Shown here piece after piece: positions 1 to 64,000 of a stretch of 64,000 nucleotides of DNA. The stretch is taken from the IMG/VR virus record IMGVR_UViG_3300038393_001317; one strand, 5' to 3'. Below the pieces are notes generated by a model. That model searched no databases, was not told the DNA's origin, and saw nothing but the letters and a program-made list of their open reading frames with translations. Origin of the DNA: a virus. Position numbers and translations under genes: made by a program. The first letter of the stretch is position 1. The number at the start of each line of letters is the position of its first letter.

Positions 1-720
1 GGCCACGGCCAGCGAGACCTGGGAGTACAGCGCCGTGGTCTGCCCCATCATCGCGCCCAAGGGGTCCGCCAGGTCGGCGAGCTCGTCGGGCAGCATCGTG
101 CCCACGTCGGGCATCATGTCCTCGATTTCCTCGATCGACGCGTCCATGCTGTCCAGGCCCAGCTCCTCGAGCACGTCCGCGTCCTCCTCGTCGTCGCCGC
201 TCAGGATGACCACGCCCGGGTTCGTCTCGAGGACGGCCATCGTGATTTGGTACTGGGCCAGGAGCGGGCGCGACTTCGAGCGCCGCAAGACGAAGTTGAG
301 AGGCGCCACGACGACGGAGAAGCCGTCCAGGGCGTCGGAGAACACCAGGCGCACGCTGTTCGGGTCGATGCCGCGCGCGATCGCCAGCGCGCGCTTGGCG
401 TGCCACTGGTCGAAAACCTGGTCCTTGAGGTTCAGGAATCGCTCGACGCCGTCCTCGTCGCTTGAGGCGGTGCGGCGCCAGCCGGTGTGCCCGCTGATGG
501 TGATTTGCGGGATGCCGGCGCCGAAGCTGTCCGCCCAGGCGCCGGCCAGGGTCTGCTGCACGTTGATGCGCGACGGGTCGGTGCGCGTCAGCTCCTCCGG
601 CCGAATGACCAGGTCTACGAAGGCTTCCGGCGGCGTGACGCCCGTCGATTGGTCATCGAGCAGGAACGAAATCGGCCGCTCGCCGGCCTTCTGGCTGTCA
701 GGCGGGGCGAAGTTGGGCAT
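1..720 (-). CDS. tail/baseplate-associated structural protein, partial (3' end beyond window start); not in supplied ORF track
   Basis: Hand translation of - strand from ATG 720-718 stays open to position 1: MPNFAPPDSQKAGERPISFLLDDQSTGVTPPEAFVDLVIRPEEL...QITISGHTGWRR... Balanced residue mix and G/C third positions, unlike the Ser/Arg-rich + ORF 35..733. Directly downstream of spike gene. GTCGTGAC box upstream. Confidence 0.6.
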   Translation of the reverse strand, partial: MPNFAPPDSQKAGERPISFLLDDQSTGVTPPEAFVDLVIRPEELTRTDPSRINVQQTLAGAWADSFGAGIPQITISGHTGWRRTASSDEDGVERFLNLKDQVFDQWHAKRALAIARGIDPNSVRLVFSDALDGFSVVVAPLNFVLRRSKSRPLLAQYQITMAVLETNPGVVILSGDDEEDADVLEELGLDSMDASIEEIEDMMPDVGTMLPDELADLADPLGAMMGQTTALYSQVSLAVA

Positions 721-726
721 GCCGCG

Positions 727-742
727 AGGGTAAGGTCACGAC
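727..742 (-). promoter_or_regulatory. GTCGTGAC-CT-TACCCT box, 6 nt before ATG 720 (leaderless-type spacing)
   Basis: - strand reads GTCGTGACCTTACCCTCGCGGCATG; member of the 17-copy box family. Confidence 0.5.
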
Positions 743-743
743 C

Positions 744-1637
744 TCAATGCGGCGTGCTGACCTCGGCGCCGTCGCCCTGTTCGGTGTGACGGTGCGAGCT
801 TCCCACGTTGGTGCCGTTGTGGGTGAAGCTGCCGCCCGTTGCCGCCAGGTTGCCCGTGATGGCCGCGCCCTCGCCGCCGGAAACCGCCAGGCCGCCCTGG
901 ACGGTCACGTGGCCGGTGAAGGTGGAGCTCGGGCAGGTCACCAGGAGCTGGGGCGCCGTGAGGTGCGCGTTGCCGCCGGAGGTCACGTCCGTGGTGCCGG
1001 CCACGTTCACCGTGGCGTTGCCGTCGATCGTGACCTCGGCGTTGCCGCCGGTGTGCGACGTGAGGTTTCCGACGTGGTCCAGGTCGATGTTGCCGGACGG
1101 GTCAATCTGGAGACTCGCCTTCACGTCGCCGGCATTCGCGGTGACCAGGTGCACGTACGGCGCCGAGTCCGTGTTCTTGGTGATCTTCCATTCGCCGTCC
1201 ACGTCCTTGCCCGTCAGGTCCTCGTGCGCCGGCGTCGCGCCGATGCGAAAGAACGTGCCGCTGGGGTGCGAAACCTCGGTGTTGCCGTCCTTGTCGATCG
1301 TGACGTACACGTCCGACGGGTGCCGGTGGACGTAGAAGTCCTGGGCGGCGAAGGTCATCTCGCAAACCTGGGGGAACAGGAAGCCGAGCACAACGGGGTG
1401 CCGACCCATGAAGCCGACGATCGCCAGGCCGTCGCGGGTCGTCGCCTCGGTGAGGTCCCAGGCGTCGCCGCTCGAAGGCGTCTCGACGCTGGCGAGCGTG
1501 TTCCGGCCGGCGTTCGTGCGCGCGTCGCCGGACAGCACCTGCACGCCAGCCAGGCGCGAGCCGTCATCCAGCATGACCAGGTCGACGCTGTGATCTTCCG
1601 GATGCACTGCCGCCACGCGGCCGGGTCGCAAGCTCAT
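744..1637 (-). CDS. baseplate central spike (P2 gpV / Mu gp45-like)
   Basis: 297 aa. G/T/N-rich beta-helix-like repeats (GNAEVTIDGNATVNVAGTTDVTSGGNAHL). C-terminal SSHRHTEQGDGAEVSTP resembles the HxH..G..T..P apex of gpV-type spikes. Overlaps hub gene end (1634/1637). Confidence 0.7.
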   Translation of the reverse strand: MSLRPGRVAAVHPEDHSVDLVMLDDGSRLAGVQVLSGDARTNAGRNTLASVETPSSGDAWDLTEATTRDGLAIVGFMGRHPVVLGFLFPQVCEMTFAAQDFYVHRHPSDVYVTIDKDGNTEVSHPSGTFFRIGATPAHEDLTGKDVDGEWKITKNTDSAPYVHLVTANAGDVKASLQIDPSGNIDLDHVGNLTSHTGGNAEVTIDGNATVNVAGTTDVTSGGNAHLTAPQLLVTCPSSTFTGHVTVQGGLAVSGGEGAAITGNLAATGGSFTHNGTNVGSSHRHTEQGDGAEVSTPH

Positions 1638-3112
1638 TCGTCGGTCTCCGCCATCTCGGCCAGGTACGGCGTCGACGCGCCGCCGTCACGCTTCGCGCGC
1701 TCGATGAATCCGGTACCGCGCTCGAGCGTCAGGGTGCCAAAGAAGCCCTGCATCGGGACGTATTCGAGCGAGACCTGGGGCACGTAGTACTCGGCCGAGA
1801 ACGTGCCGCGCTGCAGGTTGATGTATGAGCCGGCGCGAATCTCCGGCCGGCCGCGCATGCGCATGGAGCCGTGCTCGAGCACGACGTTGTCGCGGTTCTG
1901 CTCCACCATGATGCGCCGGCGATCGTTCACCCAGTTGGACATGCTCACGTCGCGCGTCGCGACGGTGTTCTTGTCCTGGCCGCTGTTGAAGCTGGTCACG
2001 TCCTCGCCGCCCATCTGGGTCTCGGTGTCCATCAGGCGCACGCCGTACAGCGAGTCCTTGGCGTTGTCGTAGGTGTCGAGGATGAGGGTTTGCTTGTCGG
2101 CGTCCAGCGCGTACTGTTTGCGGAACACCTCGCTATTGAGGTCGAAGCGCGGCGAGCGCACCCAGTAGTAGTTCGCCACGTTCGCGTCGCTGCGCGAGAC
2201 CGACAGGCTGATCACGTCCGCGGCCGACACGTCGATCGAGTCGGGAATGTCGGCGCCGTTCTGGATGGCTTCGCCTGAGACGGCCTTGAACGGGTTGGTG
2301 CGATAGACCAGGTGAACGCCATCCTCGCGGTCCTCGAGGAACAGCTCGTTCCACACGCCCACGTCAAGGTACTGGCGCAGCAGGTCGTAGATCGTGCCGT
2401 CCTGGTTCTGTGGACCGGTCACGGACGTGACGCCGGGCACGTCGCTGACCGTGTCGACCAGGATTTCCTTCGGGTTCGGCGAGTTGGCCGGCATGAGCTC
2501 GGCCAGGTACGGGTTGAAGATTTTCGCGATGACCTCGCGCGCGAAGTCGACGCCCTTCTGCGTCGTCTCGAAGCCCACGCCGAACCTGGTGAACAGCTTG
2601 AAGTTGGACAGCACGTCCTGGCCGAGAACGTAGCCGGGCCAGTAGATGATGCGCATTTGCTGCCACAGCTTGCCGTAGTCCTGGCCGCTGATGACGACGC
2701 TGCGCATGGGCTTGCCGTCGGCGCTCATGGACTCGTTGCGCTGCACCTCGGAGACGAAGCCGCGCATCACGATCGGGAAGTCGTCGCCGGAGTCGTCGGC
2801 GTCGTGCATCATCCGAATCTCGACGTAGTCCATGGGCTCGATGAGCCCGTACAGCGTCTCGAAGTTGGCGCCTTCGGTGCCGTCATCGAACGGCTTGTCG
2901 ATCATCGTGATGGAGAACCCGCCGGCGGCCTCGCGCACGGATTTGGTCGTGCGCACGCTGCCGCCGTCGCCCAGGTGCGGAACCAGGTCGATGACCTGGC
3001 CGAGGCCCTGGAATCGGCTCGAGGTGGGCGTGCTGCCGTCGTCCAGGCGCGTGCGCTTGACCGTCTTGAACAGGTTCACCTGGATGCCAGGCTGGTAGAC
3101 CGGGACGCGCAT
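1634..3112 (-). CDS. baseplate hub / tail-tube initiator candidate (gpD / Mu gp44 slot)
   Basis: 492 aa with normal composition, lying between tape measure and spike. Function assigned by position only. Confidence 0.5.
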   Translation of the reverse strand: MRVPVYQPGIQVNLFKTVKRTRLDDGSTPTSSRFQGLGQVIDLVPHLGDGGSVRTTKSVREAAGGFSITMIDKPFDDGTEGANFETLYGLIEPMDYVEIRMMHDADDSGDDFPIVMRGFVSEVQRNESMSADGKPMRSVVISGQDYGKLWQQMRIIYWPGYVLGQDVLSNFKLFTRFGVGFETTQKGVDFAREVIAKIFNPYLAELMPANSPNPKEILVDTVSDVPGVTSVTGPQNQDGTIYDLLRQYLDVGVWNELFLEDREDGVHLVYRTNPFKAVSGEAIQNGADIPDSIDVSAADVISLSVSRSDANVANYYWVRSPRFDLNSEVFRKQYALDADKQTLILDTYDNAKDSLYGVRLMDTETQMGGEDVTSFNSGQDKNTVATRDVSMSNWVNDRRRIMVEQNRDNVVLEHGSMRMRGRPEIRAGSYINLQRGTFSAEYYVPQVSLEYVPMQGFFGTLTLERGTGFIERAKRDGGASTPYLAEMAETDE

Positions 3113-3113
3113 G

Positions 3114-5960
3114 TCAGGTGCCGGCCGGGCGGGCCGGGCCGCGGGCCGTCGCGATCGTGGTCACGGGCGCGGCCGCCGGCAGGCCGTTGGGTCCGTTCAG
3201 TTGGAAGGTGCCGGCAATCTCGAAGCGGCGGAAGTCCTCGCGGCCGCGCGCGGTTTCGGTGTCTGCCGGCCGCGGGAGCGGGGTCGCAGTCTCCACGGCG
3301 CCGCGCGCGGGCTTCCAGCCTTCGATTTGCTGTTGCGCATCCATGATGCGCGCGCGCTCCTCCGGAGAGTACTCGGACATGCGCTTGTCCTTGCCGCCGA
3401 CCGCCGACAACAGAGCGCCGGCGTAGGCGTCGGACTTGTTCTCGTTGGGCGGTGCCCAGCGCTTGGCGGCCTGCGATAGCGGCAGGTCCCGGTAGTTCTT
3501 GCCGGCAAACAGCAGGTTCTCCTGCGCCTTGCGGCCGGCCTCGTATGTCGGGAACACGGCAAAGCGCCCGTCGCTCGTCGTTGCGCCCTGCGACTTCGCG
3601 TAGTCCCCGTATTCGATGTTGCCGGGGTTGTTGTTTCGCCAGCTTCGCGAGCCCGCGCCCACCTTGCCCGCCGGCGGAGACTCGACGCCGGTCGGGTCCA
3701 GCTTCTCGGTCGACGGCAGGTCCGGGTTCAGCTTCCCGCGGCCACCACCAACGCCGCCGGCGTTGAAGTCACCCTCGTTGATCGAGGTGTCGGCCGCGGG
3801 CGTGTTGATCGCCTGGATTTCATGGAGCAGCTTGCGGCGCTCCTCCTTGATGGAAACGTCGTGCGTCGTGCGCGCCTCGTCCATCTTCTGCTTGATGCCG
3901 CGCTCTTTGTCGCGGAGCTCGGCGATGCGGGCGGCGTTCTCCTGGCGCTTCTCCGGCGACATGGTCTTGTCCGCCGCGGAGTTGCGCTCGAGGGCGTCGC
4001 GCTCGCTGGCGACGCCGGCGAGTTGGGTGTTGAGCTCGCTGCGCTGTTTCTCGTACGCCTGGCCGATGCGCGCCTGGCGCTCGTCGGACTCGGCTTTCGC
4101 GAAGCGCTCGCGAATCGCCATCGGGCCGCCGCCCTTCTCGCCGGCGAGCAGCATCAGGGCCATGCGCATGTCGTTCAGCAGCGGCACAGCCTTACCGGCC
4201 ATGTCCTGCACCGCGCGCTCGACGCCGTTGATCGTGGCGCGCGTGCGAGAGCCCTCGGTCTCCTCCTGGTGCTGTTTCGCGGCCGCGCGCGTCTGGCGGT
4301 CCTTCTCGTCGTCGGACAGAGAGCCGTCGGCCTCGATTTGCGACAGGCGCGAGATGCCGGTCGCATCCACGTCGTTCAGGTTGATGCCCAGCTTTTTCAG
4401 CCGCTTTCCGATGCCGCCGAGTTGCGCCGGCTCGATGGACGACAGCGCCATCGCCTGGCTGTTGTTCACGCCGAACAGGTTCGACATGGCGTTGACCATC
4501 AGCATGGGCTTGTCGCGGTAGACCTCCTTCATCTGCCGCATGATCAGCTCGAGGTTCGTCGCGTCCGAATCCGCGGCCTCCGGTCGGCTGAGGCCGTTCT
4601 TTTTGGCGAAGCTGTCGTACAACGAGCCCTCGCCGAACGTGCCGCGGCCGGTGCCAAACAGGCCCTGCTCGCGAAGCATCGCCGCCTGGATGGGGTCCAG
4701 GCCCAGGCGCGAACCGAGCGCCTGGTAGAGGAAATTCTGGCCCGCCTCGCCGGCGCCGCCTCCGCTGGCGATCGTGCTGTTCGCGCGACCCAGGAGAGCC
4801 GCCGCGCTGGCCGGGTCCATGCCGGGGATGCGCGAACCGATCATGCCGGTGTAGAAGCTCGTGTAGCCCTCGGCGTTGGCCCGGTTCATGCCCACGCGGG
4901 TTTGCTGCGCCGTGAAGCCGGCGATCGCCTCCAGGACCTCGTCGGCCTTCGCGAACTGCTTCGACTTCGCCAGGCTTTCGCCGATCACGAGCGCCAGGCG
5001 CCGGCTGTCCTCCTGCGACTGCGTGACCTGGAAAAGCCGCATCTGGGCGAAGAACTGCGTGCTCTGCGCCGGGTCCATGCCGAACGATCGTCCGAAGCCG
5101 CCGGCGGTGTTGACCTCCTCGGCCAGGGTCTTGTACTGCTCCGCCGACATGCCCGACAGCTTCGCGAACTGGGTCCCCAGCTTCTGACCCTCCTCGAACG
5201 TCATGTCCAGGCCGCGCGCCGCTTCGCGCAGCGACTCCTTGAGCCCTTCGAACTGCACGCCCACGTCGCCGAGCTGGCGCTTGAGCATGTCGTAGCCGAT
5301 GAACTCTTGCTGCGCGGCGCCGATCTTGTTCGCGATCGCGCCAATGAGTTTCACGGCCGCCATGCCGACGGCCGCGCCGATGCCGGCGCCCAGGCCCGCG
5401 GCCATGCCCGTCGACAGGCCGGCGTTCGCAATCTGGCCGCCGGGGCCCATCGCGTTGAGGCCGGCGCCGACGATGTTCGGCATGCGCGGGCCGCGGCCGC
5501 CGCCAGGAGGTGGGGGCGGTGCCGGCGGGGTCGGCGGTCCACCGCCCCCACCAGGCGGGGACGGCGGGCGCCCACCGGGCGGGGGCGCGGGAGCCGCGGG
5601 CGGCGCCTGGAAGCGACCGCCGCCGCTGACGTAGTCGAACGCCTTCTGCATTTGCCGGCCGCGCGAATGCTCGTCCGGGTACATCTGGCGCCAGTCAACA
5701 TCGAAGAACGGTTTGTCGCCCTGGCCCGTGGCCTTGAGGCGCTTGCGCAGGTCGCCCGACACGCGCTTGAGGCTTTCGAAGCCGGCATTCAGCCGCTTCA
5801 TGTCCTCGAGGGACGCCTTGTCGATCGGGTTGAACTTCTGGCGCGTCGCGCTGGCGATCGCGGCGCCGAGCTTGTTGAACTGCGCCGCGAAGTCGCTTAC
5901 GACACGGTCGGCATCGCCCTTGTCGAACGCTGCCTCTACTGGGATTTTGATGCCGGCCAT
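3114..5960 (-). CDS. tail tape measure protein
   Basis: 948 aa, longest tail-module ORF, immediately after the frameshifted chaperone. E/K/R/Q/A-rich coiled-coil-like centre. Gly/Ala hydrophobic segment GAGLNAMGPGGQIANAGLSTGMAAGLGAGIGAAVGMAAV. Pro/Gly tract. C-terminal WRNNNPGNIEYG module. Confidence 0.85.
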   Translation of the reverse strand: MAGIKIPVEAAFDKGDADRVVSDFAAQFNKLGAAIASATRQKFNPIDKASLEDMKRLNAGFESLKRVSGDLRKRLKATGQGDKPFFDVDWRQMYPDEHSRGRQMQKAFDYVSGGGRFQAPPAAPAPPPGGRPPSPPGGGGGPPTPPAPPPPPGGGRGPRMPNIVGAGLNAMGPGGQIANAGLSTGMAAGLGAGIGAAVGMAAVKLIGAIANKIGAAQQEFIGYDMLKRQLGDVGVQFEGLKESLREAARGLDMTFEEGQKLGTQFAKLSGMSAEQYKTLAEEVNTAGGFGRSFGMDPAQSTQFFAQMRLFQVTQSQEDSRRLALVIGESLAKSKQFAKADEVLEAIAGFTAQQTRVGMNRANAEGYTSFYTGMIGSRIPGMDPASAAALLGRANSTIASGGGAGEAGQNFLYQALGSRLGLDPIQAAMLREQGLFGTGRGTFGEGSLYDSFAKKNGLSRPEAADSDATNLELIMRQMKEVYRDKPMLMVNAMSNLFGVNNSQAMALSSIEPAQLGGIGKRLKKLGINLNDVDATGISRLSQIEADGSLSDDEKDRQTRAAAKQHQEETEGSRTRATINGVERAVQDMAGKAVPLLNDMRMALMLLAGEKGGGPMAIRERFAKAESDERQARIGQAYEKQRSELNTQLAGVASERDALERNSAADKTMSPEKRQENAARIAELRDKERGIKQKMDEARTTHDVSIKEERRKLLHEIQAINTPAADTSINEGDFNAGGVGGGRGKLNPDLPSTEKLDPTGVESPPAGKVGAGSRSWRNNNPGNIEYGDYAKSQGATTSDGRFAVFPTYEAGRKAQENLLFAGKNYRDLPLSQAAKRWAPPNENKSDAYAGALLSAVGGKDKRMSEYSPEERARIMDAQQQIEGWKPARGAVETATPLPRPADTETARGREDFRRFEIAGTFQLNGPNGLPAAAPVTTIATARGPARPAGT

Positions 5961-5984
5961 GGTCGCTCGATTATGTTGTCCCGT

Positions 5985-6552
5985 CTACGTGATGGTCACC
6001 CAGTCGTCCGGGTTCTCCTCCATCTGTCGCAACACGTCGTCAAGGTCGAAATCCTCGTCCTCGTCCTCGATCGTGGCCTTCGGGTTCTCCTTGAAGAACC
6101 AGGCCCAGTAGTCGGCCGCCATCTCCTCGATCGTGGCGGCGAGGAACCGCGGGTCGGTTGCCGTGAGTCCGTACTTCGCGCGGTACCAGAACTCCAGGCT
6201 AGACGCTCGGCGCTTGCCCGCCTCCTTGGACAGGCGCTTGCGGTTTTTTTCGAAAGGAGTCCTCCTTCGCTCGCAGCGCACCGTGCACCTTGAGCAGCTT
6301 GTTGTAGGTCTCCTCCTCCAGCGGGTCCATGGCGTCAATGTCCCAGTCGTCGGGGACGCGCACAGCCAGGGTCTTGATCACGGCGATGCACGTCGCGATC
6401 GTGTCCAGCCAGGGGGTCGGCTCGACGCCTTCGGTGAGGCGCGAGTACTCGACGTTGATCTTGAGATGGTCGGCCATCATGCGGCGGGCGAACATGAAGT
6501 TGCCGACGCCTGGCACTTCGACCGGGAAGTCCGTTGGGCTTGCTGCGTGCAT
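5985..6552 (-). CDS. tail assembly chaperone frameshift fusion (G-T-like), requires +1/-2 shift at A7 run
   Basis: The ORF 5985..6338 looks coding only downstream of the A7 run (...EKNRKRLSKEAGKRRASSLEFWYRAKYGLTATDPRFLAATIEEMAADYWAWFFKENP...DWVTIT). Its listed N-terminus is Arg/Trp-rich shadow of the G frame. Confidence 0.6.
6199..6552 (-). CDS. tail assembly chaperone (G-like, zero-frame product)
   Basis: 117 aa between tube and tape-measure genes. GGAG 9 nt upstream of ATG 6552. Ends ...KEDSFRKKPQAPVQGGGQAPSV shortly after an A7 run. Confidence 0.75.
   Translation of the reverse strand: MHAASPTDFPVEVPGVGNFMFARRMMADHLKINVEYSRLTEGVEPTPWLDTIATCIAVIKTLAVRVPDDWDIDAMDPLEEETYNKLLKVHGALRAKEDSFRKKPQAPVQGGGQAPSV
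6245..6251 (-). promoter_or_regulatory. slippery A7 run (recoding site) CGA AAA AAA CCG
   Basis: + strand ttttttt at 6245-6251. The T-extension frame is +1 relative to the G frame ((6552-6338) mod 3 = 1). Confidence 0.55.
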
Positions 6553-6573
6553 TGAGAGCTCCGGGGTTTAAGG

Positions 6574-6601
6574 AAAAAGGGCCGCCGGGGATGGGCGGCC
6601 C
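6574..6601 (-). terminator. intrinsic terminator after tail tube gene
   Basis: - strand GGGCCGCC-CATCCCC-GGCGGCCC followed by TTTTT. Confidence 0.65.
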
Positions 6602-6620
6602 TCTGCTGGTGTCGCCAGGC

Positions 6621-7046
6621 TTAGATGCTCAGGTTCACCACGTCCAGGGCGTTGAACTGCGCCGATGCCATGACGATGGCGTGCTTCTGCACTTCCACGT
6701 CGCCGCTGGCGTAGGAGCAGCCCACGTACTTGCGCAGGAGCGTGTTGTCGTCCTTCGAGTAGACCTCGATGTCGAAAACCAGCCCCAGGAGCATGCCGTC
6801 GCCGTTCTCGGCGGCGATGCCCACGTCGCGCATGTTGCCGCGGTTCAACACCATGGTCTGGACCGTGATGCTGTGGCGGGCCATGGTCGGGACGTACTCG
6901 ACGGCGTGAATGTCGCCGACGCCGGAGGCGGGCTCCGGCGAGTAGTCGTCGTTCATGCGCACGTTCTGCACCAGGCCGACCTGCTTGCCGTCGAACGTCA
7001 CGATGATGCGGTTGCCCGAGCGGGTCTTGAGGTTCTGCGTCGCCAT
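6621..7046 (-). CDS. tail tube protein
   Basis: 141 aa directly downstream of the sheath gene and upstream of chaperone/TMP. GGAGG SD. Confidence 0.7.
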   Translation of the reverse strand: MATQNLKTRSGNRIIVTFDGKQVGLVQNVRMNDDYSPEPASGVGDIHAVEYVPTMARHSITVQTMVLNRGNMRDVGIAAENGDGMLLGLVFDIEVYSKDDNTLLRKYVGCSYASGDVEVQKHAIVMASAQFNALDVVNLSI

Positions 7047-7062
7047 GTTGAACTACCTCCGG

Positions 7063-8778
7063 TTAGGCGGACGCGCTGCCCGAGAAGGCAGTCGCGAAGA
7101 TGGAGACCAGGACGTAGTTCACGCCGATGACCGGGTGGCACTCGAACTGCACGCGCAGCACGTCGCCATCGAGTTGCGCCTGGATGTTCTTGTAGGCCGG
7201 GTTGGCCTTGTCGCCGGTGATCACGCCCGGGCCCTGGGGCTCGGCGCGCGCGAGCTCCTTGAGCGTCGAGTCGACGCGGCTGACGGCTTGCGCGAGCAGG
7301 ATGGGCGTGCCCTTCATGCCGCGCAGATCGTCCAGCACGTCGCGGACGTTGCGCGCGACGAAGTCGACGGCGACGCCGGTCGAGACTTCGACGCGGTTGT
7401 AGTTGTCGTTCGCCAGCCAGGTCGTGATCGACTGGACGACCTTGTAGCCCTTCTTGGTGCGCTCGACGCACAGGACGCCGCCCTTGATGAGCTGGTCGGT
7501 GTCGGTCGGGTTGCGCAGGTAGCGCTCCAGGCCGCGGACCTTGATCGTCTTGTTCGTCAGCGGCGTGCCGGGGTTCACGCTGGCGAAGGCGCCGGCGATG
7601 AGGGCCGCGGTCATGTAGGCCGGGTACAGCGTCAGCTTGCCGTCGCTGTTGTAGTCGTAGTAGCCGATGTGCACGAGCGACGTGCGGTCGCTGTTCAGCG
7701 CCAGGGCCGCGGTGATCGCGGCCGCGTCGCTGGTGTTGGCGGCCGTGCCGACGATGCCGCGGCGCTCCATCTGGCCCACCGTCGACATGAACGAGCAGTG
7801 CGTGTCGTTCATGGCATGGATGGACGGGTCGGAGCTGATCGGCACGACCCACTGCACGTCCTCCTGCTGGAGCGCCGTGTAGCAGTCCGACCAGTCGCTG
7901 TTCGTGACCGTGCCGTCGGTGCCGCCGGCCAGGTACGTGAACCCGATGTTGGCGGGCGGTGCGCCGGCGCCGGTCGCGCGCGTCGCATCGAGGAAGCCCT
8001 CGGCGTTGCCGTTAATCCAGTCGATGCACGCCTGGAGGTCGGCGCGGACCGTGTAGAGCGCCGACTTCACGTCGACGTTCGTCACGAAGTCCAGGCCCTG
8101 GAGGGCGACCTTTTCGCCGTTGCCGTCGAGCACCGCCGCGGTGAAGCCGGTCACCGAGTTGATGTAGTCGACCACTTCCTGCACGCTGTCGTACACCGTC
8201 AGGTCCACCGTCGCCACCGTGTTGCCGGCGGGCGCCTGCAGCGTGATGGTGTTGCCGGCGATCGTCATGGTGCCGGTCGCCTGGGCGCCGGTGTAGCGCA
8301 CGGACATGGCCTTGCGGTACACGTCGTCCTGGCTGTAGTAGGACTGGCCGCGTTGCACGGTCAGCTTCTTGCCCAGATTCGTCGCGGCTTCCACCTTGAT
8401 CTTGATGGAATTGGCGACCAGGCCGTAGTCGGTCGACTTGAGGTCGATCGCGTTCGCGCTCGTGCCGTCCACCAGCGTGAGCGACGACTGCAACGCCGGG
8501 TTGACGCGCATCGCGACGACTTCCGCCGGCGAGCCGGTTTGCGCGCTGGGGTCGAACGCCTTGAGGACGGCGTCCAGCAGCTCGCCCGAGATGAGCGCAG
8601 CCTTCGCCTGGTCCGGCGAACCGAATCGCAGTGCCGTCTTGGGCTTGCCGCCCGCGGAGCGACCGATCAAGGCAACGACGTTGCCGACGGTCAGGTTCTT
8701 GTTGGCGAGGCCGGAGTCATCCACCACCGACGCGACCGCCGGCGAGGTGATGAGTCGGCCCCCGAAGAAAACGCCCAT
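7063..8778 (-). CDS. contractile tail sheath protein
   Basis: 571 aa in sheath-tube-chaperone-TMP order. GAGGAG SD. Assignment rests mainly on size and position. Confidence 0.75.
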   Translation of the reverse strand: MGVFFGGRLITSPAVASVVDDSGLANKNLTVGNVVALIGRSAGGKPKTALRFGSPDQAKAALISGELLDAVLKAFDPSAQTGSPAEVVAMRVNPALQSSLTLVDGTSANAIDLKSTDYGLVANSIKIKVEAATNLGKKLTVQRGQSYYSQDDVYRKAMSVRYTGAQATGTMTIAGNTITLQAPAGNTVATVDLTVYDSVQEVVDYINSVTGFTAAVLDGNGEKVALQGLDFVTNVDVKSALYTVRADLQACIDWINGNAEGFLDATRATGAGAPPANIGFTYLAGGTDGTVTNSDWSDCYTALQQEDVQWVVPISSDPSIHAMNDTHCSFMSTVGQMERRGIVGTAANTSDAAAITAALALNSDRTSLVHIGYYDYNSDGKLTLYPAYMTAALIAGAFASVNPGTPLTNKTIKVRGLERYLRNPTDTDQLIKGGVLCVERTKKGYKVVQSITTWLANDNYNRVEVSTGVAVDFVARNVRDVLDDLRGMKGTPILLAQAVSRVDSTLKELARAEPQGPGVITGDKANPAYKNIQAQLDGDVLRVQFECHPVIGVNYVLVSIFATAFSGSASA

Positions 8779-8793
8779 GGTGGACTCCTCTGG

Positions 8794-9021
8794 TTAAACG
8801 GGTTTGTTGCAGAAGTCGGAGTACCGCGAGCGGTAGGCCGCTTCGGTGTCCTTGACGTGGCCGGCGGCCGTCTCGGCGTGCTGGAAGCCGCCGATCATCT
8901 CCACGCGCTTGTCCGACTTGGACAGGCGGATGCAGAACTCCTCGAGCGTCACGTCCTCGGCGGGCGCGTTCGCGGCCGCTTGGTCGTTGGTCGTCTCGTT
9001 CGTGTTGCTGGACTTGCCCAT
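8794..9021 (-). CDS. hypothetical protein (75 aa)
   Basis: AGGAG SD, normal composition, tightly packed in the structural operon. Confidence 0.6.
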   Translation of the reverse strand: MGKSSNTNETTNDQAAANAPAEDVTLEEFCIRLSKSDKRVEMIGGFQHAETAAGHVKDTEAAYRSRYSDFCNKPV

Positions 9022-9033
9022 GAATGGCTCCTG

Positions 9034-9888
9034 TTAATGGGTGGGGATTTCTTCCGCGGAGAACGTGATTTGCACGTCCGCGATCGGGGCGACTTGGTTG
9101 GTGACGACGACGGGCGCCTTGCACGTGAACGTGCACATGGTCTGGTAGACGTTGGCCGCGTACTCGCCGTTGATGGCGTCCACATCGGTGAACGCGAACG
9201 CAATCTCGTTCATGCCGGCGGCCGCGAACACGCCCATGTTCACCATGAGCAGGCGGCGCAGCGCCTGGCGCATCGCGATTCGCTCGTCCGGGTTCAGGCA
9301 CCAGCCGACAATCTCGAGCTGCACGTCGGCCTCGCGGCCCTCGTGCTCGAGCCAGTCGCCGCCTGGCAGCTTGAAGTCGGGGACGATGAGCTCGCCGACG
9401 GCCGTAGCTTCGGCGCGGTCGTTCGCCAGGTGCACGGTGACGACCGGCAGGTCGACGGCGCCCTGGGCCGGTGGGGCCGAGTAGACGGCGATCGCATCGC
9501 GGCCGCCCTCGAGCGTGAAGGTGCCGCGCGCGCATTCGACCTTGAGGCCGTCCTCGAGGCGGTTGCGCACCACGCGCAGCACGTCGGTGCTGTGATCGTT
9601 GTACGTCGCCTGGGGGGTGCCGGAGAGCGCCGGCGCGGTCACCCAGGTACCGTCGGCCAGCTCGTAGAACGGCTTGTAGTAGATCGGCGTCTCGTTGACC
9701 AGGCCGGGCTCGGCGTCCGTGATGACGTGGTCGTGCCCCTCGAAGGCGAGCAGGGCGTCGGCGTCGTCCTGGTCGGTGAAGGTGTTGGTTTCCTTGCGGA
9801 GGAGGCGCCACTGCACCGCGCCGGCCGGAGGCACGAGCGTGATTTGCAGCGCATTGCCCGCGTACAGCGGACGGACCGAGGAAATCAT
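9034..9888 (-). CDS. virion structural protein (neck/tail-completion region), function unknown
   Basis: 284 aa with GAGGA SD. Box at 9898-9913 upstream. Confidence 0.7.
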   Translation of the reverse strand: MISSVRPLYAGNALQITLVPPAGAVQWRLLRKETNTFTDQDDADALLAFEGHDHVITDAEPGLVNETPIYYKPFYELADGTWVTAPALSGTPQATYNDHSTDVLRVVRNRLEDGLKVECARGTFTLEGGRDAIAVYSAPPAQGAVDLPVVTVHLANDRAEATAVGELIVPDFKLPGGDWLEHEGREADVQLEIVGWCLNPDERIAMRQALRRLLMVNMGVFAAAGMNEIAFAFTDVDAINGEYAANVYQTMCTFTCKAPVVVTNQVAPIADVQITFSAEEIPTH

Positions 9889-9897
9889 GGTCCTCGG

Positions 9898-9913
9898 ATG
9901 ATGTTGTCACGAC
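9898..9913 (-). promoter_or_regulatory. GTCGTGAC-AA-CATCAT box, 9 nt before ATG 9888
   Basis: - strand GTCGTGACAACATCATCCGAGGACCATG. Confidence 0.5.
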
Positions 9914-9920
9914 CCCAGCC

Positions 9921-9936
9921 GACGTGACGCCATACT
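9921..9936 (+). promoter_or_regulatory. GACGTGAC-GC-CATACT box on + strand, 6 nt before GTG 9943
   Basis: + strand GACGTGACGCCATACTGCTTACGTG; divergent partner of the 9898-9913 box. Confidence 0.5.
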
Positions 9937-9942
9937 GCTTAC

Positions 9943-10731
9943 GTGGCTGAATTTCGGATTCGAGTCGAGCTCGCCGGCGTCATGGCGAACGCCGGGAACA
10001 TCATCAATGCCCAGGTCCTGCCCCGGCTGAATCAGGCCGTGCGCGCCGTGGTCGGTCAGACGCAGGCCGATTGGATTGAGGCCGTGCAGCGGGCCCGCGG
10101 CGTCTGGAGCGGCGAAAAGGACCGCTACGCCGCCTCCATCCAGGCGCAGATGACCGGCGACTTTTCCGGCCTGGTGTGGACCGACTACAAGTACGCCGAG
10201 GAAATTGAGAACGGCCGGCCGTCGAAGGACCTCAAGTCCATGCTGGACTCGAGCCTCAAGGTCCGCACGACCAAGACCGGCAAGCGCTACCTGATCATCC
10301 CGTTCCGGCACAACACGCCCGGCAACGAGGCGCACGCGCCGGCCATGCCGGCCTCCATCTTCGCCGCGGCTCGAGGGATGACCGCCTCGCGCGTGACCGG
10401 CATGGGAACCAGGCTGTCAGGCACCGGCGCCATGGACCCCAAGACCCGCCAGGCGGCGACGGTGCCGCAGCGGCGCTACTCCTGGGGCGATCGCCTGGTG
10501 GGCGCGACCTTGCTGGGCGGCAACAAGAACCACGAGGGCATGTACCGCTTCACGACGACGACGCCAGGCGGCAAGCGCAGCTCGTCGTACCTCACGTTCC
10601 GCGTGATGATGCAGGGCTCGGCCGGCTGGGTGATCGGGCCCCGTCCCGGCCTCAACATCGCCCGCGGCGTCGTCGCGCAGATGCAGCCGAAGGCGGAGGC
10701 GGCGTTCGGTGCCGCCGTCGGCGCCGCTTAG
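9943..10731 (+). CDS. hypothetical virion-module protein (262 aa), lone + strand gene inside - strand late operon
   Basis: GTG start. Normal composition (..WTDYKYAEEIENGRPSKDLKSMLDSSLKVRTTKTGKRYLIIPFRHNTPG..). The opposing - strand ORFs (9907..10335, 10417..11289) are Arg/Gly-rich shadows. Confidence 0.75.
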   Translation: MAEFRIRVELAGVMANAGNIINAQVLPRLNQAVRAVVGQTQADWIEAVQRARGVWSGEKDRYAASIQAQMTGDFSGLVWTDYKYAEEIENGRPSKDLKSMLDSSLKVRTTKTGKRYLIIPFRHNTPGNEAHAPAMPASIFAAARGMTASRVTGMGTRLSGTGAMDPKTRQAATVPQRRYSWGDRLVGATLLGGNKNHEGMYRFTTTTPGGKRSSSYLTFRVMMQGSAGWVIGPRPGLNIARGVVAQMQPKAEAAFGAAVGAA

Positions 10732-11375
10732 GCGTTCGAGCCGCGTCCCAGCAGGTCGAACTTGCGCAGAACCATGCGCCGCGGCAGGCGCATGCCGGCG
10801 TGCTTGTTGCGGTCGTTGGAGAACGGCCCGAAGCAGTAGTACTCCTGGTACTTGACGCCCTCGATGGTGTAAGCCTTGCCGCCAGGCGGGGCGCCATCCG
10901 CCCAGGTGAGGCGGCCATTCACGTCGACGGTGGGCAGGCCGCCCTCGACAATGTTCTCGTTGTTGTCGAACCAGAACACCCGGGTGAACTCCTTGACCGC
11001 GCCGTGCATGCGCTCGCTGGGCGCGCCGCGAATCATCGCCAGGGTGAAGTTGTCGGTGCTGGTCTCGCACAGCACGCGATCGAACATGCCAATCTCGTAC
11101 AGGGGCGAGTCCTCGGGGATAGACAGGACCATGTCGCCCTGCTCCCAGCGGCCGAATTTGGCCCATTGCTGTTGCACGTTGGAGCTCGCCACGCCGGCCA
11201 GGGCGCGCGTGCCAGGCCCCCACAGGTAGCCCTTGCCGAAGCACTTCGGGCAATTCGCCTTCGGCGACAGCGACGCCGGGTTGAGGCATGGGCAGGCCGA
11301 CGCGCGGCGCCAGTTGAAGTACTCGCCCAGGTTGCCCAGCAGCTCGTTGAACGCGCCCGGGTTGAACTGCATCAC
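10728..11375 (-). CDS. structural-module protein with CxC...CxxCxGxG zinc-finger-like motif
   Basis: 215 aa containing ACPCLNPASLSPKANCPKCFGKGY. Overlaps the upstream gene end. Confidence 0.7.
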   Translation of the reverse strand: MMQFNPGAFNELLGNLGEYFNWRRASACPCLNPASLSPKANCPKCFGKGYLWGPGTRALAGVASSNVQQQWAKFGRWEQGDMVLSIPEDSPLYEIGMFDRVLCETSTDNFTLAMIRGAPSERMHGAVKEFTRVFWFDNNENIVEGGLPTVDVNGRLTWADGAPPGGKAYTIEGVKYQEYYCFGPFSNDRNKHAGMRLPRRMVLRKFDLLGRGSNA

Positions 11376-12478
11376 AGCACTCCCATGCGGATGCCGTGGA
11401 TGGCGGACATGAGACCGCCGTTCGAGCCCTTCGGCCCGTTGATGATCGCGTTCACGTCATCGTGGTACTTGCTCATGTCGTTGCTGAAACTCTGCGACAT
11501 GCCGTCGGCGCTGATCGAGCCGGACGCCGGCATGAAGCGATCGCCGATGATCTTGAGGGCGGCCTTCTTGAGCACCAGGTCGACCAGCTCAGGGTAGTCC
11601 TGGTTCGCATTCGCCAGGCCGGCGATGTAACGCACCTCGAGCGCCTGCGGCAGGCGCCGGCTCGAGAAAAGCTGCATGATCGAGGCTGACAGCGACGACA
11701 TGCTCAGCGCGTTCGTCGGCACGATGCGAATGTGGCCGTACTTCCGGTCGACGCGCAGCCAGTCCAGCGGAAAGTCATAGGTCACCGTGCCCGGCGCCGG
11801 ATAGATCATCTTCGCCGACGTGATGCTGATGATGGGTTTCTGGCGCGTCGAGAAAAAGCCCCAGGTGTCGCCCAGGAAGTCCTCGGGCCCGAAGTCATAG
11901 CCCGGGTCGATCGCCCACGGCATGCCTGGCGTGAGCGCGGCGAGCTCGTCGCTCGTCGGGTCGTGCGGGAACATCGCCGTCGGCTGGAAGAACACGCGCA
12001 GCTCGCGCTGGGCCTCCGCCTCGGCTGCGCGAATCTTGTCCCAGATGTAGTCGTCGCTGACGGCCACCTTGGGCATGATGCCGGCGGCCGCCATGAGCAG
12101 GCGATCGCCGCGCATGCGCTGCACCGCGGTGAACCGGTTCGGGAACAGCGCGGTGCCGAGCTGGACGGCATCCTCGGCGTCCTGCTTGATGAACAGGCGC
12201 AGCACAATCTCGTCCTGCAGCCCGCCGACCGTCAGCCAGGTGCCGCGCACGACGTACCACTGGCCCTCGACGCCTCCCGACAGCTCGATCGAGCTCGTGC
12301 GCTCGTCGTGCGACGCCGAGACCTGGGTCAGGCCGGCCGGCACGGTCCAGGCGACGCCGGCGAGCTCGTCGTCGGCGGGAAACAGGTCGCCCAGGTCAAA
12401 GTTGTAGACCTTGACCGCGTCCTTGTCCTTCTCCGCCGTCGGCGTCTCGAGTGCTACGTTCACCTCGGTCGTGCTCAT
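11372..12478 (-). CDS. head-tail connector/adaptor candidate
   Basis: 368 aa. Lies after the giant repeat gene (ATGA-type overlap 12475/12478) and before neck/tail genes. Function by position. Confidence 0.6.
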   Translation of the reverse strand: MSTTEVNVALETPTAEKDKDAVKVYNFDLGDLFPADDELAGVAWTVPAGLTQVSASHDERTSSIELSGGVEGQWYVVRGTWLTVGGLQDEIVLRLFIKQDAEDAVQLGTALFPNRFTAVQRMRGDRLLMAAAGIMPKVAVSDDYIWDKIRAAEAEAQRELRVFFQPTAMFPHDPTSDELAALTPGMPWAIDPGYDFGPEDFLGDTWGFFSTRQKPIISITSAKMIYPAPGTVTYDFPLDWLRVDRKYGHIRIVPTNALSMSSLSASIMQLFSSRRLPQALEVRYIAGLANANQDYPELVDLVLKKAALKIIGDRFMPASGSISADGMSQSFSNDMSKYHDDVNAIINGPKGSNGGLMSAIHGIRMGVL

Positions 12479-15400
12479 TTGCTGCCGTCCTTTTCCAGCT
12501 TGAAGATCGTAGTGTCACGCTTCAAGGAGAACGAGTCGCCCGCGGCGTCGGGCGCCTTGGGTTGCGCGCGCACCTTGAACGTGTCGCCCTCGGTGAGCTT
12601 GAAGCCCTGGCCGCGGGCCGGACCCAGGAACACCTTGGAGCCCTTGACCCCCACTGCGCCGGCGCGCGGCGTGATGGGCGTATCGCGGCCAGCCGTCGGC
12701 GCGCTCGAGCTCGAGGCGATCGACCCGGAGCCCGGCGTGACGACGGCGGAGGTCTCCGCGGCGCCCTGGCGACCCGTGACCGAAACCTGGGAGACCGCCG
12801 GCGTGATGTAGCGGTCGAACGCCGTGCGCGGCGCCGTCGACGCGAGCGCGAGGGCCGCGGCGCCAGGAGTACGCTCGTACCCCGGCGTCGGCACGTAGCC
12901 GGTCGCCACGAGCTGGGCGCGCGCCGGCGTGATGACCAGGCCCTCGAAGTCGCCGCCGGCGATCGACTGCAAGACCGCGGCGCCAGTGCCCGGCGTGAGC
13001 TCGTACGCGCTGGGCGCCACGCCCTGGCGGCCCGTTGCAGCGACAGCGCCGACGGCGGGCGTCACCACGGCGCCGCGCTGGGCGGTCACCTGGGCACCGA
13101 CGGACGCCACGGTACCGGCGCCAGGCGCCCGGGCGTTGTCGGTCAGGCGCTGGCTCGCGTAGCCGGTCGCCGACGCGGTGCCGGTAGCGGGGAACACGAC
13201 GGCTCCGCGCACGATGACCGGCGCCTTGCCCTGCGCTGACACGCCGGCGGTGTTTGGGACCGTCGAGCGCACTACCAGCGGCGCAGCGCCGGCGATCGAC
13301 AGCGACGCGGCGCCGGGCGCGCGCGGGGCGTCGCCGGCGTCGGCCACCTGGCCGCCGGTCGTCGCAACCAGGCCGCTCGAGGGAACGCGCACGATGCCGA
13401 CGGTGATCGCCGGCACCTGGCCGAGGGCCACGGCAACGCCGGAGCCTGGAATCGAGCTCTGCGTCGCATCCGGAGCCGCGGGAGCGATCGCCACGGCGCC
13501 GGCGACGGGCGCCCGGGCGTGATCGGTGACGCGCACCGGCGCCACGCCGGCGATCGACACCTGAGCCGCGGCGGGAACCACGGTGCGGCCGCGGACCATG
13601 ACGGGCGCCTTGCCCGTGATGACCATGGCCGGCTTGGTGCCCGGCGTGATCGAATCGAAGTGCACGATGCTGGAGCTCGCGCCGGCGGCCTGCATGGACG
13701 CGGACCCGGGCGTCACGGCCTGGCCGTACGACAGCGTCGGGTCGCCGCCAAGCACGCGCAGCGGCGGCGCATCGGGCGCCGACACGCGGCCGGCAACAAC
13801 GACGGCGACTTGGCCGGCGATCGCCGCGGCTCCGGAGCGCGTCACGTTCGACTCGCCGAACTCGAGGACGGCGAGCTGGCCGTCCACCAGGGGGTCACCG
13901 GTGGGGGGCTCGATCACGCGACCATCAACCAGAACAGGAGCTGCGCCGATTGCCGCCAGGTCGCCGGCGTTGTCGCTGATGCCGGTATCGAACAGCGGCA
14001 CGCGTCCGGTCACCAGCGCGGCGCCGGCGCTGGGCGTCAGCGGCACGCCGATCGACGGCGTCGCCTGCACGCCGGCGAACGCGACGGCGCCGGCGCCAGC
14101 CACGATCGTGTCCTCGCGGAACAGCGTCGGCTCCTGGCCGTCGAGGTCAATGCGCCCAGCCGCCGGCGGGTCACCGGTTTGCTGCAGGAGGACCACCTGG
14201 CCGGTGGTCGTCGTCGTGCCGCGGCTGGGCGTGATGAAGCGCTGCACACCAACCGTCGGGCCCTGGCCGATCGAGCTCAGCGTGTCGCCGTCTGGCGTCA
14301 CGAAGGATTGACGCGTCACGGCCGCTGCCTGGCCGGCGATCGCCGCGGCGCCGGTCGACGGCGTGCGGATGGTGTTTCGAATCAGCGTCGGCGCATTGCC
14401 GGACAGCGTCGCGGCGCCGGCGCTCGTGGTCTGCACTGCGCCGCGCGACGCCGTCGCAGCCTGGCCCGTTGCGGCGAGGCCGCCAGCGCTGGGCGTCAGG
14501 ATGAAGTTGCGCGCAACCGTGGCCGCCTGGCCGGCGACAGACGCAGAGCCCGCCGACGGTTGGCGCGGCCAATCAACGACGCGCGTCGCCTGCTGACCGC
14601 TAGCCGCAACAGCGCCCACGGACGGCGTGATGTTGCGCGCGACCGTGACGGACGGCGCAGCGCCGGTCAGCGTCAGCGTGCCGTCGCGCGGACCGTCCAT
14701 GTTGGGGAAGGCGACGACGATGCTTTGCTGGAATGGCGCGCTGAGAATGGACGACTGGTTCAGGCCGTAGTACCAGGTCCAGGTGTCCGTCGTGCCGCTC
14801 GGGTTGTTGCCGGCCTGGTAGGCGACCTTGACGTAGATGTACTCGCCCTGGGCCAGCGTGAAGGCCGGCGCATCCCAGGTGATCGGCACGTTCACGGTCA
14901 GGTCGTTGCCGACCCAACCCGTGGCGCCGAACTGAGCGCTCACCAGGACCGCGGTCGTGAGCTCGGTGACGACCTCGTTCACGTCCGGCGCCGCGACGTG
15001 TTGCCCCTTGAACACGCGAACGCGCAGCGTGCCCTTCGGCTTGGTGGCGCCGTCGCCGGAGCCTTGTAGCTTGAAGTTGAATACCCAGGTGCCGGCCGAG
15101 AAGTTGCCGAACTCCCCGTTGCTCATGAAGGCGCCGCCCTGGTTCTCCTTCAAGTTTGCGTCCGGCTTAGCGCCGGTCGTGGCGGTGGTCGACAGCGTTC
15201 CGTTGACGAACGCCATGTAGTCGCCGGACGCGGCGTTCGCAAGGTCCCAGCCGGTGCCCGACAGATAGCCCGGGAACGTGTACCAGTCCGCCGTCAGCTT
15301 CGCGTAGGTCTGGCCGGAGAACGACACGCCGTCGTCCATGTACCAGGTGAACAGGCCGGTCTCGACGTAGTCGGGCGTCTGGCCGGCGGTCGCGATCGCG

Positions 15401-18354
15401 CCCGCAGTCGGCGTGCGCGAGTACGAGATGCCAGGGCCGGCCTGGTTGCCGGCGACGACCACAGCTCCAGAGGTCGGCGTGAGGATGGTCTGACGCGTGA
15501 CGGACGCCGCCTGACCGGTGACGGCCGCGGCACCGACGGTCGGCGCGCGGATGATTTGCTGCGTCGAAGAAGCCGCGACGCCGGCGACGGTCACCGACCC
15601 CGCGGGCGGCGCGATCGTGTCGGAGCGAACGATGGTCGGAGCGGCGCCGGCGATCGACGCGGAACCAGCCGACGGCTGACGCGGCCAATCCACGACGCGC
15701 GCAGCCAGGCCGCCGGAGACCGCCGCGGCGCCTGCGCCTGGCGTGATGGTGACCGAGCTCGTGCCGGCGACGCCAGTCACGGCGGCCGCGCCAACGGCCG
15801 GCGTGATCAGGCTACCAGTGAGAACCGTCGGCGCCAAGCCGACAATCGACGCGGAGCCCGCTACCGGATTCTCGATGTTGTTGTTGACCAGGGCCGGCGC
15901 GTTGCCGCTCAGCGTTACAGCGCCGACACCAGGCGTCGTCTCGCGCACGATCGCCGCGGTTGGAGAGGCGCCGGTGATAGCAGCCTGGCCGCGCGTCGGC
16001 GTGATGATGGACAGGGCCTGGAAGTCCGGCGTTTGAATCGAGGTGCCAGGGCCGGACTCGAGGACCGCCGACCCGCTGCCCGACCCGGAATTGGTCACCC
16101 GAAGGAAAATCTCGACGTACAGGTACGGAACGCCGTTGCTGATCGTGACAGCGACACCCGGCGTCACGCTCACCGAGCAGGTCTGGATACCGTTGTTGCC
16201 GACGAACGTGTTCGACCAGGAGATGGTCCCGTCACCGATCGGCGATAGCCCAGTGCCATTGAAAACGGCACTCTGGGACATGCGCACGCCCATCTGCATG
16301 GTCTCGGCAGAACCCGAGGTGTTCGCGCAGTTGAGAGCGAAGTTGAAAATCCAGGTCCCGTTGGCGAACACGCCGCTCGTGAGCTGGTTGAAAAAATACT
16401 GTGAGGTGTCGGCGCTGAGGTCGTCTGCAAACGCCGGCTCAGCCGAGCCGATGCTGGTCGTGCGCGTCGCGTTGGCCGACACGCGCATGATGTTGTTGTT
16501 AGCGGGCACATCGGTCTGGAATCCAGTCGACGTGTCTCCGCTACCAGGGTTGCCCGTGTTGAGCAGGCCCGAGTACATATAAAGCGTAACCGGCCCGCCG
16601 GTACGCGTCACAGTGACAGCCTCGCCGGTGACGGCCATCGCCGCCGCGGCCGTCGGCGTGCGAACGAACGTGATGCCGCCGCCGCTGGCGGCCCCGGTGA
16701 CGGACACAGCGCCGGCGGACGGCGTCAGCAGGCGCCCGGGAATCGGGGCGGCGCCAGCAGCGCTCATCGAGGCCGCCGCCGGCGTGATCGTGAAACCGGA
16801 GGTGCCAGCGACACCAGAAACGGCCACCGACGCGGCGCTTGGCGTCATCGTGACGCTCTGCGTGAACGCCGGCGTGTCTACGCGAGCACCATCTGGTCCG
16901 ACAATGAACACCGACGTGCCGGCGCCGCTGCCGCCGTTGGTGACGTTGCACCACACCTGCACGAACAGGTAGCCGCCGCTCGAGAAGTCCAGGGCTGGCG
17001 CGCTCCAGGTCGCGATCGCCGTCGCCTGCTGGTTGTTCGGCGGCGCGATGGACGACGACACGATGACGCCGCCGGAGACTTCGGTCAGGCCGGCGCCGGT
17101 GTTGACCGAGCTGCGGTAGACGCGAAGCCTGAAATTGAACGTGTCAGCGCCGCCTGAGCCGGAGGCGGAAACCGGGAATCGGAACACCCAGTCGCCGGCC
17201 GAGAAAGAGCCAATGAGCTGCGGCGAGATGAGGCGGTCGTTGGGGTCCGCCGCGCCTTGCGAGAGGAACGACTCGTCAATCGGCCCAGCGGTGCCGTTCC
17301 ACGTCACAGTGGACGAGCCGGCCACCATGCGCGCATAGGAGCCGGCGCCGGGAGTACCGGTATCGAATCCAGTCGCCGCGTTGCCCGCCGCCAGCGGCGA
17401 GGTCGAGAGCAAGCAGAACGTGGAGCTCGACGTGCCGGCGTCGAAGTCCATGAACCACTCGAGGCCCTTGTAATCCTCGACCGGCGCCGCCGCGGAGCTC
17501 GTGACAGCGCCGACGCTGGGCGTGATCGTAGTGTTTCGAGACGCCGTAGCTGCGCCGCCGGTGACGGCGACGGCGCCAGCGGACGGCGCGATCGTTTGCC
17601 CGATTACGCTGGCCGGCGCCACGCCGGCGGCGGTGACGGCTCCGACCGTCGGCGTGATGGTCGCCGAAAGCGGCGCCACGGTCACCGTCGGCGCCACACC
17701 GGAAAGAGTTACCGACCCGGCCGAGGGAACCTGGTGGGCGACGAAGTCCGGCGTCGTGAGCGCCGAGCCGGAGCCGTTGCGCAGGTTGATGGTCTGCGAC
17801 GCGTTGGACGCCGCGCTGACAATCTTGAGCGCCAGCGAGAAGAACAGGTACTCGCCGGCGAGCGTGATCGTGGCGCCAGGCGACCAGGTGATCGAACCCG
17901 TGAACGTCGCCGCGTTCACCGTGATGGTCGCAGACTCCTGAGTGGCGGCCGTGAGCTCGGTCAGGCCGGTTTGGCCCGTCGCATCGGTCGACTTGAATAC
18001 CCGCAGGCGCAGCGTGAAGGACCCGCTGTTGTTGTTCGATCGCGCCAGCGCGAAATTGAACGTCCAGGAGGTTGCGGCGAACACGCCGTACAGCGGCGAC
18101 GGCGTGCGGAAGGAGTCGCCCGTCGTGTTGTTGATCGACGCGTCCGGCATGGCCGTCGTGCCGGCAACGATGGTTGCGTTCGCGACGTTTGCGCCCGCGT
18201 CCATCTCCGCGTATTTGGTGGGCGCGGTCGTGCTGACAATCCAGCCCGTGGCGTTCGTGGCCGTCGTCGGCGCGGTGCCGCCGTCCTGCATCGAGCCCAG
18301 GTTGGAGCCGGATGCCGCGGTGTCCGGCAGGAGGTAGAGGGTCTTGACCGCCAT
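12475..18354 (-). CDS. giant modular repeat protein (1959 aa), candidate capsid/neck fibre
   Basis: Four ~190-210-aa modules share W(T/V/I)FNF...RLRV(F/Y)(K/R). They alternate with arrays of ~20-aa xITPxxGAxxxxGxAPxxxR repeats. Ala/Thr/Gly/Ser/Val-rich. Confidence 0.9.
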   Translation of the reverse strand: MAVKTLYLLPDTAASGSNLGSMQDGGTAPTTATNATGWIVSTTAPTKYAEMDAGANVANATIVAGTTAMPDASINNTTGDSFRTPSPLYGVFAATSWTFNFALARSNNNSGSFTLRLRVFKSTDATGQTGLTELTAATQESATITVNAATFTGSITWSPGATITLAGEYLFFSLALKIVSAASNASQTINLRNGSGSALTTPDFVAHQVPSAGSVTLSGVAPTVTVAPLSATITPTVGAVTAAGVAPASVIGQTIAPSAGAVAVTGGAATASRNTTITPSVGAVTSSAAAPVEDYKGLEWFMDFDAGTSSSTFCLLSTSPLAAGNAATGFDTGTPGAGSYARMVAGSSTVTWNGTAGPIDESFLSQGAADPNDRLISPQLIGSFSAGDWVFRFPVSASGSGGADTFNFRLRVYRSSVNTGAGLTEVSGGVIVSSSIAPPNNQQATAIATWSAPALDFSSGGYLFVQVWCNVTNGGSGAGTSVFIVGPDGARVDTPAFTQSVTMTPSAASVAVSGVAGTSGFTITPAAASMSAAGAAPIPGRLLTPSAGAVSVTGAASGGGITFVRTPTAAAAMAVTGEAVTVTRTGGPVTLYMYSGLLNTGNPGSGDTSTGFQTDVPANNNIMRVSANATRTTSIGSAEPAFADDLSADTSQYFFNQLTSGVFANGTWIFNFALNCANTSGSAETMQMGVRMSQSAVFNGTGLSPIGDGTISWSNTFVGNNGIQTCSVSVTPGVAVTISNGVPYLYVEIFLRVTNSGSGSGSAVLESGPGTSIQTPDFQALSIITPTRGQAAITGASPTAAIVRETTPGVGAVTLSGNAPALVNNNIENPVAGSASIVGLAPTVLTGSLITPAVGAAAVTGVAGTSSVTITPGAGAAAVSGGLAARVVDWPRQPSAGSASIAGAAPTIVRSDTIAPPAGSVTVAGVAASSTQQIIRAPTVGAAAVTGQAASVTRQTILTPTSGAVVVAGNQAGPGISYSRTPTAGAIATAGQTPDYVETGLFTWYMDDGVSFSGQTYAKLTADWYTFPGYLSGTGWDLANAASGDYMAFVNGTLSTTATTGAKPDANLKENQGGAFMSNGEFGNFSAGTWVFNFKLQGSGDGATKPKGTLRVRVFKGQHVAAPDVNEVVTELTTAVLVSAQFGATGWVGNDLTVNVPITWDAPAFTLAQGEYIYVKVAYQAGNNPSGTTDTWTWYYGLNQSSILSAPFQQSIVVAFPNMDGPRDGTLTLTGAAPSVTVARNITPSVGAVAASGQQATRVVDWPRQPSAGSASVAGQAATVARNFILTPSAGGLAATGQAATASRGAVQTTSAGAATLSGNAPTLIRNTIRTPSTGAAAIAGQAAAVTRQSFVTPDGDTLSSIGQGPTVGVQRFITPSRGTTTTTGQVVLLQQTGDPPAAGRIDLDGQEPTLFREDTIVAGAGAVAFAGVQATPSIGVPLTPSAGAALVTGRVPLFDTGISDNAGDLAAIGAAPVLVDGRVIEPPTGDPLVDGQLAVLEFGESNVTRSGAAAIAGQVAVVVAGRVSAPDAPPLRVLGGDPTLSYGQAVTPGSASMQAAGASSSIVHFDSITPGTKPAMVITGKAPVMVRGRTVVPAAAQVSIAGVAPVRVTDHARAPVAGAVAIAPAAPDATQSSIPGSGVAVALGQVPAITVGIVRVPSSGLVATTGGQVADAGDAPRAPGAASLSIAGAAPLVVRSTVPNTAGVSAQGKAPVIVRGAVVFPATGTASATGYASQRLTDNARAPGAGTVASVGAQVTAQRGAVVTPAVGAVAATGRQGVAPSAYELTPGTGAAVLQSIAGGDFEGLVITPARAQLVATGYVPTPGYERTPGAAALALASTAPRTAFDRYITPAVSQVSVTGRQGAAETSAVVTPGSGSIASSSSAPTAGRDTPITPRAGAVGVKGSKVFLGPARGQGFKLTEGDTFKVRAQPKAPDAAGDSFSLKRDTTIFKLEKDGSK
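12478..14721 (-). repeat. repeat array R4 (about 748 codons of ~20-aa TPxxGA units)
   Basis: residues 1212-1959 of the giant protein, counted by hand. Confidence 0.7.
15355..16011 (-). repeat. repeat array R3
   Basis: Residues 782-1000. Contains VVDWPRQPSAGSASIAG, which recurs in R4 as VVDWPRQPSAGSASVAG. Confidence 0.7.
16591..16854 (-). repeat. repeat array R2
   Basis: residues 501-588. Confidence 0.6.
17464..17730 (-). repeat. repeat array R1
   Basis: residues 209-297. Confidence 0.6.
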
Positions 18355-18600
18355 TTACGCCGCGCCCAAAGAAAAAGCCGGGCGGCCGCTCACGCGCACC
18401 GCCTCGGCTTCGAGGAGAAGAAGGAGAACCGACGGGGGGCCCGTGGAGCTGCGGGTGTCCTGGCCGCGGCGCCCGATGCGTACCGGAGCGTTCACGATTG
18501 CGACGCGATCGACGCGCGCGGCAGGAGCCGGCAGGACGAGCAAAAGCGTCGCCTCCGTAGAGGCGACGCTCAGCGTCCCCGTGCCTGGCGTGATGACCAT
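18355..18600 (-). CDS. questionable 81-codon ORF, in frame with and separated by a single TAA from the giant gene
   Basis: Begins MVITPGTGTLSVAS (resembles the giant protein's repeat unit) and ends ..GAA TAA ATG. It contains a strong terminator hairpin, so it may be noncoding leader. Confidence 0.3.
   Translation of the reverse strand: MVITPGTGTLSVASTEATLLLVLPAPAARVDRVAIVNAPVRIGRRGQDTRSSTGPPSVLLLLLEAEAVRVSGRPAFSLGAA
18538..18570 (-). terminator. intrinsic terminator between 155-aa gene and giant gene
   Basis: - strand AGCGTCGCCTC-TACG-GAGGCGACGCT followed by TTTG (11-bp stem). Confidence 0.6.
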
Positions 18601-18607
18601 GACGGCG

Positions 18608-18623
18608 ATTGTGCCGTCACGGC
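18608..18623 (-). promoter_or_regulatory. GCCGTGAC-GG-CACAAT box variant, 7 nt before ATG 18600
   Basis: - strand GCCGTGACGGCACAATCGCCGTCATG. Confidence 0.35.
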
Positions 18624-18624
18624 A

Positions 18625-19092
18625 TTACGCCAGGGTGAACACGCCGGTCGCGGCCGGCTTGATCGTCAGCGTGTTGCCGGTGGTCACCGTGAAGGCGGCC
18701 GTCGACAGCGTGCAGAAGCACAGCACCTTGCCGGCGCCGGCGCCCGTCGAGTTGCGGATGACGGCGTACTTGATGTTGGTCAGGTTGCCGCCGTTCGCCG
18801 TGAACACGAGGCCCGCGGTCGAGTACGTGAACTTGAACTGCTTCGCCGACGCGCCGACGGTCCACTGGCCCGTTGCCGGCACCAGGTTGCGGCCGCCCGC
18901 GACATAGCCGCCGGTCGCCGAGATTTCGCCGGGGATGGACGCGAAGGTCGAGCGCGTCGACAGCGCGAGGATGGCGGCGGATGCCGATGCGCGGTGCAGC
19001 GACATTTTGAACACGCCGGCGCCCAGCGTGATCGTTCCGTTGCCGAAGTACTTTTTCGCTTTCGCGTAGATTTTCCAGGTGCCAGCAGCCAT
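18625..19092 (-). CDS. small virion protein (155 aa), function unknown
   Basis: GGAGC SD, G/T/A-rich beta-type sequence, followed by a terminator. Confidence 0.75.
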   Translation of the reverse strand: MAAGTWKIYAKAKKYFGNGTITLGAGVFKMSLHRASASAAILALSTRSTFASIPGEISATGGYVAGGRNLVPATGQWTVGASAKQFKFTYSTAGLVFTANGGNLTNIKYAVIRNSTGAGAGKVLCFCTLSTAAFTVTTGNTLTIKPAATGVFTLA

Positions 19093-19104
19093 GTTTTGCT
19101 CCGG

Positions 19105-20544
19105 TTAGGCTTCGATGGAATCCGCCGCCAGGTCGGCGCCGGTGTTGAGAATGTGGGTCAGGAGCCCGTCGCCGTACATCTCGAGCTCGAACTCGTTGCC
19201 CAGGACCTTGATCAGGTCCATGAACTCCTGAGCCTGAGCGACCATCCAGGGATGGCACTTGAAGATGCGGCCGCCGACGATCAGCGGCGTGACGACCGGG
19301 CCGTCGTTTTCGGGTTGCGAGTAGGCGTGATGCGCCTCCTCCTCGGACAGGCACGAGTCGCACCCGAACAGGTGGTACTTCTTGAAGCCGAGCATGCGCA
19401 GCAGCGGGATGGCGCGCAGCAGCACCGTGGAGCCGCCGGGCACGCCGTACCAGATTTCGTCCGTGTACTGCGCGTTGAGCTCGGCCTGAATCATCTCCGC
19501 CGTGGTGTGCCAGAGCAGCACCTGGTCGTGCGGGATGCCTTCGAACACGCTGGGGTCGCACTGGCTCGCCAGCATGTACTTGCACGCCGGCACCGGGCGG
19601 CGCGTGAAGCGCGCGTTGAACGGGCGGGCGTCGACCATGATGAGGGCCGACGGCGTGATGCCGTTGTCCAGGCACCAGTCGTGCGCGCCGTTCAGGCAAA
19701 TCAGCTTGACGCCGGCCTCGCGCAGCTTGCGGATGGTCTCGACCTGGCCGGCCAGGCTGGGCCCGCCGCCGACGATCATGACCTCCACGTCATTGGTCTC
19801 GTGCGGCACGGCCTGGGTGTAGCCCTGGGCGATGTTGTGCCGCACGTTGGCGCGGACCTCGTCCTCCGCCATGTTCAGCGTGCCGACTTCGACAATGTCG
19901 GTACCCGTCGACCAGGCGCTCACGTAGAAGCAGCAGGCGTTGTCGCTCTGCGCGCTCCAGTGGATGATGCAGCCGCGTTCGGTGAACTTCTTGAGCCACC
20001 ACTCGTACGGGTGCACCGACAGGTGCAGGGGATGGCCGATCAGCGCGCCGCACACGTCGTCTACCGTGCTGATTTGGTAGAACACGTGCTGGGCCGCCAT
20101 CAGCGTGTTGTCCAGGACCGCGTCGACGTGCTCGGGCGGAATGTGCTCGAGCACGTCGGTGCAGTAGCCGTACTCCGCGTTCGCCGGCAGCGGCTTGGTG
20201 AGGTCCGCCTCGAGGAAGCGCATGGCGTGAGCCTGCGTCTCGAGCATCGGGCGAATGTCCTCGTCCAGGCAGTTGCTGGCGAAGTCCAGCATGGTGACGT
20301 TGAGACCGTTGAACGCCAGGGCGAACGAGCCGCGGCCGGTGCCGCAGCCCATGTCGAGGATGGTCGAGCCCGGCTTCGGGCGCGCCACGTCGAAGAACAT
20401 GGGGACCATGTCCTCGCCCGGGGCAACGGCGCGGTATTCCGGCCGCTCCCACATCTGGCGGTAAATGTCCGCCTCCGCCGGGCGGGCGGGGGCGATGAGC
20501 ACCTGGGGCGGCGCTCCTTCGATTCCGGTCTCTACGGTTTGCAT
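19105..20544 (-). CDS. class I SAM-dependent methyltransferase fused to DUF115/MptE-like (Maf-type glycosyltransferase-like) domain
   Basis: N-terminal motif I ILDMGCGTGRGS with CTDVLEHIP. C-terminal VMIVGGGPSL...KLICLNGA...ITPSALIMVDA...GGSTVLLRAIPLLRMLGFKKYHLFGCD matches the hallmarks I know for Maf/DUF115. Confidence 0.7.
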   Translation of the reverse strand: MQTVETGIEGAPPQVLIAPARPAEADIYRQMWERPEYRAVAPGEDMVPMFFDVARPKPGSTILDMGCGTGRGSFALAFNGLNVTMLDFASNCLDEDIRPMLETQAHAMRFLEADLTKPLPANAEYGYCTDVLEHIPPEHVDAVLDNTLMAAQHVFYQISTVDDVCGALIGHPLHLSVHPYEWWLKKFTERGCIIHWSAQSDNACCFYVSAWSTGTDIVEVGTLNMAEDEVRANVRHNIAQGYTQAVPHETNDVEVMIVGGGPSLAGQVETIRKLREAGVKLICLNGAHDWCLDNGITPSALIMVDARPFNARFTRRPVPACKYMLASQCDPSVFEGIPHDQVLLWHTTAEMIQAELNAQYTDEIWYGVPGGSTVLLRAIPLLRMLGFKKYHLFGCDSCLSEEEAHHAYSQPENDGPVVTPLIVGGRIFKCHPWMVAQAQEFMDLIKVLGNEFELEMYGDGLLTHILNTGADLAADSIEA

Positions 20545-20597
20545 GTTGGTTCGCTTCGGGGGTACGTGTCGATCGCCTGGTGGGTAGCCAGGCGGGC

Positions 20598-21122
20598 TTA
20601 GAACACCTCGGGCTGGCCGTCGCCGGCGCCCGCGGGCTTGCTTTCCTGCGTGCCGGCGCCAGCGCCCGCACCTTCGCCGCCGGTGCCCGTCGACGCATTC
20701 GCGTCGCCCGTGCCGGGCGTCATCTCGCCGCCGCCGGCCGCGCCGGAGGCTTGCTGTTGCTGGCCGGCGCCGTTGTCGCCGCCGGTCTGCTTGTTCTTGT
20801 CCTTCGAGTCCTTCTTGGTGGACTTGGAGGTCGTCGTCGTGGCCGCCTGGCCCGTCGATGCGGAGCTCGAGCCCGCGCCGGCGCCGGTACCGGTGCCGCC
20901 GTCGACGTGCGAGCCGGTCTTTTCACCGGGTTGCTGGTGGACGCCCTTCGGCGCGCCGACGAGCTCGTAGCCGCCCACGCTGATGAAGTGCTGCGCCACG
21001 TCCGGGTCGATCGGCTCGGACACCATGCCGTGACCGTCGGGATGCTTCTCGAACTTCACCCCGTTGATTTCGTCGCTCGCGTTGGGGCGCTTGCAAATGA
21101 CCTTGACCTTGTTGCTGCTCAT
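20598..21122 (-). CDS. hypothetical head-module protein with long G/A/T/S/Q low-complexity tail
   Basis: 174 aa with a globular N-terminus (MSSNKVKVICKRPNASDEINGVKFEKHPDGHGMVSEPIDPDVAQHFISVGGYELVG). Immediately after the MCP terminator. Confidence 0.75.
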   Translation of the reverse strand: MSSNKVKVICKRPNASDEINGVKFEKHPDGHGMVSEPIDPDVAQHFISVGGYELVGAPKGVHQQPGEKTGSHVDGGTGTGAGAGSSSASTGQAATTTTSKSTKKDSKDKNKQTGGDNGAGQQQQASGAAGGGEMTPGTGDANASTGTGGEGAGAGAGTQESKPAGAGDGQPEVF

Positions 21123-21144
21123 CTCGATTCCTGGTTGTGTTTCA

Positions 21145-21179
21145 AAAACGCCCGGGCCCTCGTTGGAAGGCCCGGGCGC
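21145..21179 (-). terminator. strong intrinsic terminator after major capsid gene
   Basis: - strand CGCCCGGGCC-TTCCAACGAG-GGCCCGGGCG followed by TTTTTG (10-bp GC stem). Confidence 0.75.
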
Positions 21180-21206
21180 GCTTTCACCTGTCGGGCGCGC
21201 CGGCGA

Positions 21207-22712
21207 TTACTCGCCGGTGTGCGGACGCCAGAGCGCGTTGCTGGGCAACACGTTCTTGATGTAGCCGTGGTGCTTCGGCTTGGTGATCCGCAGGTAGCCG
21301 AACAGGAACTGGAACCAGGAGATGACCGGCATGCCGCCGATGCCGAACGGCAGCGGAATCTTGGTCATCGGCTGGAACTGGCGCCAGCCGATCGCGTCGG
21401 CCGAGCGGTTCATGTTCAGCAGCGGGACGGCCGTGGTGCCGGGAATGTTCTGGTTCTCGTCCACGTAGACCGTGGTCGCGCCAGCGCACTTCACCGTCGC
21501 CATCAGGCGGAACTCCGACGTGGTGTTCACGCCGTCCTGCTTCGAACGGAAGATGCGGTAGCCCGTTTCCGTCGCCGCGCCGGAACGCGTGATGGTCAGG
21601 GTCACCTTGTTGCCCGCGGCCACCGCCACCTGGGCGGACTTGGTCAGCGCGGTCATGCCTTCACCGCTCGCGCCGATCGACTCGACGGCGTAGTAGTAGT
21701 TGCCGGCACGGCCCGCGGTGAAGTAGTTCGCCGGGGTACCCGCGGCGGCCACACCGGCGATCGACACCGGCTTGAACGCCACGTTGGCCGCGGCGATCGC
21801 CGCGAAGTTCACCTCGAACGGGGACTGCATCGGGTGCGCCTCGTCGTGGATGAACGTGTCCATGTGCGTCTTGAGCACGCCGTTCGTCAGGCGGATGCCT
21901 TCGACGTGCGCGCCGACCTGGGGCGTGTTCTGGCCCGGGCCCCAGCGGAACGCCGGGTCGAGGCCCATGTTCAGGTCGTTCTGCACCGAGTTGGGCAGGT
22001 ACACGTCCGTGCTGCGGCCCCAGGAACCGTAGCGGGACACCGCCACGTTGATCTTGGAGAAGGGCTCGACGGAGTCGAGCTTCGCGCCGTTCATGTTCAG
22101 CACGCACTCGGCGGGCATCTCGCCGGCAGCGATCGAGTCATCGAGCTGCTTGAAGATGCCGTCGTACTGCGTCGGGCTCGCGCTCGAATCGCCGTAGAAC
22201 AGCAGGTACTCGGCGTCCGTCAGGAGCTGCAGGGCACCGTTGCGCTCCTCGACCGCGGTCGCTTCCACGATGTTCTTGCCGATGTTCAGCACGTAGCCGA
22301 CCTGGCGCAGCGTCATCAGGAACTTGACCAGGCCGATTTCACGGCTGTAGTCGCCCTGCGCAGCGCGCACGACGCCCATCTGGGTGTTCGTGGTGCCGCC
22401 CAGGAAGCCGCCCACGCTGGTCTGGCGCGAGTACTCGTCCACGATGTTCGTGGCGTTGGTGCTCTGGAGCTGGTTGAACAGGATGAAGTGTTCGTTCTCC
22501 TGGATGGTCGTTTTCATGGCCGTGTCCAGGGACTGCACGCCGAGCGCGCCGCCGCCCGTGAGCGTCGCCACGTCGGTCTGGTAGTTGCTCGCCTGGAGCG
22601 CCTTCTGGAGCTCCTCGAACTGCGAGAGGGCGCCGCCTTGCGAGCCGCCCAGAGCGGCGCCGGCGCCGCTTGCAGCCGCCATGCCCGCGAATTGCTGGAG
22701 AAGTTGTTTCAT
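21207..22712 (-). CDS. major capsid protein
   Basis: 501 aa from ATG 22712 (GAGG SD). The track start 22823 adds Arg/Pro-rich shadow overlapping the scaffold gene. Order is protease-scaffold-MCP, followed by a strong terminator. Confidence 0.8.
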   Translation of the reverse strand: MKQLLQQFAGMAAASGAGAALGGSQGGALSQFEELQKALQASNYQTDVATLTGGGALGVQSLDTAMKTTIQENEHFILFNQLQSTNATNIVDEYSRQTSVGGFLGGTTNTQMGVVRAAQGDYSREIGLVKFLMTLRQVGYVLNIGKNIVEATAVEERNGALQLLTDAEYLLFYGDSSASPTQYDGIFKQLDDSIAAGEMPAECVLNMNGAKLDSVEPFSKINVAVSRYGSWGRSTDVYLPNSVQNDLNMGLDPAFRWGPGQNTPQVGAHVEGIRLTNGVLKTHMDTFIHDEAHPMQSPFEVNFAAIAAANVAFKPVSIAGVAAAGTPANYFTAGRAGNYYYAVESIGASGEGMTALTKSAQVAVAAGNKVTLTITRSGAATETGYRIFRSKQDGVNTTSEFRLMATVKCAGATTVYVDENQNIPGTTAVPLLNMNRSADAIGWRQFQPMTKIPLPFGIGGMPVISWFQFLFGYLRITKPKHHGYIKNVLPSNALWRPHTGE

Positions 22713-22753
22713 GTGAACCTCGTTGGGAAGTTGTGGGCTGGTTTTCGCAGGGC

Positions 22754-23458
22754 TTAGGCCGCCTTGGCCTTCGCAACCTTGGAAATCAGGTCGGTGGGAA
22801 CGGGCTGGCCGGAGCGCAGGCACACGTCGATCGTGGTGAGACCGACGCCGTCGATCAGCTTCTGGTCATAGGCGGAGTGCGCCTTGAGCATGAACTCCTC
22901 GGCCGACACTTCCGCGCCGCCCTCACCGCCCTTGGCGAGCGTGCCTTCGCCGCCCTGGCCGCCTTGGCCCTGGCCGCCGGCGCCCGCGCCGCCCTTGTCG
23001 TGGATGGCGATGACCGTCTTGCGGCCGCGCCCTTCGCCGCGCAGAGCGGTGACCTGCTCGCCCAGCGACTTGATCATGGCGTTCTGCTTGCCGATCACGT
23101 CCATGGTGATCGTCAGCGACTTGGTGAGCGCCGCTTCGGTGTTGTCCAGGCGCGCCGTGAGCGCCTTCACCAGCTCGGTGCCGTCCTCGGCCTCGACCTC
23201 GGTCCCGTCGGCCAGGGTGACCTTGAGGGACTTGGTGAGCGTCTGGCCGCCTTCGCCGCCTTCGCCGCCGGCCGCGCCGCCTTCGCCCGCGCCGGCACCT
23301 TCGCCCGCACCGGCCTGGCCTTCGCCGCCGCCTTCACCACCTTCGCCACCCGCGCCGGCACCGGCGCCTTCGCCGCCCGCCGGAAGCGACTTCGCGAGGG
23401 TATCCGTGCCTGCCTGGGCCTGCTCGAGGTCCGCCAGCAGCTTCTGGAATTGACTCAT
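22754..23458 (-). CDS. scaffolding protein candidate
   Basis: 234 aa from ATG 23458 (ATGA overlap with protease stop). Coiled-coil-like segments flank two acidic Gly/Glu/Ala tracts. Position is protease->MCP. Confidence 0.65.
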   Translation of the reverse strand: MSQFQKLLADLEQAQAGTDTLAKSLPAGGEGAGAGAGGEGGEGGGEGQAGAGEGAGAGEGGAAGGEGGEGGQTLTKSLKVTLADGTEVEAEDGTELVKALTARLDNTEAALTKSLTITMDVIGKQNAMIKSLGEQVTALRGEGRGRKTVIAIHDKGGAGAGGQGQGGQGGEGTLAKGGEGGAEVSAEEFMLKAHSAYDQKLIDGVGLTTIDVCLRSGQPVPTDLISKVAKAKAA

Positions 23459-24381
23459 GATTTGCTCCGTTTGTTGAGACCAGTTTTCAAATCGCGCACG
23501 AAGCGCTCGACCCATTCAGCCGCTTGGTCGGACGGCAAGCTGAAATGTTTGGCGGCGTACGAGACGAGCTCGTTCGCACCGGGGTTCTCGCCGACCACGC
23601 CCGTGCGGACGTACTCGGCCAATTTCTCGCGGAACTCGTGGTAGTTCCTGGGGGCCTGGCCGCGATCGAGCGACTGCATGCCCAGCGCGGCGCCGCCGGT
23701 CTTGGCGGCCGCGTCCGTTGCGTAGCTGGCCTCGAGGGCTTTCGCCAGGTCGAAGCCGTCGGCGCCGAAGCACTTCGCGAACGCGCCCATCGGCAGCGTT
23801 GCGCACTCCGGCACGTGCTGGTTCACCGGCGTCTTGCTGAAACCGATGTTGGTCCAGCGGACCTTTTGGACGATCGCCTTGCGCAGCTTGGTCGCAGGGT
23901 CGATCACGACCTTGGTCGCGGACTTGTCGATCGCGCCGCCGACCGACGGGTACCAGCGCTGCGGCGGCTGGAGCTCGGTAAGCGACGACCAGAACTCATT
24001 GGCGCGCGCGGCCGCGATGCCGTCGCCGGCGTAAATCTCGCACTTGACGAACGTCGACTTGCCGTTCTGGCGCACGTCGACCGGCCGGCCAATCTCGTAC
24101 AGGTTCGCGTCCGGGATGCCGGGCCAGCCCTTCGCCGGGTTCGGCTTGCCGATCAGCGTGTAGTGCTCGAGGTCGATGTTGCCGTAGCGCTTGAAGTACT
24201 CGGCGGACTCGGCGAGCGCCTTCGCGGCGACCACCTCGTTTTGCTGGTCCAGACCCTCGTTGCTGGCCTCGCAATACAGGAACCGGCGGCCGCCATCCGT
24301 CGACGGCGTCGCCTTCAACATCGAGCCGATGCTGATAAACGAGGGGACGGCCGCGAGCAGGCTTTCGTCGGACTGCAACAT
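23455..24381 (-). CDS. prohead (maturation) protease candidate
   Basis: 308 aa upstream of scaffold/MCP, with segments such as EASNEGLDQQNEVV and IDLEHY. Assignment is mostly positional. Confidence 0.6.
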   Translation of the reverse strand: MLQSDESLLAAVPSFISIGSMLKATPSTDGGRRFLYCEASNEGLDQQNEVVAAKALAESAEYFKRYGNIDLEHYTLIGKPNPAKGWPGIPDANLYEIGRPVDVRQNGKSTFVKCEIYAGDGIAAARANEFWSSLTELQPPQRWYPSVGGAIDKSATKVVIDPATKLRKAIVQKVRWTNIGFSKTPVNQHVPECATLPMGAFAKCFGADGFDLAKALEASYATDAAAKTGGAALGMQSLDRGQAPRNYHEFREKLAEYVRTGVVGENPGANELVSYAAKHFSLPSDQAAEWVERFVRDLKTGLNKRSKS

Positions 24382-24387
24382 GAGCGT

Positions 24388-24403
24388 ATGGTGTTGTCAC
24401 GAC
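24388..24403 (-). promoter_or_regulatory. GTCGTGAC-AA-CACCAT box, 6 nt before ATG 24381
   Basis: - strand GTCGTGACAACACCATACGCTCATG; no SD possible. Confidence 0.55.
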
Positions 24404-24430
24404 CACGCCGCGCCGAGGTGAGCGCCCACG

Positions 24431-24454
24431 AAAAAGGCCGCACGCGGCGGCCTT
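24431..24454 (-). terminator. intrinsic terminator upstream of protease operon
   Basis: - strand AAGGCCGC-CGCGT-GCGGCCTT followed by TTT. Confidence 0.55.
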
Positions 24455-24475
24455 GTTGTCAGTGGTTGGGGGTGA

Positions 24476-24742
24476 TCAGGAGTCCGGCTCGAGGTGCGCG
24501 CGCGCCTGGGCGATGACCTGGTGCAGGCGGCCGCGCTCCTCGATCGCGTTCATGTACGTCTCCGCGGCCTCGCTGTCGCCATGCAGCGACGGGATGGTGC
24601 GGGTGTTCTCGATCGTGCGCTCGACCTCCTCGAGGCGCTTCTCGGCGGCCGCCAGGATGCGGCGCTCGTCCTCCTGGGTGCGGTGGGCCAGGGCGCCGAG
24701 CTCGCCGAGCTGCCGGCGCGGCGTGTCGATCGGGTCGTTCAT
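24476..24742 (-). CDS. hypothetical coiled-coil protein (88 aa)
   Basis: Normal charged/helical composition; start overlaps the upstream ORF stop (24739/24742). Confidence 0.7.
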   Translation of the reverse strand: MNDPIDTPRRQLGELGALAHRTQEDERRILAAAEKRLEEVERTIENTRTIPSLHGDSEAAETYMNAIEERGRLHQVIAQARAHLEPDS

Positions 24743-24921
24743 TCCGGCCTCGCAATCAGCAGGAGCTGGTGACCGCGCGGCCCGGGCATGAAGTGGTGCC
24801 GCAGGAGCTGGAGGGCGGCGCGCCCCGACAGGGCGTTGCCGGGGATGCTATTCAGGCCGTGCGTCGGCTCGCCGTACAGGGCGTACCGGGCGGCCAGCGA
24901 AATGAGGCTGATGCGGAACAT
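24739..24921 (-). CDS. hypothetical small protein (60 aa)
   Basis: Fills the gap after the 1525-aa gene and is coupled to the next ORF. Weak SD. Confidence 0.45.
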   Translation of the reverse strand: MFRISLISLAARYALYGEPTHGLNSIPGNALSGRAALQLLRHHFMPGPRGHQLLLIARPE

Positions 24922-24934
24922 GGCCCTATGTTAC

Positions 24935-27900
24935 TCAAAAAAGAGCACCAGGGGAATCCGCCTCGCGCACCTGGCGCTCGCGCAGGAACTGGGCGATGCC
25001 GGTCTCGTCCAGGCCCTCCAGGCTGGAGGTCATGAGGTCGCGCAGGCCGTATTTGCGTTGCAGGCGATCGCGGGCGCGGTGCACCTCGGGATGGTCCGGA
25101 ACGGCGTCGATCAGCTCCACGTCGTTTTCCTGGCCGGTGCGGAAAATGCGGCCGTTGCGCTGGGCGTGCGTCATGGCGGTCATCGGCGTGTCCGCCTGGT
25201 ACAGCCACTGGCCGCGCTGCACGTTCATGCCGGTCGCGCCGGCGTCGGACGCCACCAGAATGTCCGCCTGGGCCTCGCCCTGCTCCGGCTTGAACATGCG
25301 GCGCTTGCGCTCCTTCTCCTTCGGGCCGTCCTTGCCGGTGATCGTGACCACGCGATGGCCGGCCTTCTCCAGGCGCTCGGCCAGCATCTGGACCTGCTTG
25401 AGGGAGTGCGCGAACACCACGCCGGGCTTTCCCTTGCGCTCGGCCGCCTTCGCGACCAGGTCGTCGGCGATCGGGTTGTCCTCGTGCTCCATGATGGTCC
25501 GCATGACCGCGGACGACTTCATGATGCCCAGGCTTTGCTGGAGCTCCTTCGCGCGGGCCTGGTGCGCCGACTCCTCGAGGCCGTCGAATTGCTGCGGCGC
25601 GATCGCCTTCATGGCGTCCACGTCGACGCGGCCCTGGATTCGCGCGATGCGCGCCCGGGTGAAGTGACCCTCGAGCTCGGCGAGCGCCTGGCGCTGGCCG
25701 GCCGACAGCGCGAGCTTCGACTCCTTGCGGTCGGCGTGCACGTCCGGGTCGATCTTGCTCGGGAAGATGTAGCGCGCCATCTCGCGGCGCAGGGCGTCCT
25801 TCGACGCCAGGGTGTCGGCGCCGTAGCGGCGCATGAACTCGCCGCGATCGCGGTACCGCGCCGGGTCCATCTTGCGCATGAGGTCGAACACCTCGCTAGC
25901 GTCGTTCTTGACCGGGTCGCCGCTGGCCGTCACGTAGTACGGCGTCACGTCCGGATGCGACAGCGCGTCGACCACATTCGCCAGGCTCGAGTTTTCCTTG
26001 CCGGCGCGGTTGAGGGTGTTCTGGCCCTCGTCCACGTTCAGGTAGTCGTAGCTGATGCCCTCGCGCTCGAGCGTCGCCTTCATCCAGTCCTTGCGCTCGT
26101 CGTCCGACATGGCCGCCACGCGCGCGGTCATCTCGTCGGGCGAGACGCCGGCGTGCTGGGCCGCCAGGTGCATCATGTCGTCGCGGAACGACTGGTGCGT
26201 CATGACCGTGAAGTGGTTGCTCGCGTCCTTGTGGGCCTTGATGCGCTCCTCGCGGCTGGCGCCGGGCTCGATATGCCACTTGTACTTGCCGGGCTCGAGG
26301 TAGCGCAGCGCCTCGCCGGCGAACTGGCCCTGCACGATCGACGGCACCAGGAACAGGCCGCGCTTCGCCTTACCCTGGCCGTGCAGGTGCGAGTAGGACG
26401 CCAGGCCGAGCAGGGTCTTGCCGGAGCCGGTACCGAAGGCTGCGACCACGCGCTTGTTCGCGTCGATCAGCTTGACCAGGCGCTGTCGCGCGGCGTTCTT
26501 GCCGCCCGACATGGTCGGCTCCCACAGGCGCAGGGGCTGGCCGGGCTTGAAGTTGCGGCCGACGACGCCCATCATGCCGGCGAGCTGGCGCTCCGCCTCG
26601 TGGCCGATGGTGTAGCGCTCGTCGCCGGCGAGCTGGGGTTCCTGGTCGCCGGCGGCCGCGGGGGCGTCCTCGGTGGAGAAGAACCCCATCTGGGCCTGCT
26701 CCAGCGCCTCGTTTTTCTCGCGGGCGGCGTCCAGCTTGTCGGAGACCGCGCCGGCGGCGTACTTGCCGGCGGAGCGCTCGCGCAGGCTGTCCACCAGGGC
26801 GCGCTCGCGGGCCATGCGCTCCTCGCGCGCGGCCGGGTCGACGGCGTCCAGGTGGTTCAGGTTGTTGCGGATGACCGTGCGGCCCAGCTTGAGCGGCGCC
26901 CGCGGGTTCAGCTTGTTGTGCGCCTCGAGGAACGACTTCGCGACACGCGAGCGAATCAGGTCCTGCACGGCCTGGTACGCCTTTTCGTTGCCGTGCATGG
27001 CCTCGACGTACTTCGCCCAGTCCAGCGATGCGCTGCCCACCTTGGCGGCCAGCTCGTCGCGGCGCGCGCGCCAGTCGGCCCAGGCCGGGTTCTCGGTCTC
27101 CTCGCCGAACATATCGCCGACGGTCTTTTCCGGCTCCGCGGCGACGTGGTCCTCGAGCTCGCGGCGCATGTTGCCGGCGTCGGGGCTTTCCTTCGCGACG
27201 TTGCGGTAGAAGAACTCGCGCAGCGCGCGCTGGTCCTGCTGCTCGAGCTCGCCGAGCTGCTTGAACGCGGCGACGCCCTCCGGCGTTTCCGCCAGGGCGC
27301 GGTGCAGCGCGTCCACGCTCACCTGGTCGACGTTGAACTTCTGGCGGTTGATCGCCTGGCGCCCGTTCGGATGCCGGCGCTGCATGAACACGTCGGCGTA
27401 GCCGTCGAAGTCACCGGCCAGGGCTTCGGCGCGGCGCGGCTTGCCGCGGCCGTCCTTGAGCGGGGCGACGGCGTCGAGCGCCTTGCGGTACTCGTCCGCG
27501 CGATCGGCGCCGACCTTGTCGAAGAACGCCGCCGACTGAATGTCCGCGACTATGTCGCCGGGCGTGTCACCGTCGGCCGCGCGGCCGCCGATGTAATCCA
27601 GGAGCGACTGCTCGAGGTCGGCGCCAGGCGTGAAGGGCTCGGCCAGGCGCGGCGCGACGCCGGGCTTCACGTCCATGGCGAGGTCGGGCCGGCGCGCGAC
27701 GCCGATCGGGAGCCAGCCGTCCTCGTCCTGGTCGCCGCGGATGATCGCCAGGTTGCGCTGGACCTGCTCCACGTCGGCGCGGTCGATCGGCTTCGCCAGG
27801 CGATCGAGGCCGGCGCCGGTGACGGTCAGGAACGTGTTGCCGCCGGCGGTGTCCACCTGGTATTCGCCGCGCTGCAGGCCGATCGCGCGCACCTGGGTGA

Positions 27901-29512
27901 TCGCCGACTCGATCGAGCGCTTGCCCATCGAGACCTGGAATTGGTCCTTCTTGCCCTGCTTGAGCGCCACCGTCAGCGCGGCGTTCGCCTCCATCTCGCC
28001 CAGGGTCTGGCCGAGAATCTTCTGGGCGTCCACGACGGCGCGGCGCCGGCGCGCATTCATTTCCTGGGCGACTTGCAGGTCCTGCGCGGTCTCGCCCTCG
28101 CCCAGCTCGATTTCCTTCGCGGCATCCAGGAGCTCCTGCGCGCGGCCCATGGCCTCGGCGCTCGACTCCATGTAGTGGTGCAGGTGGAAGTCCTGCATGC
28201 CCTCCGTGATGCGCTGCACGTCCTCGGGCATGTCGTTGTGGATGCGGCGCGCCAGGACCTGGGCGGCGCCGGCGACGCCGAGCACGTCCACGACGCTGCG
28301 GTCGACCAGCGCCTGGCCGCCGACGGCGAGCGCCAGGCTGTTGATGCTGTTGTGCGCGCCGACGGCCACGTGCTTGCCCAGGGTCTCCTCGGGTCGATCG
28401 CCGGCCAGGCGGTTGAACTCCGACAGGAACGCGCGGGTCTGCGCGGTGCGCAGGTCGTTCGCCAGGTCCTCGGCGATCTTGGTGTCGGCCTCCGGGTCCG
28501 CGGTGTACTCGAGCACGTACGCCTTCGGCTCGGCCGTCGCCTTGTCGATCGCCGCGTTCGCCTCGCGCGCCTTCTTTTGGATTTGCTTGAGGCGCTTCGC
28601 GGCGCGAAGAATCTCCGCGGCCTGCTTCGCGTCGGCCAGGGTCGTGTCGTTCTTGGGGCCGACGGGCTCGCGAATCTTCTCGAGCTCGCCCTTGATCATC
28701 TTCGCCGTCTCGCCGCGCTTGACGGCCGCCTGGCGCTGGTCGTCGGTGAGCAGGGCGGCCTTCGCCTCCTTGATCGGCGCGACCTCCTTTTTCAGCTCCT
28801 CGTCGGTGAGGCCCGCCTTCTCGGCGCGCTCCTTGAAGTTGTTCGCGAAGCCCGTCGCGGCGCCCCCGGCGGGCGTCGGGTCCAGGTCCTCGACGCTGAT
28901 CACGTCGGGGTCCTTGGCATCGAGCGGAATCTCGCCGATGCCGGCCTCCAGGCGGGCGGCGTGATCGGCCACCAGGCGCTGGCGCTGCATCTCGACCGCC
29001 TCGGACGCGCGGCGCATGATGGTCTTGTGGTGCTCCTGGGCGGCCTTGTTGCGCGCGGCGTCGGACACGTTCGCGTACTGCTCCTCGGGGAACTCGAGGT
29101 CCTTCGGCTCCCAGCCCATGGCCTGGGCGACGGTCTGCACGAACTTGCGCTCGTGTTCGCGTTGCTGGCGCTGCACGTCCAGCTTGGCCTGCTTCTTTTT
29201 CTCGGCGATGCCGGCCTCGCGATCGCGCTTGGCCTGGATTTTCCGCTCCTCGGCTTTGGCCTTCTTTTTCTGCTCGGCCTCCGCCTTGTACTCGGACTCC
29301 TTCTTGACGCCCCGCAGCTTGAGGTAGTTCAACTTGCCGCCGGCGCCGCCAATGACGTGCGCCGAGCCGTCGGCGTTCGGCTGAATCAGGACTGGCTGAC
29401 CCTCGGAGCCGGGGCCGTTCGGGTGCACGGTAATCCAGCGCGCGCCCTCGGGGATGGCGGCCGCCTTCGCGAGCGGTTTTGCCGGCAGGAAAACGATGGG
29501 GCGATCGGCCAT
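24935..29512 (-). CDS. 1525-aa cargo-block protein with C-terminal superfamily-2 helicase
   Basis: Walker A AAFGTGSGKT, motif II NVDEGQ, helicase-C VVFAHSLKQVQMLAERLEKAGHRVVTITG...ASDAGATGMN...HAQRNGRIFRTGQ (about nt 25088-26515). Long coiled-coil/unknown N-terminus starts ..RWITVHPNGPGSEGQPVLIQ. Confidence 0.85.
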   Translation of the reverse strand: MADRPIVFLPAKPLAKAAAIPEGARWITVHPNGPGSEGQPVLIQPNADGSAHVIGGAGGKLNYLKLRGVKKESEYKAEAEQKKKAKAEERKIQAKRDREAGIAEKKKQAKLDVQRQQREHERKFVQTVAQAMGWEPKDLEFPEEQYANVSDAARNKAAQEHHKTIMRRASEAVEMQRQRLVADHAARLEAGIGEIPLDAKDPDVISVEDLDPTPAGGAATGFANNFKERAEKAGLTDEELKKEVAPIKEAKAALLTDDQRQAAVKRGETAKMIKGELEKIREPVGPKNDTTLADAKQAAEILRAAKRLKQIQKKAREANAAIDKATAEPKAYVLEYTADPEADTKIAEDLANDLRTAQTRAFLSEFNRLAGDRPEETLGKHVAVGAHNSINSLALAVGGQALVDRSVVDVLGVAGAAQVLARRIHNDMPEDVQRITEGMQDFHLHHYMESSAEAMGRAQELLDAAKEIELGEGETAQDLQVAQEMNARRRRAVVDAQKILGQTLGEMEANAALTVALKQGKKDQFQVSMGKRSIESAITQVRAIGLQRGEYQVDTAGGNTFLTVTGAGLDRLAKPIDRADVEQVQRNLAIIRGDQDEDGWLPIGVARRPDLAMDVKPGVAPRLAEPFTPGADLEQSLLDYIGGRAADGDTPGDIVADIQSAAFFDKVGADRADEYRKALDAVAPLKDGRGKPRRAEALAGDFDGYADVFMQRRHPNGRQAINRQKFNVDQVSVDALHRALAETPEGVAAFKQLGELEQQDQRALREFFYRNVAKESPDAGNMRRELEDHVAAEPEKTVGDMFGEETENPAWADWRARRDELAAKVGSASLDWAKYVEAMHGNEKAYQAVQDLIRSRVAKSFLEAHNKLNPRAPLKLGRTVIRNNLNHLDAVDPAAREERMARERALVDSLRERSAGKYAAGAVSDKLDAAREKNEALEQAQMGFFSTEDAPAAAGDQEPQLAGDERYTIGHEAERQLAGMMGVVGRNFKPGQPLRLWEPTMSGGKNAARQRLVKLIDANKRVVAAFGTGSGKTLLGLASYSHLHGQGKAKRGLFLVPSIVQGQFAGEALRYLEPGKYKWHIEPGASREERIKAHKDASNHFTVMTHQSFRDDMMHLAAQHAGVSPDEMTARVAAMSDDERKDWMKATLEREGISYDYLNVDEGQNTLNRAGKENSSLANVVDALSHPDVTPYYVTASGDPVKNDASEVFDLMRKMDPARYRDRGEFMRRYGADTLASKDALRREMARYIFPSKIDPDVHADRKESKLALSAGQRQALAELEGHFTRARIARIQGRVDVDAMKAIAPQQFDGLEESAHQARAKELQQSLGIMKSSAVMRTIMEHEDNPIADDLVAKAAERKGKPGVVFAHSLKQVQMLAERLEKAGHRVVTITGKDGPKEKERKRRMFKPEQGEAQADILVASDAGATGMNVQRGQWLYQADTPMTAMTHAQRNGRIFRTGQENDVELIDAVPDHPEVHRARDRLQRKYGLRDLMTSSLEGLDETGIAQFLRERQVREADSPGALF

Positions 29513-29518
29513 CGCCTC

Positions 29519-29534
29519 ATCGTAGGGTCACGAC
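29519..29534 (-). promoter_or_regulatory. GTCGTGAC-CC-TACGAT box, 6 nt before ATG 29512
   Basis: - strand GTCGTGACCCTACGATGAGGCGATG. Confidence 0.55.
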
Positions 29535-29538
29535 GGCG

Positions 29539-30096
29539 TCAGTCCTTTTTCGCCATCAGGCGGCGCAGCGAGCCCTTCGCCGGCGCCGTGGACGACAGGA
29601 ACTGGTCGCGGTGCTTGATCGCCTCGCGGGCATGGTCAGGGTGCACGCCCTGGCTCGTGAAATGCTCGTGCATCTCCTCGTCGGAGCTGCTTTCGTCGTT
29701 GGCGAGCGATTGCTCCATGAGCTCGAGGTGATCGTCCGGCACCTCGGACTTCGGCTTGCCCTGGGCGCGCTCGAGGTTCTTTGCGGCGTCGGCGGCCGGG
29801 TCGGCCGGCTTCGGGATGCCACGGGCGCCCTTCACGTCGTCGTGCGGCACGTCATGCTGGTTGCCGTCCTCGCCGTGCACGTGATGGACCACGGACTTGC
29901 CGTCGCGGTGACCCATGTAGATGCCCAGGCCGTTCTTGCCCTTCTTTTCCGGGTGCGGGAAGAACACATGCTGGCCCGGCTTGTAGCCCTTCGGGTGCGC
30001 TTGCAGGTTCACCAGGCGCTCGTGGCCGGTGACAGTCGTCCCGTCCTTCTTGGTGTACGGGCCGACGTGCGACTTGAGCAGAACGATGGGCTTCAT
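29539..30096 (-). CDS. His-rich 185-aa cargo-block protein with shared N-terminal leader
   Basis: MKPIVLLKSHVGPYTKKDGTTVTGHERL...; GGAG SD. Confidence 0.75.
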   Translation of the reverse strand: MKPIVLLKSHVGPYTKKDGTTVTGHERLVNLQAHPKGYKPGQHVFFPHPEKKGKNGLGIYMGHRDGKSVVHHVHGEDGNQHDVPHDDVKGARGIPKPADPAADAAKNLERAQGKPKSEVPDDHLELMEQSLANDESSSDEEMHEHFTSQGVHPDHAREAIKHRDQFLSSTAPAKGSLRRLMAKKD

Positions 30097-30106
30097 GGTG
30101 ACTCCG

Positions 30107-30122
30107 ATTGTTTGGTCACGAC
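30107..30122 (-). promoter_or_regulatory. GTCGTGAC-CA-AACAAT box, overlaps TGA of upstream gene
   Basis: - strand GTCGTGACCAAACAATCGGAGTCACCATG. Confidence 0.45.
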
Positions 30123-30445
30123 AGCCCGGCGTCCGGGTCCTGGAGCGTGTAGACCTCGCCGTGCGCGTCGGTGACGGTCGGCCGGCCCAGGTTGAACGTG
30201 GCGTTCTGGCGGTACTCCTGGGCGGCCGCCTGCAGCGCGGCGTCCAGCGACGTGACGGCCTCGGGCGCCATGCGCGCCATGGCGTCGGGCTCCTCGTAGT
30301 CGCCGAGCAGGTGCAGGTTCTCGCGGGTGTAGAACTGCTTGAGGAGCGCCTTCACGAACCACCAGTAGGGGCCGAAATTGCGGTAGCGCCGCGGGTCCTG
30401 TTGCAGGAGCTGGAGCGTGCTTTCGGCGAATGCGCGGGCGTTCAT
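30116..30445 (-). CDS. hypothetical 109-aa protein
   Basis: ATGA overlap with the 2157-aa gene; normal composition (..FGPYWWFVKALLKQFYTRENLHLLGDYEEPD..). Confidence 0.7.
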   Translation of the reverse strand: MNARAFAESTLQLLQQDPRRYRNFGPYWWFVKALLKQFYTRENLHLLGDYEEPDAMARMAPEAVTSLDAALQAAAQEYRQNATFNLGRPTVTDAHGEVYTLQDPDAGLS

Positions 30446-33400
30446 TTGGCGGTCTCCAGGCTTTCCGCGATGAGCTCGCGCATGGTCTTTCCTGAGCTCG
30501 AGTGGTGACTCGTGTAGTAGCCGCCGTAGCCGCTGTACGGCGCGAACTTGCCGGTCAGGCCGTACTCGCGAAGCTGGTTGGGCGTCATGTCCAGGATGCC
30601 GGCCTGGTCGGCGGCATGGTGCAGGTGCTGGAGCAGGGCGCGCGAGTGGTTCCAGCCCTGCGCGAGCACGCGCACGGTCTCGGCGTCGATGTTCGCCTTG
30701 TGGTGCCGGCGGCCGCCCTCGAGCATCGCCTCCGCCAGGTCGTTGTGGCCGGACTGGAGCGCCATCTTCAACAGGGCGTTGTGCACGCTCAGGTCGTGCG
30801 CGCCGGCGATCGCGTAGTTCGAATGCTTCTTGTCGAACACCGCGGACATGGGCTTGCCCAGGTCGCCCAGGTGCCGCGCGCGCGCCCAGAGCATCGTGAG
30901 CGCTTCCTTCGGATAGCGCGCGGTCATGCCGGCGTCGCCGTACGACTCGTTGCGGCCCTCGACTTTCGCCAGCGGGTAGATGGCGTCGAACGCGTCCTTG
31001 ATCGAGCCGGCGCGGCGAATGCGCTGCATCTGCTCGGACTTCATGCGCTCCTTCGCCTCCTTCACCAGGGGCGCGTCGACGCCGTACGTGCGGGAGTCGC
31101 CGCCCAGGCGCTGGAGCGCCGCCTTGAACGGGTTAACGTGCTTCCCGTCGTAGCGCGTGCCGGCGTACTCGCGAGCCGCCGTGCTGTAGGACTTGTTGCG
31201 GCCGCGCTTGCCGCTCGACGCATGGAAGTGCGAGCCGATCTTCGCGCCGCGGCGCGCATCCATGAACGCCTGGATGGCCTTTTCCTTCGCGTCGCTGGTC
31301 GGGAGCAGGTAGTCGTGCGTGTCGTGCTTGTCGCGAGCGTGATAGCTTTCGACGGACTCGAGCGCGCCGGTCTCCTTGTTGATCATGGTCACGTCGCCGT
31401 ACGGCATCGTGAACTTGTAGTCCTTCATGCCCTGCTTGATGCGCTCCTGGAGCATGTCCTTGTTCTTGTCGATGACGGCCGTCGGCAGCGCCGCAATCTC
31501 CTCCCACTTCGAGATGCCGTCCAGCTTCTCGGCGGCCGCGGCTTCGAACTTCTCCTGGGCCTCCTTGCCTTCGGCTTCGGCGTCGTACTTGAACAGCGCG
31601 GCGTCCTTGAGCTCGTCCAGCTTGACGGTCGCTCGCTTGCCGCCCTCGAGGTCGGCGTAGCGGCGGATGGTCACGGTACCGTCGCGCATGTTGACGCCGG
31701 TGACCACGACCTTGCCCTCGCCGGGCATCTCGAGGCCGACGTTGGCCGTCAGCGTCGCGCCGGTCGCCGGGTGAATCAGCGTGTCGCTCGCGCTGTCCAG
31801 CGCGGACTTCGCCGGCCAGTACTTGTTGTTGAACAGCGACGTTTTCGCCGCCTCGATGCGATCGCGCAGCATCGTCGCCGACTTGGTTTCCTTGTTCTTG
31901 AGGGCACTGTAGCTGCGCGACAGGTCCACGAAGCGAACGAACTGCTTCTGGGCGTCGGCGCGCTGGTCGGCCTCGTACCGCTTCATGGCGGCCGACTTGT
32001 CCTCATCGAACTTCTTGCGGGCCTCGTCCGGGTCGGCCGACAGCATGATGCGCATGTCGTCCAGGGTCAGGTTGCCCTCGCGCGCCAGGTTCTCGACGCG
32101 ATCGCCGCCATTCCAGAGCAGGTCCTGCCAGTCGCGCTTGGCGTGCACGGCCTGGTAGCGGTAGCCGTCGAAACTGCCCTTCGCCAGGTACGAGTGAGTG
32201 CGCACCGACTCGTTCAGGTTGCCCTGGCGGATGCCGCGGCCCAGGCGCTGCTGCACCGTGGCCGGCTCCCAGGGAATGTCCAGCTCGTGAATGTCGGTAG
32301 TGGTCTTTTGCAGGTTCAGGCCCTCGGCCATCGTGACGTTGCCGATGACGACCTTGAGCTTGCCGGCGTTGAACTTGTCGGCGATGTTCTGGCGCTTGAC
32401 CGCGGAGCCCGCGACCTGGGCGTTGATGATGCCGATTTGCTCGCGCGGAATGCCGGCGTCGACCAGGGAGCGCACGATCTTGTCGTGCGTCGGCACCGAC
32501 TCGCAGAACACGATTTGGCCGCCCTCCTTCGCGCCGGCGACGACGTGCTTCGCCAGCTCCTCGAGCTTCGGCGATCGCGCGCCCTCGTGGCCCAGGAGCG
32601 CCAGGTCCAGGGCGGCCTTGCCCATCTTGTCCATGATGGAGAAGATGTGGCTGTCGCCCGTGGCGTCCTTCTTGCCAGACGACTCCTCGGCCAGCGCGCG
32701 CAGCTCGGCGTAGATGTTCTGTTGCGCCGGCGTCATGTCGACCAGGTGCGTCTGCTGGTCGCGCTCCGGCAGCTTGAGGCCCACGTCCTGCGCGGTGCGC
32801 CGGTCGATGAACCGGAACATGATTTCGCGCAGCTCGTCCAGGTTCTTGAACCCGGACACCACGAGCGCGTCCTCGATCGAGCCGTTCGTGCCCAGGACCT
32901 TGTCCTGCTGAAACTCGCAGAAGCGGTCCAGGAACTCCTCGCTGTTGCGGATGCCGATGTTCTCGAACGCCTCCGGCGCGATATGCGACAGCATCGAGTA
33001 AATCTCGAGCGGGCTGTTTTTCGTCGGCGTCGCCGTCAGGCCGTAGATGCCCTTGCCGTTGCCGCCGTTCTCGCGCACCCAGCGGGTCTTGAGGTTGAAG
33101 TCCAGGGCCCGGTTGGAGAGGCCCTGGCCGCCCAGGAACTTCGGGTTCTCGCCGAAGCGCGCGCGCGCCGCGTAGAGGTTTTTCTGGTGGTGCATCTCAT
33201 CGGCGATGAGCATGTCCACGCCCAGGTCATCGAACCAGATCGCGTCGGTGCGGTCGGCGAACTCGCGCTGCGCCAGGTGCTGCTCGAACTTCTCGCGGAT
33301 GGCCTTGCGCCGCTTGTCGCCGGCGTTGCCCAGGGCCTCGCCGCGCTGCACCCAGAAGTCCTCGCCGTAGTACTTCTCCTTGGTCTCCGGATTGAGGTCG

Positions 33401-36400
33401 ACCTCCTCGAACGCCGGCTCGCTGATGAACACAAAGTCGTAGTCGTTCTGCGTCAGGTCGTGGTACTTGCGCTTGCGCTCCGCGGCGTCGTCGTCGCGGC
33501 CGACCAGCTCGCCGGCCTTGTCGCGCGCGAAGTTGGCGCCGATCGTGAGCACGCGCGAGCCCGGGAACCAGACCTGGGACTCGGCGTACCAGTTGGCGAG
33601 CACCGACTTGGGCACGACGATGATCGGGCGCTTCGCGGTGCCCTGCATCTTCGCCATACGCGCCAGGAGCAGGCCGCCCAGCGTCTTGCCCAGGCCCACG
33701 TCGTCCGCGATGATGCCCTTGCCGTCCGCCAGGCTGCGGCGCAGCGACGACCAGCGCCAGGCGCGCACGTCGCGGTCCGTCGTGAGGCCCGGCACGTCCA
33801 TGGGCTCGTCGGAAAAGTCGCGCTGCACGAAGCCGCGGAACTTGCGGTTGTAAAGGTCCTCGACCGCATCGCGGTACTGCGATGCGCACAGCCACTGCTT
33901 GAACTCGTCGTTCAGGCGCTCGAGCTGAGGCAGGTCCTCCTCTTTGCGCACGCCGGTGCGATTGAGGTACTTGTCCAGGAGCTTCGACGTGCCGTACTCG
34001 TTGCCGCCGCGGATGATGTAGACGCCGTCGCGGAAGGTAATCTCGACGGGCTTCTGCTTGCGCGTCCACTCGTTGGCCTGGTCGCTGTCGTACTGCTTCC
34101 AGTTGAAGAACGCCTCGACCACGTGCAGCGGCAGGAAGGCCGAATTGAGCTGGACCTCCACGTCCTCCAGGGCCTTCGGGTCGATCGCCTTCTCGAGGCG
34201 CGACACCTGGTCGGCGAGCTTGTCCTGGAGCGCGTGACCGCCGGCGAGCGCCGCCTTCGCGGCATCCAGCTTCGGCCACAGCTCGCCCGTCAGGTACATG
34301 CTCATGGGCGTCCAGCGGCCCTCGCTGACCCACGCGTAGCGCGCATCCGCGGCGAGCTGGTCCTCGACTTCGGCCAGGTCCTTGCCCAGGCGCTCGGCGA
34401 GCTCGGCGGCCGTGAAGTCCGCGGACTTCGCCTCCAGCGCCATCGCTTCGGCGGTCACGTCGAAGCCGCCCTCGAGCGCGCGCGAGCCCTTGCCCAGGAC
34501 GGCGTCGGACAGCTCGCCCTGGCGGTTGACGGCGCCGACCAGGCGGAACAGGCGCTTGTCCGACGACGCCGCGGTCATCAGGTCCTTGTTGTCGGCCGGG
34601 ATGCCATGCTTCGCCACCCAGGCGCGCACGTCGGCCTCGAGCTGCGGCCGGTTCACGGCCTGGCCGTTGAACAGGCGGTCGATTTCCGCGGCGATCGGGC
34701 CGGCGTCGGCGATCGCCGGCGCCTGCATGAACTCGTCCACGCGATGCCAGCGCGGCGGGTCGCCCTGCAAGATGTACTGCACGCCGTCGACGGTTTTCAC
34801 GTCGCCGACCTTGGCCGTCGTGAGGTACGGACGATCGCGCTGCGCGGCGTTGCGCGCACGCTCGCGCGTCTCGTCGTTCGTGATCGTCTCGAGCACCTGG
34901 TCGACCGTCAGCTCGGTCGCCGGGCGCGACTCGCTGTCCGCCGTGAAGGCCGCCAGGGCCTCGGGCACACCGGCCATGGAGCCGTTGACGGTAATGTCGT
35001 TGCCCATGCCGGCCTGGGCGCGCCAGCCCGGGCCCATGGTGCCGAGAATGTTCGCGGCGCCGCGGCCGGTGAAGTACGAACCGGCGATGAACTCCTCGTC
35101 CCAGACGCCCAGCTTCTTGAGCGCGGCCTGGTCGTCGGCGACCTTGTCGTCCAGGACGTTGAGCGCCTGGCCGACGGCGTCGGGCCGCTTGCGGAAGTAC
35201 ACCACGTCGGTGGTCACTTCGGTATGCGAGTGCTCGAACGCGGTGTTCGGCATGCGCTGGGCGCCCAGGAACTCGGCGCGGCACAGCCAGCCCTGGCGCA
35301 TCGAGCGCGCGGAGCTCGAGTCCAGGATGCCGGTCGGCACGACCAGGGCGATGATGCCGCCGGGCTTCGCCTTGTCGATCGCGGTGTCCACGAAGTACTG
35401 CTCCGCGGTGCCGATTTGCTTCTTGTCGTCCTTCGCCAGCATGCCGCGCGGGCCGTACGGCGGGTTGCCGATCACCACGTCGAACTGGCGGTCGTCCATG
35501 GTTGCGAAGCGCTCGAACGCCGCGGTGTGCACCTCATGGCGATCGCCATGCAGCACGGTCGCGACGGTCGCGCTCACCGGGTCGAGCTCGACGCCGGTGA
35601 CCTTGAAGCCGGCGGGCGCGGTATGCAGGAACACGCCGGTGCCGCACGACGGCTCGAGGGCGTCGCCGTGCGTGATGCCCAGGGAGCCGATGACTTCCCA
35701 CATGGCGCGGGTTACGTCCGGGTCGGTGTAGTACTCGTTCAGGCTGTCGCCGCATCCGCCGTTGCCGCTGTACTGACGCATGAGCGCGCGGTCGGCGCCG
35801 TCGTACGGGCCGCCCTGGGCGATGCGTGCCGCCACCTGGTTGTTGATCGAGCGGCGGTCGGCCTTGCTGATGCCGGCCGCCACGCCGAAGGGGGCCGAGC
35901 GGTCGTGCGTGTCGATCGCCGGCGTCTCGGGTTCCGCGGGTTTCGTTTCAGCCGGCGGGGGATTCGTCTCGCCTTTGGGCGCTTTCGTTGCGCGCTTCGG
36001 CTTCTTGTCCTTGCCCTTGAAGTAGTCGCGGTACGCGCGGCCGAAATGCTTCTGGGCGTCCAGCTCCTCCTGGAGCGTCGTGCGCTGGCCCGACATGAGG
36101 TTCATGCGCAGGTCGCCGCTGCCGGCCAGAATCTCGTCCTTCTGCTTGCCCAGGCGATCGCGCAGGCCCGTCAGCGTCTCGAGGTGCCCGGCGAGCTCGT
36201 CCAGCTTGGCGGCGTGCTTCTTGAACTCCGCGCGATGCGCGCCGACGGCGCCCTCGAACTGGCCCTCGCGGACCACGTCCGGTACCGGCGCCTTGCGCTG
36301 CGACTCGAGGCCGGCTTCGGCCTCGCGCATGGCCGTCTCGGCCTTGTTCTTTTTCGAGTGCGTGCGCTCCATCTCGGCGCGCACCTTGCCCATCTCGTGG

Positions 36401-36915
36401 TAGTGGGTCTCGTGTTGCGTGCGGTGCAGCTCGAGCCAGCGCCGGCGATCGGCGTCGCTCAGGCCGCGCAGCGACTGGCGCGGCGTCGGCGCCGGGTGCT
36501 CGTCGTCGGTCGATCGCCGCTCCTCATCCCCAGTGTTTTCAACGACTTGCGCGGGTTCGGCCGCTGCAGGCGCAGGCGACGGCGTGAACATATCCGGCAC
36601 GGGCGCCGGCGCCGGCGCAACGCCCGGGAACTGCGCGGCGACCTGCTCGGGCGTGATGCCGCCCAGCTTCGCCATCTCGACGTACAGCCGCTGCTGGTGC
36701 GCCGCGGACATGGACGACAGCGTGCGCGTCATGCCGGCGACGCCGCCGTGCTTGTCGATGAACGCTTGCAGCCGGCCGTGATGCGCTGGGTGAACACCCT
36801 TCTTGCGCATCGCGGTGTGCTCCGGGATGACAACGCCGTCCTTGCGCACGTGCGTCGCCACTCGCACGGGCGTGTCGAACAGGGCCAGTTGGGATTTCTG
36901 GAAAAGGATGATCAT
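30442..36915 (-). CDS. 2157-aa N6-adenine-type (NPPY) DNA methyltransferase + SNF2/DExH helicase protein (P1 DarB-like architecture)
   Basis: Motif I LEPSCGTGVFL and motif IV VVIGNPPYGP (about nt 35176-35793). Helicase IIADDVGLGKT, MLIADEMHHQKN, LTATPTKNSPLE, QIVFCES...VIGNVTMAEGLNLQ...QQRLGRGIRQGN (about nt 32176-33783). Confidence 0.9.
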   Translation of the reverse strand: MIILFQKSQLALFDTPVRVATHVRKDGVVIPEHTAMRKKGVHPAHHGRLQAFIDKHGGVAGMTRTLSSMSAAHQQRLYVEMAKLGGITPEQVAAQFPGVAPAPAPVPDMFTPSPAPAAAEPAQVVENTGDEERRSTDDEHPAPTPRQSLRGLSDADRRRWLELHRTQHETHYHEMGKVRAEMERTHSKKNKAETAMREAEAGLESQRKAPVPDVVREGQFEGAVGAHRAEFKKHAAKLDELAGHLETLTGLRDRLGKQKDEILAGSGDLRMNLMSGQRTTLQEELDAQKHFGRAYRDYFKGKDKKPKRATKAPKGETNPPPAETKPAEPETPAIDTHDRSAPFGVAAGISKADRRSINNQVAARIAQGGPYDGADRALMRQYSGNGGCGDSLNEYYTDPDVTRAMWEVIGSLGITHGDALEPSCGTGVFLHTAPAGFKVTGVELDPVSATVATVLHGDRHEVHTAAFERFATMDDRQFDVVIGNPPYGPRGMLAKDDKKQIGTAEQYFVDTAIDKAKPGGIIALVVPTGILDSSSARSMRQGWLCRAEFLGAQRMPNTAFEHSHTEVTTDVVYFRKRPDAVGQALNVLDDKVADDQAALKKLGVWDEEFIAGSYFTGRGAANILGTMGPGWRAQAGMGNDITVNGSMAGVPEALAAFTADSESRPATELTVDQVLETITNDETRERARNAAQRDRPYLTTAKVGDVKTVDGVQYILQGDPPRWHRVDEFMQAPAIADAGPIAAEIDRLFNGQAVNRPQLEADVRAWVAKHGIPADNKDLMTAASSDKRLFRLVGAVNRQGELSDAVLGKGSRALEGGFDVTAEAMALEAKSADFTAAELAERLGKDLAEVEDQLAADARYAWVSEGRWTPMSMYLTGELWPKLDAAKAALAGGHALQDKLADQVSRLEKAIDPKALEDVEVQLNSAFLPLHVVEAFFNWKQYDSDQANEWTRKQKPVEITFRDGVYIIRGGNEYGTSKLLDKYLNRTGVRKEEDLPQLERLNDEFKQWLCASQYRDAVEDLYNRKFRGFVQRDFSDEPMDVPGLTTDRDVRAWRWSSLRRSLADGKGIIADDVGLGKTLGGLLLARMAKMQGTAKRPIIVVPKSVLANWYAESQVWFPGSRVLTIGANFARDKAGELVGRDDDAAERKRKYHDLTQNDYDFVFISEPAFEEVDLNPETKEKYYGEDFWVQRGEALGNAGDKRRKAIREKFEQHLAQREFADRTDAIWFDDLGVDMLIADEMHHQKNLYAARARFGENPKFLGGQGLSNRALDFNLKTRWVRENGGNGKGIYGLTATPTKNSPLEIYSMLSHIAPEAFENIGIRNSEEFLDRFCEFQQDKVLGTNGSIEDALVVSGFKNLDELREIMFRFIDRRTAQDVGLKLPERDQQTHLVDMTPAQQNIYAELRALAEESSGKKDATGDSHIFSIMDKMGKAALDLALLGHEGARSPKLEELAKHVVAGAKEGGQIVFCESVPTHDKIVRSLVDAGIPREQIGIINAQVAGSAVKRQNIADKFNAGKLKVVIGNVTMAEGLNLQKTTTDIHELDIPWEPATVQQRLGRGIRQGNLNESVRTHSYLAKGSFDGYRYQAVHAKRDWQDLLWNGGDRVENLAREGNLTLDDMRIMLSADPDEARKKFDEDKSAAMKRYEADQRADAQKQFVRFVDLSRSYSALKNKETKSATMLRDRIEAAKTSLFNNKYWPAKSALDSASDTLIHPATGATLTANVGLEMPGEGKVVVTGVNMRDGTVTIRRYADLEGGKRATVKLDELKDAALFKYDAEAEGKEAQEKFEAAAAEKLDGISKWEEIAALPTAVIDKNKDMLQERIKQGMKDYKFTMPYGDVTMINKETGALESVESYHARDKHDTHDYLLPTSDAKEKAIQAFMDARRGAKIGSHFHASSGKRGRNKSYSTAAREYAGTRYDGKHVNPFKAALQRLGGDSRTYGVDAPLVKEAKERMKSEQMQRIRRAGSIKDAFDAIYPLAKVEGRNESYGDAGMTARYPKEALTMLWARARHLGDLGKPMSAVFDKKHSNYAIAGAHDLSVHNALLKMALQSGHNDLAEAMLEGGRRHHKANIDAETVRVLAQGWNHSRALLQHLHHAADQAGILDMTPNQLREYGLTGKFAPYSGYGGYYTSHHSSSGKTMRELIAESLETAK

Positions 36916-36941
36916 GGGCGCGCCTGGTCCGGGTGCCCTAG

Positions 36942-36957
36942 ATCATCCTGTCACGAT
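36942..36957 (-). promoter_or_regulatory. ATCGTGAC-AG-GATGAT box variant, overlaps TGA of upstream gene
   Basis: - strand ATCGTGACAGGATGATCTAGG..., 34 nt before ATG 36915. Confidence 0.35.
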
Positions 36958-38846
36958 TGCGTGCGGTCGCTATCCTCGCGCTCGCCGGAGACCGACGCCC
37001 GGGCCTGCACCTCGGGGTCATCGAACCTGGCGGCCCAGATCGGCGCCAGGCGATCGAGGGCGCCGGCGTCGTGTTCGCGGAAACCGGCATCGAACGCGCC
37101 GTCGACGGCGTCCTCGGGACCGTTGTACGTGTAGTGCGCGCGCAACCCGCGCTCATCGAACACCTGGTAGCGGTACTTGCCCTCGTGGCTGGCGTCGGGC
37201 ATCAGCACGGCCCACTGCTTGCCGTTCTGGTGCCGCAGCTCGAAGCCGTCGCCGAACTGGCGGAAGTGCTCACGCACGGCCTCGCGCTGGGGATTGCCGC
37301 GGCGCTCGTACGGCGCCACGGGATGGCCCTCGCGGACGTAGCCGGCGACCATCGCCTTGAGCATGCCCGGCTTGTCGGCCGTCGCGCGGACCTTTTCCAC
37401 AAACTTGTCCACAGGCATGGTTACCACCTCTCCCAGGAACCGCGGGTCGTCGTAGTGCATGAGGTAGGCCGCGCGGGCCTGCTTTTCCGACAGGAAGCCG
37501 GCCATGACCTTGTCCTCGTCGTAGCGGCGCCAGGCCGACGCGGAAGGCGCGCCGTGCTTGCGTTGCCGCACGATGTAGACGTTCGGAGCGAAGGCCAGCG
37601 ACGGCCCCAGGTACACGTCGACCTCGTCGCCGTCGGCGCCCATCGAGTCCTCGAAGAACCCGTAGTCGTAGCGCATCTTGGTCGCGCCGCCAGGCCAGCG
37701 GCGGGTCGAGCCGGCCGGGTTTTCCACACGAACGGTGAGCCCGCGCCACTGCACGCGGGGCTTGAAGTACTCGCCCGACTTCGCCTGGGCGGCCGTCGGC
37801 GGCGTCCAGCCCTGAGCGAACAGGTCGACGTGGTGCACGGGCGCCGTGAAGAACCCGACCTGCTCGTCGCCGTCGTCCAGGATGGCCTTCGCCAGCACGG
37901 GCTCGAGGTCGCCGCCGTACTTCTTGGGCACGACGCGCGACAGAATCTCCTTGATCTTGTCGAACTTGGTCGGGCCCGACAGGCCGCCGAGCTCGTGCAG
38001 CTTCGAGCGCATCACGTTCGCGTCCGCGGTCACGCCCGGCACGTCGGAGACGTAGCACTCGCGAATGACCTCCATGCGCTCCTCGAACCGCGGCGAGCTC
38101 ACCGCGCCCAGGATATGCAGGCGGTCGGGCAGGTAGTCGCCGGACAGGAGCTCGCGCAGGTCCGCGCCGCTCATGGCGGCCGCGGCCGACGGGATGCCGA
38201 CGACGAAGTCGGTACCGCCCAGCGCCGCGGCGACGCGATCGTAGGCTTCGCGCTGGTTCAGCGGCCCGCGCTGGAAGGGGACGATGACCTCGTGTCCGGC
38301 CTCCATCCACTCCTGGATTTGCTCGGCGTGCTCCTCGATCAGCTCGAGCGTCGCGACCTGGTCGCCGATCACGTCCGGCGCCACCATCATGAGCAGGTTG
38401 CGGTACCGGTACGGCGTCTCCTCGCAGATGCGGCGCGACAGCTCCGAGTACTTCGCGAACACCGGCCCGAAGTTGATGCGCGCGTTCTCCGGCTTGCCGG
38501 CGCGCATCGCCGCCTTGAACGCATTGAAGGCGCCGGAGTCCACGAACACCGGCTTTTTCTCGCGGCGGATGGCTTCGGCGATGCGGTCCATGCCGAACGA
38601 CGACAGCTCGCCGATTTCCGTGCCCAGGCCGGCCGGCGACTCGATCGCCGCCTCCATGTCGCGCCGGCGACTCATGCCGGACGCGTACGGGAACGGCGTC
38701 ACCTGGTCGCCGCCGGTGGGCTCGCGCAGCTCGAGCGACACCTGGGCGGGCTTCGCTGACGGCCGCTTGTCGTCGTGCGCGCGCACCACGGTGCCGTCCT
38801 TCTTGGTGTAGCCCTTGACGTGGGCCTTCGCCAACACAATCAGCAT
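36951..38846 (-). CDS. 631-aa cargo-block protein: leader + possible TGT/DpdA-like barrel + inorganic-pyrophosphatase-like domain
   Basis: Start trimmed to ATG 38846 (AAGGA SD), giving MLIVLAKAHVKGYTKKDGTVVRAHDDKRP. PVFVDSGAFNAF resembles the DSGxF motif of transglycosylases. VENPAGSTRR...YDYGFFEDSMGADGDEVDVYLGP resembles the family I PPase YGF..DGDP.DV motif. Confidence 0.8.
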   Translation of the reverse strand: MLIVLAKAHVKGYTKKDGTVVRAHDDKRPSAKPAQVSLELREPTGGDQVTPFPYASGMSRRRDMEAAIESPAGLGTEIGELSSFGMDRIAEAIRREKKPVFVDSGAFNAFKAAMRAGKPENARINFGPVFAKYSELSRRICEETPYRYRNLLMMVAPDVIGDQVATLELIEEHAEQIQEWMEAGHEVIVPFQRGPLNQREAYDRVAAALGGTDFVVGIPSAAAAMSGADLRELLSGDYLPDRLHILGAVSSPRFEERMEVIRECYVSDVPGVTADANVMRSKLHELGGLSGPTKFDKIKEILSRVVPKKYGGDLEPVLAKAILDDGDEQVGFFTAPVHHVDLFAQGWTPPTAAQAKSGEYFKPRVQWRGLTVRVENPAGSTRRWPGGATKMRYDYGFFEDSMGADGDEVDVYLGPSLAFAPNVYIVRQRKHGAPSASAWRRYDEDKVMAGFLSEKQARAAYLMHYDDPRFLGEVVTMPVDKFVEKVRATADKPGMLKAMVAGYVREGHPVAPYERRGNPQREAVREHFRQFGDGFELRHQNGKQWAVLMPDASHEGKYRYQVFDERGLRAHYTYNGPEDAVDGAFDAGFREHDAGALDRLAPIWAARFDDPEVQARASVSGEREDSDRTQS

Positions 38847-40012
38847 GGTCCGTCCTTCTCGCCGAACGCGCCGGCCGGCAGCTTCCACTGGTCCGGCGGC
38901 ACGACGATCGGCCCCGTCCAGGTCTTGGAATTGCCCAGCGCCGCCACCTCGGGCTGGTCGATCGCCGCCTGGTACGCGCGGCCCTTGCCGGCGCGCGTCA
39001 TCAGGTCCTCCTTGCGGTGGATGGTCACGCCGAACTCGCGCTCGCGCTGCGCCACCTTGCCGGTCTCGTTCGGGTACAGCTTGTGGTTCGTCGCAATCTG
39101 ATTCGGGCCGGCGAAGATGCAATTCCGGCACGACAGGCGGCCGTAGCCGAGCTGATACGACGGGTGCGGCACGACGCCGTGCTTGCGCATCACGTCCCAC
39201 ACCTGGGCCTCACTCCAGCCGTGCACCGGCCGGTAGTGGTCGACGTGGCGCGTCGAGCTGTGCGCGCGATCGGGCTCGAACGCCTTGTAGTTCGCGCGGT
39301 TGGAGCTCTCCTCGGCGCGCTCGCCGGTCACGATCAGCGTGCGCTTGCCGGTGAACCGTTCCTGGTTCCGGACGGCCGCGGCCATCACGTCGACCTTGAG
39401 GGCGCCGCTGCACCAGCGCGTCGTGAGGTTGGCGGACTGCTGGGGGAATTTCCTGCGCGTGCCCAGCGGTCCATGTTCGCCGCCAGCGCGCCCGCGGGTT
39501 CCGTCCGGCTTCTCGAAGATGACCGGCGCGGTGCGCTGGTTCTCGCGCAGCATCTCGCGCTCGAAGCCGCCCTCGCGCCAGGAGAAGTAAATCGGGACGC
39601 CCAGGGCCTCCGCGATCTTCCGGCAGTAGTCTTTGGTGATCGGCCAGTCCATGAAGGACGCGCCCTCACCGTCAATGTCGTGATGGTGCAGCTCGATCTT
39701 CGCCGGCGGCACGCCGTTCTCGAGGAGCGCCAGGACGCAGGCGATGCTGTCCTTGCCGCCGCTGAATCCGACCAGGACCTTGTCGTAGCTGGCGAGGTCG
39801 GGCCCGGGCGCGATCGCGACCGCGGAGCCGTGAGCTGAGATGGAAAACACCTTGGGCGCATGCTCCTCGAACAGGTCGCGCTGCTTCGCCTGGTCGGCGG
39901 TCACGGCCGGCGGCGGCCGCGGCGTCGGGCGCTTGTCCTGGTGCGGCGCCACCGCGGTGCCGTCGCGCTTGACGTAGCCCTTCACGTGGGTCTTGAGCAG
40001 GAGCACGGTCAT
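38840..40012 (-). CDS. PP-loop ATPase / PAPS-reductase-like protein with shared leader
   Basis: Start trimmed to ATG 40012 (ATGA overlap with MuF stop), giving MTVLLLKTHVKGYVKRDGTAVAPHQDKRP. PP-loop VLVGFSGGKDSIA. Later TTRWCSGALK and SCRNCIF. Confidence 0.8.
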   Translation of the reverse strand: MTVLLLKTHVKGYVKRDGTAVAPHQDKRPTPRPPPAVTADQAKQRDLFEEHAPKVFSISAHGSAVAIAPGPDLASYDKVLVGFSGGKDSIACVLALLENGVPPAKIELHHHDIDGEGASFMDWPITKDYCRKIAEALGVPIYFSWREGGFEREMLRENQRTAPVIFEKPDGTRGRAGGEHGPLGTRRKFPQQSANLTTRWCSGALKVDVMAAAVRNQERFTGKRTLIVTGERAEESSNRANYKAFEPDRAHSSTRHVDHYRPVHGWSEAQVWDVMRKHGVVPHPSYQLGYGRLSCRNCIFAGPNQIATNHKLYPNETGKVAQREREFGVTIHRKEDLMTRAGKGRAYQAAIDQPEVAALGNSKTWTGPIVVPPDQWKLPAGAFGEKDGPC

Positions 40013-41157
40013 TTGGACCCCAGCGTGTTGCGCAGCCACTCGGCGAACTTCGGGTCGTCGCCGGCCTGCTCGGCGATCGTCGGAACCCAGCGGCCGCGGC
40101 AGTGCGGGTGCTGCGTTCCTGCAGCCGGCCACCACAGCTCGTGCGGCTCGCGCTCGATCAACAGGCCGCCCAGGCGCTTGTGCAGCGCCGCGCTCCGGCC
40201 GACGTTCGTCTTGCCGGGCCAAATGTCGGTCTGGCCGTTCTTGTGAATGTCGCCGGCGCCGACGACGTTCATGACCCGCCCGTCAATCGTGCGGCAAAAC
40301 TTACACGCGCCCTTGTACTGCTCGATGCGCTTCACGCGCGCGCCGTGCGGCAGGCTGGCGATGTAGCCCTGGTTCTGGGCCTCGACGGTTTCGGTCACGG
40401 CGATGCGACGCCAGTCGCGATTGAGCTGCGCGAACTGGTCGCCGAGCTTGGTCTCGAGCGCGCCGGCGAGCGGAGCGTCGCCCAGGTGCACGGCATTGAC
40501 GTGTTGTGCGATCGTCTGGCGCATGCGGTGCCGCACGTCGTTCGAGACCTCGCGCACGTTCTCGGCCGTGCTGGCGATCGCGTACTCGAGGCCGGCGCGC
40601 TGCGGCCGCGTGAACGGGAACAGGTCGATCGCCGCCTGGGCGGTGAGCGGCAGCGCCGCGATGACCTGGTCGGCCTGGGCCGCGGTGACCTGGTCCATGT
40701 TGGCCTGCACGCGGCCCATGATCGTCGCGCGCGTCGCCAGCCACTCGGCCTCCGCGCGCATGTCGTCCGCCGGCAGGTAGCGCTGCGTCAGCCAGTCGAC
40801 CATCATCATGTGGTCCTCGAGGGTCCACTCGCCAGGCGGCAGGTGCTCGAGGTACAGCTTCACCAGGTCCAGCTCGCCGCGCGACCAGCGCTCCATGACG
40901 CCGGCGGGCCGCGCGACGCGGTCCATACCGGGTCGATGCCGGGCGCCGTCGGACCACGCCTTGAGCTCGCGACGGAACGCCTCGAGTCGATCGAGACCGC
41001 GTTGCGTGAACAGCTCCACCAGGCGCGCGACGAACGGGTTGTCGACGGGGAGCCAAATGTCCTCGCCGTTGTGGTCGTGGATGGCCTTGTAGATCAGGTT
41101 GAGCGCCATGTCCGTCTGTTCGGCGGATAGCGGCTCGAGGTCGACAAACAGGCCCAT
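40009..41157 (-). CDS. MuF / SPP1 gp7-like minor head protein
   Basis: RIAVTETVEAQNQGY, CKFCRTIDGRV and GTQHPHCRGRW match the Mu F-family pattern as I know it. Confidence 0.75.
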   Translation of the reverse strand: MGLFVDLEPLSAEQTDMALNLIYKAIHDHNGEDIWLPVDNPFVARLVELFTQRGLDRLEAFRRELKAWSDGARHRPGMDRVARPAGVMERWSRGELDLVKLYLEHLPPGEWTLEDHMMMVDWLTQRYLPADDMRAEAEWLATRATIMGRVQANMDQVTAAQADQVIAALPLTAQAAIDLFPFTRPQRAGLEYAIASTAENVREVSNDVRHRMRQTIAQHVNAVHLGDAPLAGALETKLGDQFAQLNRDWRRIAVTETVEAQNQGYIASLPHGARVKRIEQYKGACKFCRTIDGRVMNVVGAGDIHKNGQTDIWPGKTNVGRSAALHKRLGGLLIEREPHELWWPAAGTQHPHCRGRWVPTIAEQAGDDPKFAEWLRNTLGSK

Positions 41158-41163
41158 CTAGCG

Positions 41164-41179
41164 ATCATCGAGTCACGAC
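41164..41179 (-). promoter_or_regulatory. GTCGTGAC-TC-GATGAT box, 6 nt before ATG 41157
   Basis: - strand TTTTCGTTTGTCGTGACTCGATGATCGCTAGATG, directly after a terminator. Confidence 0.55.
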
Positions 41180-41182
41180 AAA

Positions 41183-41212
41183 CGAAAAGCCGGAGCAGTC
41201 GCCCGCTCCGGC
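41183..41212 (-). terminator. intrinsic terminator
   Basis: - strand GCCGGAGC-GGGCGACT-GCTCCGGC followed by TTTTCGTTT. Confidence 0.65.
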
Positions 41213-41387
41213 CTTCCGGTTAGGCCCCCGTCTACCGCGAGCCCCGAAGCCCCGCAGGAAAGGACGCCGCCTACCCCTAGACGACGCGATCGTGACCTAA
41301 CTGCGGCCTTTATTTCCCCAATAGAAGCCGCTCAGGGTCGCAACAGCCAAGTGATGAACACCCGCCACGCTTCCGGCTTGCGCCGGC
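41183..41387 (-). ncRNA. candidate ~190-200-nt ncRNA (box at 41394-41409 to terminator at 41183-41212)
   Basis: Promoter-like box and terminator bracket a segment with no ORF of 60 codons or more on either strand. GC-rich hairpins. No family recognised. Confidence 0.35.
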
Positions 41388-41393
41388 GCGCGT

Positions 41394-41409
41394 AGTGTGG
41401 GCTCACGAC
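41394..41409 (-). promoter_or_regulatory. GTCGTGAG-CC-CACACT box variant with no ORF downstream
   Basis: - strand GCGGCGTTTTTTCGTCGTGAGCCCACACTACGCG. Confidence 0.4.
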
Positions 41410-41410
41410 G

Positions 41411-41434
41411 AAAAAACGCCGCGGCGTTGCGGCG
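41411..41434 (-). terminator. intrinsic terminator
   Basis: - strand CGCCGC-AACGCC-GCGGCG followed by TTTTTT. Confidence 0.55.
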
Positions 41435-41513
41435 CGCGGCGTGCTTCGGTGTCAGGGGAGGCGAAACCCGGGGAGCTCACATGGGGCAGTGGACTTCAAC
41501 TTAGGAGGAGACA

Positions 41514-41675
41514 ATGGCCGGTGCCGGCGCCAACCCGACACACTCCCCGGGGTTCTCGAACTCTCACGACAGCGGCCGCCTGGCGACTGTCGTGAGAGCT
41601 CGCACTCTCACGGCCGGGTACGTCTCCGGCGCGGGGCTTTCACCGCTCGTGATGCCTGTCGCCAGGTTCCCCTAG
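41514..41675 (+). CDS. possible 53-codon + strand ORF with ideal RBS (below track cutoff)
   Basis: AGGAGG-AGACA-ATG giving MAGAGANPTHSPGFSNSHDSGRLATVVRARTLTAGYVSGAGLSPLVMPVARFP, with fairly G/C-rich third positions. It spans the palindromes and has no recognisable + promoter. Confidence 0.2.
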   Translation: MAGAGANPTHSPGFSNSHDSGRLATVVRARTLTAGYVSGAGLSPLVMPVARFP

Positions 41676-41869
41676 CGCACTGGCTTTGTCGGAATCAACC
41701 GGAACGGGCGCCAACTAGCCCTCGGAGTCATCCGACTCGCCACCGCGACAGGTTCGGCAGGGAGCCGGAATCACCTCGCATTTTTGGCAGAGCCTCGGGA
41801 CCGTTCGCTGTCGGTATGCGTCCCCGATGAAGTTAGACCCGGCTGTCACCCCGGGCCCCTCGCGCTTTC

Positions 41870-42115
41870 CTACTCGGCCGCCGAAGCGACCGGAGCTTTG
41901 TCTTTTTCGGCGCCGTCGGCCGGCTCACCCATCAGCTCCTTGGCTTCCGCCTCGCTGATTTCGTGACCCCAGTCGACGCCCTTGTCCTTGCTGCCCATGT
42001 AGGGCACGAACTCGCCCTTCGACGGGCTCCAAACCTCGACCGGGTTCCCGCGAGCGGGACCGCGGAACAGCGCGCCCTCGTTCTCGATGTAGACCATGTT
42101 CGGGTTCTCGTTCAC
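41870..42115 (-). CDS. 81-aa protein translationally coupled to the RelA/SpoT-like gene (possible immunity/antitoxin)
   Basis: GTG start in a GTGA overlap with the upstream stop (42112-42115); acidic, normal composition. Confidence 0.6.
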   Translation of the reverse strand: MNENPNMVYIENEGALFRGPARGNPVEVWSPSKGEFVPYMGSKDKGVDWGHEISEAEAKELMGEPADGAEKDKAPVASAAE

Positions 42116-43614
42116 TTTGCTTTCCTAACCAACATGATCATTTTCGATGAAGTCTGGGATTTTTGCAAGGGCCGCTCGTCGCTTTTTTGCGACGCGCCCG
42201 GCTTGCCGTCCTTGCCGGCGGGTTTCGCCTCCGGCTGAGCGCCGGCCGTGGCCTGGGCCCAGGCTTTGCCGTACAGGTCCTTCTGCTCTTTCAGCGCCTC
42301 GTAGAACTTGGTGTGGTCCTCGTCGGACCAGGCGTCCGTGGGCGCCGGCTCGTTGTACTTCGCGCGCAGCGATCGACACACGCCGTAGGCATGGTGACCG
42401 TGGTCTTTCGCCAGGGTCATCGCCTTCACATGCACCTGGAGCTCGGCGAGCATGCCGTTGGGCAGCTTCACGATCGTCATTGCGTCGCGGTAGCCCTCGC
42501 TGGTCGGCTCCGCGAACCGGTCCTTGGGTTGCTGCGCCAGCTCGACGCCGGACTCTTTCAGCTTGGCGAGCGCCGTTTTCACGTCCGCCATCGTCGGCAC
42601 GCTGATCGTCGCGCGGACAATGTCGCGGAGCTGCGACCAGTCGCCGTCGTAGTCGGCCATGACCTTTTCCTTCGCGCGCGACTCGCTTTTCAGCGGCGCC
42701 ACGAACACGAAGCCCTGCTCGCTGGCCCAGTCCTCGGGCGTGAGGTCGTCGGGCCGCTTGCCCTCGACCAGGCCCATGGACTTCGCGATGCCGGACAGTT
42801 GCTCCTTGAACTGGTTCAGGCCCTCGGTGCCGTGCTTGACCAGGTCCTCCCAGGTCTTGTGCGGCTGGTTCACCTTCTTGGGCAGCTTCGCGGTCTCGGC
42901 CTGGTCGAACACGGCGTCGCCCTTCGCCGGCGGCTCACCGGCGTCCGCGGCCGGCCGCGCCTCGTGCGGCGAGCTCGTCGGCTTGCCGCCGCCTTCCCAG
43001 TGGTGCGTCACGGCGCCGTGGCGGACGCGATGCTCGCCGCCGGCGTCGTCCTTCACGGTGACGCCATGCTGGCCGGCGGCCGTCACCTGGCCGTGCCCGC
43101 GGTGCGCGCCGTTCACGAAGCCGACATGCCGGCCGGGTTGCGCCGGCGCGGCCGCCTGGTCGGTGCTGACCCAGCGCTGCGTCTGCACGCCGTTCTTGTC
43201 GGTGACCTGCTTCTTGACCAGGCCCGGTCGGTTCGCGAGCGGCCCGCCCTTGAACAGGAGCACGGGGCGGCGCGGGTCAAAGGCTTTCGCGATCACGAGC
43301 GGGTCCTCTTTTGCCTCGTTGGGCGTTGCGACGTAGCGGCGCCGGCCGGCCTGGTCCTGGAGGAGCATGCCGTCCTCGCCCTGGTCGATGATTTGGCCGC
43401 GGATGGCGACGCGCGACTTGTGGCCCAGGACCTTGTCCCAGGTGATCTTGTGGTGGGCGCCGTCAATCTCGCCGGTGACGCCATGCTTGCCGTGCGCGGC
43501 GACGCGGCACGTGCACGGCTGGCCCTCGTGGTGGACGTACAGCTCGTCGCCGACCTCCACACCAGGCCGGCGCTCCGGCTCCTTCTGGGTCTTGCCCGGG
43601 GCCTTCGGCGTCAT
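42112..43614 (-). CDS. 500-aa protein with C-terminal RelA/SpoT (RSH) nucleotidyltransferase-like domain
   Basis: PLKSESRAKEKV...LRDIVRATISV...SEGYRDAMTIVKLPNGMLAELQVHVKAMTLAKDHGHHAY (about nt 42280-42852). N-terminus has two HG(K/Q)HGVTG-type repeats. ATGA overlap with portal stop. Confidence 0.75.
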   Translation of the reverse strand: MTPKAPGKTQKEPERRPGVEVGDELYVHHEGQPCTCRVAAHGKHGVTGEIDGAHHKITWDKVLGHKSRVAIRGQIIDQGEDGMLLQDQAGRRRYVATPNEAKEDPLVIAKAFDPRRPVLLFKGGPLANRPGLVKKQVTDKNGVQTQRWVSTDQAAAPAQPGRHVGFVNGAHRGHGQVTAAGQHGVTVKDDAGGEHRVRHGAVTHHWEGGGKPTSSPHEARPAADAGEPPAKGDAVFDQAETAKLPKKVNQPHKTWEDLVKHGTEGLNQFKEQLSGIAKSMGLVEGKRPDDLTPEDWASEQGFVFVAPLKSESRAKEKVMADYDGDWSQLRDIVRATISVPTMADVKTALAKLKESGVELAQQPKDRFAEPTSEGYRDAMTIVKLPNGMLAELQVHVKAMTLAKDHGHHAYGVCRSLRAKYNEPAPTDAWSDEDHTKFYEALKEQKDLYGKAWAQATAGAQPEAKPAGKDGKPGASQKSDERPLQKSQTSSKMIMLVRKAK

Positions 43615-45368
43615 GGTTCGATGCGCAGCACCGGCAGGCCGAACGACTTCTGGAGGCTGGCCTTCTCGTCGTCGCTCGGGCCGGCGCCGCCCTCCTCGAG
43701 GTCCTGGTCGTCATCGCCGCCGGCGTCCTGGCCGCCAGGCTGACCGAAGTCCTCCTCGCCGCCGTCGCCGAAGTCCTGGCCGCCCATCGCAGACGGGTCG
43801 GACTGGCCGGGCATGCCGAAGTCCTGCTCCTGCGGCATGGCCTCTTGCTGCCAGGCGGCGACGAGCGCGGGATTGAGCGGGGCATCGCCCCAGGTTTCCT
43901 TGATCGGCTTGCGGCCGTCCTCGGCGCGCACCTCGTTGACCGTCATCGTCTGCTTCTTGCGGTCCCAGACGGTGGCCTCGTCCTCCTCGTCCAGGCCGGT
44001 CCACACGAACTCGGCGTCCTCGTTGAAGTCGGCGACGATGTAGTCGGTGAACAGGTTCTGGAAGTACGACAGCAGCGGGCGCAGGCCCTTGTCCTTCGAG
44101 CTGGCGATCTTCTCCTCGGTGTCGGAGCCCGACAGGCTCGAGGTGCCGTTGGTGAACGACTCGAAGTTGATTTCGTCCGGCGCCATGCCGTAGATCGCGC
44201 AGATGATCGACGCGAGAAACGTCATCCACTTGCCGAACATCAGCTCGGACGCCGGCTCGCCGAAACTCTCGAATTTCGCCGCGGACTCCTGGTCCTTCGA
44301 CACCATCACGGGCAGCGCATGGGCATTGTTGATGCCCTTGACCATGCCGTTCCAGTAGCGCTTGAACGCCTTAATGTCGTCGTCGCTGTAGGCGCCGAAC
44401 AGGTTCAGCACGCCGCGCGGCATCGCGTTCGAGTCGAAGAACTTGACGTTGTACGTGAACGCGTTGAGGAAGCCGGTCACCACGCGAATCAGCAGCTCGG
44501 TCTCGCCCATGCCGTAGCCGCCCGACAGCACGTCGGTGCGCGGGTTGCGCGGCACGTAGACCAGGTCGTCGTACGTGTACGCGCTGCGAATGTTCCCCTG
44601 CACGAGCTGGATAGCGAAAATCTCGTCGTCGCCACGGTAGCCCTGCTCGGTGCACAGGCGGATGGTCGCGCCGTCGACCGCGTAGATGCCGTCGATGCCC
44701 AGGCTGCGATCGCGCTTGAACTCGGTCTCGATCGGCGCGGCGTCCATGGTGAGCGAGTCGCGGACCAGCTTCGCCATGAACGTGCTCATGTCGTCGCGCT
44801 TCAAGCGCTGACGCATGCGCGGCTTGAACTCGAAGCCGCCGTGCGAGAAGAACTTCTCGAGGAGCTGCAGGGACTTGGTCTGGTCCTCGCCGAGCTCCGC
44901 CTTTTTGTCGCGCATGCTGACGCGGAAGCCCGGGCCCTTGCCGTCGGCCTGCGGCCGGCAAAAGCGCTGCACCTGGCGGATGCGCGTCATGATCACGGCG
45001 TTCAGGATGGGCGTCGACTCCACCATCTGGCGCATGGCGTCGAACGAGAACACGCCCTGGCGCTCGTAGTAGTCGCCCATCACGCCGATTTGCACGTCGT
45101 CCAGGTAGACCGACTGCATGCCGGGCTTGCGATCGCGCGCCGCGGCCGACGGGAGCTGGATGACGTTGTTCTTGCGCAACGCCTTGGTCATCGCCTGGTC
45201 CTCGTATCCGTCCTGGATGAACGTGAGGAGCGGCGCCAGGCGCTCGAGGTTGATCAATTCCGCGGAGACCTGGCCCATGGCCCCTTTTTGGAGCTGCGTC
45301 ATTGCGTCCTGACGCTCGTCGGCCGGTGCACGCGGGTCGTGGGCGACGCTGAGGGCGGAGTCCTTCAT
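43611..45368 (-). CDS. portal protein
   Basis: 585 aa at the head of the morphogenesis operon, with an acidic D/E/G-rich C-terminus. Size and position are typical. Box upstream. Confidence 0.75.
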   Translation of the reverse strand: MKDSALSVAHDPRAPADERQDAMTQLQKGAMGQVSAELINLERLAPLLTFIQDGYEDQAMTKALRKNNVIQLPSAAARDRKPGMQSVYLDDVQIGVMGDYYERQGVFSFDAMRQMVESTPILNAVIMTRIRQVQRFCRPQADGKGPGFRVSMRDKKAELGEDQTKSLQLLEKFFSHGGFEFKPRMRQRLKRDDMSTFMAKLVRDSLTMDAAPIETEFKRDRSLGIDGIYAVDGATIRLCTEQGYRGDDEIFAIQLVQGNIRSAYTYDDLVYVPRNPRTDVLSGGYGMGETELLIRVVTGFLNAFTYNVKFFDSNAMPRGVLNLFGAYSDDDIKAFKRYWNGMVKGINNAHALPVMVSKDQESAAKFESFGEPASELMFGKWMTFLASIICAIYGMAPDEINFESFTNGTSSLSGSDTEEKIASSKDKGLRPLLSYFQNLFTDYIVADFNEDAEFVWTGLDEEDEATVWDRKKQTMTVNEVRAEDGRKPIKETWGDAPLNPALVAAWQQEAMPQEQDFGMPGQSDPSAMGGQDFGDGGEEDFGQPGGQDAGGDDDQDLEEGGAGPSDDEKASLQKSFGLPVLRIEP

Positions 45369-45374
45369 GACCGC

Positions 45375-45390
45375 AGGGTAGTGTCACGAC
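45375..45390 (-). promoter_or_regulatory. GTCGTGAC-AC-TACCCT box, 6 nt before ATG 45368
   Basis: - strand GTCGTGACACTACCCTGCGGTCATG. Confidence 0.55.
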
Positions 45391-45411
45391 AACGCCGGGC
45401 GGAAATGGGGC

Positions 45412-45441
45412 TTGCGCTTTTTTGATCAAGCCACCCATAAT
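45412..45441 (+). promoter_or_regulatory. sigma70-like promoter candidate TTGCGC-N18-CATAAT for + strand block
   Basis: gcTTGCGCttttttgatcaagccaccCATAATtgaggaacc; contains the TTTTTGATCAAG box. Confidence 0.3.
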
Positions 45442-45459
45442 TGAGGAACCATCAACCCC

Positions 45460-45717
45460 ATGGAGGCGAATTTGCCCACCCCGAACCAGGCCGCACCCCA
45501 GGCCCACACCAAGACCAACGACACCTGCCTGCCGAAGTGCGGCGACGACGAGCCGATTTTCGTGCTGCGCGCGCAGGACGCCAGCGCCGACGCCGTCGTG
45601 CAAAAGTGGATTGAGCTCAACGTCGACACCCTCGGCTACGAGCACCCGAAAATCCTCGCGGCGATCGCCACGCGCGACGCCATGGCGGCCTGGCCCTCGC
45701 GCAAGACGGCGGACTGA
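45460..45717 (+). CDS. hypothetical protein (85 aa)
   Basis: First gene of the + block, GAGGAA upstream, ..EPIFVLRAQDASADAVVQKWIELN.. Confidence 0.7.
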   Translation: MEANLPTPNQAAPQAHTKTNDTCLPKCGDDEPIFVLRAQDASADAVVQKWIELNVDTLGYEHPKILAAIATRDAMAAWPSRKTAD

Positions 45718-45719
45718 GC

Positions 45720-46073
45720 ATGCCAATCCTCGACCACAGCCCCAGCCGGTACCGCGAACTCTCCGAGCCGGTGCCGCGCGGCGTCATTGACGACCGCCTC
45801 CAGGCGTTTTTCAAGGAGCTCCAGGAGCTCCGCATCAAGCACAAGATCGCCGACGTGCACGTGATCGTGCGCGCCGACGTGATCGTGCAGGACGACCTGC
45901 TCGCCGAGGCGGAAGTCGCGCCCGTGATGACCAGCGGCCACCTGGGCGACTCGCGCCTGGCGGAGCCGATGACCGCCTGGGCGTTCGGCCGCGCGAGCGC
46001 CGAGCGCATGCAGGAAATCGACAACGTGAAGGCGAACGGCATCCGCGCCGGCCGCCGTGACCGGGAGCGCTGA
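45720..46073 (+). CDS. hypothetical protein (117 aa)
   Basis: Starts 3 nt after the previous stop; normal composition. Confidence 0.7.
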   Translation: MPILDHSPSRYRELSEPVPRGVIDDRLQAFFKELQELRIKHKIADVHVIVRADVIVQDDLLAEAEVAPVMTSGHLGDSRLAEPMTAWAFGRASAERMQEIDNVKANGIRAGRRDRER

Positions 46074-46074
46074 C

Positions 46075-47583
46075 ATGCCGATCGAACGAGCGCCCGACGA
46101 CAAGGGCCCCGACTACGTCCTGCTCCAGGTCGCCAACGTCAAGCGCATGGACGTGCGCATGCAGGCCGACGAGCTGATAACCCAGCTCACGCCGTACCTC
46201 ATCTCGCGCGACTGGGCGCCGCCTGGGCGGCTCGAGCGCGAGGAGCGGCGGGCCGACGCCGCGATCGCGACCCTCGAGCGCGCCGGCTATACCTACCACG
46301 GCGCCGAGCTCTGGAAGCCGCCGCTGGGCAAGGCGCCGACGTTCGCGCACGAGAAGGGCTGGCACCTGGGCGTGCAGAACGACGCCCTCTACATCATCGA
46401 GGGCGAGCCGCCGGCGGCTTCCGGTAACGACTACCCGAACCACGAGGCCGATCGCCGCGCCGTCGCGCGCGTCCTGGACGAACAGCTCGCCGGCCGCATT
46501 GTGTCGGACGCGAACGTGGGCAAGCGCTACTGGAGCCAGGTATTCAAGACTGACGGCGCCGCGGCCCAGGCCGCCATGCGCCAGCTCCACGAGCGGGGCT
46601 TTCGCTTCGACATGGCCGGCGGAGAATGGAAGCGACCGGGCAGCGGCGTGCACGTCGGCGATACGCGCTTCGAGGGCTGGCTTTCCGAATACGAAGTCGG
46701 CGACAGCGGCGTCGTGCGCTACACGAAGCAGAACATGCGCGACGCCTACGCCGCCGGCCATGAGGAGGGTTGGGGCGAGGGTCGAGCCGACCTGTCGAAG
46801 GTCAAGAACGCGATCGACCCGCGCGACGCGCGCTGCGAATCCGACGCCCGCGGCATCCTTGCGGACGTGCTCAACCCGACCAGGTCGGAGCCGGTCGAGC
46901 GCTACATGGACGGCCTGGCGATGGCCGCCCGCGCGATCGACGCGCCGATCGAGGCCGACAAGCTGGCGGAAATCGCCGCGCAGCTCCGCGCGTTCCACGC
47001 CTGGCTGGTGCGCAACGGCTTAGAGAACGACACGCTCGAGGGCGGCGGCGCCAGCCCGCCGGCGGGCGACAGCGAGGGCGAGTCCTGGGCCCGCGAAGCG
47101 CTCGCCGCGCGCGAGTCGGAGTGGAATGCCTGGCGCTTCACCGAGCAGGTCATGGCGCACCTGCGCACGCTCGGCCTGCGGCGCAGCGAGGACAAGCTGT
47201 TCGTCACCATCAAGGTACCCGAAGGCCACACCGTCAGCATCCCGATCGCAGTCGACCCGTGGGAGCCGCAGTGCTTCCCGCTGACGACGTGGATGATGCA
47301 GAAGCAGGAGCTCCTGCACTCGATCGGGCCGCGCCAACGCCAGGGCGACGAGCCGCACCAGACCGGCGTCTGGTACCGCTTCGACGGCGAGGACTATCCG
47401 GTGTTCTGTGAAACGCCCAGGTGCCCGGTCACGGGCGGCACCAAGGTGACGGTGCGCTTCCGCGACGGCGAGGAGCTGACGACCGACAAGCCGGAGCAGA
47501 TGCGCTGGGCCTGGTCGCGGCCGTACAAGTCGTGCGCCGACATTGTCGCGTACCGGCTCGAGGACGACGAACTTCCGTTTTGA
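46075..47583 (+). CDS. hypothetical protein (502 aa), no recognisable domain
   Basis: I prefer ATG 46075 (just after the upstream stop) to the overlapping track start 46057. Confidence 0.75.
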   Translation: MPIERAPDDKGPDYVLLQVANVKRMDVRMQADELITQLTPYLISRDWAPPGRLEREERRADAAIATLERAGYTYHGAELWKPPLGKAPTFAHEKGWHLGVQNDALYIIEGEPPAASGNDYPNHEADRRAVARVLDEQLAGRIVSDANVGKRYWSQVFKTDGAAAQAAMRQLHERGFRFDMAGGEWKRPGSGVHVGDTRFEGWLSEYEVGDSGVVRYTKQNMRDAYAAGHEEGWGEGRADLSKVKNAIDPRDARCESDARGILADVLNPTRSEPVERYMDGLAMAARAIDAPIEADKLAEIAAQLRAFHAWLVRNGLENDTLEGGGASPPAGDSEGESWAREALAARESEWNAWRFTEQVMAHLRTLGLRRSEDKLFVTIKVPEGHTVSIPIAVDPWEPQCFPLTTWMMQKQELLHSIGPRQRQGDEPHQTGVWYRFDGEDYPVFCETPRCPVTGGTKVTVRFRDGEELTTDKPEQMRWAWSRPYKSCADIVAYRLEDDELPF

Positions 47584-47590
47584 GGGAACC

Positions 47591-48055
47591 ATGGGAACCG
47601 CACGAATCCAGTCACCTATCCCCGAGCTCGCCGCGCTGCGCATCTTCCCGATGCCGTCGAAGCCGCTCAAGAACGCGCGCCTCCTGCGCGTGCCGCCGGC
47701 CGGCGTTATCGTCGCCGTCGACGCCGCCGGAAACGCCTACAGCACCCAGGTGCAGGGCACCAGCAAGACCTACTACGACCTGGAGGCCGGCCGCATCCGG
47801 TTCACCATGGAGGGCCTGGCGAAGCTGGGCGTCGTCGCCGCGAAGGCGCTGAAAGCGCATCGCGCGCTTGTCGAGGCCGAGACCGTGCGGGATGCCAAGC
47901 GCGCCGCGGCACGCGAGGTGATCGGCGACATGAAGAAGCTGGGCATGAAGCCGACGAGGGCGCAGTGCATCAAGATCGAGCTCGCGCTCGGCGGCGGGCC
48001 GCGGGCCCGGGCGATCATCGCGGACGCGCTCGGCGCGGACGCCTTGCCGGCATGA
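47591..48055 (+). CDS. hypothetical protein (154 aa)
   Basis: Start trimmed to ATG 47591, preceded by GAGGGA. Confidence 0.7.
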   Translation: MGTARIQSPIPELAALRIFPMPSKPLKNARLLRVPPAGVIVAVDAAGNAYSTQVQGTSKTYYDLEAGRIRFTMEGLAKLGVVAAKALKAHRALVEAETVRDAKRAAAREVIGDMKKLGMKPTRAQCIKIELALGGGPRARAIIADALGADALPA

Positions 48056-48240
48056 GCGGCGACGCCAGCGGGCCGGGCGACTGGCCCCAGATGATCAAGG
48101 ACTGCCAGCAGCGCGAGTCGAAGCTGTCGGACTGGGAGCGCACGTTCATTGACAGCGTCGAGGACCGACTCGCCAAGGGGCAGGGCCTCACGCCGAACCA
48201 GGTCGCGCGCCTGGACGAAATCTGGGAGAAAGTGACGTGA
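48052..48240 (+). CDS. hypothetical protein (62 aa)
   Basis: ATGA overlap with the upstream stop; the track N-terminus is Arg-rich shadow. Confidence 0.6.
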   Translation: MSGDASGPGDWPQMIKDCQQRESKLSDWERTFIDSVEDRLAKGQGLTPNQVARLDEIWEKVT

Positions 48241-48638
48241 GCATTTTCACCAGGCGGGCCCGTGAGCGCGCGCTCCAGGCGCCGCGCCGGCGCCACAAGT
48301 ACGAGCTCGTGCAGGTCGAGCACCAGGACAACGGCCAGGCGCTGCGCATCACGCTCCAGGACACGCGCACCATCCCGCTCAGCGCGTACCCCGCGGAGGC
48401 GGTCATCCAGCGCGTGAAGGACCTGGGCTACGCCGTCGACGGCGTCCGCAAGGAGCCGGTCGTCATCGTCCAGAAGGTCTACATGGACGGCAGCGACGAG
48501 CAGCCGGGCGACGAGCTGTGCGTCATCGACGCCGAAACCCTCGAGCGCGCCGGCCGCCTGGCGCTATGCGGGCAGCGCGCGGCCGCGCACGAATTGATCA
48601 TCGACGCAGTTGTCAAATCCACAGGAGCCAGGCTATGA
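48237..48638 (+). CDS. hypothetical protein (133 aa)
   Basis: GTGA overlap (GTG start). Confidence 0.65.
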   Translation: MSIFTRRARERALQAPRRRHKYELVQVEHQDNGQALRITLQDTRTIPLSAYPAEAVIQRVKDLGYAVDGVRKEPVVIVQKVYMDGSDEQPGDELCVIDAETLERAGRLALCGQRAAAHELIIDAVVKSTGARL

Positions 48639-48835
48639 GAAAGCTGACTATCGCCGTCGCCGTCGTGGGCGTGCTCATCGCGATCGCCGACGCGCTATTC
48701 CGGCTGACGCACGACTACCGGGTTGGCTTCGAGCAGGCGCTCGAGTTTTTGCTCGTCGCCTTGATTCTGGCCGTCGCCCAGCTCTGGCCGCCTGAGCGCG
48801 GCCAGCAGCCGGAGCGGCCGTTCCCGCTGCGTTAG
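48635..48835 (+). CDS. small membrane protein (66 aa, two hydrophobic helices)
   Basis: ATGA overlap; LTIAVAVVGVLIAIADALF and FLLVALILAVAQLW. Confidence 0.6.
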   Translation: MRKLTIAVAVVGVLIAIADALFRLTHDYRVGFEQALEFLLVALILAVAQLWPPERGQQPERPFPLR

Positions 48836-49062
48836 ACGCGGGACTCGAGGTCGGTGACCTTGAGCGTGCCGCCGGTCACGCCGACGTTCGCGACGTAGTT
48901 CGTGTCCGTCACGCCGGCGTCGGCGTCGAGCTTGGCGAGCAGCGCGTTGTACTTGGTCGCCAGGGCGTTGTGCGCGGCGATCAGGTCGGCCAGCACGTCG
49001 CCGACCTTCTCCTTGCTGATCTTGTTGATGCGCGCCTGCTTCTTGGGGGTCGGTGCAACCAT
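48832..49062 (-). CDS. 76-aa protein, apparently monocistronic unit
   Basis: GGAGAG SD. Box plus terminator upstream. Stop shares the tetranucleotide TTAG with the convergent + gene. Confidence 0.65.
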   Translation of the reverse strand: MVAPTPKKQARINKISKEKVGDVLADLIAAHNALATKYNALLAKLDADAGVTDTNYVANVGVTGGTLKVTDLESRV

Positions 49063-49098
49063 GGGATTCTCTCCGGTGTCGTTCGAACGAAGGCCCCC

Positions 49099-49114
49099 AT
49101 GGTGCGGTCACGAC
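49099..49114 (-). promoter_or_regulatory. GTCGTGAC-CG-CACCAT box directly after terminator
   Basis: - strand CCGGCCTTTTTGTTTGGTCGTGACCGCACCATGG. Confidence 0.5.
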
Positions 49115-49143
49115 CAAACAAAAAGGCCGGGTCTCCCCGGCCT
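49115..49143 (-). terminator. intrinsic terminator
   Basis: - strand AGGCCGGG-GAGA-CCCGGCCT followed by TTTTGTTTG. Confidence 0.65.
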
Positions 49144-49166
49144 TTCGCGTTGAGCTCGAGCTCGTG

Positions 49167-49490
49167 TCAGGTGCTCGCGCAGCTCACCCAGGAACCGGGC
49201 GCGCGGTAGTGGTCGGCCTTGCGATCGGCGCGCCAGGCGCGGTACGTGGTCTTGACGGCGTCGGCCAGGCGCTGCAGGTGCACGGCGAACACGCCGCCGG
49301 GCGCGAACATGCTCAGGGCCTTGTCGATCGCCTGGCTGACCTTGAGGCAGGCCGATTCCCAGAGCTCGCGGCCGCGGTAGACGGCGCGCTCCCAGGCGGC
49401 CGTCACGCGGTCGTAGACCGGGTCCAGCCAGGACAGGGCGAAGATGATGGCGCCGGCGAGGGCGGCCCAGATGCTGCGGTGTGCTTTCAC
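49167..49490 (-). CDS. small membrane-associated protein (107 aa)
   Basis: I prefer GTG 49490 with AAGGAG 6 nt upstream. The track start 49583 would read through the 49555-49570 box. Contains IWAALAGAIIFALSWL. Confidence 0.55.
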   Translation of the reverse strand: MKAHRSIWAALAGAIIFALSWLDPVYDRVTAAWERAVYRGRELWESACLKVSQAIDKALSMFAPGGVFAVHLQRLADAVKTTYRAWRADRKADHYRAPGSWVSCAST

Positions 49491-49554
49491 GATGAGCTCC
49501 TTGGAGGTTGACGGGTTCTCGAGGACGTAAATCGCACGTCGGGCGAGAACCCTC

Positions 49555-49570
49555 ATCGTGTTGTCACGAC
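49555..49570 (-). promoter_or_regulatory. GTCGTGAC-AA-CACGAT box, overlaps TGA of upstream gene
   Basis: - strand GTCGTGACAACACGATGAGG. Confidence 0.45.
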
Positions 49571-49836
49571 ATGCGCGGCGCACGCCGCGGCGCGGGAGCC
49601 GACGCGCAGGGCTCGTGGTCGAACTTCACCGACCACGAGCCTGCCGCCGGGGCGGTCAGGGCCATGCCGACCGCCTTGCCGTCCACGCAGTAGAAGGCGA
49701 TCGCGGGCTTGTTGTCGTCCGAGCGGGGGGTCTCGGTCGACGCCGCATGCGCCTGCGGGAAGGCGGCCGCGCCCAGGACGACGCACGTCAGGGACCAGAG
49801 CCCCACCAGTGCGACGACCAGGGCGCGGTTGATCAC
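49564..49836 (-). CDS. secreted small protein (90 aa) with signal peptide
   Basis: MINRALVVALVGLWSLTCVVLGAAAFPQAHA/AS, with two further Cys. ATGA overlap with the upstream gene. Confidence 0.65.
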   Translation of the reverse strand: MINRALVVALVGLWSLTCVVLGAAAFPQAHAASTETPRSDDNKPAIAFYCVDGKAVGMALTAPAAGSWSVKFDHEPCASAPAPRRAPRMS

Positions 49837-50165
49837 AGCTCGCCTTGGACGCTGGCGACCCAGTCGACGTTCGGGTCCGTGAAGTACGCCGAAGCGCTCG
49901 AGCTCGCGCTCGTGATGGTCACGTCGTCGGGCTTCTGCTCGTCGTACGAGCCGGTCCAGCCCAGCGAGCCGTTCATGGCGACGATCACGACCTTGCCGTC
50001 AGGCACGGCGCCCAGGCAATTCGCGATGTTGGCGGCGTTCGCCAGCGCGGCGTCGCGATCGCGCTTGTGGATGGACTGCGTCTCGGCCATCTTGTCGAAC
50101 GCGGCGGCGGCGTTCGCGAGGGCCTTTGCGATGGTGCCGCCCTTGACGGTGAACGAGTAGGACAT
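49833..50165 (-). CDS. hypothetical protein (110 aa)
   Basis: I prefer ATG 50165, preceded by GGAGAG, over the GTG at 50177. Confidence 0.65.
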   Translation of the reverse strand: MSYSFTVKGGTIAKALANAAAAFDKMAETQSIHKRDRDAALANAANIANCLGAVPDGKVVIVAMNGSLGWTGSYDEQKPDDVTITSASSSASAYFTDPNVDWVASVQGEL

Positions 50166-50191
50166 GGGGCTCTCCACAGGTGGAAAACCTC

Positions 50192-50207
50192 ATCGTGCGG
50201 TCACGAC
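50192..50207 (-). promoter_or_regulatory. GTCGTGAC-CG-CACGAT box
   Basis: - strand GTCGTGACCGCACGATGAGG, 34 nt before ATG 50165. Confidence 0.45.
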
Positions 50208-50208
50208 C

Positions 50209-52329
50209 TCACTTCGCCATGAACAACACGCACGCTACCTGGTCAGGCTTGATCATGAAGTGGCGCTCCGCGCACCGGCCGGTCCAGACGCCCTCCTCGT
50301 CGTAGCCGGCGGCGCACTGGCCGCAGGTGTCGCCCAGGCCCTGCGACTGCGCCTCCACCATCTGCGCGACGGTCTCGGGCATGCCGGCGCGGCGGAGTTG
50401 ATCGGCTGGTTCCATTGAGACGACCTCCGCCTCGGGGATGAGGAATGTCGCGGTGCCGTGCGAGCGGGCCCAGGCCACGTCGCACAGCATGTTCGCGTAG
50501 GAAAAGTGAGGGTCGATGCCGATTTTCTTGACGGACCGCTTGAACTGGTTCGTCTCCTCGTCCTTCTCGGCGACCAGCGCGGTTTTCGTGAAATGCGTGA
50601 ACGCGATCGGCAGCACGGCCGCGGTCTGGGCGATGCCCTTTTCCTTGACCTCCTGGACCAGGCCCTGCGGGTCCGGGAACACGCACAGCGGCTCCTTCGC
50701 GGTGAACCGCGCCATGGAGACCTGCATGCACTTGTACTGGTCCATCTTGAGGGTGTAGCGATCGCGCTCGGCCTCGTCGGTGCGGCGCTCGCTCACGTCC
50801 AGCTTGGGCGCGTCGCCCCAGGCGATCATGCCCTCCGCCATCCGGCCGAAGCTGTCGCAGATGAACACGCGGCCGCGGTGCCGGTTCGCGAAGCGCTTCG
50901 CGTCGTTGTAGTTCGGGTTGATTTCCACCACGCACACGGCAACGCCGAAGGCTTCCATGAGCTCGTCGCAGCGCGCGAACGGGTCGGCGCTGTAGATCAT
51001 CTCGACGTGCACCGTCGCCTGGCGGCCGTCGGGCAGGCGCTCCTTGATCACCACGACGTTGAAGTTGCCCATCTGGTCGATGCCCATGTAGCAACCCTTG
51101 CCGCGGGTTTTCCACCGCACGCCCAGGGCCTTGCCGGCCTCGACGCAGCGCGCCAGGTGCTCGAGCGTCACCGGGACCTGGCTCGGGTCCAGGTACGGCT
51201 TGCCCAGCTTGCGGTTGAAGAAGTTTTTCATGTCGGTCGCCGTGTTGTAGGCCGACAGAATTTCCTCGGGGCTGATGGTGGGCGAAAGGAACTGCGGGAA
51301 GTGCACGCTGCGGATGCGCAGCTTGCGGTCCTTGAGCGGCACGTCGAGCTGCGGGCCCGGGTCGCGCTCCGGGTGCTCGGCTATCCATTCGCCGTCCTGG
51401 CTGTCGTCAATCCAGTGGCCGTTCGGGCACACGTAGCGGTAGGTGTCGCGCTCCTTGTCCAGGCGGATGCACTCGGGGAAATAGTCATCGAGCGGCTTGC
51501 TCGAGCCGCACGTGCGGCACCGCGTATGGAAGCGAAACCTGGTGCCGCGCTTGTACCAGTGGTCAATGTCGGCGTCCGGCCAGTTGGCCGTCGAGCCCAT
51601 TTGCAGCGTGCGCAGCGGCGACGCCGACAGGCGCTCGATCGTCTTTTCAATCTGGTCCAGGGTCATCTCCTGGACCTCATCGAACGACAGCACGTCCATC
51701 GGGATGGACTCGGTCGTCGCGCGGCCGCTGGTCCACGAGAAGATGAACAGCGCCGAGTCGATGCGCCGGCGGTTGACGTTGCCCTCGCCCTGCTTGCGGC
51801 CGGAGCCGTCGGCGGCGTCTTGCGTCATGAGCGCGTGCACCTCGGGCACGCTGCGCACCACGGGCATGAAGCGCTCGGTCGACTTGACGCCGGCCAGGTT
51901 CATGTCCGGCAGGAACATGCCGATCGTGCACTGTCCGAGCTGGCGGCCGAACTTGAGGCCCAGGTAGATCGTCGCCAGCATCTCCATGACCGTGAACCCG
52001 ACCTGGGCGCACTTCATGATCACGAGCATGTAGCGGTACGCCTCGTCAATCGAGCTGGGCACCTGGTCGTAGACCCAGGCCATGGCCGGCCGGTCGTCCA
52101 GGCGGAAGGGTTTGCCGTCGACCTTGAGGCCCTTCGCGCCCAGGTCCTCGCACCACTGGCGGAACGTCACCTCCGGCGCGATCACCAGCGTCTCGCGGTT
52201 CTCGCCGGTCGCGACTTCGATCGCGGCCATGGTCTCCTCGAGGCCGGAGGTCATGAACGCCAGCAGGTCGGGCTTGCGCGGCGGCGGGTTGCCGCGGCCG
52301 CCGCCGTGCGGCTTGTAGCTTCCGCTCAT
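50209..52329 (-). CDS. terL: terminase large subunit (lambda GpA-like)
   Basis: 706 aa. MKCAQVGFT resembles the GpA-family KSAQ(V/I)G(F/Y)(T/S) P-loop-like motif. Also VLSFDEVQE and Cys clusters CRTCG...CPNGH. Overlaps terS (52326/52329). Confidence 0.75.
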   Translation of the reverse strand: MSGSYKPHGGGRGNPPPRKPDLLAFMTSGLEETMAAIEVATGENRETLVIAPEVTFRQWCEDLGAKGLKVDGKPFRLDDRPAMAWVYDQVPSSIDEAYRYMLVIMKCAQVGFTVMEMLATIYLGLKFGRQLGQCTIGMFLPDMNLAGVKSTERFMPVVRSVPEVHALMTQDAADGSGRKQGEGNVNRRRIDSALFIFSWTSGRATTESIPMDVLSFDEVQEMTLDQIEKTIERLSASPLRTLQMGSTANWPDADIDHWYKRGTRFRFHTRCRTCGSSKPLDDYFPECIRLDKERDTYRYVCPNGHWIDDSQDGEWIAEHPERDPGPQLDVPLKDRKLRIRSVHFPQFLSPTISPEEILSAYNTATDMKNFFNRKLGKPYLDPSQVPVTLEHLARCVEAGKALGVRWKTRGKGCYMGIDQMGNFNVVVIKERLPDGRQATVHVEMIYSADPFARCDELMEAFGVAVCVVEINPNYNDAKRFANRHRGRVFICDSFGRMAEGMIAWGDAPKLDVSERRTDEAERDRYTLKMDQYKCMQVSMARFTAKEPLCVFPDPQGLVQEVKEKGIAQTAAVLPIAFTHFTKTALVAEKDEETNQFKRSVKKIGIDPHFSYANMLCDVAWARSHGTATFLIPEAEVVSMEPADQLRRAGMPETVAQMVEAQSQGLGDTCGQCAAGYDEEGVWTGRCAERHFMIKPDQVACVLFMAK

Positions 52330-52964
52330 AGGCGCATGGACAGCGACATGCCGTGTCGCTCGTTCACCACGCGCAGGCGCGCCAGGATGCGCTTCTGGGT
52401 CTCGAGGTCGGCCTTGCCAATCTCCTCGATGATGATGCTGTAGAACTGTTGGATGGTGCGAGCGTTCCAGAGCTCGTCCAGCACCTTGAGGCTGGTCTCG
52501 ATGATCGAGGCGCGCGTCTTGATCGACTTCTCGAAGGTGTGCGCGTTCTTGATGCGCTCGCTGACCTCGCCGCTTTCGGTGTCGGTGACCTCCTTGACGC
52601 TGAATGCCCGCAGGAGCTCGGCGTCGCGGTACAGGTTCTCAATCTCCTCGGCGAAATCGAGCTTGCGCATGCTGCGCTCGACGCCCTGGCGCGCCACCAG
52701 CGCCGGCGGCGGGGACGGAATCTCGCCGGCGGCCGCGGCGGTCGCGCGATCGCGCAGCGCGTCGTGCGCCTGGCGAATCTCGACCTGGCTGGGCGGGTCG
52801 TTCTTGACCTTGCGAATCCAGGTCCAGATCGTCGCCGGCGGAATGTCCGAGCAGGTGTCGAGAAGTGGCCGGTAGTTCTTGGGCCCGTGTTCGGCCAGGT
52901 GGGCCTTGATCAGGCCCAGGACCTCAGTCTTGCGCTCCTCGGTGAACGTGGCTTTGGCTGGCAT
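52326..52964 (-). CDS. terS: terminase small subunit candidate
   Basis: 212 aa immediately upstream of and overlapping terL, with an N-terminal HTH-like segment. Box with leaderless spacing. Confidence 0.55.
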   Translation of the reverse strand: MPAKATFTEERKTEVLGLIKAHLAEHGPKNYRPLLDTCSDIPPATIWTWIRKVKNDPPSQVEIRQAHDALRDRATAAAAGEIPSPPPALVARQGVERSMRKLDFAEEIENLYRDAELLRAFSVKEVTDTESGEVSERIKNAHTFEKSIKTRASIIETSLKVLDELWNARTIQQFYSIIIEEIGKADLETQKRILARLRVVNERHGMSLSMRL

Positions 52965-52970
52965 CCCTCG

Positions 52971-52986
52971 AGGCTACCGTCACGTC
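52971..52986 (-). promoter_or_regulatory. GACGTGAC-GG-TAGCCT box, 6 nt before ATG 52964
   Basis: - strand GACGTGACGGTAGCCTCGAGGGATG. Confidence 0.5.
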
Positions 52987-53368
52987 ACAGGCCGAGGAGC
53001 TTCCCCGCGTCGCCAACATCGCCAGGGCCGATGCTCTGTTGCTCACCGTCGACGGACGGCAACGACTGCGGCTTGTGCTCCGGCCAGGGCTCTTTCGTCC
53101 ACTGCGCGTGACCCATGAGCGGCTGCGGATGCGGGTCGCCGTCCTGCAGCAGCGTGATGCCGTTGAAGCGGTGCGCGTTGCCCTTGGCGTCGGTGACCTC
53201 GAGGTCGACCAGGCGCGCGGTGTGCACGTTGGTGACGATCGCGGGCAGGCCGCGCAGCTTGCCCATCTCGAGCGTGCCGCGCGGGCCGCGGGGCATGCCG
53301 GCACTCGGGACATACCAGACCTCGTCGTTGGGGGCCGGCGGCTTGAACTTGTTGCTGGTGCTGGGCAT
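52985..53368 (-). CDS. hypothetical protein (127 aa)
   Basis: GAGGAGG SD. Confidence 0.65.
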   Translation of the reverse strand: MPSTSNKFKPPAPNDEVWYVPSAGMPRGPRGTLEMGKLRGLPAIVTNVHTARLVDLEVTDAKGNAHRFNGITLLQDGDPHPQPLMGHAQWTKEPWPEHKPQSLPSVDGEQQSIGPGDVGDAGKLLGL

Positions 53369-53378
53369 GGCGCCCTCC

Positions 53379-54077
53379 TCAGTCGTGGTCGTTCCTGGTG
53401 TCCAGGACGGGCCGCATTGTCACGGTGAGCGCGTCGCCGGCGGCCAGCGGTGCGGTGTCGCTCAGGTCGACGCGGTCAACCAGGGTCGCGGTCTCGCGCG
53501 TCGCAATAGCCGGCACGGGCAGGTCGCCCAGGCGCAGCAGGCCGCGCGCGACATTCACGTCGTCGTCGCTGTACGGCGTCTCCTCCTCGATCGCGTTCGC
53601 CTCGCGCACGCCGCCCGGGTGCCGCATCATGCGGTGCAGGCGGTCGGCCAGCGCCGGCCAGGTGCGGCAGGTGCCGGCGGGCCCGAAGTGAATCAGGGCG
53701 CCGCGGAACTTGTCGCAGTTGGCGCGGTGCGGGCGGTCGTCCACCAGCACGTCGCCGTCGTCGCCCAGCAGGCCCTTGTCGTGCGTCATGATGATGTTGC
53801 GACGCAGCGCCGGCAGGTACTTGAACACCCAGGCGGCCTTGTCACTGTACGCGTATGCGATGCCCGTCGGCGGTTTTGTTGCGATGAACGTCTCGAACCC
53901 GTACTGCCCAGCCAGGCTCAGGACCTTTGCCATGCCGGCGATCGCGCCCTCGAGCGGCGGCATGTTGAGGTAGGCGCCGGGCAGCTTCTTGACCTCGTCG
54001 CCGGTCAGGCTGTGGCGCTTCATGAACGCGTCGAAGTCCACCAGGACGCCGTCCATGTCGAAGAAAAGTCGCTTCAT
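53379..54077 (-). CDS. HAD-superfamily 5'(3')-deoxyribonucleotidase-like protein
   Basis: Start trimmed to ATG 54077, giving MKRLFFDMDGVLVDFDAF (DxDGVLxDF motif I), then IATKPP and VLVDDRP. Confidence 0.7.
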   Translation of the reverse strand: MKRLFFDMDGVLVDFDAFMKRHSLTGDEVKKLPGAYLNMPPLEGAIAGMAKVLSLAGQYGFETFIATKPPTGIAYAYSDKAAWVFKYLPALRRNIIMTHDKGLLGDDGDVLVDDRPHRANCDKFRGALIHFGPAGTCRTWPALADRLHRMMRHPGGVREANAIEEETPYSDDDVNVARGLLRLGDLPVPAIATRETATLVDRVDLSDTAPLAAGDALTVTMRPVLDTRNDHD

Positions 54078-54079
54078 GA

Positions 54080-54262
54080 TCAGTCCATCAGAAAGAGCCA
54101 GAGGATGCCGACGGCCGTCACCAGCTCGCCGGCGGTCTCGAGGCTCGAGCCAGGCTTGCCGATGCCCATAGCGAGCAGGCCCATGGCGAGCGTGATGAGC
54201 GCGGGCGCGTGTCGCTTGAGCTCCCACCACGGGTCATCGGGGTGCAGATTCTTGGAGCTCAC
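54080..54262 (-). CDS. small two-helix membrane protein (60 aa)
   Basis: GTG start in a GTGA overlap with the upstream stop; ..ALITLAMGLLAMGIG...LVTAVGILWLFLMD. Confidence 0.5.
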   Translation of the reverse strand: MSSKNLHPDDPWWELKRHAPALITLAMGLLAMGIGKPGSSLETAGELVTAVGILWLFLMD

Positions 54263-54762
54263 GCCGGCACCTCCGCGGCCTGGTGGTCCAGGGCGTCGAT
54301 GCACATTTGGATGGCGGCGCGCGCGACCAGGTCGACGCGGTCGGCCTTGATCACCTCGAGGCGCGTGCGCAGCTCGCCGGCGTCGATCGAGCCCGACGCG
54401 CGCGGCGGCGGCACGATGCCGGCATGCTCGAGCGTGTTCGCTTGGGCCTCCTGCGTGTAGGCGGCGTGAATCGCCTCCTCGTCGGCGCTCATGGGTTCGA
54501 CCAGCGGCCCGGCGGCACCGGCAGCGCACGCGATCGCATCGGCGTCGCCGCCCATGTCGGTGTCGTCGTAATCGAGCTCGTCGTCCTCGGGAATCGAGAC
54601 CCACGCCAGGTAGGCCAGGGACAGCACGCCCAGGGCCTCGAACCAGAAGCGCTTGGCGCCCTCCTCGAACGGCAGGCCGGTAATCCAGGTGAAGATCGCC
54701 GTGCCGATCGCGCACAGCGCGACGGCGATGACGGAGACGGTCAGGAGCTGGAGACGGTTCAC
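54259..54762 (-). CDS. membrane protein (167 aa)
   Basis: GTGA overlap. Two N-terminal hydrophobic helices, then an acidic region. Confidence 0.65.
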   Translation of the reverse strand: MNRLQLLTVSVIAVALCAIGTAIFTWITGLPFEEGAKRFWFEALGVLSLAYLAWVSIPEDDELDYDDTDMGGDADAIACAAGAAGPLVEPMSADEEAIHAAYTQEAQANTLEHAGIVPPPRASGSIDAGELRTRLEVIKADRVDLVARAAIQMCIDALDHQAAEVPA

Positions 54763-55244
54763 AAGCCCTCCGCGTGCAGGGCCGGGCCGCAGTCGCGCGC
54801 CGGCCGGAAGTCGTAGCCGTCGGTGAGCAGCGGCAGGTGTCGCATGGTCGGGTCGCCGGCGCGCAGCTTGTGCTCTGCGGCCTCGGCCACGTCGGCGGAA
54901 ATCTCGGCGATCGGGCCGCGCGGTCCGGAGACGACGGCGCCCTGCGGCGTGAACGCGCGCAGCGGCTCCGCGGAGAACACCATGACGCGCGGCAGGGGCT
55001 CGGCCGACGTGAGATTGAGCTGGCGACGCGCGCGCGCCTCCTCGGTCTCGGCGTCGATCGCGCGGCCGTTCACCACGAACGACGGCCGCGGCGGCGGGTT
55101 GAACACCGTGTCGGGGTTGCGGGCCAGGGTCTCGTGGTCGTCAGTGGATTGCGACGCGGCGCCGCGACGCAGCCACAAAAGCAAGGCCACGAAGGCCAGG
55201 ACGACCAGGATGACGGGGAGGTACGACAAAAGAGCTTGGGGCAC
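54759..55244 (-). CDS. N-terminally anchored membrane protein (161 aa)
   Basis: GTG start with GAGGAG 7 nt upstream; LSYLPVILVVLAFVALLLWL. Confidence 0.65.
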   Translation of the reverse strand: MPQALLSYLPVILVVLAFVALLLWLRRGAASQSTDDHETLARNPDTVFNPPPRPSFVVNGRAIDAETEEARARRQLNLTSAEPLPRVMVFSAEPLRAFTPQGAVVSGPRGPIAEISADVAEAAEHKLRAGDPTMRHLPLLTDGYDFRPARDCGPALHAEGL

Positions 55245-55404
55245 TGCTCACTCCTCGGGGGTATTGCGGATGAGTTATTGTGTCGCGTTTTTGATCAAGT
55301 GGATATAGCGCGCACGCAACATCGGGCGCCGGCGGAAACGGATTCGGGCAGCTCGCGGCGACGTGGCCTGGTTGGCCGCAACGCGTGCACTGGTCGCCCT
55401 TCAC
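55141..55404 (-). CDS. possible CCHC zinc-knuckle peptide
   Basis: MKGDQCTRCGQPGHVAASCPNP fits CX2CX4HX4C. ATGA overlap with the upstream gene. The 3' two-thirds has poor codon bias and overlaps the next gene. Confidence 0.3.
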   Translation of the reverse strand: MKGDQCTRCGQPGHVAASCPNPFPPAPDVACALYPLDQKRDTITHPQYPRGVSSAPSSFVVPPRHPGRPGLRGLAFVAASRRRVAIH

Positions 55405-56039
55405 TTCGCCGGCCTCCAGGCGTAACCGCGGCCGGCGACGGCGACGATCGGCAGGCCCATGAGCTGCATGTCGGCTATGTCGCGGTAGACGGTGCGCGGC
55501 ACGACGGCGAACTGCTTCGCCAGGTGTTCCGCGGTCAGCGTGTCATGCGCGCGCAGGGCCTCCACGATGCGGTGCCGGCGCTTGGAGATGTACGGGCTTT
55601 CCGGGTGCAGCTCCTCGGGCACGTCGGGCGGCGGCTCGTCGTACGCGCGCAGCTCCCAGCGCGGGAGTGCGACCTGGTAGCTCACCTTGGCGTCGCCGAT
55701 CATGAGGGTGCGCTCGACGGGGTCGGTGTCCCAGACGGGGAACCATCCCATGCGCCGGCGGGCGTTGGTCTTTGGCGCCGGCATCGGCGGCGCGGGCGGC
55801 AGCCTCGGCGCGGGTGTCGGCGCCGGCGTCGGTGCGGGCATCGCGGCGCCGTGCTTGGCGAACAGGTTCGCGCGGGCGATGCGCGCCAGGACGGAGTCCT
55901 TCGGCTTGTCGCTCAGCGTGTTGACCATGCGCCGCTCGTCCGGCCAGGACGTGGGCGCCGGCGGCAGCATGCCGGTCGCGAACACGTTGAACGCGCGCGC
56001 GCCGGCGTCGTCGTCCTGGTCCTGCGGCTCGCCGGTCAT
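55401..56039 (-). CDS. DNA-binding protein with C-terminal HTH (HTH_11/DeoR-like)
   Basis: ..LTAEHLAKQFAVVPRTVYRDIADMQLMGLPIV..GRGYAW; Pro-rich linker. Confidence 0.65.
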   Translation of the reverse strand: MTGEPQDQDDDAGARAFNVFATGMLPPAPTSWPDERRMVNTLSDKPKDSVLARIARANLFAKHGAAMPAPTPAPTPAPRLPPAPPMPAPKTNARRRMGWFPVWDTDPVERTLMIGDAKVSYQVALPRWELRAYDEPPPDVPEELHPESPYISKRRHRIVEALRAHDTLTAEHLAKQFAVVPRTVYRDIADMQLMGLPIVAVAGRGYAWRPAK

Positions 56040-56620
56040 CGGTCGGTCACCACGCGCAGCGGCCGGCCCTTGATCGGGTTGGCCTCGCCGTCGGTGACGG
56101 CCTCCACAAAGTTGATGACCTGGGGCGAGTGCGCGCCGTATCGGCGCACGACCTGGTTGAACTCCTCGAGGTCATGCCCCAGCAGGCCGAAGATGGGCGC
56201 GCCCTCCTTGGTGAAGCGCAGGTTGCCCAGCGCGTCGCGCGCGTGCACGCAATGTGACAGCTCGTGGAAAACCAGAATCTCGCGATCGAGCGGCGACGCG
56301 TCGGCCCAGTACATGGAGTCCAGGGCGATGATGAAGTCCGGGTAGCCGCCGAAGTACTGCTCGAGCAGCCACTCGAACATGCCGGACAGCTCGCCGTTGG
56401 CCGTCGGCTTGCAGTACGCCGTGCCGACTTCCCAGCGCGCATGCTTGCGCTTCGGCTCGTTGCGCATCAGGAACTCGATATGGGGCTCGGCCTCGCGCAG
56501 CTCCTCGAACTCCGGCATGGCGTACACCCGGGCGAAGATGGGCCCGACGACGTTGAGGTCCGGCCGGCTGAATGCGCCGGGCTCGTCCTGGGCGAAGTCG
56601 ATCGCGCGACGTGCGCTCAT
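56036..56620 (-). CDS. putative zinc metallopeptidase (HExxH)
   Basis: Start trimmed to ATG 56620 (ATGA overlap); ILVFHELSHCVH. Confidence 0.6.
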   Translation of the reverse strand: MSARRAIDFAQDEPGAFSRPDLNVVGPIFARVYAMPEFEELREAEPHIEFLMRNEPKRKHARWEVGTAYCKPTANGELSGMFEWLLEQYFGGYPDFIIALDSMYWADASPLDREILVFHELSHCVHARDALGNLRFTKEGAPIFGLLGHDLEEFNQVVRRYGAHSPQVINFVEAVTDGEANPIKGRPLRVVTDR

Positions 56621-56835
56621 GGCGCCATCCCGGAGCCGCTGCAGGTCGGGCAGATGGCGCCCTCGTTGTAGCGGTCGTTGCCCCAGCCGAAGCAGTCGGG
56701 GCACAGCTTCGGCCGCGGCGGTGCCGGCCGGCGCGCGGCGACGATCAGGCCGACCAGCAGGATGATGATGACCAGGGCGGGCGCGCCCAGGGCCAGGACC
56801 ATCGCCCAGGCGGGAGCGGCGCCGGCAGGACTCAC
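56617..56835 (-). CDS. membrane-anchored protein with DnaJ-like CxxCxGxG zinc finger
   Basis: GTGA overlap at 56832-56835; LALGAPALVIIILLVGLIVAA then CPDCFGWG...CPTCSGSG. Confidence 0.55.
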   Translation of the reverse strand: MSPAGAAPAWAMVLALGAPALVIIILLVGLIVAARRPAPPRPKLCPDCFGWGNDRYNEGAICPTCSGSGMAP

Positions 56836-57080
56836 GCCGATGCTCCAGGCGCCGGCGTCGCGGGCTTCGCGGCCGCGGTCTTGGCCTCGAGCCAGGCGGT
56901 CACCGACTCGGCGATCGCCTCGACGCCCTTCTGCCCGACGTTCGCGGCCAGGTAGCCGCCCAGGGCGAGCTTCACGAGCTCGAGCCAGGCGGCCTCGCTG
57001 ATGACGTGGCCCATGAGGAGCCAGGTGACGAGCGCGACGAGCGCGATCGCGACGAGCAGCTTGCGGGAGGTGTAGCGCAT
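56832..57080 (-). CDS. small membrane protein (82 aa)
   Basis: LLVAIALVALVTWLLMGHV, then an amphipathic segment. Confidence 0.6.
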   Translation of the reverse strand: MRYTSRKLLVAIALVALVTWLLMGHVISEAAWLELVKLALGGYLAANVGQKGVEAIAESVTAWLEAKTAAAKPATPAPGASA

Positions 57081-57089
57081 GGTGGTCTT

Positions 57090-57353
57090 TCAGTGCCAGG
57101 TGCACATGACGGTCTGGTGCAGGTGGGCCAGGTGGGCCTGGGCGGCGTCCTTCTCGGCGTGTCCACCGTCGACGGCACCGTTGCGCCAGCCGTGCCAGTA
57201 GGCGCGCGAGTAGTAGCTCGCCGTCGGAGGGGGGTCGCCGCGCAGGCCAGCGCGGTAGCCGGCCAGGACGTGGTCCATGTCCAGGGCGTCCATGTCGGCC
57301 AGGTCGAACACGGGCGCGAACTCGGGATGGCGCATCGGCATCGCGGGGCTCAT
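57090..57353 (-). CDS. hypothetical protein (87 aa)
   Basis: Overlaps the upstream gene end (57350/57353); normal composition. Confidence 0.6.
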   Translation of the reverse strand: MSPAMPMRHPEFAPVFDLADMDALDMDHVLAGYRAGLRGDPPPTASYYSRAYWHGWRNGAVDGGHAEKDAAQAHLAHLHQTVMCTWH

Positions 57354-57646
57354 GGCTCGGCCGGCTCCTCGTCCTCCTCCAGGCGCGCCGGCGTCCAGCC
57401 GTGGCGGTGGAGCTCGGCCAGGCCCTCGGGCGTCAGCCAGACCTTGGTCTTGACCAGGCCGCGGTCCATGAGCGACGTGAGCACGCGCGCCAGGGTGTTC
57501 TTGGCGGCGTCGGCCGTCGCGCCGGTCGTGCTCTGCATGAACGCACGCAGCGCGGTCGGCTCCTGCGGGCCGGCATTCGCCAGGTGCGCAAGGGTGCGGT
57601 ACGGCGTGTCGTTACGGTTGAGGCTTCGGTGACGTGGACCGGGCAT
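57350..57646 (-). CDS. winged-helix-like DNA-binding protein (98 aa)
   Basis: I prefer ATG 57646 over the track's TTG; ..AKNTLARVLTSLMDRGLVKTKVWLTPEGL.. Confidence 0.55.
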   Translation of the reverse strand: MPGPRHRSLNRNDTPYRTLAHLANAGPQEPTALRAFMQSTTGATADAAKNTLARVLTSLMDRGLVKTKVWLTPEGLAELHRHGWTPARLEEDEEPAEP

Positions 57647-58094
57647 CGCTGGGCTTTCCAAACAATGCCTCGATCATTGGGTCACGACGCGCACCGCGGC
57701 GCTTGAGCTGGCGCTCGGCGTTGCGACGCGCGAGCTCGTCCGGGTCGGTCACGCGTAATTTCTCACGCAGGTCGCGCCGGCGCTCGGTGACCGTGCGCTT
57801 GTTCGGCCGGCGCTTGTCGGTGTCGCGGCCGCCGGGCGTGATGACCTGAAACAGCGCGATGGGCGGGCGATCGCTCACGCGCCAGTCGGCGATGCGCACG
57901 CGCCGCGGGCCAGGCGGGACGCCGTCGCGCTCGACGCCGCGCAGGAAGTCCAGGTACTGCACCGTGGTGCGCTTTGCCAGGTGCAGGTGCTCGGCCAGCT
58001 CCTGCGCGCTGTGCGGCTCGGCCAGGAACTCGAGGGCCTTCTCGAGCTTCTTGACCGCGGCGGGCTTGCGGAACGCGTAGGTCTTGTGGGTCAC
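57612..58094 (-). CDS. HTH/winged-helix DNA-binding protein (160 aa)
   Basis: GTG start in a GTGA overlap with the MTase stop; ..SAQELAEHLHLAKRTTVQYLDFL.. and a basic C-terminus. Confidence 0.65.
   Translation of the reverse strand: MTHKTYAFRKPAAVKKLEKALEFLAEPHSAQELAEHLHLAKRTTVQYLDFLRGVERDGVPPGPRRVRIADWRVSDRPPIALFQVITPGGRDTDKRRPNKRTVTERRRDLREKLRVTDPDELARRNAERQLKRRGARRDPMIEALFGKPSDARSTSPKPQP
57673..57688 (-). promoter_or_regulatory. GTCGTGAC-CC-AATGAT box inside 3' end of upstream gene
   Basis: - strand GTCGTGACCCAATGATCGAGG, 26 nt before ATG 57646. Confidence 0.45.
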
Positions 58095-59251
58095 GCCGGA
58101 ATGAGCGGAATCTGCCGGGCCTTGAACTCGGCCAGGCGCTGCACCTCGGCCTCTGCCTCGCGCAGGCGCTCGCGCTCCTTGTACGCCCAGGCCAGGCGCG
58201 CGCGGATGACCGCCTCGTAGCCGGCGGGCTCGCCGTCCTCGCGATCGAGCTCGAGCAGCACGGGCCGCAGGTCCTCCAGGATGGCGCTCACGCCGAAGGT
58301 GCCGCTGCCCGCGAACAGGTCCAGCGTGACGCCGCCGGCGGGCGTGACCAGGCGCTGGAGCCAGCGGCCGACGGCGATCGGCTTGACCGTGGTGTGATGG
58401 TTGCGCCGGCCGTTGCGCGCCGGCAGGCCCTCGAGGCCGGCCTCGCGCTCGCCGGGCGTCGCCTTGCCGCAGTAGAAAAACCGGGCGGCAGAGCCGGCGC
58501 CGTCGTCGCGCATGTCGAACGGCACGCGCTGGCGCAGGTTGGTGACCGCGCCCGTGCTGGCGCAGCTCGGCTCGTCGCCGCGGATGGCGCCCTTCGCGCC
58601 GGCGCTGTCGGGGAAGTGCGCCAGGACCTCGTCGCTGCCGTCGTGCAGCAGGTTGGCCGGCCAGCGGCCCAGGTCATTCGCGCGGGCGCCGCCCATGCTC
58701 AGGTCGGTGCCGGCGCGCGCCCGGGTGCGGTCATGCCCGCGGTCACCTGAGCAGTTGCGCCGGTACGCCTCGAGGTCGTCGCCCTCGGGGGCGATGCGGC
58801 AGGCGTCGACGTTCAGGCCGCCCAGGCCGTTGCGCTCGACGTTGTCGTAGATCGTGCCCTTGAACGGCTTGCGCGCCAGGGCGATGGGTTCCCAGGCCGG
58901 TTTCGCCTGGGTGCCGCGGCCCTCGCCCAGGTCGCGCGACTTCGGCATGCCGGAGCCGTAGACCCAGGCGAATTGATCGCGCACTTCCCAGCCGGCGTCC
59001 TCGATCGCGCAGGCCAGGCGGTGGTAGGTGCGGGTTCCGGAGAACGCCATGAGGTGGGCGCCGGGCTTCGCGACGCGCAGCGCCTGGGCCCATAGTTCCA
59101 CGTGAAACGCGATGCCGGAGCGGTCCCAACCCTTGTCCATGAAGCCCAGCTCGTAGGGCGGGTCGGTGACGATCGAGTCGATGCTGTCGTCCGGCATGGC
59201 ACGCAGCAGCTCGAGCGCATGTCCGATGCGCAGGTCGTGTCGGTCGGTCAC
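58091..59251 (-). CDS. DNA methyltransferase (N6-adenine/N4-cytosine, DPPY first = beta-class order)
   Basis: SIVTDPPYELGF near the N-terminus and TLDLFAGSGTFG near the C-terminus. Confidence 0.8.
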   Translation of the reverse strand: MTDRHDLRIGHALELLRAMPDDSIDSIVTDPPYELGFMDKGWDRSGIAFHVELWAQALRVAKPGAHLMAFSGTRTYHRLACAIEDAGWEVRDQFAWVYGSGMPKSRDLGEGRGTQAKPAWEPIALARKPFKGTIYDNVERNGLGGLNVDACRIAPEGDDLEAYRRNCSGDRGHDRTRARAGTDLSMGGARANDLGRWPANLLHDGSDEVLAHFPDSAGAKGAIRGDEPSCASTGAVTNLRQRVPFDMRDDGAGSAARFFYCGKATPGEREAGLEGLPARNGRRNHHTTVKPIAVGRWLQRLVTPAGGVTLDLFAGSGTFGVSAILEDLRPVLLELDREDGEPAGYEAVIRARLAWAYKERERLREAEAEVQRLAEFKARQIPLIPA

Positions 59252-59445
59252 TTCGGGGTCCTTGGCTTTTCGAAGGCGTGCCGGTACTGCCTGGGCAGGA
59301 GGCGCCGCGCGCGGACGACAACGTCCTTGGGTAGAGGCGTGCCGGCGTGCTCCAGGAGCTCGTCAATCACGCCGTAGAGCTCTGGCACCAGGCGCTTGAC
59401 GATCGCGGCGTCGACGCGGGCCTCGGGTGTTGGCTCGGAGGTCAT
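59248..59445 (-). CDS. hypothetical protein (65 aa)
   Basis: Start trimmed to ATG 59445; stop overlaps the MTase GTG start. Confidence 0.5.
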   Translation of the reverse strand: MTSEPTPEARVDAAIVKRLVPELYGVIDELLEHAGTPLPKDVVVRARRLLPRQYRHAFEKPRTPK

Positions 59446-59672
59446 CAGTAGCGGCCTCGCTTCGGGCCCTGCAGCGCGCGCCGGCGATCGGCGGCCAGGC
59501 GGGCGCCACGCTCGGCGGGGGTCTCGCCGGCGGCCGGGTCCACCTTGATGCGGGCGTAGCGGTCGCTGTCCACCAGGGCGACGGTCGTCGTCATGGCCGC
59601 GGTAGCCAGGGCGATGCGGAAGTGGGCGGACGTGCCGCTGTACCTGGTGCCGAAGGGGTCGCCGAAGCTCAT
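59445..59672 (-). CDS. hypothetical protein (75 aa)
   Basis: Start trimmed to ATG 59672 (ATGA overlap). Confidence 0.5.
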   Translation of the reverse strand: MSFGDPFGTRYSGTSAHFRIALATAAMTTTVALVDSDRYARIKVDPAAGETPAERGARLAADRRRALQGPKRGRY

Positions 59673-60376
59673 CGCGGCGCCCGCTCGAGAATCGCGTCGC
59701 CGTGCGGGAGCTCGACGCCCTTCGCGTCCAGGCCACGCACGCCGAAGAAGTCGGCGTAGGCGCGCACCTCGTACTCGGCCTTCCACTCCTCGGGGTAGGC
59801 GTGCGGCGTGATGCTGGCGCCCTCGCGGTTGATGCTGACGTAGTACGTCTTGCGGCCGCCGGTCTCGGTCATGACCGCCACGGACACGTCGCGCACGGCG
59901 CGCGCGGGCCAGCGGTTGAGCATGACCGCGGCCTCCTTCGCGTAGTCGTTGCCGGCGGCGATCTTGTCGGCCAGCCAGGCCGCGCGCTCGGCATCCGTGG
60001 CGCCTGGCGCGCCCGGGGCGGCCTCGATGCCCAGGTACTCGAGCGGCGTCAGCACGGCCGGCGTGTCGGGCCCGACGTGGGCCTCCTCGATGTTGACGCT
60101 CAGGTACTCGCGCGCCTCGTCGTCGTCCATGCCCATTGCCATCAACGCGTCGAGCAGGCGGCAGCGGTCGTACACCACGATCATGGGCTCGCCGCAGCGC
60201 TTGGCAACGCCGACGATCGCGCCGTCGAAGCCGTCGCCGTCCAGGAACAGCAGCTCGGTGTCATCGAAGGCGCCGGCGAGCTGGTCGCGGATGCTGCCAG
60301 GCGCGGCGGGGTCGGCCTGGTCGCCGCTGATTTGGCGCAGCGCCTCATTCAGCCGGTTGTGGTGGTTCTCGCTCAT
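59669..60376 (-). CDS. hypothetical protein (235 aa)
   Basis: Start trimmed to ATG 60376 (ATGA overlap); normal composition. Confidence 0.65.
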   Translation of the reverse strand: MSENHHNRLNEALRQISGDQADPAAPGSIRDQLAGAFDDTELLFLDGDGFDGAIVGVAKRCGEPMIVVYDRCRLLDALMAMGMDDDEAREYLSVNIEEAHVGPDTPAVLTPLEYLGIEAAPGAPGATDAERAAWLADKIAAGNDYAKEAAVMLNRWPARAVRDVSVAVMTETGGRKTYYVSINREGASITPHAYPEEWKAEYEVRAYADFFGVRGLDAKGVELPHGDAILERAPR

Positions 60377-60609
60377 TCGCGGGGCTTCCAGTTTCGGGGG
60401 TTGAGCATGTCGTCCACGTCCTGGTAGTTGAAGCGCTGGCCGCAGGTGCCGCACTCGAACGGGTCACCCTGGGCAACCGGGCGGCCGTCGACGTGTTCGT
60501 AGTCGGAGAGCTGGCGCGCCTCGCCAACGCAGGGGATGCTCACGCGATGGAAGGCGGGACCGCCACAGGCCGGGTGCGTGAACGTGAAGGGGTGAGACGC
60601 TTTACTCAT
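60373..60609 (-). CDS. small Cys-containing (zinc-ribbon-like) protein (78 aa)
   Basis: ..HPACGGP...IPCVGE...ECGTCGQRF.. Confidence 0.6.
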   Translation of the reverse strand: MSKASHPFTFTHPACGGPAFHRVSIPCVGEARQLSDYEHVDGRPVAQGDPFECGTCGQRFNYQDVDDMLNPRNWKPRE

Positions 60610-60620
60610 TTTTGAGCATT

Positions 60621-60911
60621 CTAGGCGGGCACGCTCTGCGCGGCAACGATCAGGCTGGGAAACTCCGGCGTCGGCGTCGGGTTTCGTTCACACCGCACGC
60701 CGGCGTCGCGGCCGGTCTTGGTGCGGATGCCGCACGAGCAGATGCTCGAGACCTCGCGGTGCACGGTCTCGGCGCCGCAGTTGGTGCAGGTCCAGCGGTG
60801 CGCATGGTCGTCGGCGCAATCGAGCGGCCGCTCGCCGCGGACGATGCGGCCGAAGCAGGCGGCGCAGACGTGGTCGGTGAGGGAGACGAGGCCGGTAAGG
60901 GTGCGCGCCAT
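60621..60911 (-). CDS. Cys-rich zinc-ribbon-like protein (96 aa)
   Basis: VCAACFG...WTCTNCG...CSCG. Confidence 0.6.
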   Translation of the reverse strand: MARTLTGLVSLTDHVCAACFGRIVRGERPLDCADDHAHRWTCTNCGAETVHREVSSICSCGIRTKTGRDAGVRCERNPTPTPEFPSLIVAAQSVPA

Positions 60912-60914
60912 CGC

Positions 60915-61448
60915 TCAGAACAACCGGAGCTGACGCAGTGCCGGCGTGACGCAGGGCGCCAGGCCGAAGCGGACGACGGACTTGTTGTCGCGAAGCGCCG
61001 AGATGATCAGCTCGGCGTCGTCCAGGGTGAAGGGCGCCGTCGACGTTCGCAGCTCGCCGCCCGCCATGAAGCGGATGCGCCGGCGCGCCAGGCATGCGAG
61101 CTTGACCGGCGCCGTGCCCTTCGCGTTCTTGCCCTTCATGAACTCGTACTCGCGGTTCTTGCACGAGACGCAGTGCATGCCGCCGATCAGGCGCGGTGCC
61201 GGCCGGTGGCATCGCGAGCAGACCTTGGAGCCGGCCAGGCTCGAGGTCGACGCGTCAGCCTCGCCGGCGTGCAGGGCGCCCAGTGGGCAGCGCCGGCATG
61301 ACTCGCGGGCCTGGTCCCCGCATCCTGGGCCGTTGCTGGCGCGCCACATACCGGCGCACGAGCTCGTGCTCAACCTGGCCTTGAGGTGCTGGCAATCGAA
61401 GTAGAGGACGCCAGGCGTCAGCTCGATGGAATGGTACTCAACCTGCAT
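60915..61448 (-). CDS. Cys-rich protein (177 aa), first gene of the - strand early operon
   Basis: CRRCP...CSRCH...CVSCKN; starts next to the AT-rich control region. Confidence 0.65.
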   Translation of the reverse strand: MQVEYHSIELTPGVLYFDCQHLKARLSTSSCAGMWRASNGPGCGDQARESCRRCPLGALHAGEADASTSSLAGSKVCSRCHRPAPRLIGGMHCVSCKNREYEFMKGKNAKGTAPVKLACLARRRIRFMAGGELRTSTAPFTLDDAELIISALRDNKSVVRFGLAPCVTPALRQLRLF

Positions 61449-61734
61449 AAGAGTCCCCCCGGATATATGCGGCTGAGGCGGGATTCTATGGTTGCGCTGA
61501 AATCATGCTGATACTTTACATTCTGTAACCAACAGTCGCCCTAGTCCGACAAAGGACCATCAGCGGCGTCCTACAAATCCGTGGTTTCCCGGCCACGAGC
61601 TGTTCTGGTTGGGCGGTTTGGGCTTGGTTGAGGCCGGCGGTTTTGGAAAAAGTCCTTTGTAATCAACGCTCTCTACTACTACCAAAACCAAAAAACCTAG
61701 ATTTAGATAGATAGATACATAGCAGGAGAGGTCT

Positions 61735-61768
61735 ACATATATTCACAATAATTGTGTTTAATATATGT
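61735..61768. repeat. nested palindrome ACATATAT-TCACAATAATTGTGTTTA-ATATATGT
   Basis: Outer arms 61735-42 / 61761-68; inner CACAAT-A-ATTGTG at 61744-56. Confidence 0.7.
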
Positions 61769-61841
61769 ATAGGGGAGAGTAGGAGGGATATGATTCGCAG
61801 CCCAGCAGACGGTTTTTCGGTTTTGGACCGGCTAACTGCCT

Positions 61842-61857
61842 GTCGTGATTCGATAAT
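61842..61857 (+). promoter_or_regulatory. GTCGTGAT-TC-GATAAT box on + strand upstream of + gene
   Basis: + strand ctGTCGTGATTCGATAATcgg. Confidence 0.45.
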
Positions 61858-61915
61858 CGGAAAACCGGCATCCCACCGGAATCCAACCCAAAACCGAAAA
61901 CCAGCCCCGGAATAT

Positions 61916-62587
61916 ATGGACCAGGACACCCTATTAAGAGTGCGACGCGCCGTCATGGCCCTCACGGCCAAGGAAAACGGTCAGTCGGTGCTTATCAGAT
62001 GCGACACCTCTGCCGCGCAACAAATAAGCGCTGAGGTACACCGATTCGCCCGATCGCGTGACCTGGGCGTCGCCCTGGCCGACGAGGACACCGGCGTTCG
62101 CGTGACGCGCGACGACTCCAGGAAGGGCGCGCCGGCCAGCCGCTACGCGCCGATGGACAACCTCGAGGTGGGTGACTCGCACGTGTTCGAGGTGCCGCTC
62201 GAGGACCACTACAAGGTCCGCCAGGCCGCCAGCACGCGCATGAAAACGTCGGCCGGCAAGAAATTCCGGTGCGAGCGAGAAGGCAACGGAATCCGGGTCA
62301 CGCGCCTGCCCGACGACGCCACGATCAGCGCGGGCCGGCCGCGTCGCCACAGCATCAACCTGGGCGCCCTAGACACCCACCAGGCCGTCGCGTTCGCCGG
62401 CTACGACATGCACAGCGCCGTGCGCACCGCGGCGTCGCAGTGGGCCTACCGCCACAACTGGGTACTGCACACGCGAATCGTGGGCGACACGATCACCGTG
62501 TACCGCCTCGACAACCTCGAGGTGTTCCGCGGCATCGACCAGGTGAACAACGGCCTCAACCAAATCCTGGCCGCCAGGGCCGGCTGA
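61916..62587 (+). CDS. hypothetical protein (223 aa; alternative start ATG 61790)
   Basis: Lone + gene between two - strand operons. The 5' portion uses rare A/T-ending codons (CTA TTA AGA ATA). Followed by a + strand terminator. Confidence 0.65.
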   Translation: MDQDTLLRVRRAVMALTAKENGQSVLIRCDTSAAQQISAEVHRFARSRDLGVALADEDTGVRVTRDDSRKGAPASRYAPMDNLEVGDSHVFEVPLEDHYKVRQAASTRMKTSAGKKFRCEREGNGIRVTRLPDDATISAGRPRRHSINLGALDTHQAVAFAGYDMHSAVRTAASQWAYRHNWVLHTRIVGDTITVYRLDNLEVFRGIDQVNNGLNQILAARAG

Positions 62588-62663
62588 GGTATAGTCGCGC
62601 CAGGTCTGGATGACGGCGCGCGCTCAAGACGGACCTCATAAATGTCCACGAGCGCGCCGCGAG

Positions 62664-62686
62664 ACCCGCCCCTGCCGGCGGGTTTT
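62664..62686 (+). terminator. intrinsic terminator of the + gene
   Basis: ACCCGCC-CCTGCC-GGCGGGT followed by TTT. Confidence 0.55.
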
Positions 62687-62691
62687 GCGTT

Positions 62692-63012
62692 TCAGCGCGT
62701 CGCCTCGGCAACGATCGCCGCGAGCCTGGTCTTGAGCCCTCTGGGCACGACGCCGGTCGCCAACGCCATCTGGACCTGGGCCAGGACCTCGACCGGTACC
62801 AGCGCCATCATGGTCTCGGGCTCGAGCTCGATCGGCGGCGAGTTGCGCGGAAGCCGGTAGCACGCGAAGCGGCCGAAATGCTTCTGGGCGCGGTGCACGC
62901 TGTCGCGTCGCTCGGGCCCCAGCTTGAACGCCGGCGGATGCTCGAACCTCGGCTGAGGGTTGTAGCCGTTGTAATTCGTCGCCACCGTGATGATGAAGTC
63001 AGGTTTCGCCAT
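62692..63012 (-). CDS. hypothetical protein (106 aa)
   Basis: Normal composition; overlaps the upstream gene end. Confidence 0.6.
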   Translation of the reverse strand: MAKPDFIITVATNYNGYNPQPRFEHPPAFKLGPERRDSVHRAQKHFGRFACYRLPRNSPPIELEPETMMALVPVEVLAQVQMALATGVVPRGLKTRLAAIVAEATR

Positions 63013-63262
63013 GCTCGCGCCTCCAGGCCGCCAGGGCTTCGCGGCCGCGGTCCGTTATGGTCTCGCCGATGTTGCGGACGTTCTCCCAGCTCAGGGGACC
63101 GTCGGCCACCTTGATGAACACCCAGGTCGACCAGCCCAGGCGCATGCAGTGAAAGCCGGTCGCGCCCCTGGGCCGGCCGTTGACGATTCCCTCGCGCTCG
63201 AGCCGGGCCAGCCAGGCGGCGCGCGCCGGCGTGACCACGGGCCAGATCGCGCGCTGTGTCAT
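62999..63262 (-). CDS. hypothetical protein (87 aa)
   Basis: Start trimmed to ATG 63262 (ATGA overlap). Confidence 0.55.
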   Translation of the reverse strand: MTQRAIWPVVTPARAAWLARLEREGIVNGRPRGATGFHCMRLGWSTWVFIKVADGPLSWENVRNIGETITDRGREALAAWRREHGET

Positions 63263-63540
63263 TGCACTCGGTTCTGAATGCGGTACGCGGCGTTGAGCAC
63301 GTCGCGCGCCACGTTGCGCCGCATCTCGCGGCCGCGATCGCCGGCCAGGACGGCCCACTGCCTGAGCTCGAGCGCCGAGCTGTTGATGAACGCCTGGTTC
63401 GCGCGCTCGCCGACCTCGGTCTCGAACGTGCCGCGGCGGCGCCTGGCATCGAGGTGAGCGACGGCGACCTGCTCGATGCGTGTCCAGTCGCTGCGCGACC
63501 AGAACCAGGGCGGCGGCGCGCGGTGCACGATGCGGGTCAT
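63259..63540 (-). CDS. hypothetical protein (93 aa)
   Basis: ATGA-type overlaps at both ends. Confidence 0.55.
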   Translation of the reverse strand: MTRIVHRAPPPWFWSRSDWTRIEQVAVAHLDARRRRGTFETEVGERANQAFINSSALELRQWAVLAGDRGREMRRNVARDVLNAAYRIQNRVQ

Positions 63541-63857
63541 GATGCCTTCGCCTTGTCGATCGCGTTGACCTGGGCGCGCACCTTCGGCGGGATATTCGTG
63601 CTCACGAAGCGCCGGCCGACCTCGTGCCAGGACTGCATGAACCCATGCCGGCGAATCGCGGCCGACAGCGCCATGCGACAGCCAGGCGGGCCGCCGTTGC
63701 TCGAGTAATTGCCGGCGCGCGGGAAGTGCTCGGCCGGGAACACAGCATGCTCGAGGTCCACGAAATGCACGGTGAACTCGCCGGCCGCGCGTTGCTCGAG
63801 CAGGTAGCGCGCGATGCGCACGGCGATGGGCTCGACCTTGGCTCGAGGGCTTCTCAT
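63537..63857 (-). CDS. hypothetical protein (106 aa)
   Basis: Coupled to its neighbours; normal composition. Confidence 0.55.
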   Translation of the reverse strand: MRSPRAKVEPIAVRIARYLLEQRAAGEFTVHFVDLEHAVFPAEHFPRAGNYSSNGGPPGCRMALSAAIRRHGFMQSWHEVGRRFVSTNIPPKVRAQVNAIDKAKAS

Positions 63858-64000
63858 CGCTTCACCGGCGCCAGGGCCGCCATGACGATGCGCCCGTGAT
63901 GCTGCACGGACTTCTGGAGCTCCAGGCGCGCGTCGTGCAGCGCCTCGGCGCGCCTGGTCATCTCCGCGGGCTGGGCCGTCAGCACGGCGCCGGCGGCCGC
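63854..64000 (-). CDS. hypothetical protein, partial (5' end beyond window)
   Basis: Hand translation is open from 64000 to TGA 63856-63854: AAAGAVLTAQPAEMTRRAEALHDARLELQKSVQHHGRIVMAALAPVKR. Confidence 0.45.
   Translation of the reverse strand, partial: AAAGAVLTAQPAEMTRRAEALHDARLELQKSVQHHGRIVMAALAPVKR

Follow-up and report, generated by a model that had tools for sequence, protein, structure and literature searches.

We analysed a window of 64 kb of viral DNA that carries a recurrent 16-base box, an octamer with a hexamer 2 nt downstream of it. Boxes lie on the minus strand unless marked (+). Seven stand exactly 6 nt from a start codon, a spacing that the initial annotation had claimed for these same seven sites and that proved correct in each. 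GTCGTGAC ct TACCCT (727..742) precedes the ATG at 720 of the baseplate gene (1-720), whose mRNA is predicted to be leaderless. GTCGTGAC aa CACCAT (24388..24403) precedes the prohead protease operon (ATG at 24381), GTCGTGAC cc TACGAT (29519..29534) a 1525-aa helicase (ATG at 29512), GTCGTGAC tc GATGAT (41164..41179) a MuF-like minor head protein (ATG at 41157) and GTCGTGAC ac TACCCT (45375..45390) the portal (ATG at 45368). The small terminase gene (ATG at 52964), followed by that of the large terminase (50209-52329), is headed by GACGTGAC gg TAGCCT (52971..52986). The seventh site, GACGTGAC gc CATACT (9921..9936, +), is oriented divergently and leads to the GTG at 9943, which opens a conserved 262-aa opposite-strand gene; orthologues have ATG at unchanged spacing. 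In E. coli, GTG initiates leaderless translation poorly, which counts against a leaderless mRNA in this case.

Three further sites are nearly leaderless: GCCGTGAC gg CACAAT (18608..18623) with 7 nt to the ATG at 18600, GTCGTGAC aa CATCAT (9898..9913) with 9 nt to the ATG at 9888 of an adaptor-like gene (9034-9888; predicted leader of ~2–3 nt) and GTCGTGAC ca AACAAT (30107..30122) with 10 nt to the ATG at 30096. At six sites the distance to the start codon is greater. ATCGTGAC ag GATGAT (36942..36957) lies 26 nt from the ATG at 36915, the start of a 2157-aa DarB-like methylase/helicase. GTCGTGAC cg CACCAT (49099..49114) and GTCGTGAC cg CACGAT (50192..50207) lie 36 nt from the ATG at 49062 and 26 nt from the ATG at 50165; GGAG-type Shine-Dalgarno sites had been proposed behind the longer-spaced copies, and GGAGAG was found in both leaders. 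GTCGTGAC aa CACGAT (49555..49570) is 64 nt from the GTG at 49490 of a small membrane protein gene, with a predicted leader of ~58 nt that contains a 9-bp hairpin and an AAGGAG Shine-Dalgarno site. GTCGTGAC cc AATGAT (57673..57688) stands 26 nt from the ATG at 57646, and GTCGTGAT tc GATAAT (61842..61857, +) stands 58 nt from an in-frame ATG at 61916 of a gene ending at 62587. Three boxes contain the TGA of an upstream ORF (30116-30445, 36951-39200 and 49564-49836), as had been noted before.

The remaining box, GTCGTGAG cc CACACT (41394..41409), heads a unit of ~200 nt without any ORF, a candidate small RNA, which ends at an intrinsic terminator (41183-41218) directly before the MuF box. Terminators also precede this box itself (41416-41435) and the box at 49099..49114 (49121-49146). 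Since terminators adjoin these three boxes (octamers at 41172, 41402 and 49107), there is no space for any other promoter.

Frequency and conservation of the box

An exhaustive count recovered the exact octamer GTCGTGAC 11 times on the minus strand, at all coordinates of the initial annotation, and never on the plus strand. The figure of 11 on the gene strand versus 0 on the other lies above expectation, which is 4.5 for both strands together in dinucleotide shuffles of the window and 1.6 per strand in a second-order Markov model. The hexamer nAnnnT follows after N2 in 17 of 17 copies, including 11 of 11 exact ones, just as described. One-mismatch octamers number 110 in the window, of which just 6 are followed by N2 and nAnnnT. 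These are the same six that had been singled out (18616, 36950, 41402 and 52979 on the minus strand, 9921 and 61842 on the plus strand), and each lies upstream of an ORF in the correct orientation. For the composite TCGTGAY-N2-NANNNT, 12 copies were counted on the gene strand and a single one on the opposite strand; with 0.21 expected per strand, it is over-represented more than 50-fold. The earlier statement that no exact copy lies inside a gene does not strictly hold: the box at 57681 falls within the last ~25 codons of ORF 57612-58094; a gene caller calls a counterpart of this ORF in the close relative L041, too.

The box is shared with about 35 related phages from very different hosts (43–68% G+C). 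The family consists of ~90–98 kb myoviruses, Bordetella phage PHB04/genus Phabquatrovirus and relatives, whose hosts include Bordetella, Pseudomonas, Aeromonas, Yersinia, E. coli, Morganella and Burkholderiaceae. Boxes were found at orthologous positions before portal, protease, adaptor, MuF, baseplate and terminase genes, both in isolates (Bordetella PHB04, Pseudomonas Touem01 and Dolphis, Aeromonas ST4, E. coli ECML-606-1, Morganella Mecenats66) and in 27 metagenomic relatives. The protease box has an orthologous copy in every relative examined, the adaptor box in all six isolates named, the baseplate box in PHB04 (4733) and Dolphis (23666) and the helicase box in PHB04 (25670). The portal box is present in 26 of 26 metagenomic (IMG/VR) relatives examined, with flanks that cannot be aligned; it is exact (GTCGTGAC/T) in 25, and the other, L032, has TTCGTGAC and a poorer hexamer. 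The flanking DNA has fully diverged around the conserved box.

A total of 104 sites was found in 426 kb of relatives, and 99 of them are on the strand of the late genes. All sites fall into late modules in the complete genomes of Dolphis (12 of 12, none in the replication/early region at 38–72 kb) and ECML-606-1 (9 of 9). A logo of 78 sites, built with a hexamer filter applied, reads G-T-C-G-T-G-A-Y, then cAcaAT, then cATG; without this filter, A2 and T6 of the hexamer accompany 10 of 11 exact octamers in PHB04 and 4 of 5 in Touem01. Upstream of the octamer the information content is zero in the logo and in the window sites, i.e. no -35 element was detected there.

Of the 104 sites, 57 have a gap of exactly 6 nt between hexamer and ATG and 8 have one of 7 nt, compared to a frequency of 1.6% for the 6-nt gap in controls (random NANNNT). 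Such a gap leaves no room for a Shine-Dalgarno site, neither in these 57 nor at the seven window sites. The logo also shows a conserved C-A 6–7 nt downstream of the hexamer, and this sequence position matches a preferred transcription start. Enterobacterial and low-GC relatives keep the box and have leaders of 20–35 nt with Shine-Dalgarno sites. At the ECML-606-1 protease box, ATG-TTT-TGA comes next, followed by a leader with a Shine-Dalgarno site; leaders are also found in Mecenats66 and the low-GC contigs L033 and L037. Taking these four genomes and the six window sites together, the start codon is 20–65 nt from the box and preceded by an ordinary Shine-Dalgarno site. In the leader-bearing relatives the distance from the box to the predicted start is constant, whereas that to the ATG is not. 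Leaders have been added while the box was kept, which argues that the box is tied to the start of transcription and not to translation.

Relation to known promoter systems

The closest analogue is the Lpa-type late promoter of phage P1, composed of a '-22 box' and a -10 hexamer. P1 late promoters depend on Lpa (gp10), with the host protein SspA as co-activator. Both systems lack a -35 element; in both, a short conserved box (the '-22 region' of P1) adjoins the -10 hexamer (TANNNT in P1) on its upstream side, and about a dozen copies, divergent pairs included, stand before morphogenesis, lysis and packaging operons. P1 is, like the window phage family, a myovirus of comparable size (~94 kb) with a DarB-type protein, and GTGAC is a core common to the boxes of both. 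The P1 late sequences (NC_005856) include AAGTGACTT-N4-CAGAAT, AAGTGACTA-N4-TAAATT and AAGTTACTT-N4-TACAAT. In P1 the box is palindromic (AAGTnACTT, 9 bp), centred near -22 and 4 bp away from the hexamer; GTCGTGAY, the 8-mer of the window, is asymmetric and 2 bp away, so that GTGAC lies 4 bp closer to the hexamer than in P1. In the six P1 late promoters whose flanks were compared, a considerable distance separates the hexamer from the start codon and leaders result, unlike what is predicted for the 6-nt sites of the window. By tblastn, no P1 counterparts of window proteins were found besides DarB, and a tblastn search with P1 Lpa (against part of Touem01, complete PHB04, part of ST4, and P1) detected no homologue among the matches listed, with a best E of 0.46–1.5.

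A second parallel is offered by the Lalka group of Thermus phages, distant structural relatives whose portal is 36% identical to that of the window phage. In Thermus, leaderless mRNAs are common. The 16 late promoters of the Lalka phages share a -10 element of their own, TAGGGT, and a conserved C at -25 and lack a -35 element; they are spread over the late region, which has few terminators (bioRxiv 10.64898/2026.04.20.719267). For half of the 16, 5' ends were mapped 6 nt downstream of the hexamer; most late transcripts are leaderless, and a phage-encoded specificity factor was proposed by the authors (same preprint). The window boxes resemble them in their large number throughout a late region with few terminators, in having a class-specific -10 element, a conserved upstream position and no -35 element, and in a predicted leaderless output with 5' ends at a like distance from the hexamer. 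They differ in sequence (GTCGTGAY-N2-nAnnnT versus TAGGGT with C at -25), and their 5' ends are predicted whereas those of Lalka were mapped.

T4 late promoters (sigma-like gp55 with gp33) and the gp36 promoters of phiEco32/7-11 also consist of an extended element in the -10 region alone, lack a -35 element and owe their specificity to a phage-encoded protein of the sigma family. The consensus sequences, TATAAATA at -10 in T4 and TAATGTATA in phiEco32/7-11, are unrelated to the window box; in the window family cAcaAT or TAccCT follows G/C-rich bases, in place of the T4-type TATAAATA. In extended -10 (TGn) promoters of sigma-70, too, an element directly upstream of the -10 hexamer may compensate for an absent -35 element, and a minority of the boxes read ...GAT-G-n and so contain TGn. 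Conservation of the boxes however reaches up to -22 (GTCGTGA), and TG at -15/-14 is missing in most sites: T is found at -15 in 16 and G at -14 in 38 of the 78 sites, and 15 of 17 window sites have C at -15. We found no published description of GTCGTGAY-N2-nAnnnT in the literature.

A predicted late promoter, its alternatives and candidate factors

The initial annotation had proposed a phage-specific promoter class with transcripts often starting at the start codon, and the comparative sequence evidence supports such a reading. Most likely the 16-base signal is a phage-specific late promoter of virion, packaging and lysis genes, where 'late' refers to gene function. Within the PHB04-type family the box would be the core promoter of late transcription units. 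The hexamer nAnnnT, with A(-11) and T(-7) invariant, would be the -10 element that region 2 of a sigma-70-type factor melts, and GTCGTGAY, likewise invariant and located at about -22 to -15, would stand in for the absent -35 element. Its reader may be a phage-encoded activator, a sigma-like or a sigma-remodelling protein; if one is required, the box promoters would be silent until it is made. The A of the conserved C-A, 7 nt after the hexamer, would be the first transcribed base. It would coincide with the first base of the ATG in the window phage and in most relatives whose hosts are Burkholderiales, Pseudomonas or Aeromonas, and most late units would then have their first gene translated from a leaderless mRNA. 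While the motif, its statistics, its restriction to one strand and to late modules, its conservation and its geometry are observed, start site, timing, factor dependence and leaderless translation are features that we infer for these promoters, and judging from the sequences we regard the explanation as a whole, late promoters read by host RNA polymerase with a phage-encoded factor and often leaderless, as probable. Two observations sit uneasily with it. In Gammaproteobacteria few mRNAs are leaderless and their translation is often poor, so that heavy use of them for abundant virion proteins is unexpected. Some boxes in relatives have a hairpin and T-run between box and ATG, of which a simple promoter model gives no account.

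The octamer and hexamer could instead be read by host polymerase alone with a housekeeping or conserved alternative sigma factor, for instance as a long extended -10 promoter. A(-11) and T(-7) are indeed signature positions of sigma-70, and boxes of lower-GC relatives often have ...GAT-g as their end, which forms a TGn. Against this, the octamer is invariant in phages of Enterobacterales, Aeromonas, Pseudomonas and Burkholderiales, an invariance that host promoter preferences would not enforce, and ordinary TTGACC-N17-GATAAT promoters serve other genes in the same phage genomes. To our knowledge the octamer resembles no proteobacterial sigma consensus (sigma-54, -32, -28, -24), and we consider this reading unlikely. 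Somewhat less credit still is due to the octamer as a repressor operator, for lysogeny or timing, over weak -10-only promoters, even though an integrase is encoded by the family (PHB04, Dolphis) and asymmetric C1 operators are annotated over many promoters in P1. Hexamers such as CACGAT, TACCCT and GATGAT without a -35 element or consistent TGn should be nearly inactive alone, so a positive factor would be needed even then; the constant 2-bp phasing of octamer and hexamer at more than 100 sites also fits an element of a polymerase-promoter complex better than an operator.

Very improbable, in our view, is an element acting in the RNA, such as a cleavage site that creates leaderless mRNAs, a protein-binding site or a translational operator near the AUG. 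The 6-nt distance to the ATG, fixed in most sites, would suit it, and the overlap of three boxes with the stop codon of the upstream gene means that the box would occur in read-through RNA. Several boxes, however, are 20–65 nt away from start codons that have ordinary Shine-Dalgarno sites, upstream transcripts end at terminators right before three boxes, and one box heads a unit without any ORF. Moreover, both the A and T that are invariant in the hexamer and the C-A context of the start are features of promoters in DNA.

Returning to the late promoter with a phage-encoded reader, an 8-bp element invariant over hosts of 43–68% G+C points to a specificity factor unlike those characterised. Counting against such a reader, scans of ~30 window ORFs (Pfam/PHROGs; the window is about two thirds of the genome) revealed no recognisable sigma factor and no Lpa, gp55 or late activator of another known type, and the Dolphis annotation names no sigma-like protein. 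Two family-wide zinc proteins are unproven candidates for the late-promoter factors: a family-specific Cys-rich protein of 177 aa (60915..61448, -) and a zinc-ribbon-like protein of 96 aa (60621..60911, -; CxxC...CxxC...CxC...C). Their adjacent genes head an apparent early operon and are the only non-structural, non-replication genes found common to the window, PHB04, Dolphis and ECML-606-1. The 177-aa protein is common to all ten isolates, has invariant cysteines (C31, C51, C54, C77, C80, C93, C96) and a confidently predicted fold with no match among solved structures. It is a doubtful but conceivable extension that the pair forms a new RNA-polymerase specificity device for the -22 to -15 element, with a deliberately leaderless late programme; translation of virion proteins would then be free of Shine-Dalgarno/30S initiation during host shut-off.

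The box would define the late regulatory code of a widespread, hardly studied phage family, and the motif is usable now for annotating transcription units and correcting start codons. Members have been cultured on E. coli, P. putida and B. bronchiseptica, all tractable hosts, which makes a direct search for the factor feasible. One promoter family that is leaderless or leadered depending on host clade provides a natural experiment on tolerance of leaderless translation, and the compact 16-bp promoter could become an orthogonal, infection-dependent expression signal.

Genes on the opposite strand have canonical -35/-10 promoters, unlike the boxes without a -35 element. The sigma-70-type promoter of the opposite-strand cluster in the window is TTGCGC-N18-CATAAT (45412..45441, +); its counterparts in relatives read TTGACC-N17-GATAAT and similar.

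The box in the window and its conservation in related phages

The window is a segment of a myovirus genome of about 67% G+C, encoding a portal, a large terminase, a DarB-like methylase/helicase and a 1525-aa helicase. It shares its gene order with Bordetella phage vB_BbrM_PHB04, a 94-kb member of the genus Phabquatrovirus. Further related phages are Touem01, Dolphis and Jeremy of Pseudomonas, ST4 of Aeromonas, ECML-606-1 of E. coli, phiT5282EW of Enterobacter, fHe-Yen8-01 of Yersinia and Mecenats66 of Morganella. A 98,168-bp metagenomic contig encodes a protein 100% identical to a window protein, and other relatives are contained in Caballeronia and Paraburkholderia assemblies.

The octamer GTCGTGAC occurs 11 times on the - strand of the window, the carrier of nearly all genes, and not once on the + strand, at the positions listed by the initial annotation. 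Dinucleotide-preserving shuffles predict 4.5 copies for both strands together and a second-order Markov model 1.6 per strand. Downstream of all 11 exact copies, at a distance of 2 nt, stands a hexamer whose second base is A and whose sixth is T, as had been described. Among 110 one-mismatch octamers in the window 6 carry such a hexamer (nAnnnT); all 6 lie upstream of correctly oriented ORFs, and they are precisely the six copies singled out before. The composite pattern TCGTGAY-N2-NANNNT was observed 12 times on the gene strand, compared to 0.21 expected. The seven sites reported to have exactly 6 nt between hexamer and start codon were recovered, and in three more the distance is 7, 9 and 10 nt. 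Absence of exact copies from the inside of genes, also claimed initially, was found with one exception: box 57681 (named by its octamer position) is located within the final ~25 codons of ORF 57612-58094.

The identical octamer precedes orthologous genes on the late-gene strand of Touem01 (58% G+C), PHB04, Dolphis, ST4 and ECML-606-1, and in Mecenats66 (49.5% G+C) GTCGTGAT and ATCGTGAT precede the protease and adaptor genes. A box of this kind is found ahead of the portal gene in 26 of 26 IMG/VR contigs with portal identities of 52-92% and a G+C content of 43-68%. It is an exact GTCGTGAC/T in 25 of them, the exception being contig L032 with TTCGTGAC and a poorer hexamer, and the sequence around these portal boxes is unalignable. 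When 78 sites from six genomes are combined in a logo, the consensus is G-T-C-G-T-G-A-Y followed by two G/C-rich bases, the hexamer cAcaAT, 5-6 G/C-rich bases and cATG. Upstream of the octamer this logo contains no information, so a -35 element is lacking. The reading proposed initially, a phage-specific promoter class with leaderless output, is the best-supported one and now has a strong phylogenetic footprint.

Proposed promoter architecture and mechanism

Relatives totalling 426 kb contain 104 composite sites, 99 of them on the late strand. Among the five off-strand sites, at least four (contigs L025, L026, L027 and L016) also show the leaderless spacing of 5-7 nt to an ATG, and three of these four are located ahead of a conserved opposite-strand gene, like gene 9943 of the window. 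In the complete genomes of Dolphis and ECML-606-1 all sites (12/12 and 9/9) belong to modules for virion proteins, lysis and packaging; the replication/early region of Dolphis (38-72 kb) has none. We infer the late timing from the genes served. Boxes 41172, 41402 and 49107 are each immediately preceded by the end of an intrinsic terminator, leaving the box alone between terminator and ATG.

Of the 104 sites in the relatives, 57 have exactly 6 nt between hexamer and ATG and 8 have 7 nt, against a control rate of 1.6%. The protease box of ECML-606-1 is followed by ATG-TTT-TGA and then by a leader of 22 nt that includes a Shine-Dalgarno site, and leaders of 20-35 nt follow the ECML-606-1 portal box, the Mecenats66 boxes and the boxes of the low-GC contigs L033 and L037. 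The conserved unit is box-N2-hexamer-N6-(C)A, i.e. a predicted transcription start context, while the distance to the ATG is not conserved. The box thus appears to behave as a promoter rather than as a translation signal, in keeping with the ORF-less unit that box 41402 would drive (see below). A strand-skewed octamer could also be a Chi/KOPS-like element or a restriction-modification site, or it could represent a displaced -35 element whose -10 lies inside coding sequence. All three conflict with its fixed phasing relative to the hexamer and its intergenic location and were excluded on that reasoning, not by computation. Boxes of PHB04 (90389), Dolphis (28081) and ECML-606-1 (7559) are followed within ~10 nt, before the ATG, by a G+C-rich hairpin and a T-run; such a terminator-like leader structure would suggest attenuation or a termination-resistant polymerase.

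For the promoter reading we propose that host RNA polymerase, aided or retargeted by a phage-encoded protein, would read the late promoters. This protein would recognise GTCGTGAY at about -22 to -15, and initiation would occur 7 nt after the hexamer, at the A of the (C)A, giving a leaderless mRNA where that A is the A of the ATG. The two invariant positions of the hexamer are those captured by region 2 of the sigma-70 family on melting, which favours a polymerase of host type over a single-subunit enzyme of the phage. The main argument for a phage-encoded reader is that the octamer stays unchanged although the hosts belong to four orders and the G+C content spans 25 points.

The closest architecture is that of the phage P1 late promoter, which in the annotated P1 record consists of a 9-bp '-22 region' (AAGTGACTT and variants), 4 bp and a -10 hexamer, with no -35. 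P1 late promoters are activated by Lpa and host SspA (PMC1891329). Both systems have a GTGAC core in common, whereas the box, its symmetry and the spacing differ and Lpa was not found. The box promoter is not a member of the P1 class, though it would work in a similar way. Promoters of T4 gp55 and phiEco32 gp36 are further analogues, with sequences unrelated to the box. The Thermus Lalka phages are distant structural relatives of the window phage. They possess many late promoters with a special -10 and a conserved C at -25, and 5' ends of their leaderless late transcripts were mapped 6 nt downstream (bioRxiv 10.64898/2026.04.20.719267). The kind of element, a late promoter with a box beside the -10 and no -35, is known and this one is a variant. 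Unusual are the constancy of the box in phages of very different hosts, without any recognisable factor, and the systematic (predicted) leaderless first genes in phages of Proteobacteria, with leaders returning in the enterobacterial and low-GC lineages. The motif is not described in the literature examined: a full-text search for GTCGTGAC gave primer-type papers only among the matches listed, and the Mecenats66 paper (PMC9503643) does not mention promoters.

Candidates for a proposed specificity factor

P1 Lpa was rejected as the factor, as tblastn against the window and the relatives examined found no homologue. An AraC-family regulator is encoded by 5 of 10 isolates, namely PHB04, Dolphis, Jeremy, Touem01 and ST4; copies lie at L003 783-1382, L013 15241-16098 and L007 2130-3035, with 33-36% identity between phages. 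It was not found in the window and is absent from ECML-606-1, phiT5282EW, fHe-Yen8-01 and Mecenats66, and was dismissed because the window and at least two of these relatives (ECML-606-1 and Mecenats66) carry the box. Its restriction to Bordetella, Pseudomonas and Aeromonas phages coincides with the subset having mostly leaderless late genes. A 508-aa + strand protein (46057-47583), suspected by position to be the counterpart of the PHB04 'transcriptional regulator', was discarded: it has no Pfam domain, and tblastn gave no match to the PHB04 protein or to the relatives.

Dolphis, PHB04, ECML-606-1 and the window have just two non-structural, non-replication genes in common. The two are adjacent and encode a 177-aa Cys-rich zinc protein (60915-61448) and a 96-aa zinc-ribbon-like protein with the pattern CxxC...CxxC...CxC...C (60621-60911). 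The 177-aa protein is present in all 10 isolates and in no other phage record, and it has 84 metagenomic homologues. It belongs to no Pfam or PHROG family, and its confident model (pLDDT 90) has no fold match in the PDB by Foldseek. A PDB profile search gave cysteine-driven cytochrome c noise only; the sole BFVD match, one unnamed 90-aa viral protein, is probably a member of its own family. The 96-aa protein has 288 homologues and a model of pLDDT 92. In the PDB it comes closest to zinc ribbons, those of Rpa12, TFIIS, Rpb9 and Elf1, at E about 1, which says no more than 'zinc ribbon', and its Yersinia-phage homologue is annotated 'particle associated protein'. Both zinc proteins are candidates only. 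At its C-terminus a 212-aa protein (55401-56039, -) carries an HTH_11 winged-helix domain (E 3.5e-13), and a 160-aa protein (57612-58094, -) matches HTH_11 weakly. These two are candidate DNA-binding proteins specific to this phage lineage; no homologue was detected in PHB04, in Dolphis or in the other relatives, whose genomes were partial.

An ORF-less unit and other features of the window

Box 41402 is predicted to drive a unit without an ORF, about 200 nt at 41183-41393 (-), between the box and a terminator at 41218-41183. At least seven related contigs show the same layout of a box with a CACACT hexamer, 170-215 nt, a terminator and the MuF box, and the core GACCGTnTGCGG...GGGAAATAAAGGCCGCAG of the unit is conserved. 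From 8 sequences, RNAalifold predicts a long-range helix between alignment columns 96-100 and 181-185; each pair shows 2-4 double-sided changes and none is broken. The unit is a candidate late-expressed structured small RNA. Rfam gave no family at gathering score in the whole window, and in 41150-41900 nothing beyond a chance-level match to ar35.

Divergent from the portal box, a canonical sigma-70-type promoter TTGCGC-N18-CATAAT (45412-45441, +) serves the cluster 45460-48638. Relatives have TTGACC-N17-GATAAT, TTGCCC-N17-CATAAT and similar versions. The phage thus uses two promoter classes, with an ordinary conserved promoter at this + strand cluster beside the portal gene. At 61650-61790 the sequence is A+T-rich and contains short repeats (tagatttagatagatagataca; tatattcacaataattgtgtttaatatatgtata). 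This stretch lies in the ~470 bp (61449-61915) that separate the leftward zinc-protein operon from a rightward gene, and it may be a control region or origin; a strict sigma-70 consensus was not found in it.

The head-tail module is otherwise syntenic, and four ORFs at 12475-20544 (-) that have no counterpart in any relative compared look as if inserted into it. One of the four encodes a 1959-aa protein whose second-position G+C is unusually high (0.61), and another, 18355-18600, has its own predicted box promoter. The portal unit includes a gene for a 500-aa protein (42112-43614, -) with a RelA/SpoT (ppGpp synthetase) domain at Pfam threshold. Box promoters are located directly ahead of the 2157-aa DarB-like methylase/helicase (30442-36915, -) and the 1525-aa helicase (24935-29512, -). 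These three large head-module enzymes are probably injected.

Follow-up and report, generated by a model that had tools for sequence, protein, structure and literature searches.

In chlorovirus PBCV-1 the A064R protein, a glycosyltransferase-glycosyltransferase-methyltransferase fusion, builds and methylates the capsid glycan, and in the Che8/Corndog-type mycobacteriophages capsid and tail tube are glycosylated by virus-encoded enzymes. To our knowledge it is only of late that phage particles have been recognised as glycosylated, and this in a few actinophages alone, by classical hexosyltransferases. Mycobacteriophage virion glycosylation is mentioned in PMC11256854, and it has been established that the mycobacteriophage tail protein Gp34 is methylated by MepM, apparently carries HexNAc as well, and needs these modifications for adsorption (PMC13445384).

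The Maf (motility accessory factor) enzymes, which are flagellin nonulosonic-acid glycosyltransferases, act in the cytoplasm, where they O-glycosylate Ser and Thr residues of a surface filament protein that is repetitive, before the filament is assembled. Residues E324 and D415 of Maf are essential for activity, and Maf enzymes are able to use both CMP-Kdo and CMP-Neu5Ac (bioRxiv 10.1101/2020.06.03.131540). Ahead of the second acidic residue, by about 23 positions, there is a conserved catalytic Ser (S334 in CbMaf of Clostridium botulinum, S356 in GkMaf of Geobacillus kaustophilus). In the Maf-2/GlfM/flagellin system, the Maf-type enzyme needs a small specificity factor, encoded adjacent to it, for acceptor binding (bioRxiv 10.1101/2023.12.03.569772). 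The PF01973 family to which the Maf core belongs also includes the pyrophosphokinase MptE, and the fold therefore does not fix the chemistry. Here we compare with these systems a gene found in a 64,000-nucleotide stretch of viral DNA, referred to below as the window, from a genome of about 98 kb.

The enzyme gene and its two domains

The gene (19105..20544, minus strand) encodes a putative bifunctional enzyme of 479 aa, delimited from its ORF, Pfam matches, an AF2 model and homologues, in which a methyltransferase (MTase) is followed by a Maf-like PF01973 domain. The original prediction had proposed this fusion from the sequence alone, and much of what it described was recovered: the ORF exists and its coding signature matches the genome (GC3 of 0.93, fitting 68% GC), the motifs that were quoted, TILDMGCGTGRGS (aa 61-73), VMIVGGGPSL, ICLNGA and PGGSTVLLRAIPLLRMLGFKKYHLFGCD, are all found in the translation, and the genes on the minus strand follow one another as described, from the MCP gene (21207-22823, minus strand; phrog_752, E=5e-94) through those for a 174-aa protein, the fusion, a 155-aa protein and a 1959-aa protein. 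Genes of the enzyme block are co-directional, with gaps of 12-53 nt, and a promoter and terminator scan of the block gave nothing above chance, with neither an internal promoter nor a credible terminator. The AF2 model of the enzyme has a mean pLDDT of 84.7. More than 100 positions are invariant in the family, as judged from an alignment of 34 homologues, and in neither domain does a cofactor-binding or catalytic motif fall outside them.

Judged from its sequence, the N-terminal half is a class I SAM methyltransferase (approximately aa 25-210; 19915..20472, minus strand) with its SAM-binding residues intact. The Methyltransf_25 profile matches aa 62-146 with E=1.1e-8 and 36.1 bits, above the Pfam cutoff of 27, and the features expected of this class are present, namely a GxGxG motif I (LDMGCGTGRG) and an acidic residue ending beta-2. 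Residues D64, G66, G68, T69, G70, R71, G72, D87, D114, D130, E133 and H134 are invariant among the 34 homologues. More than 40 MTase structures were retrieved by Foldseek with the enzyme model at E<1e-7, ChlM, NodS, DnrK and TehB among them, and sequence searches found PMT and the cypemycin N-MTase CypM (E=4.5e-6), with the daptide MTase also near. A role in defence or anti-defence was considered and set aside, PADLOC having given only a generic MTase-domain likeness to mad2.

The profile search for DUF115 on which the prediction had been made to depend gave a clear match in the C-terminal half: PF01973 was found with E=1.7e-17, its 64.1 bits exceeding the cutoff of 34.6, at aa 235-401 (19342..19842, minus strand), covering 167 of the 171 profile positions (4-170), and a precomputed match to the same family is present in all listed homologues of the enzyme. 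The domain carries the motifs GGGPS, VDAR (D305), PGGST (S372), GCDSC (D396) and HHAY (H405, H406). In the PDB, Maf 5mu5 ranks first in a Foldseek search with the AF2 model (E=1.1e-11, probability 1.00), the structural similarity being at domain level only (TMq 0.40), and sequence searches of the PDB also retrieve this structure. A profile of the enzyme family aligns with Maf over the whole domain (positions 221-404, E=2.7e-4), whereas with MptE (8sd5) it aligns over the nucleotide-binding part only (positions 230-301, E=0.019). D305 and D396, which are invariant in the 34 homologues, align with E324 and D415 of Maf, and in both enzymes the HisHis pair follows the Asp at a spacing of nine residues. 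S372, in the near-invariant PGGST, stands 24 residues before D396, and by its spacing would be a candidate equivalent of the catalytic Ser of Maf. The assignment of this half as a PF01973/Maf-like domain is thus supported by four independent tests: Pfam, PDB sequence search, Foldseek and the conserved Maf catalytic residues.

The remaining 78 aa (aa 402-479; 19108..19341, minus strand) form a C-terminal extension that is modelled by AF2 as a beta-hairpin and two long helices. F428, C430 and W433 are invariant there in the same 34 homologues, and Pfam finds neither a known domain nor a TPR.

The tail-fibre module and its distribution

Immediately downstream lies the gene for the 155-aa protein (18625..19092, minus strand), the obligate partner of the enzyme, which matches phrog_644 over residues 1-151 (E=5.4e-14) and which the original prediction had counted among the plausible substrates. 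A GGAG ribosome-binding site for it is found 12 nt past the stop codon of the enzyme. The protein is rich in Ser, Thr, Ala and Gly and contains no Asp at all. A phrog_644 gene immediately follows the enzyme gene in all 67 loci that have a complete enzyme gene and room downstream, the identity of the partner across loci being 63-99%, and 56 of 72 loci have a phrog_644 gene on either side of the enzyme. Enzyme and partner have diverged together (Mantel r=0.88, p=0.001), and the pair is kept over a range of 36% to 69% GC and on at least five different backbones; even the insertion of a homing endonuclease leaves the two genes together. An exhaustive search places phrog_644 in 428 clusters at 50% identity, nearly all of them of 140-160 aa. 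For the 155-aa protein AF2 gave a largely beta model, of low confidence (pLDDT 42) because the homologues used as input were 83-95% identical to the query, and a profile of the family found nothing in the PDB at E<=10. A suggested identity with the podophage GP4 fiber I protein gp80 (PF23140) was rejected, only 3 of 47 members matching, with a best E of 0.025. The presence of the 155-aa protein in virions rests on the position of its gene and a single 'minor tail protein' annotation.

The 1959-aa fibre-like protein (12475..18354, minus strand) was analysed by motif counts, domain paralogy and a repeat profile. Four globular domains in it, each about 200 aa long (aa 1-205, 295-500, 588-785 and 1000-1215), are paralogues that are 24-27% identical to each other. 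Between and behind them run arrays in which a 22-aa unit is repeated, [IV]-T-P-x-x-G-x-h-x-h-x-G-x-A-P, h standing for a hydrophobic residue. The original count, more than 50 TPxxGA repeats, is too high: the literal motif was counted 14 times, where shuffled sequences would give 0.3, and the repeat profile detects 14 units with i-E<0.01, rising to 31 once the threshold is made very lax. Only by their total length would the arrays have room for about 50 units of 22 aa. A relationship of the globular domains to phrog_644 was also considered and discarded (hhalign probability 2.7%).

Between the giant gene and the partner gene there is a possible gene, an ORF of 81 aa (18355..18600, minus strand). 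It ends directly against the start codon of the giant gene (TAAATG), and its N-terminus (MVITPGTGTLSVAS...) resembles one copy of the 22-aa repeat. This N-terminus is kept in two other loci, L007 (86 aa) and L003 (77 aa), the remainder being poorly conserved.

A gene for a TP-repeat protein follows the phrog_644 partner in 63 of 67 loci, and L020 has a short version of 319 aa. Among 671 repeat units, which were selected by the repeat profile itself, Thr occupies position 2 in 100% and Pro position 3 in 99%. The invariant Thr-Pro could be purely structural. In the lineage L004-L006 enzyme and partner are present and no TP-repeat protein was found within 21 kb. Compared with the closest relative of the locus described here (L009), identity is 93% for the enzyme and 99% for the partner, but only 42% for the 1959-aa protein. 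In mycobacteriophages a TP-repeat minor tail protein and phrog_644 occur as a pair among the minor tail genes without the enzyme, and the enzyme is therefore an add-on to the tail-fibre module and does not belong to the capsid. The repeat itself is identified as a widespread 22-aa Thr-Pro fibre repeat that is common to phages of proteobacterial type and those of mycobacteria.

The closest cultured relative, PHB04, is without the whole block of enzyme, 155-aa and giant protein genes, and comparison with it gives the limits of the insertion. At the downstream edge is a 368-aa tail-fibre or adaptor gene (11372..12478, minus strand; Pfam Gp77, a homologue of the PHB04 'tail fiber protein' gp017), and at the upstream edge the gene for the 174-aa protein (20598..21122, minus strand), whose N-terminal part is homologous to PHB04 gp019 and whose tail is a low-complexity run of Gly, Ser and Thr. 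We had considered the 174-aa protein as a substrate or member of the module; it is placed outside, as context only, because its homologue occurs in PHB04, which has no enzyme. The description of the setting as a capsid module fits this window and does not extend across the family, in which the constant neighbours are genes of tail-fibre type. This constant adjacency to one small tail-associated protein suggests a system that chemically decorates phage tail fibres.

Full-length homologues of the fusion, with 60-76% identity, fall into more than 1,853 protein clusters, on phage contigs that range from 36% to 69% GC. By tblastn the fusion was absent from 50,697 deposited phage genomes except for one partial match. 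It had been claimed that such a fusion is not a standard phage feature, which is true of cultured phages and untrue of uncultured ones. Identical peptide patterns were found in 83 viral contigs and matched once in 185,579 genomes of bacterial species, and from sequence comparison the family appears to be missing from prophages and bacterial genomes. We did not accept as a 'split' form of the enzyme two neighbouring genes of siphovirus MW202621, where the MCP gene is succeeded by one for an MTase and then by one that is weakly MptE-like: the first product is homologous to the MTase half of the enzyme (40% identity, E=3e-20), and the MptE-like neighbour shares with the enzyme no more than the GGxPSL loop, with a Pfam match (E=0.002) below the cutoff and an hhalign probability of 2%. 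No description of the enzyme family in phage was found in open-access papers and preprints.

Proposed function and its alternatives

The reading that we prefer, and which we judge about equally likely to be right or wrong, is that a phage-specific bifunctional enzyme modifies proteins of the tail-fibre module jointly with its 155-aa phrog_644 neighbour. Late in infection, the Maf-like domain would draw a CMP-activated ulosonic acid from the pool of the host, candidate donors being Kdo or a sugar of the pseudaminic, legionaminic or neuraminic type, and would transfer it to Ser/Thr hydroxyls of the 155-aa protein, to the Thr of the repeat Thr-Pro in the fibre protein, or to both. The fused SAM methyltransferase would methylate the transferred sugar, or possibly the acceptor instead, and the 155-aa protein may be either an acceptor or a subunit by which the enzyme is presented with the fibre. 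Glycosyl transfer as the chemistry is suggested by homology to Maf at about 14% identity, and that virion proteins are what is glycosylated, by synteny; the identity of donor and acceptor, the target of the methyl group and any effect on adsorption, stability or recognition are likewise what we infer. Since Maf enzymes accept CMP-Kdo and CMP-Neu5Ac, host-supplied donors are plausible. Pfam scans of 48 other ORFs of the window, outside which about a third of the genome lies, found none of the cytidylyltransferase, NeuB/PseI-type, Kdo or epimerase families, and no genes of a donor pathway were found next to the module in other loci. As no donor genes were found, the donor would have to be present in all hosts. 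A fuller version, in which tail-fibre proteins receive methylated Kdo or sialic-acid-like sugars from a large, phage-only enzyme family by way of host CMP-sugars, with phrog_644 as acceptor or adaptor and the repeat Thr-Pro as a serial site, is tentative and rather doubtful.

Other explanations account for part of the same evidence. Methylation of the 155-aa or fibre protein could be the main activity, with PF01973 serving as a module for binding substrate or nucleotide, and the invariance of all SAM-binding motifs, the two MTase domains of the variant P0049, the peptide N-terminal methyltransferases CypM and daptide MTase among the relatives, and the need of mycobacteriophage infectivity for tail-protein methylation (PMC13445384) would all be in keeping with this. 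We nevertheless consider it unlikely, for the PF01973 half is conserved at least as well as the MTase half, a mere binding module would not need the invariant Asp/Asp/HisHis constellation of Maf, and other close MTase relatives (NodS, ChlM, DnrK) act on small molecules or sugars. A chemistry like that of MptE is very unlikely in our estimation, PF01973 then being an ATP-dependent pyrophosphokinase or a phosphoryl or nucleotidyl transferase whose product, the 155-aa protein or a small molecule, is afterwards methylated. The Pfam family is named after MptE, the family profile does detect 8sd5 (E=0.019), and the GGGPS loop is a generic nucleotide-binding element; however that match covers 72 N-terminal positions of the domain, as opposed to the whole domain and both catalytic acids for Maf, Foldseek puts Maf first, and Pfam scans of the window ORFs found no folate or pterin genes around the enzyme.

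During infection the enzyme might instead act on a small metabolite or on an envelope glycan of the host (LPS core, capsule or flagellin glycan), for instance in superinfection exclusion, and it would then be beside fibre genes only since the region tolerates accessory insertions. Tail-fibre regions are indeed frequent sites of accessory-gene insertion in phages, no donor pathway was found in the scanned window ORFs, and the GT42 sialyltransferases related to Maf work on lipooligosaccharide. Yet for an independent accessory gene one would not expect adjacency in 67 of 67 loci, two flanking paralogues and a Mantel r of 0.88, nor does a host target sit well with the apparent absence of the family from prophages and bacterial genomes or with the joint movement of enzyme and partner among unrelated backbones, and we regard this explanation as quite unlikely. 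Small proteins encoded beside phage fibre genes are frequently chaperones, and a gene that adjoins the fibre genes might specify a non-enzymatic assembly factor or chaperone with retained enzyme-like folds; this we find scarcely credible, as more than 100 invariant positions that include all cofactor and catalytic motifs argue for catalysis.

If the fuller version is correct, Maf-type O-glycosylation of proteins would for the first time be seen beyond flagella, and a bacterial virus particle would for the first time be seen to bear ulosonic acids. Decorated fibres would give a new view of receptor recognition, of particle stability and of recognition by host or animal defences, and the two genes could provide a compact tool for site-specific protein O-glycosylation and methylation. 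The enzyme class with which bacteria 'sialylate' their flagella, other than the classical hexosyltransferases, appears here fused to an MTase, and purifying selection on it is strong across thousands of uncultured phages, none of which is in culture collections. Whatever the chemistry, phrog_644, a family with more than 400 clusters to which no function is assigned, is here given a first handle as to its function and position.

Relationship to known systems

The phage enzyme and Maf (M. magneticum 5mu5, GkMaf and CbMaf) have in common the PF01973 core with its modified GT-A, GT42-like fold, the equivalents of E324 and D415, and the HH motif. They differ in that the phage enzyme is about 14% identical to Maf, has an MTase fused at its N-terminus, and is without the flagellin-binding N- and C-terminal domains and the TPR (by Pfam and AF2). 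Maf genes are found in flagellar glycosylation islands, whereas the phage enzyme lies among phage structural or tail genes in all loci, with no adjacent sugar-biosynthesis genes, and its partner is not flagellin but the 155-aa protein, beta-rich in the low-confidence model. By analogy with the Maf-2 system this neighbour could have a GlfM-like role, although GlfM is predicted to be a four-helix bundle and the 155-aa protein, mostly beta in that model, belongs to the phage tail-region family phrog_644. With the archaeal 6-hydroxymethyl-7,8-dihydropterin pyrophosphokinase MptE (8sd5) the enzyme shares its Pfam family and the nucleotide-binding N-terminal subdomain; the match is partial and does not take in the acidic residues of Maf type, and there is no pterin or folate context.

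Among viral systems, A064R resembles what is proposed here in that an MTase is fused to glycosyltransferases and methylates a terminal sugar, and in that a virus enzyme decorates structural proteins. The A064R and Che8/Corndog-type enzymes are, however, classical GT-A/GT-B hexosyl or rhamnosyl transferases without PF01973, they do not involve ulosonic acids, and their targets are capsid or tail-tube proteins. The MepM/Gp34 setting is closest in that it belongs to the phage group which also has the phrog_644 and TP-repeat tail pair, but MepM is host-encoded and not a fusion, and Gp34, at more than 500 aa, is not a phrog_644 protein.

Domain composition and active site of the enzyme

The ORF at 19105-20544 (minus strand) encodes 479 amino acids and has a GC3 of 0.93, like the real genes of the window (68% GC). 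All of the motifs on which the original prediction of a SAM methyltransferase (MTase) joined to a Maf-like domain was based are present in its translation, and this domain composition is borne out by Pfam matches above the cutoffs for both halves. Methyltransf_25 matches residues 62-146 (36.1 bits against a cutoff of 27) and PF01973 (MptE-like/DUF115) residues 235-401, nearly the whole of the profile (E=1.7e-17; score 64.1 bits, curated cutoff 34.6). For an AlphaFold model of the enzyme built from a 34-sequence alignment (mean pLDDT 84.7), the best match across the whole PDB was 5mu5 (E=1.1e-11), the Maf flagellin glycosyltransferase of Magnetospirillum magneticum. The remaining top matches were all class I methyltransferases, fitting the N-terminal half, and included ChlM, NodS, DnrK, TehB and plant phosphoethanolamine N-methyltransferases. 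Sequence searches reached 5mu5 with the single protein (E=1e-3) and, between positions 221 and 404, with the family profile (E=2.7e-4). PF01973 has one other characterised branch, that of the archaeal pterin pyrophosphokinase MptE (8sd5); the profile matched this protein only in part, at positions 230-301 (E=0.019).

In 5mu5 the residues E324 and D415, together with a conserved Ser, are essential (bioRxiv 10.1101/2020.06.03.131540). D305 (in VDAR) and D396 (in GCDSC) of the phage enzyme align in HMMER with E324 and D415, respectively, and both are invariant across the 34-sequence alignment of the family. The invariant H405 and H406 match the HH that follows D415 in Maf, with an identical nine-residue spacing, and S372, within a near-invariant PGGST motif, lies where the Maf Ser is expected, judged by spacing alone. 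Since these Maf-type residues and also the SAM-binding motifs of the N-terminal half are invariant, both halves of the enzyme look catalytically competent.

Distribution and variants

Homologues of about 475 aa with the same two domains form more than 1,853 clusters (90% identity) in the protein database; their full-length identity to the window protein is 60-76%, and nearly all are metagenomic. Peptide patterns from the enzyme retrieved 83 IMG/VR viral contigs; the same patterns found a single contig, a 12-kb MAG fragment, when applied to genomes representing 185,579 species of bacteria and archaea. A search of 50,697 deposited phage genome records gave only one partial match, to the MTase half. 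The carrier loci range in GC from 36% to 69% and span at least five different genome backbones, among them PHB04-like myoviruses (including the window and loci L007 and L009), a contig encoding a 6216-aa polyvalent protein, a lineage that encodes beta-helix tailspikes and a protein exceeding 3000 aa, a podovirus with an SU10 adaptor, a contig with a GP4-type fibre adaptor and many low-GC freshwater contigs. More distant MptE-like proteins of uncultured Caudovirales, named by automatic annotation only, were found in BFVD with Foldseek, and some of these are also joined to MTase domains. No description of the enzyme family or of these distant relatives was found in open-access papers and preprints.

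Architectural variants were also observed. The homologue P0049 (698 aa; L094, 154-2250) carries two tandem MTase domains ahead of PF01973, and P0007 (541 aa; L003, 10001-11626) and P0012 (575 aa) have 50-90 aa inserted between the catalytic Asp of GCDSC and the HH. In an unrelated uncultured siphovirus (MW202621, 4987-7367) the gene for a Gp13-like major capsid protein (MCP) is directly followed by one whose 184-aa product is homologous to the MTase half (40% identity), and the next gene encodes a 277-aa protein with only a GGxPSL loop in common with PF01973; on this weak evidence the gene pair may be a distant two-gene analogue.

The phrog_644 partner and the tail-fibre module

In all 67 loci where the enzyme gene is complete and the sequence extends far enough downstream, the enzyme is directly followed by a gene of the phrog_644 family (about 145-157 aa), the product of which is 63-99% identical to the 155-aa protein of the window (18625-19092, minus strand). 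A second, more divergent paralogue lies directly upstream in 56 of 72 loci. The pairwise divergences of the enzyme closely track those of its downstream partner (Mantel r=0.88, p=0.001), and the numbers of close clusters are similar (about 1,853 and 2,033). The gene after the partner codes, in 63 of the 67 loci, for a protein that consists mostly of repeats of 22 aa with the pattern [IV]-T-P-x-x-G-x-h-x-h-x-G-x-A-P (h, hydrophobic). Among 671 units, Thr occupies position 2 in 100% and Pro position 3 in 99%, values that are partly circular because the units were selected by profile. In the lineage of L004-L006 no repeat protein was found within 21 kb and both enzyme and partner are kept, so the invariable pair is that of the enzyme and phrog_644. 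In one lineage (L092 and L093, 11433-12212 in each) a homing-endonuclease-like gene, with weak or faint NUMOD3 and Phage_endo_I matches, is inserted exactly between the two genes, and the pair is retained despite the insertion.

At 50% identity the phrog_644 family as a whole falls into 428 clusters, almost all of which consist of stand-alone proteins 140-160 aa long. Its genes occur in 220 cultured phages, 217 of them mycobacteriophages, where they always close the minor-tail gene block; one record carries the annotation 'minor tail protein'. In Mycobacterium phage Bipolar (5959-7432) the phrog_644 gene gp021 lies directly downstream of that for the minor tail protein gp020, which carries the 22-residue repeat of the proteobacterial-type phages (ITP...TGGxP). 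A common tail-fibre module is thus found in actinophages as well as in Gram-negative-type phages. The repeat protein and phrog_644 hence constitute an older tail-fibre module that exists without the enzyme. This pair occurs without the enzyme but the enzyme never without phrog_644, an asymmetry that is expected where one partner is a modifying enzyme and the other its structural target or an adaptor.

On the minus strand of the window the genes run from head maturation protease through scaffold-like protein, MCP (phrog_752, E=5e-94), 174-aa protein, enzyme and 155-aa protein to a 1959-aa protein, as the original prediction had described from the MCP onwards. Its assignment of the enzyme to a capsid module holds for this order, but in other backbones the module follows tail or virion structural genes and precedes tail-fibre genes. 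The closest cultured relative, phage PHB04, is 78% identical in DNA to the window from MCP to helicase; its MCP gene is followed by two small genes and then directly by a tail-fibre protein. Because the enzyme, 155-aa and giant genes are absent from PHB04, the module has been inserted in this backbone where the head genes meet the tail genes. The genes of the enzyme block are co-directional with gaps of 12-53 nt, a GGAG site precedes the 155-aa gene, and a scan of the block revealed no internal promoter and no credible terminator, a layout consistent with late co-expression.

Several features of the surrounding genes were also recorded. The scaffold-like 253-aa protein (22754-23515, minus strand) and the 174-aa protein (20598-21122, minus strand) have long low-complexity stretches of Gly/Ala/Glu or Gly/Ser/Thr, for example GEGGEGGGEGQAGAGEGAGAGEGG; the PHB04 homologue of the latter has an Ala/Glu/Lys-rich tail instead. 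The predicted MCP ORF (21207-22823, minus strand) starts at a GTG overlapping the scaffold-like gene, and only from residue 61 onwards does it match the PHROG. Translation probably begins at the internal Met of MKQLLQQFAG..., which would give an MCP of about 500 aa, similar in length to that of PHB04 (501 codons). Several very large ORFs lie at 24935-45368 (minus strand), upstream of the head genes, among them 24935-29512 (1525 aa) and 30442-36915 (2157 aa). Pfam matches in this set, unassigned to single ORFs, include SNF2, helicase, N6 and Eco57I-type DNA methylase, RelA_SpoT and inorganic pyrophosphatase domains; in PHB04 the corresponding genes carry the annotations helicase, DNA methyltransferase (6.3 kb) and Ulx-like anti-restriction protein.

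The third gene of the module in the window encodes the giant 1959-aa protein (12475-18354, minus strand). More than 50 TPxxGA repeats had been attributed to the putative acceptors; the literal motif occurs 14 times, against 0.3 expected by chance, and the repeat profile finds 14 confident units in the giant protein. Arrays of the repeat alternate with four globular domains, each of about 200 aa, that are paralogues of one another (24-27% identity) and have in common the motifs GTWxFNF...RxRV...YxF...TPDF. Searches of Pfam, PHROG and NCBIfam gave no match to these domains; they may have a lectin-like binding role. Compared with L009, the closest relative of the window, the giant protein is 42% identical, whereas the enzyme (93%), 155-aa partner (99%) and MCP (90%) are conserved, which is how a host-range determinant would be expected to behave. 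An 81-aa ORF (18355-18600, minus strand) lies between the 155-aa and giant genes; its first ~22 residues (MVITPGTGTLSVASTEATLLLV) resemble a single fibre-repeat unit and its stop codon directly adjoins the ATG of the giant gene (TAAATG). Counterparts in L007 (86 aa) and L003 (77 aa) are conserved only at the N-terminus. The ORF may be a genuine small gene; it may also be left over from the fibre gene or provide that gene with an alternative start.

Proposed function and relationship to known systems

Virion modification, as originally proposed, is a plausible function, for which the comparative genomics provides real but indirect support. We infer each chemical step of the mechanism: the PF01973 domain would transfer a CMP-activated ulosonic acid to hydroxyl groups in the tail module, the acceptor being either or both of the 155-aa protein and the fibre's TP threonines, and the fused MTase would methylate the sugar or the acceptor. 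No sugar-nucleotide pathway genes were found among the 48 other window ORFs scanned or in the module flanks at other loci, and the donor would therefore have to be supplied by the host. To our knowledge, CMP-Kdo is universal among Gram-negative bacteria.

It is also conceivable, if unlikely, that the enzyme is a tail-protein methyltransferase in which the PF01973 domain merely binds substrate; there is precedent in the host enzyme MepM, whose methylation of mycobacteriophage Gp34 is needed for adsorption (PMC13445384). Activity on host envelope glycans seems slightly less probable, and MptE-like phosphoryl transfer by the PF01973 domain a little less so again. The invariant Maf-type active-site residues and the strict linkage to phrog_644 count, to differing degrees, against all of these and also against a non-catalytic assembly factor, which we regard as very improbable. 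Glycosyl transfer within the tail module is the reading that we prefer.

The enzyme is a member of the PF01973 superfamily with a Maf-like catalytic domain and not a Maf protein in the strict sense. Unlike Maf, it has no acceptor-binding domains, its gene lies outside any flagellar glycosylation island, and an MTase replaces the Maf N-terminal domain. Maf enzymes can use CMP-Kdo and CMP-Neu5Ac as donors besides their native ones (bioRxiv 10.1101/2020.06.03.131540). Maf-2 systems have a small specificity factor, GlfM, and the 155-aa protein might alternatively play this role. We rate the system as touching two known kinds, protein O-glycosylation by Maf-type enzymes and virus-encoded virion modification. 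What is new relative to known systems is the presence of a Maf-type domain in viruses, the fusion of this domain with an MTase, the obligate partnership with a family of small tail-region proteins of uncharacterised function, the association with a Thr-Pro fibre repeat, and the contrast between abundance in uncultured phages and absence from cultured ones.
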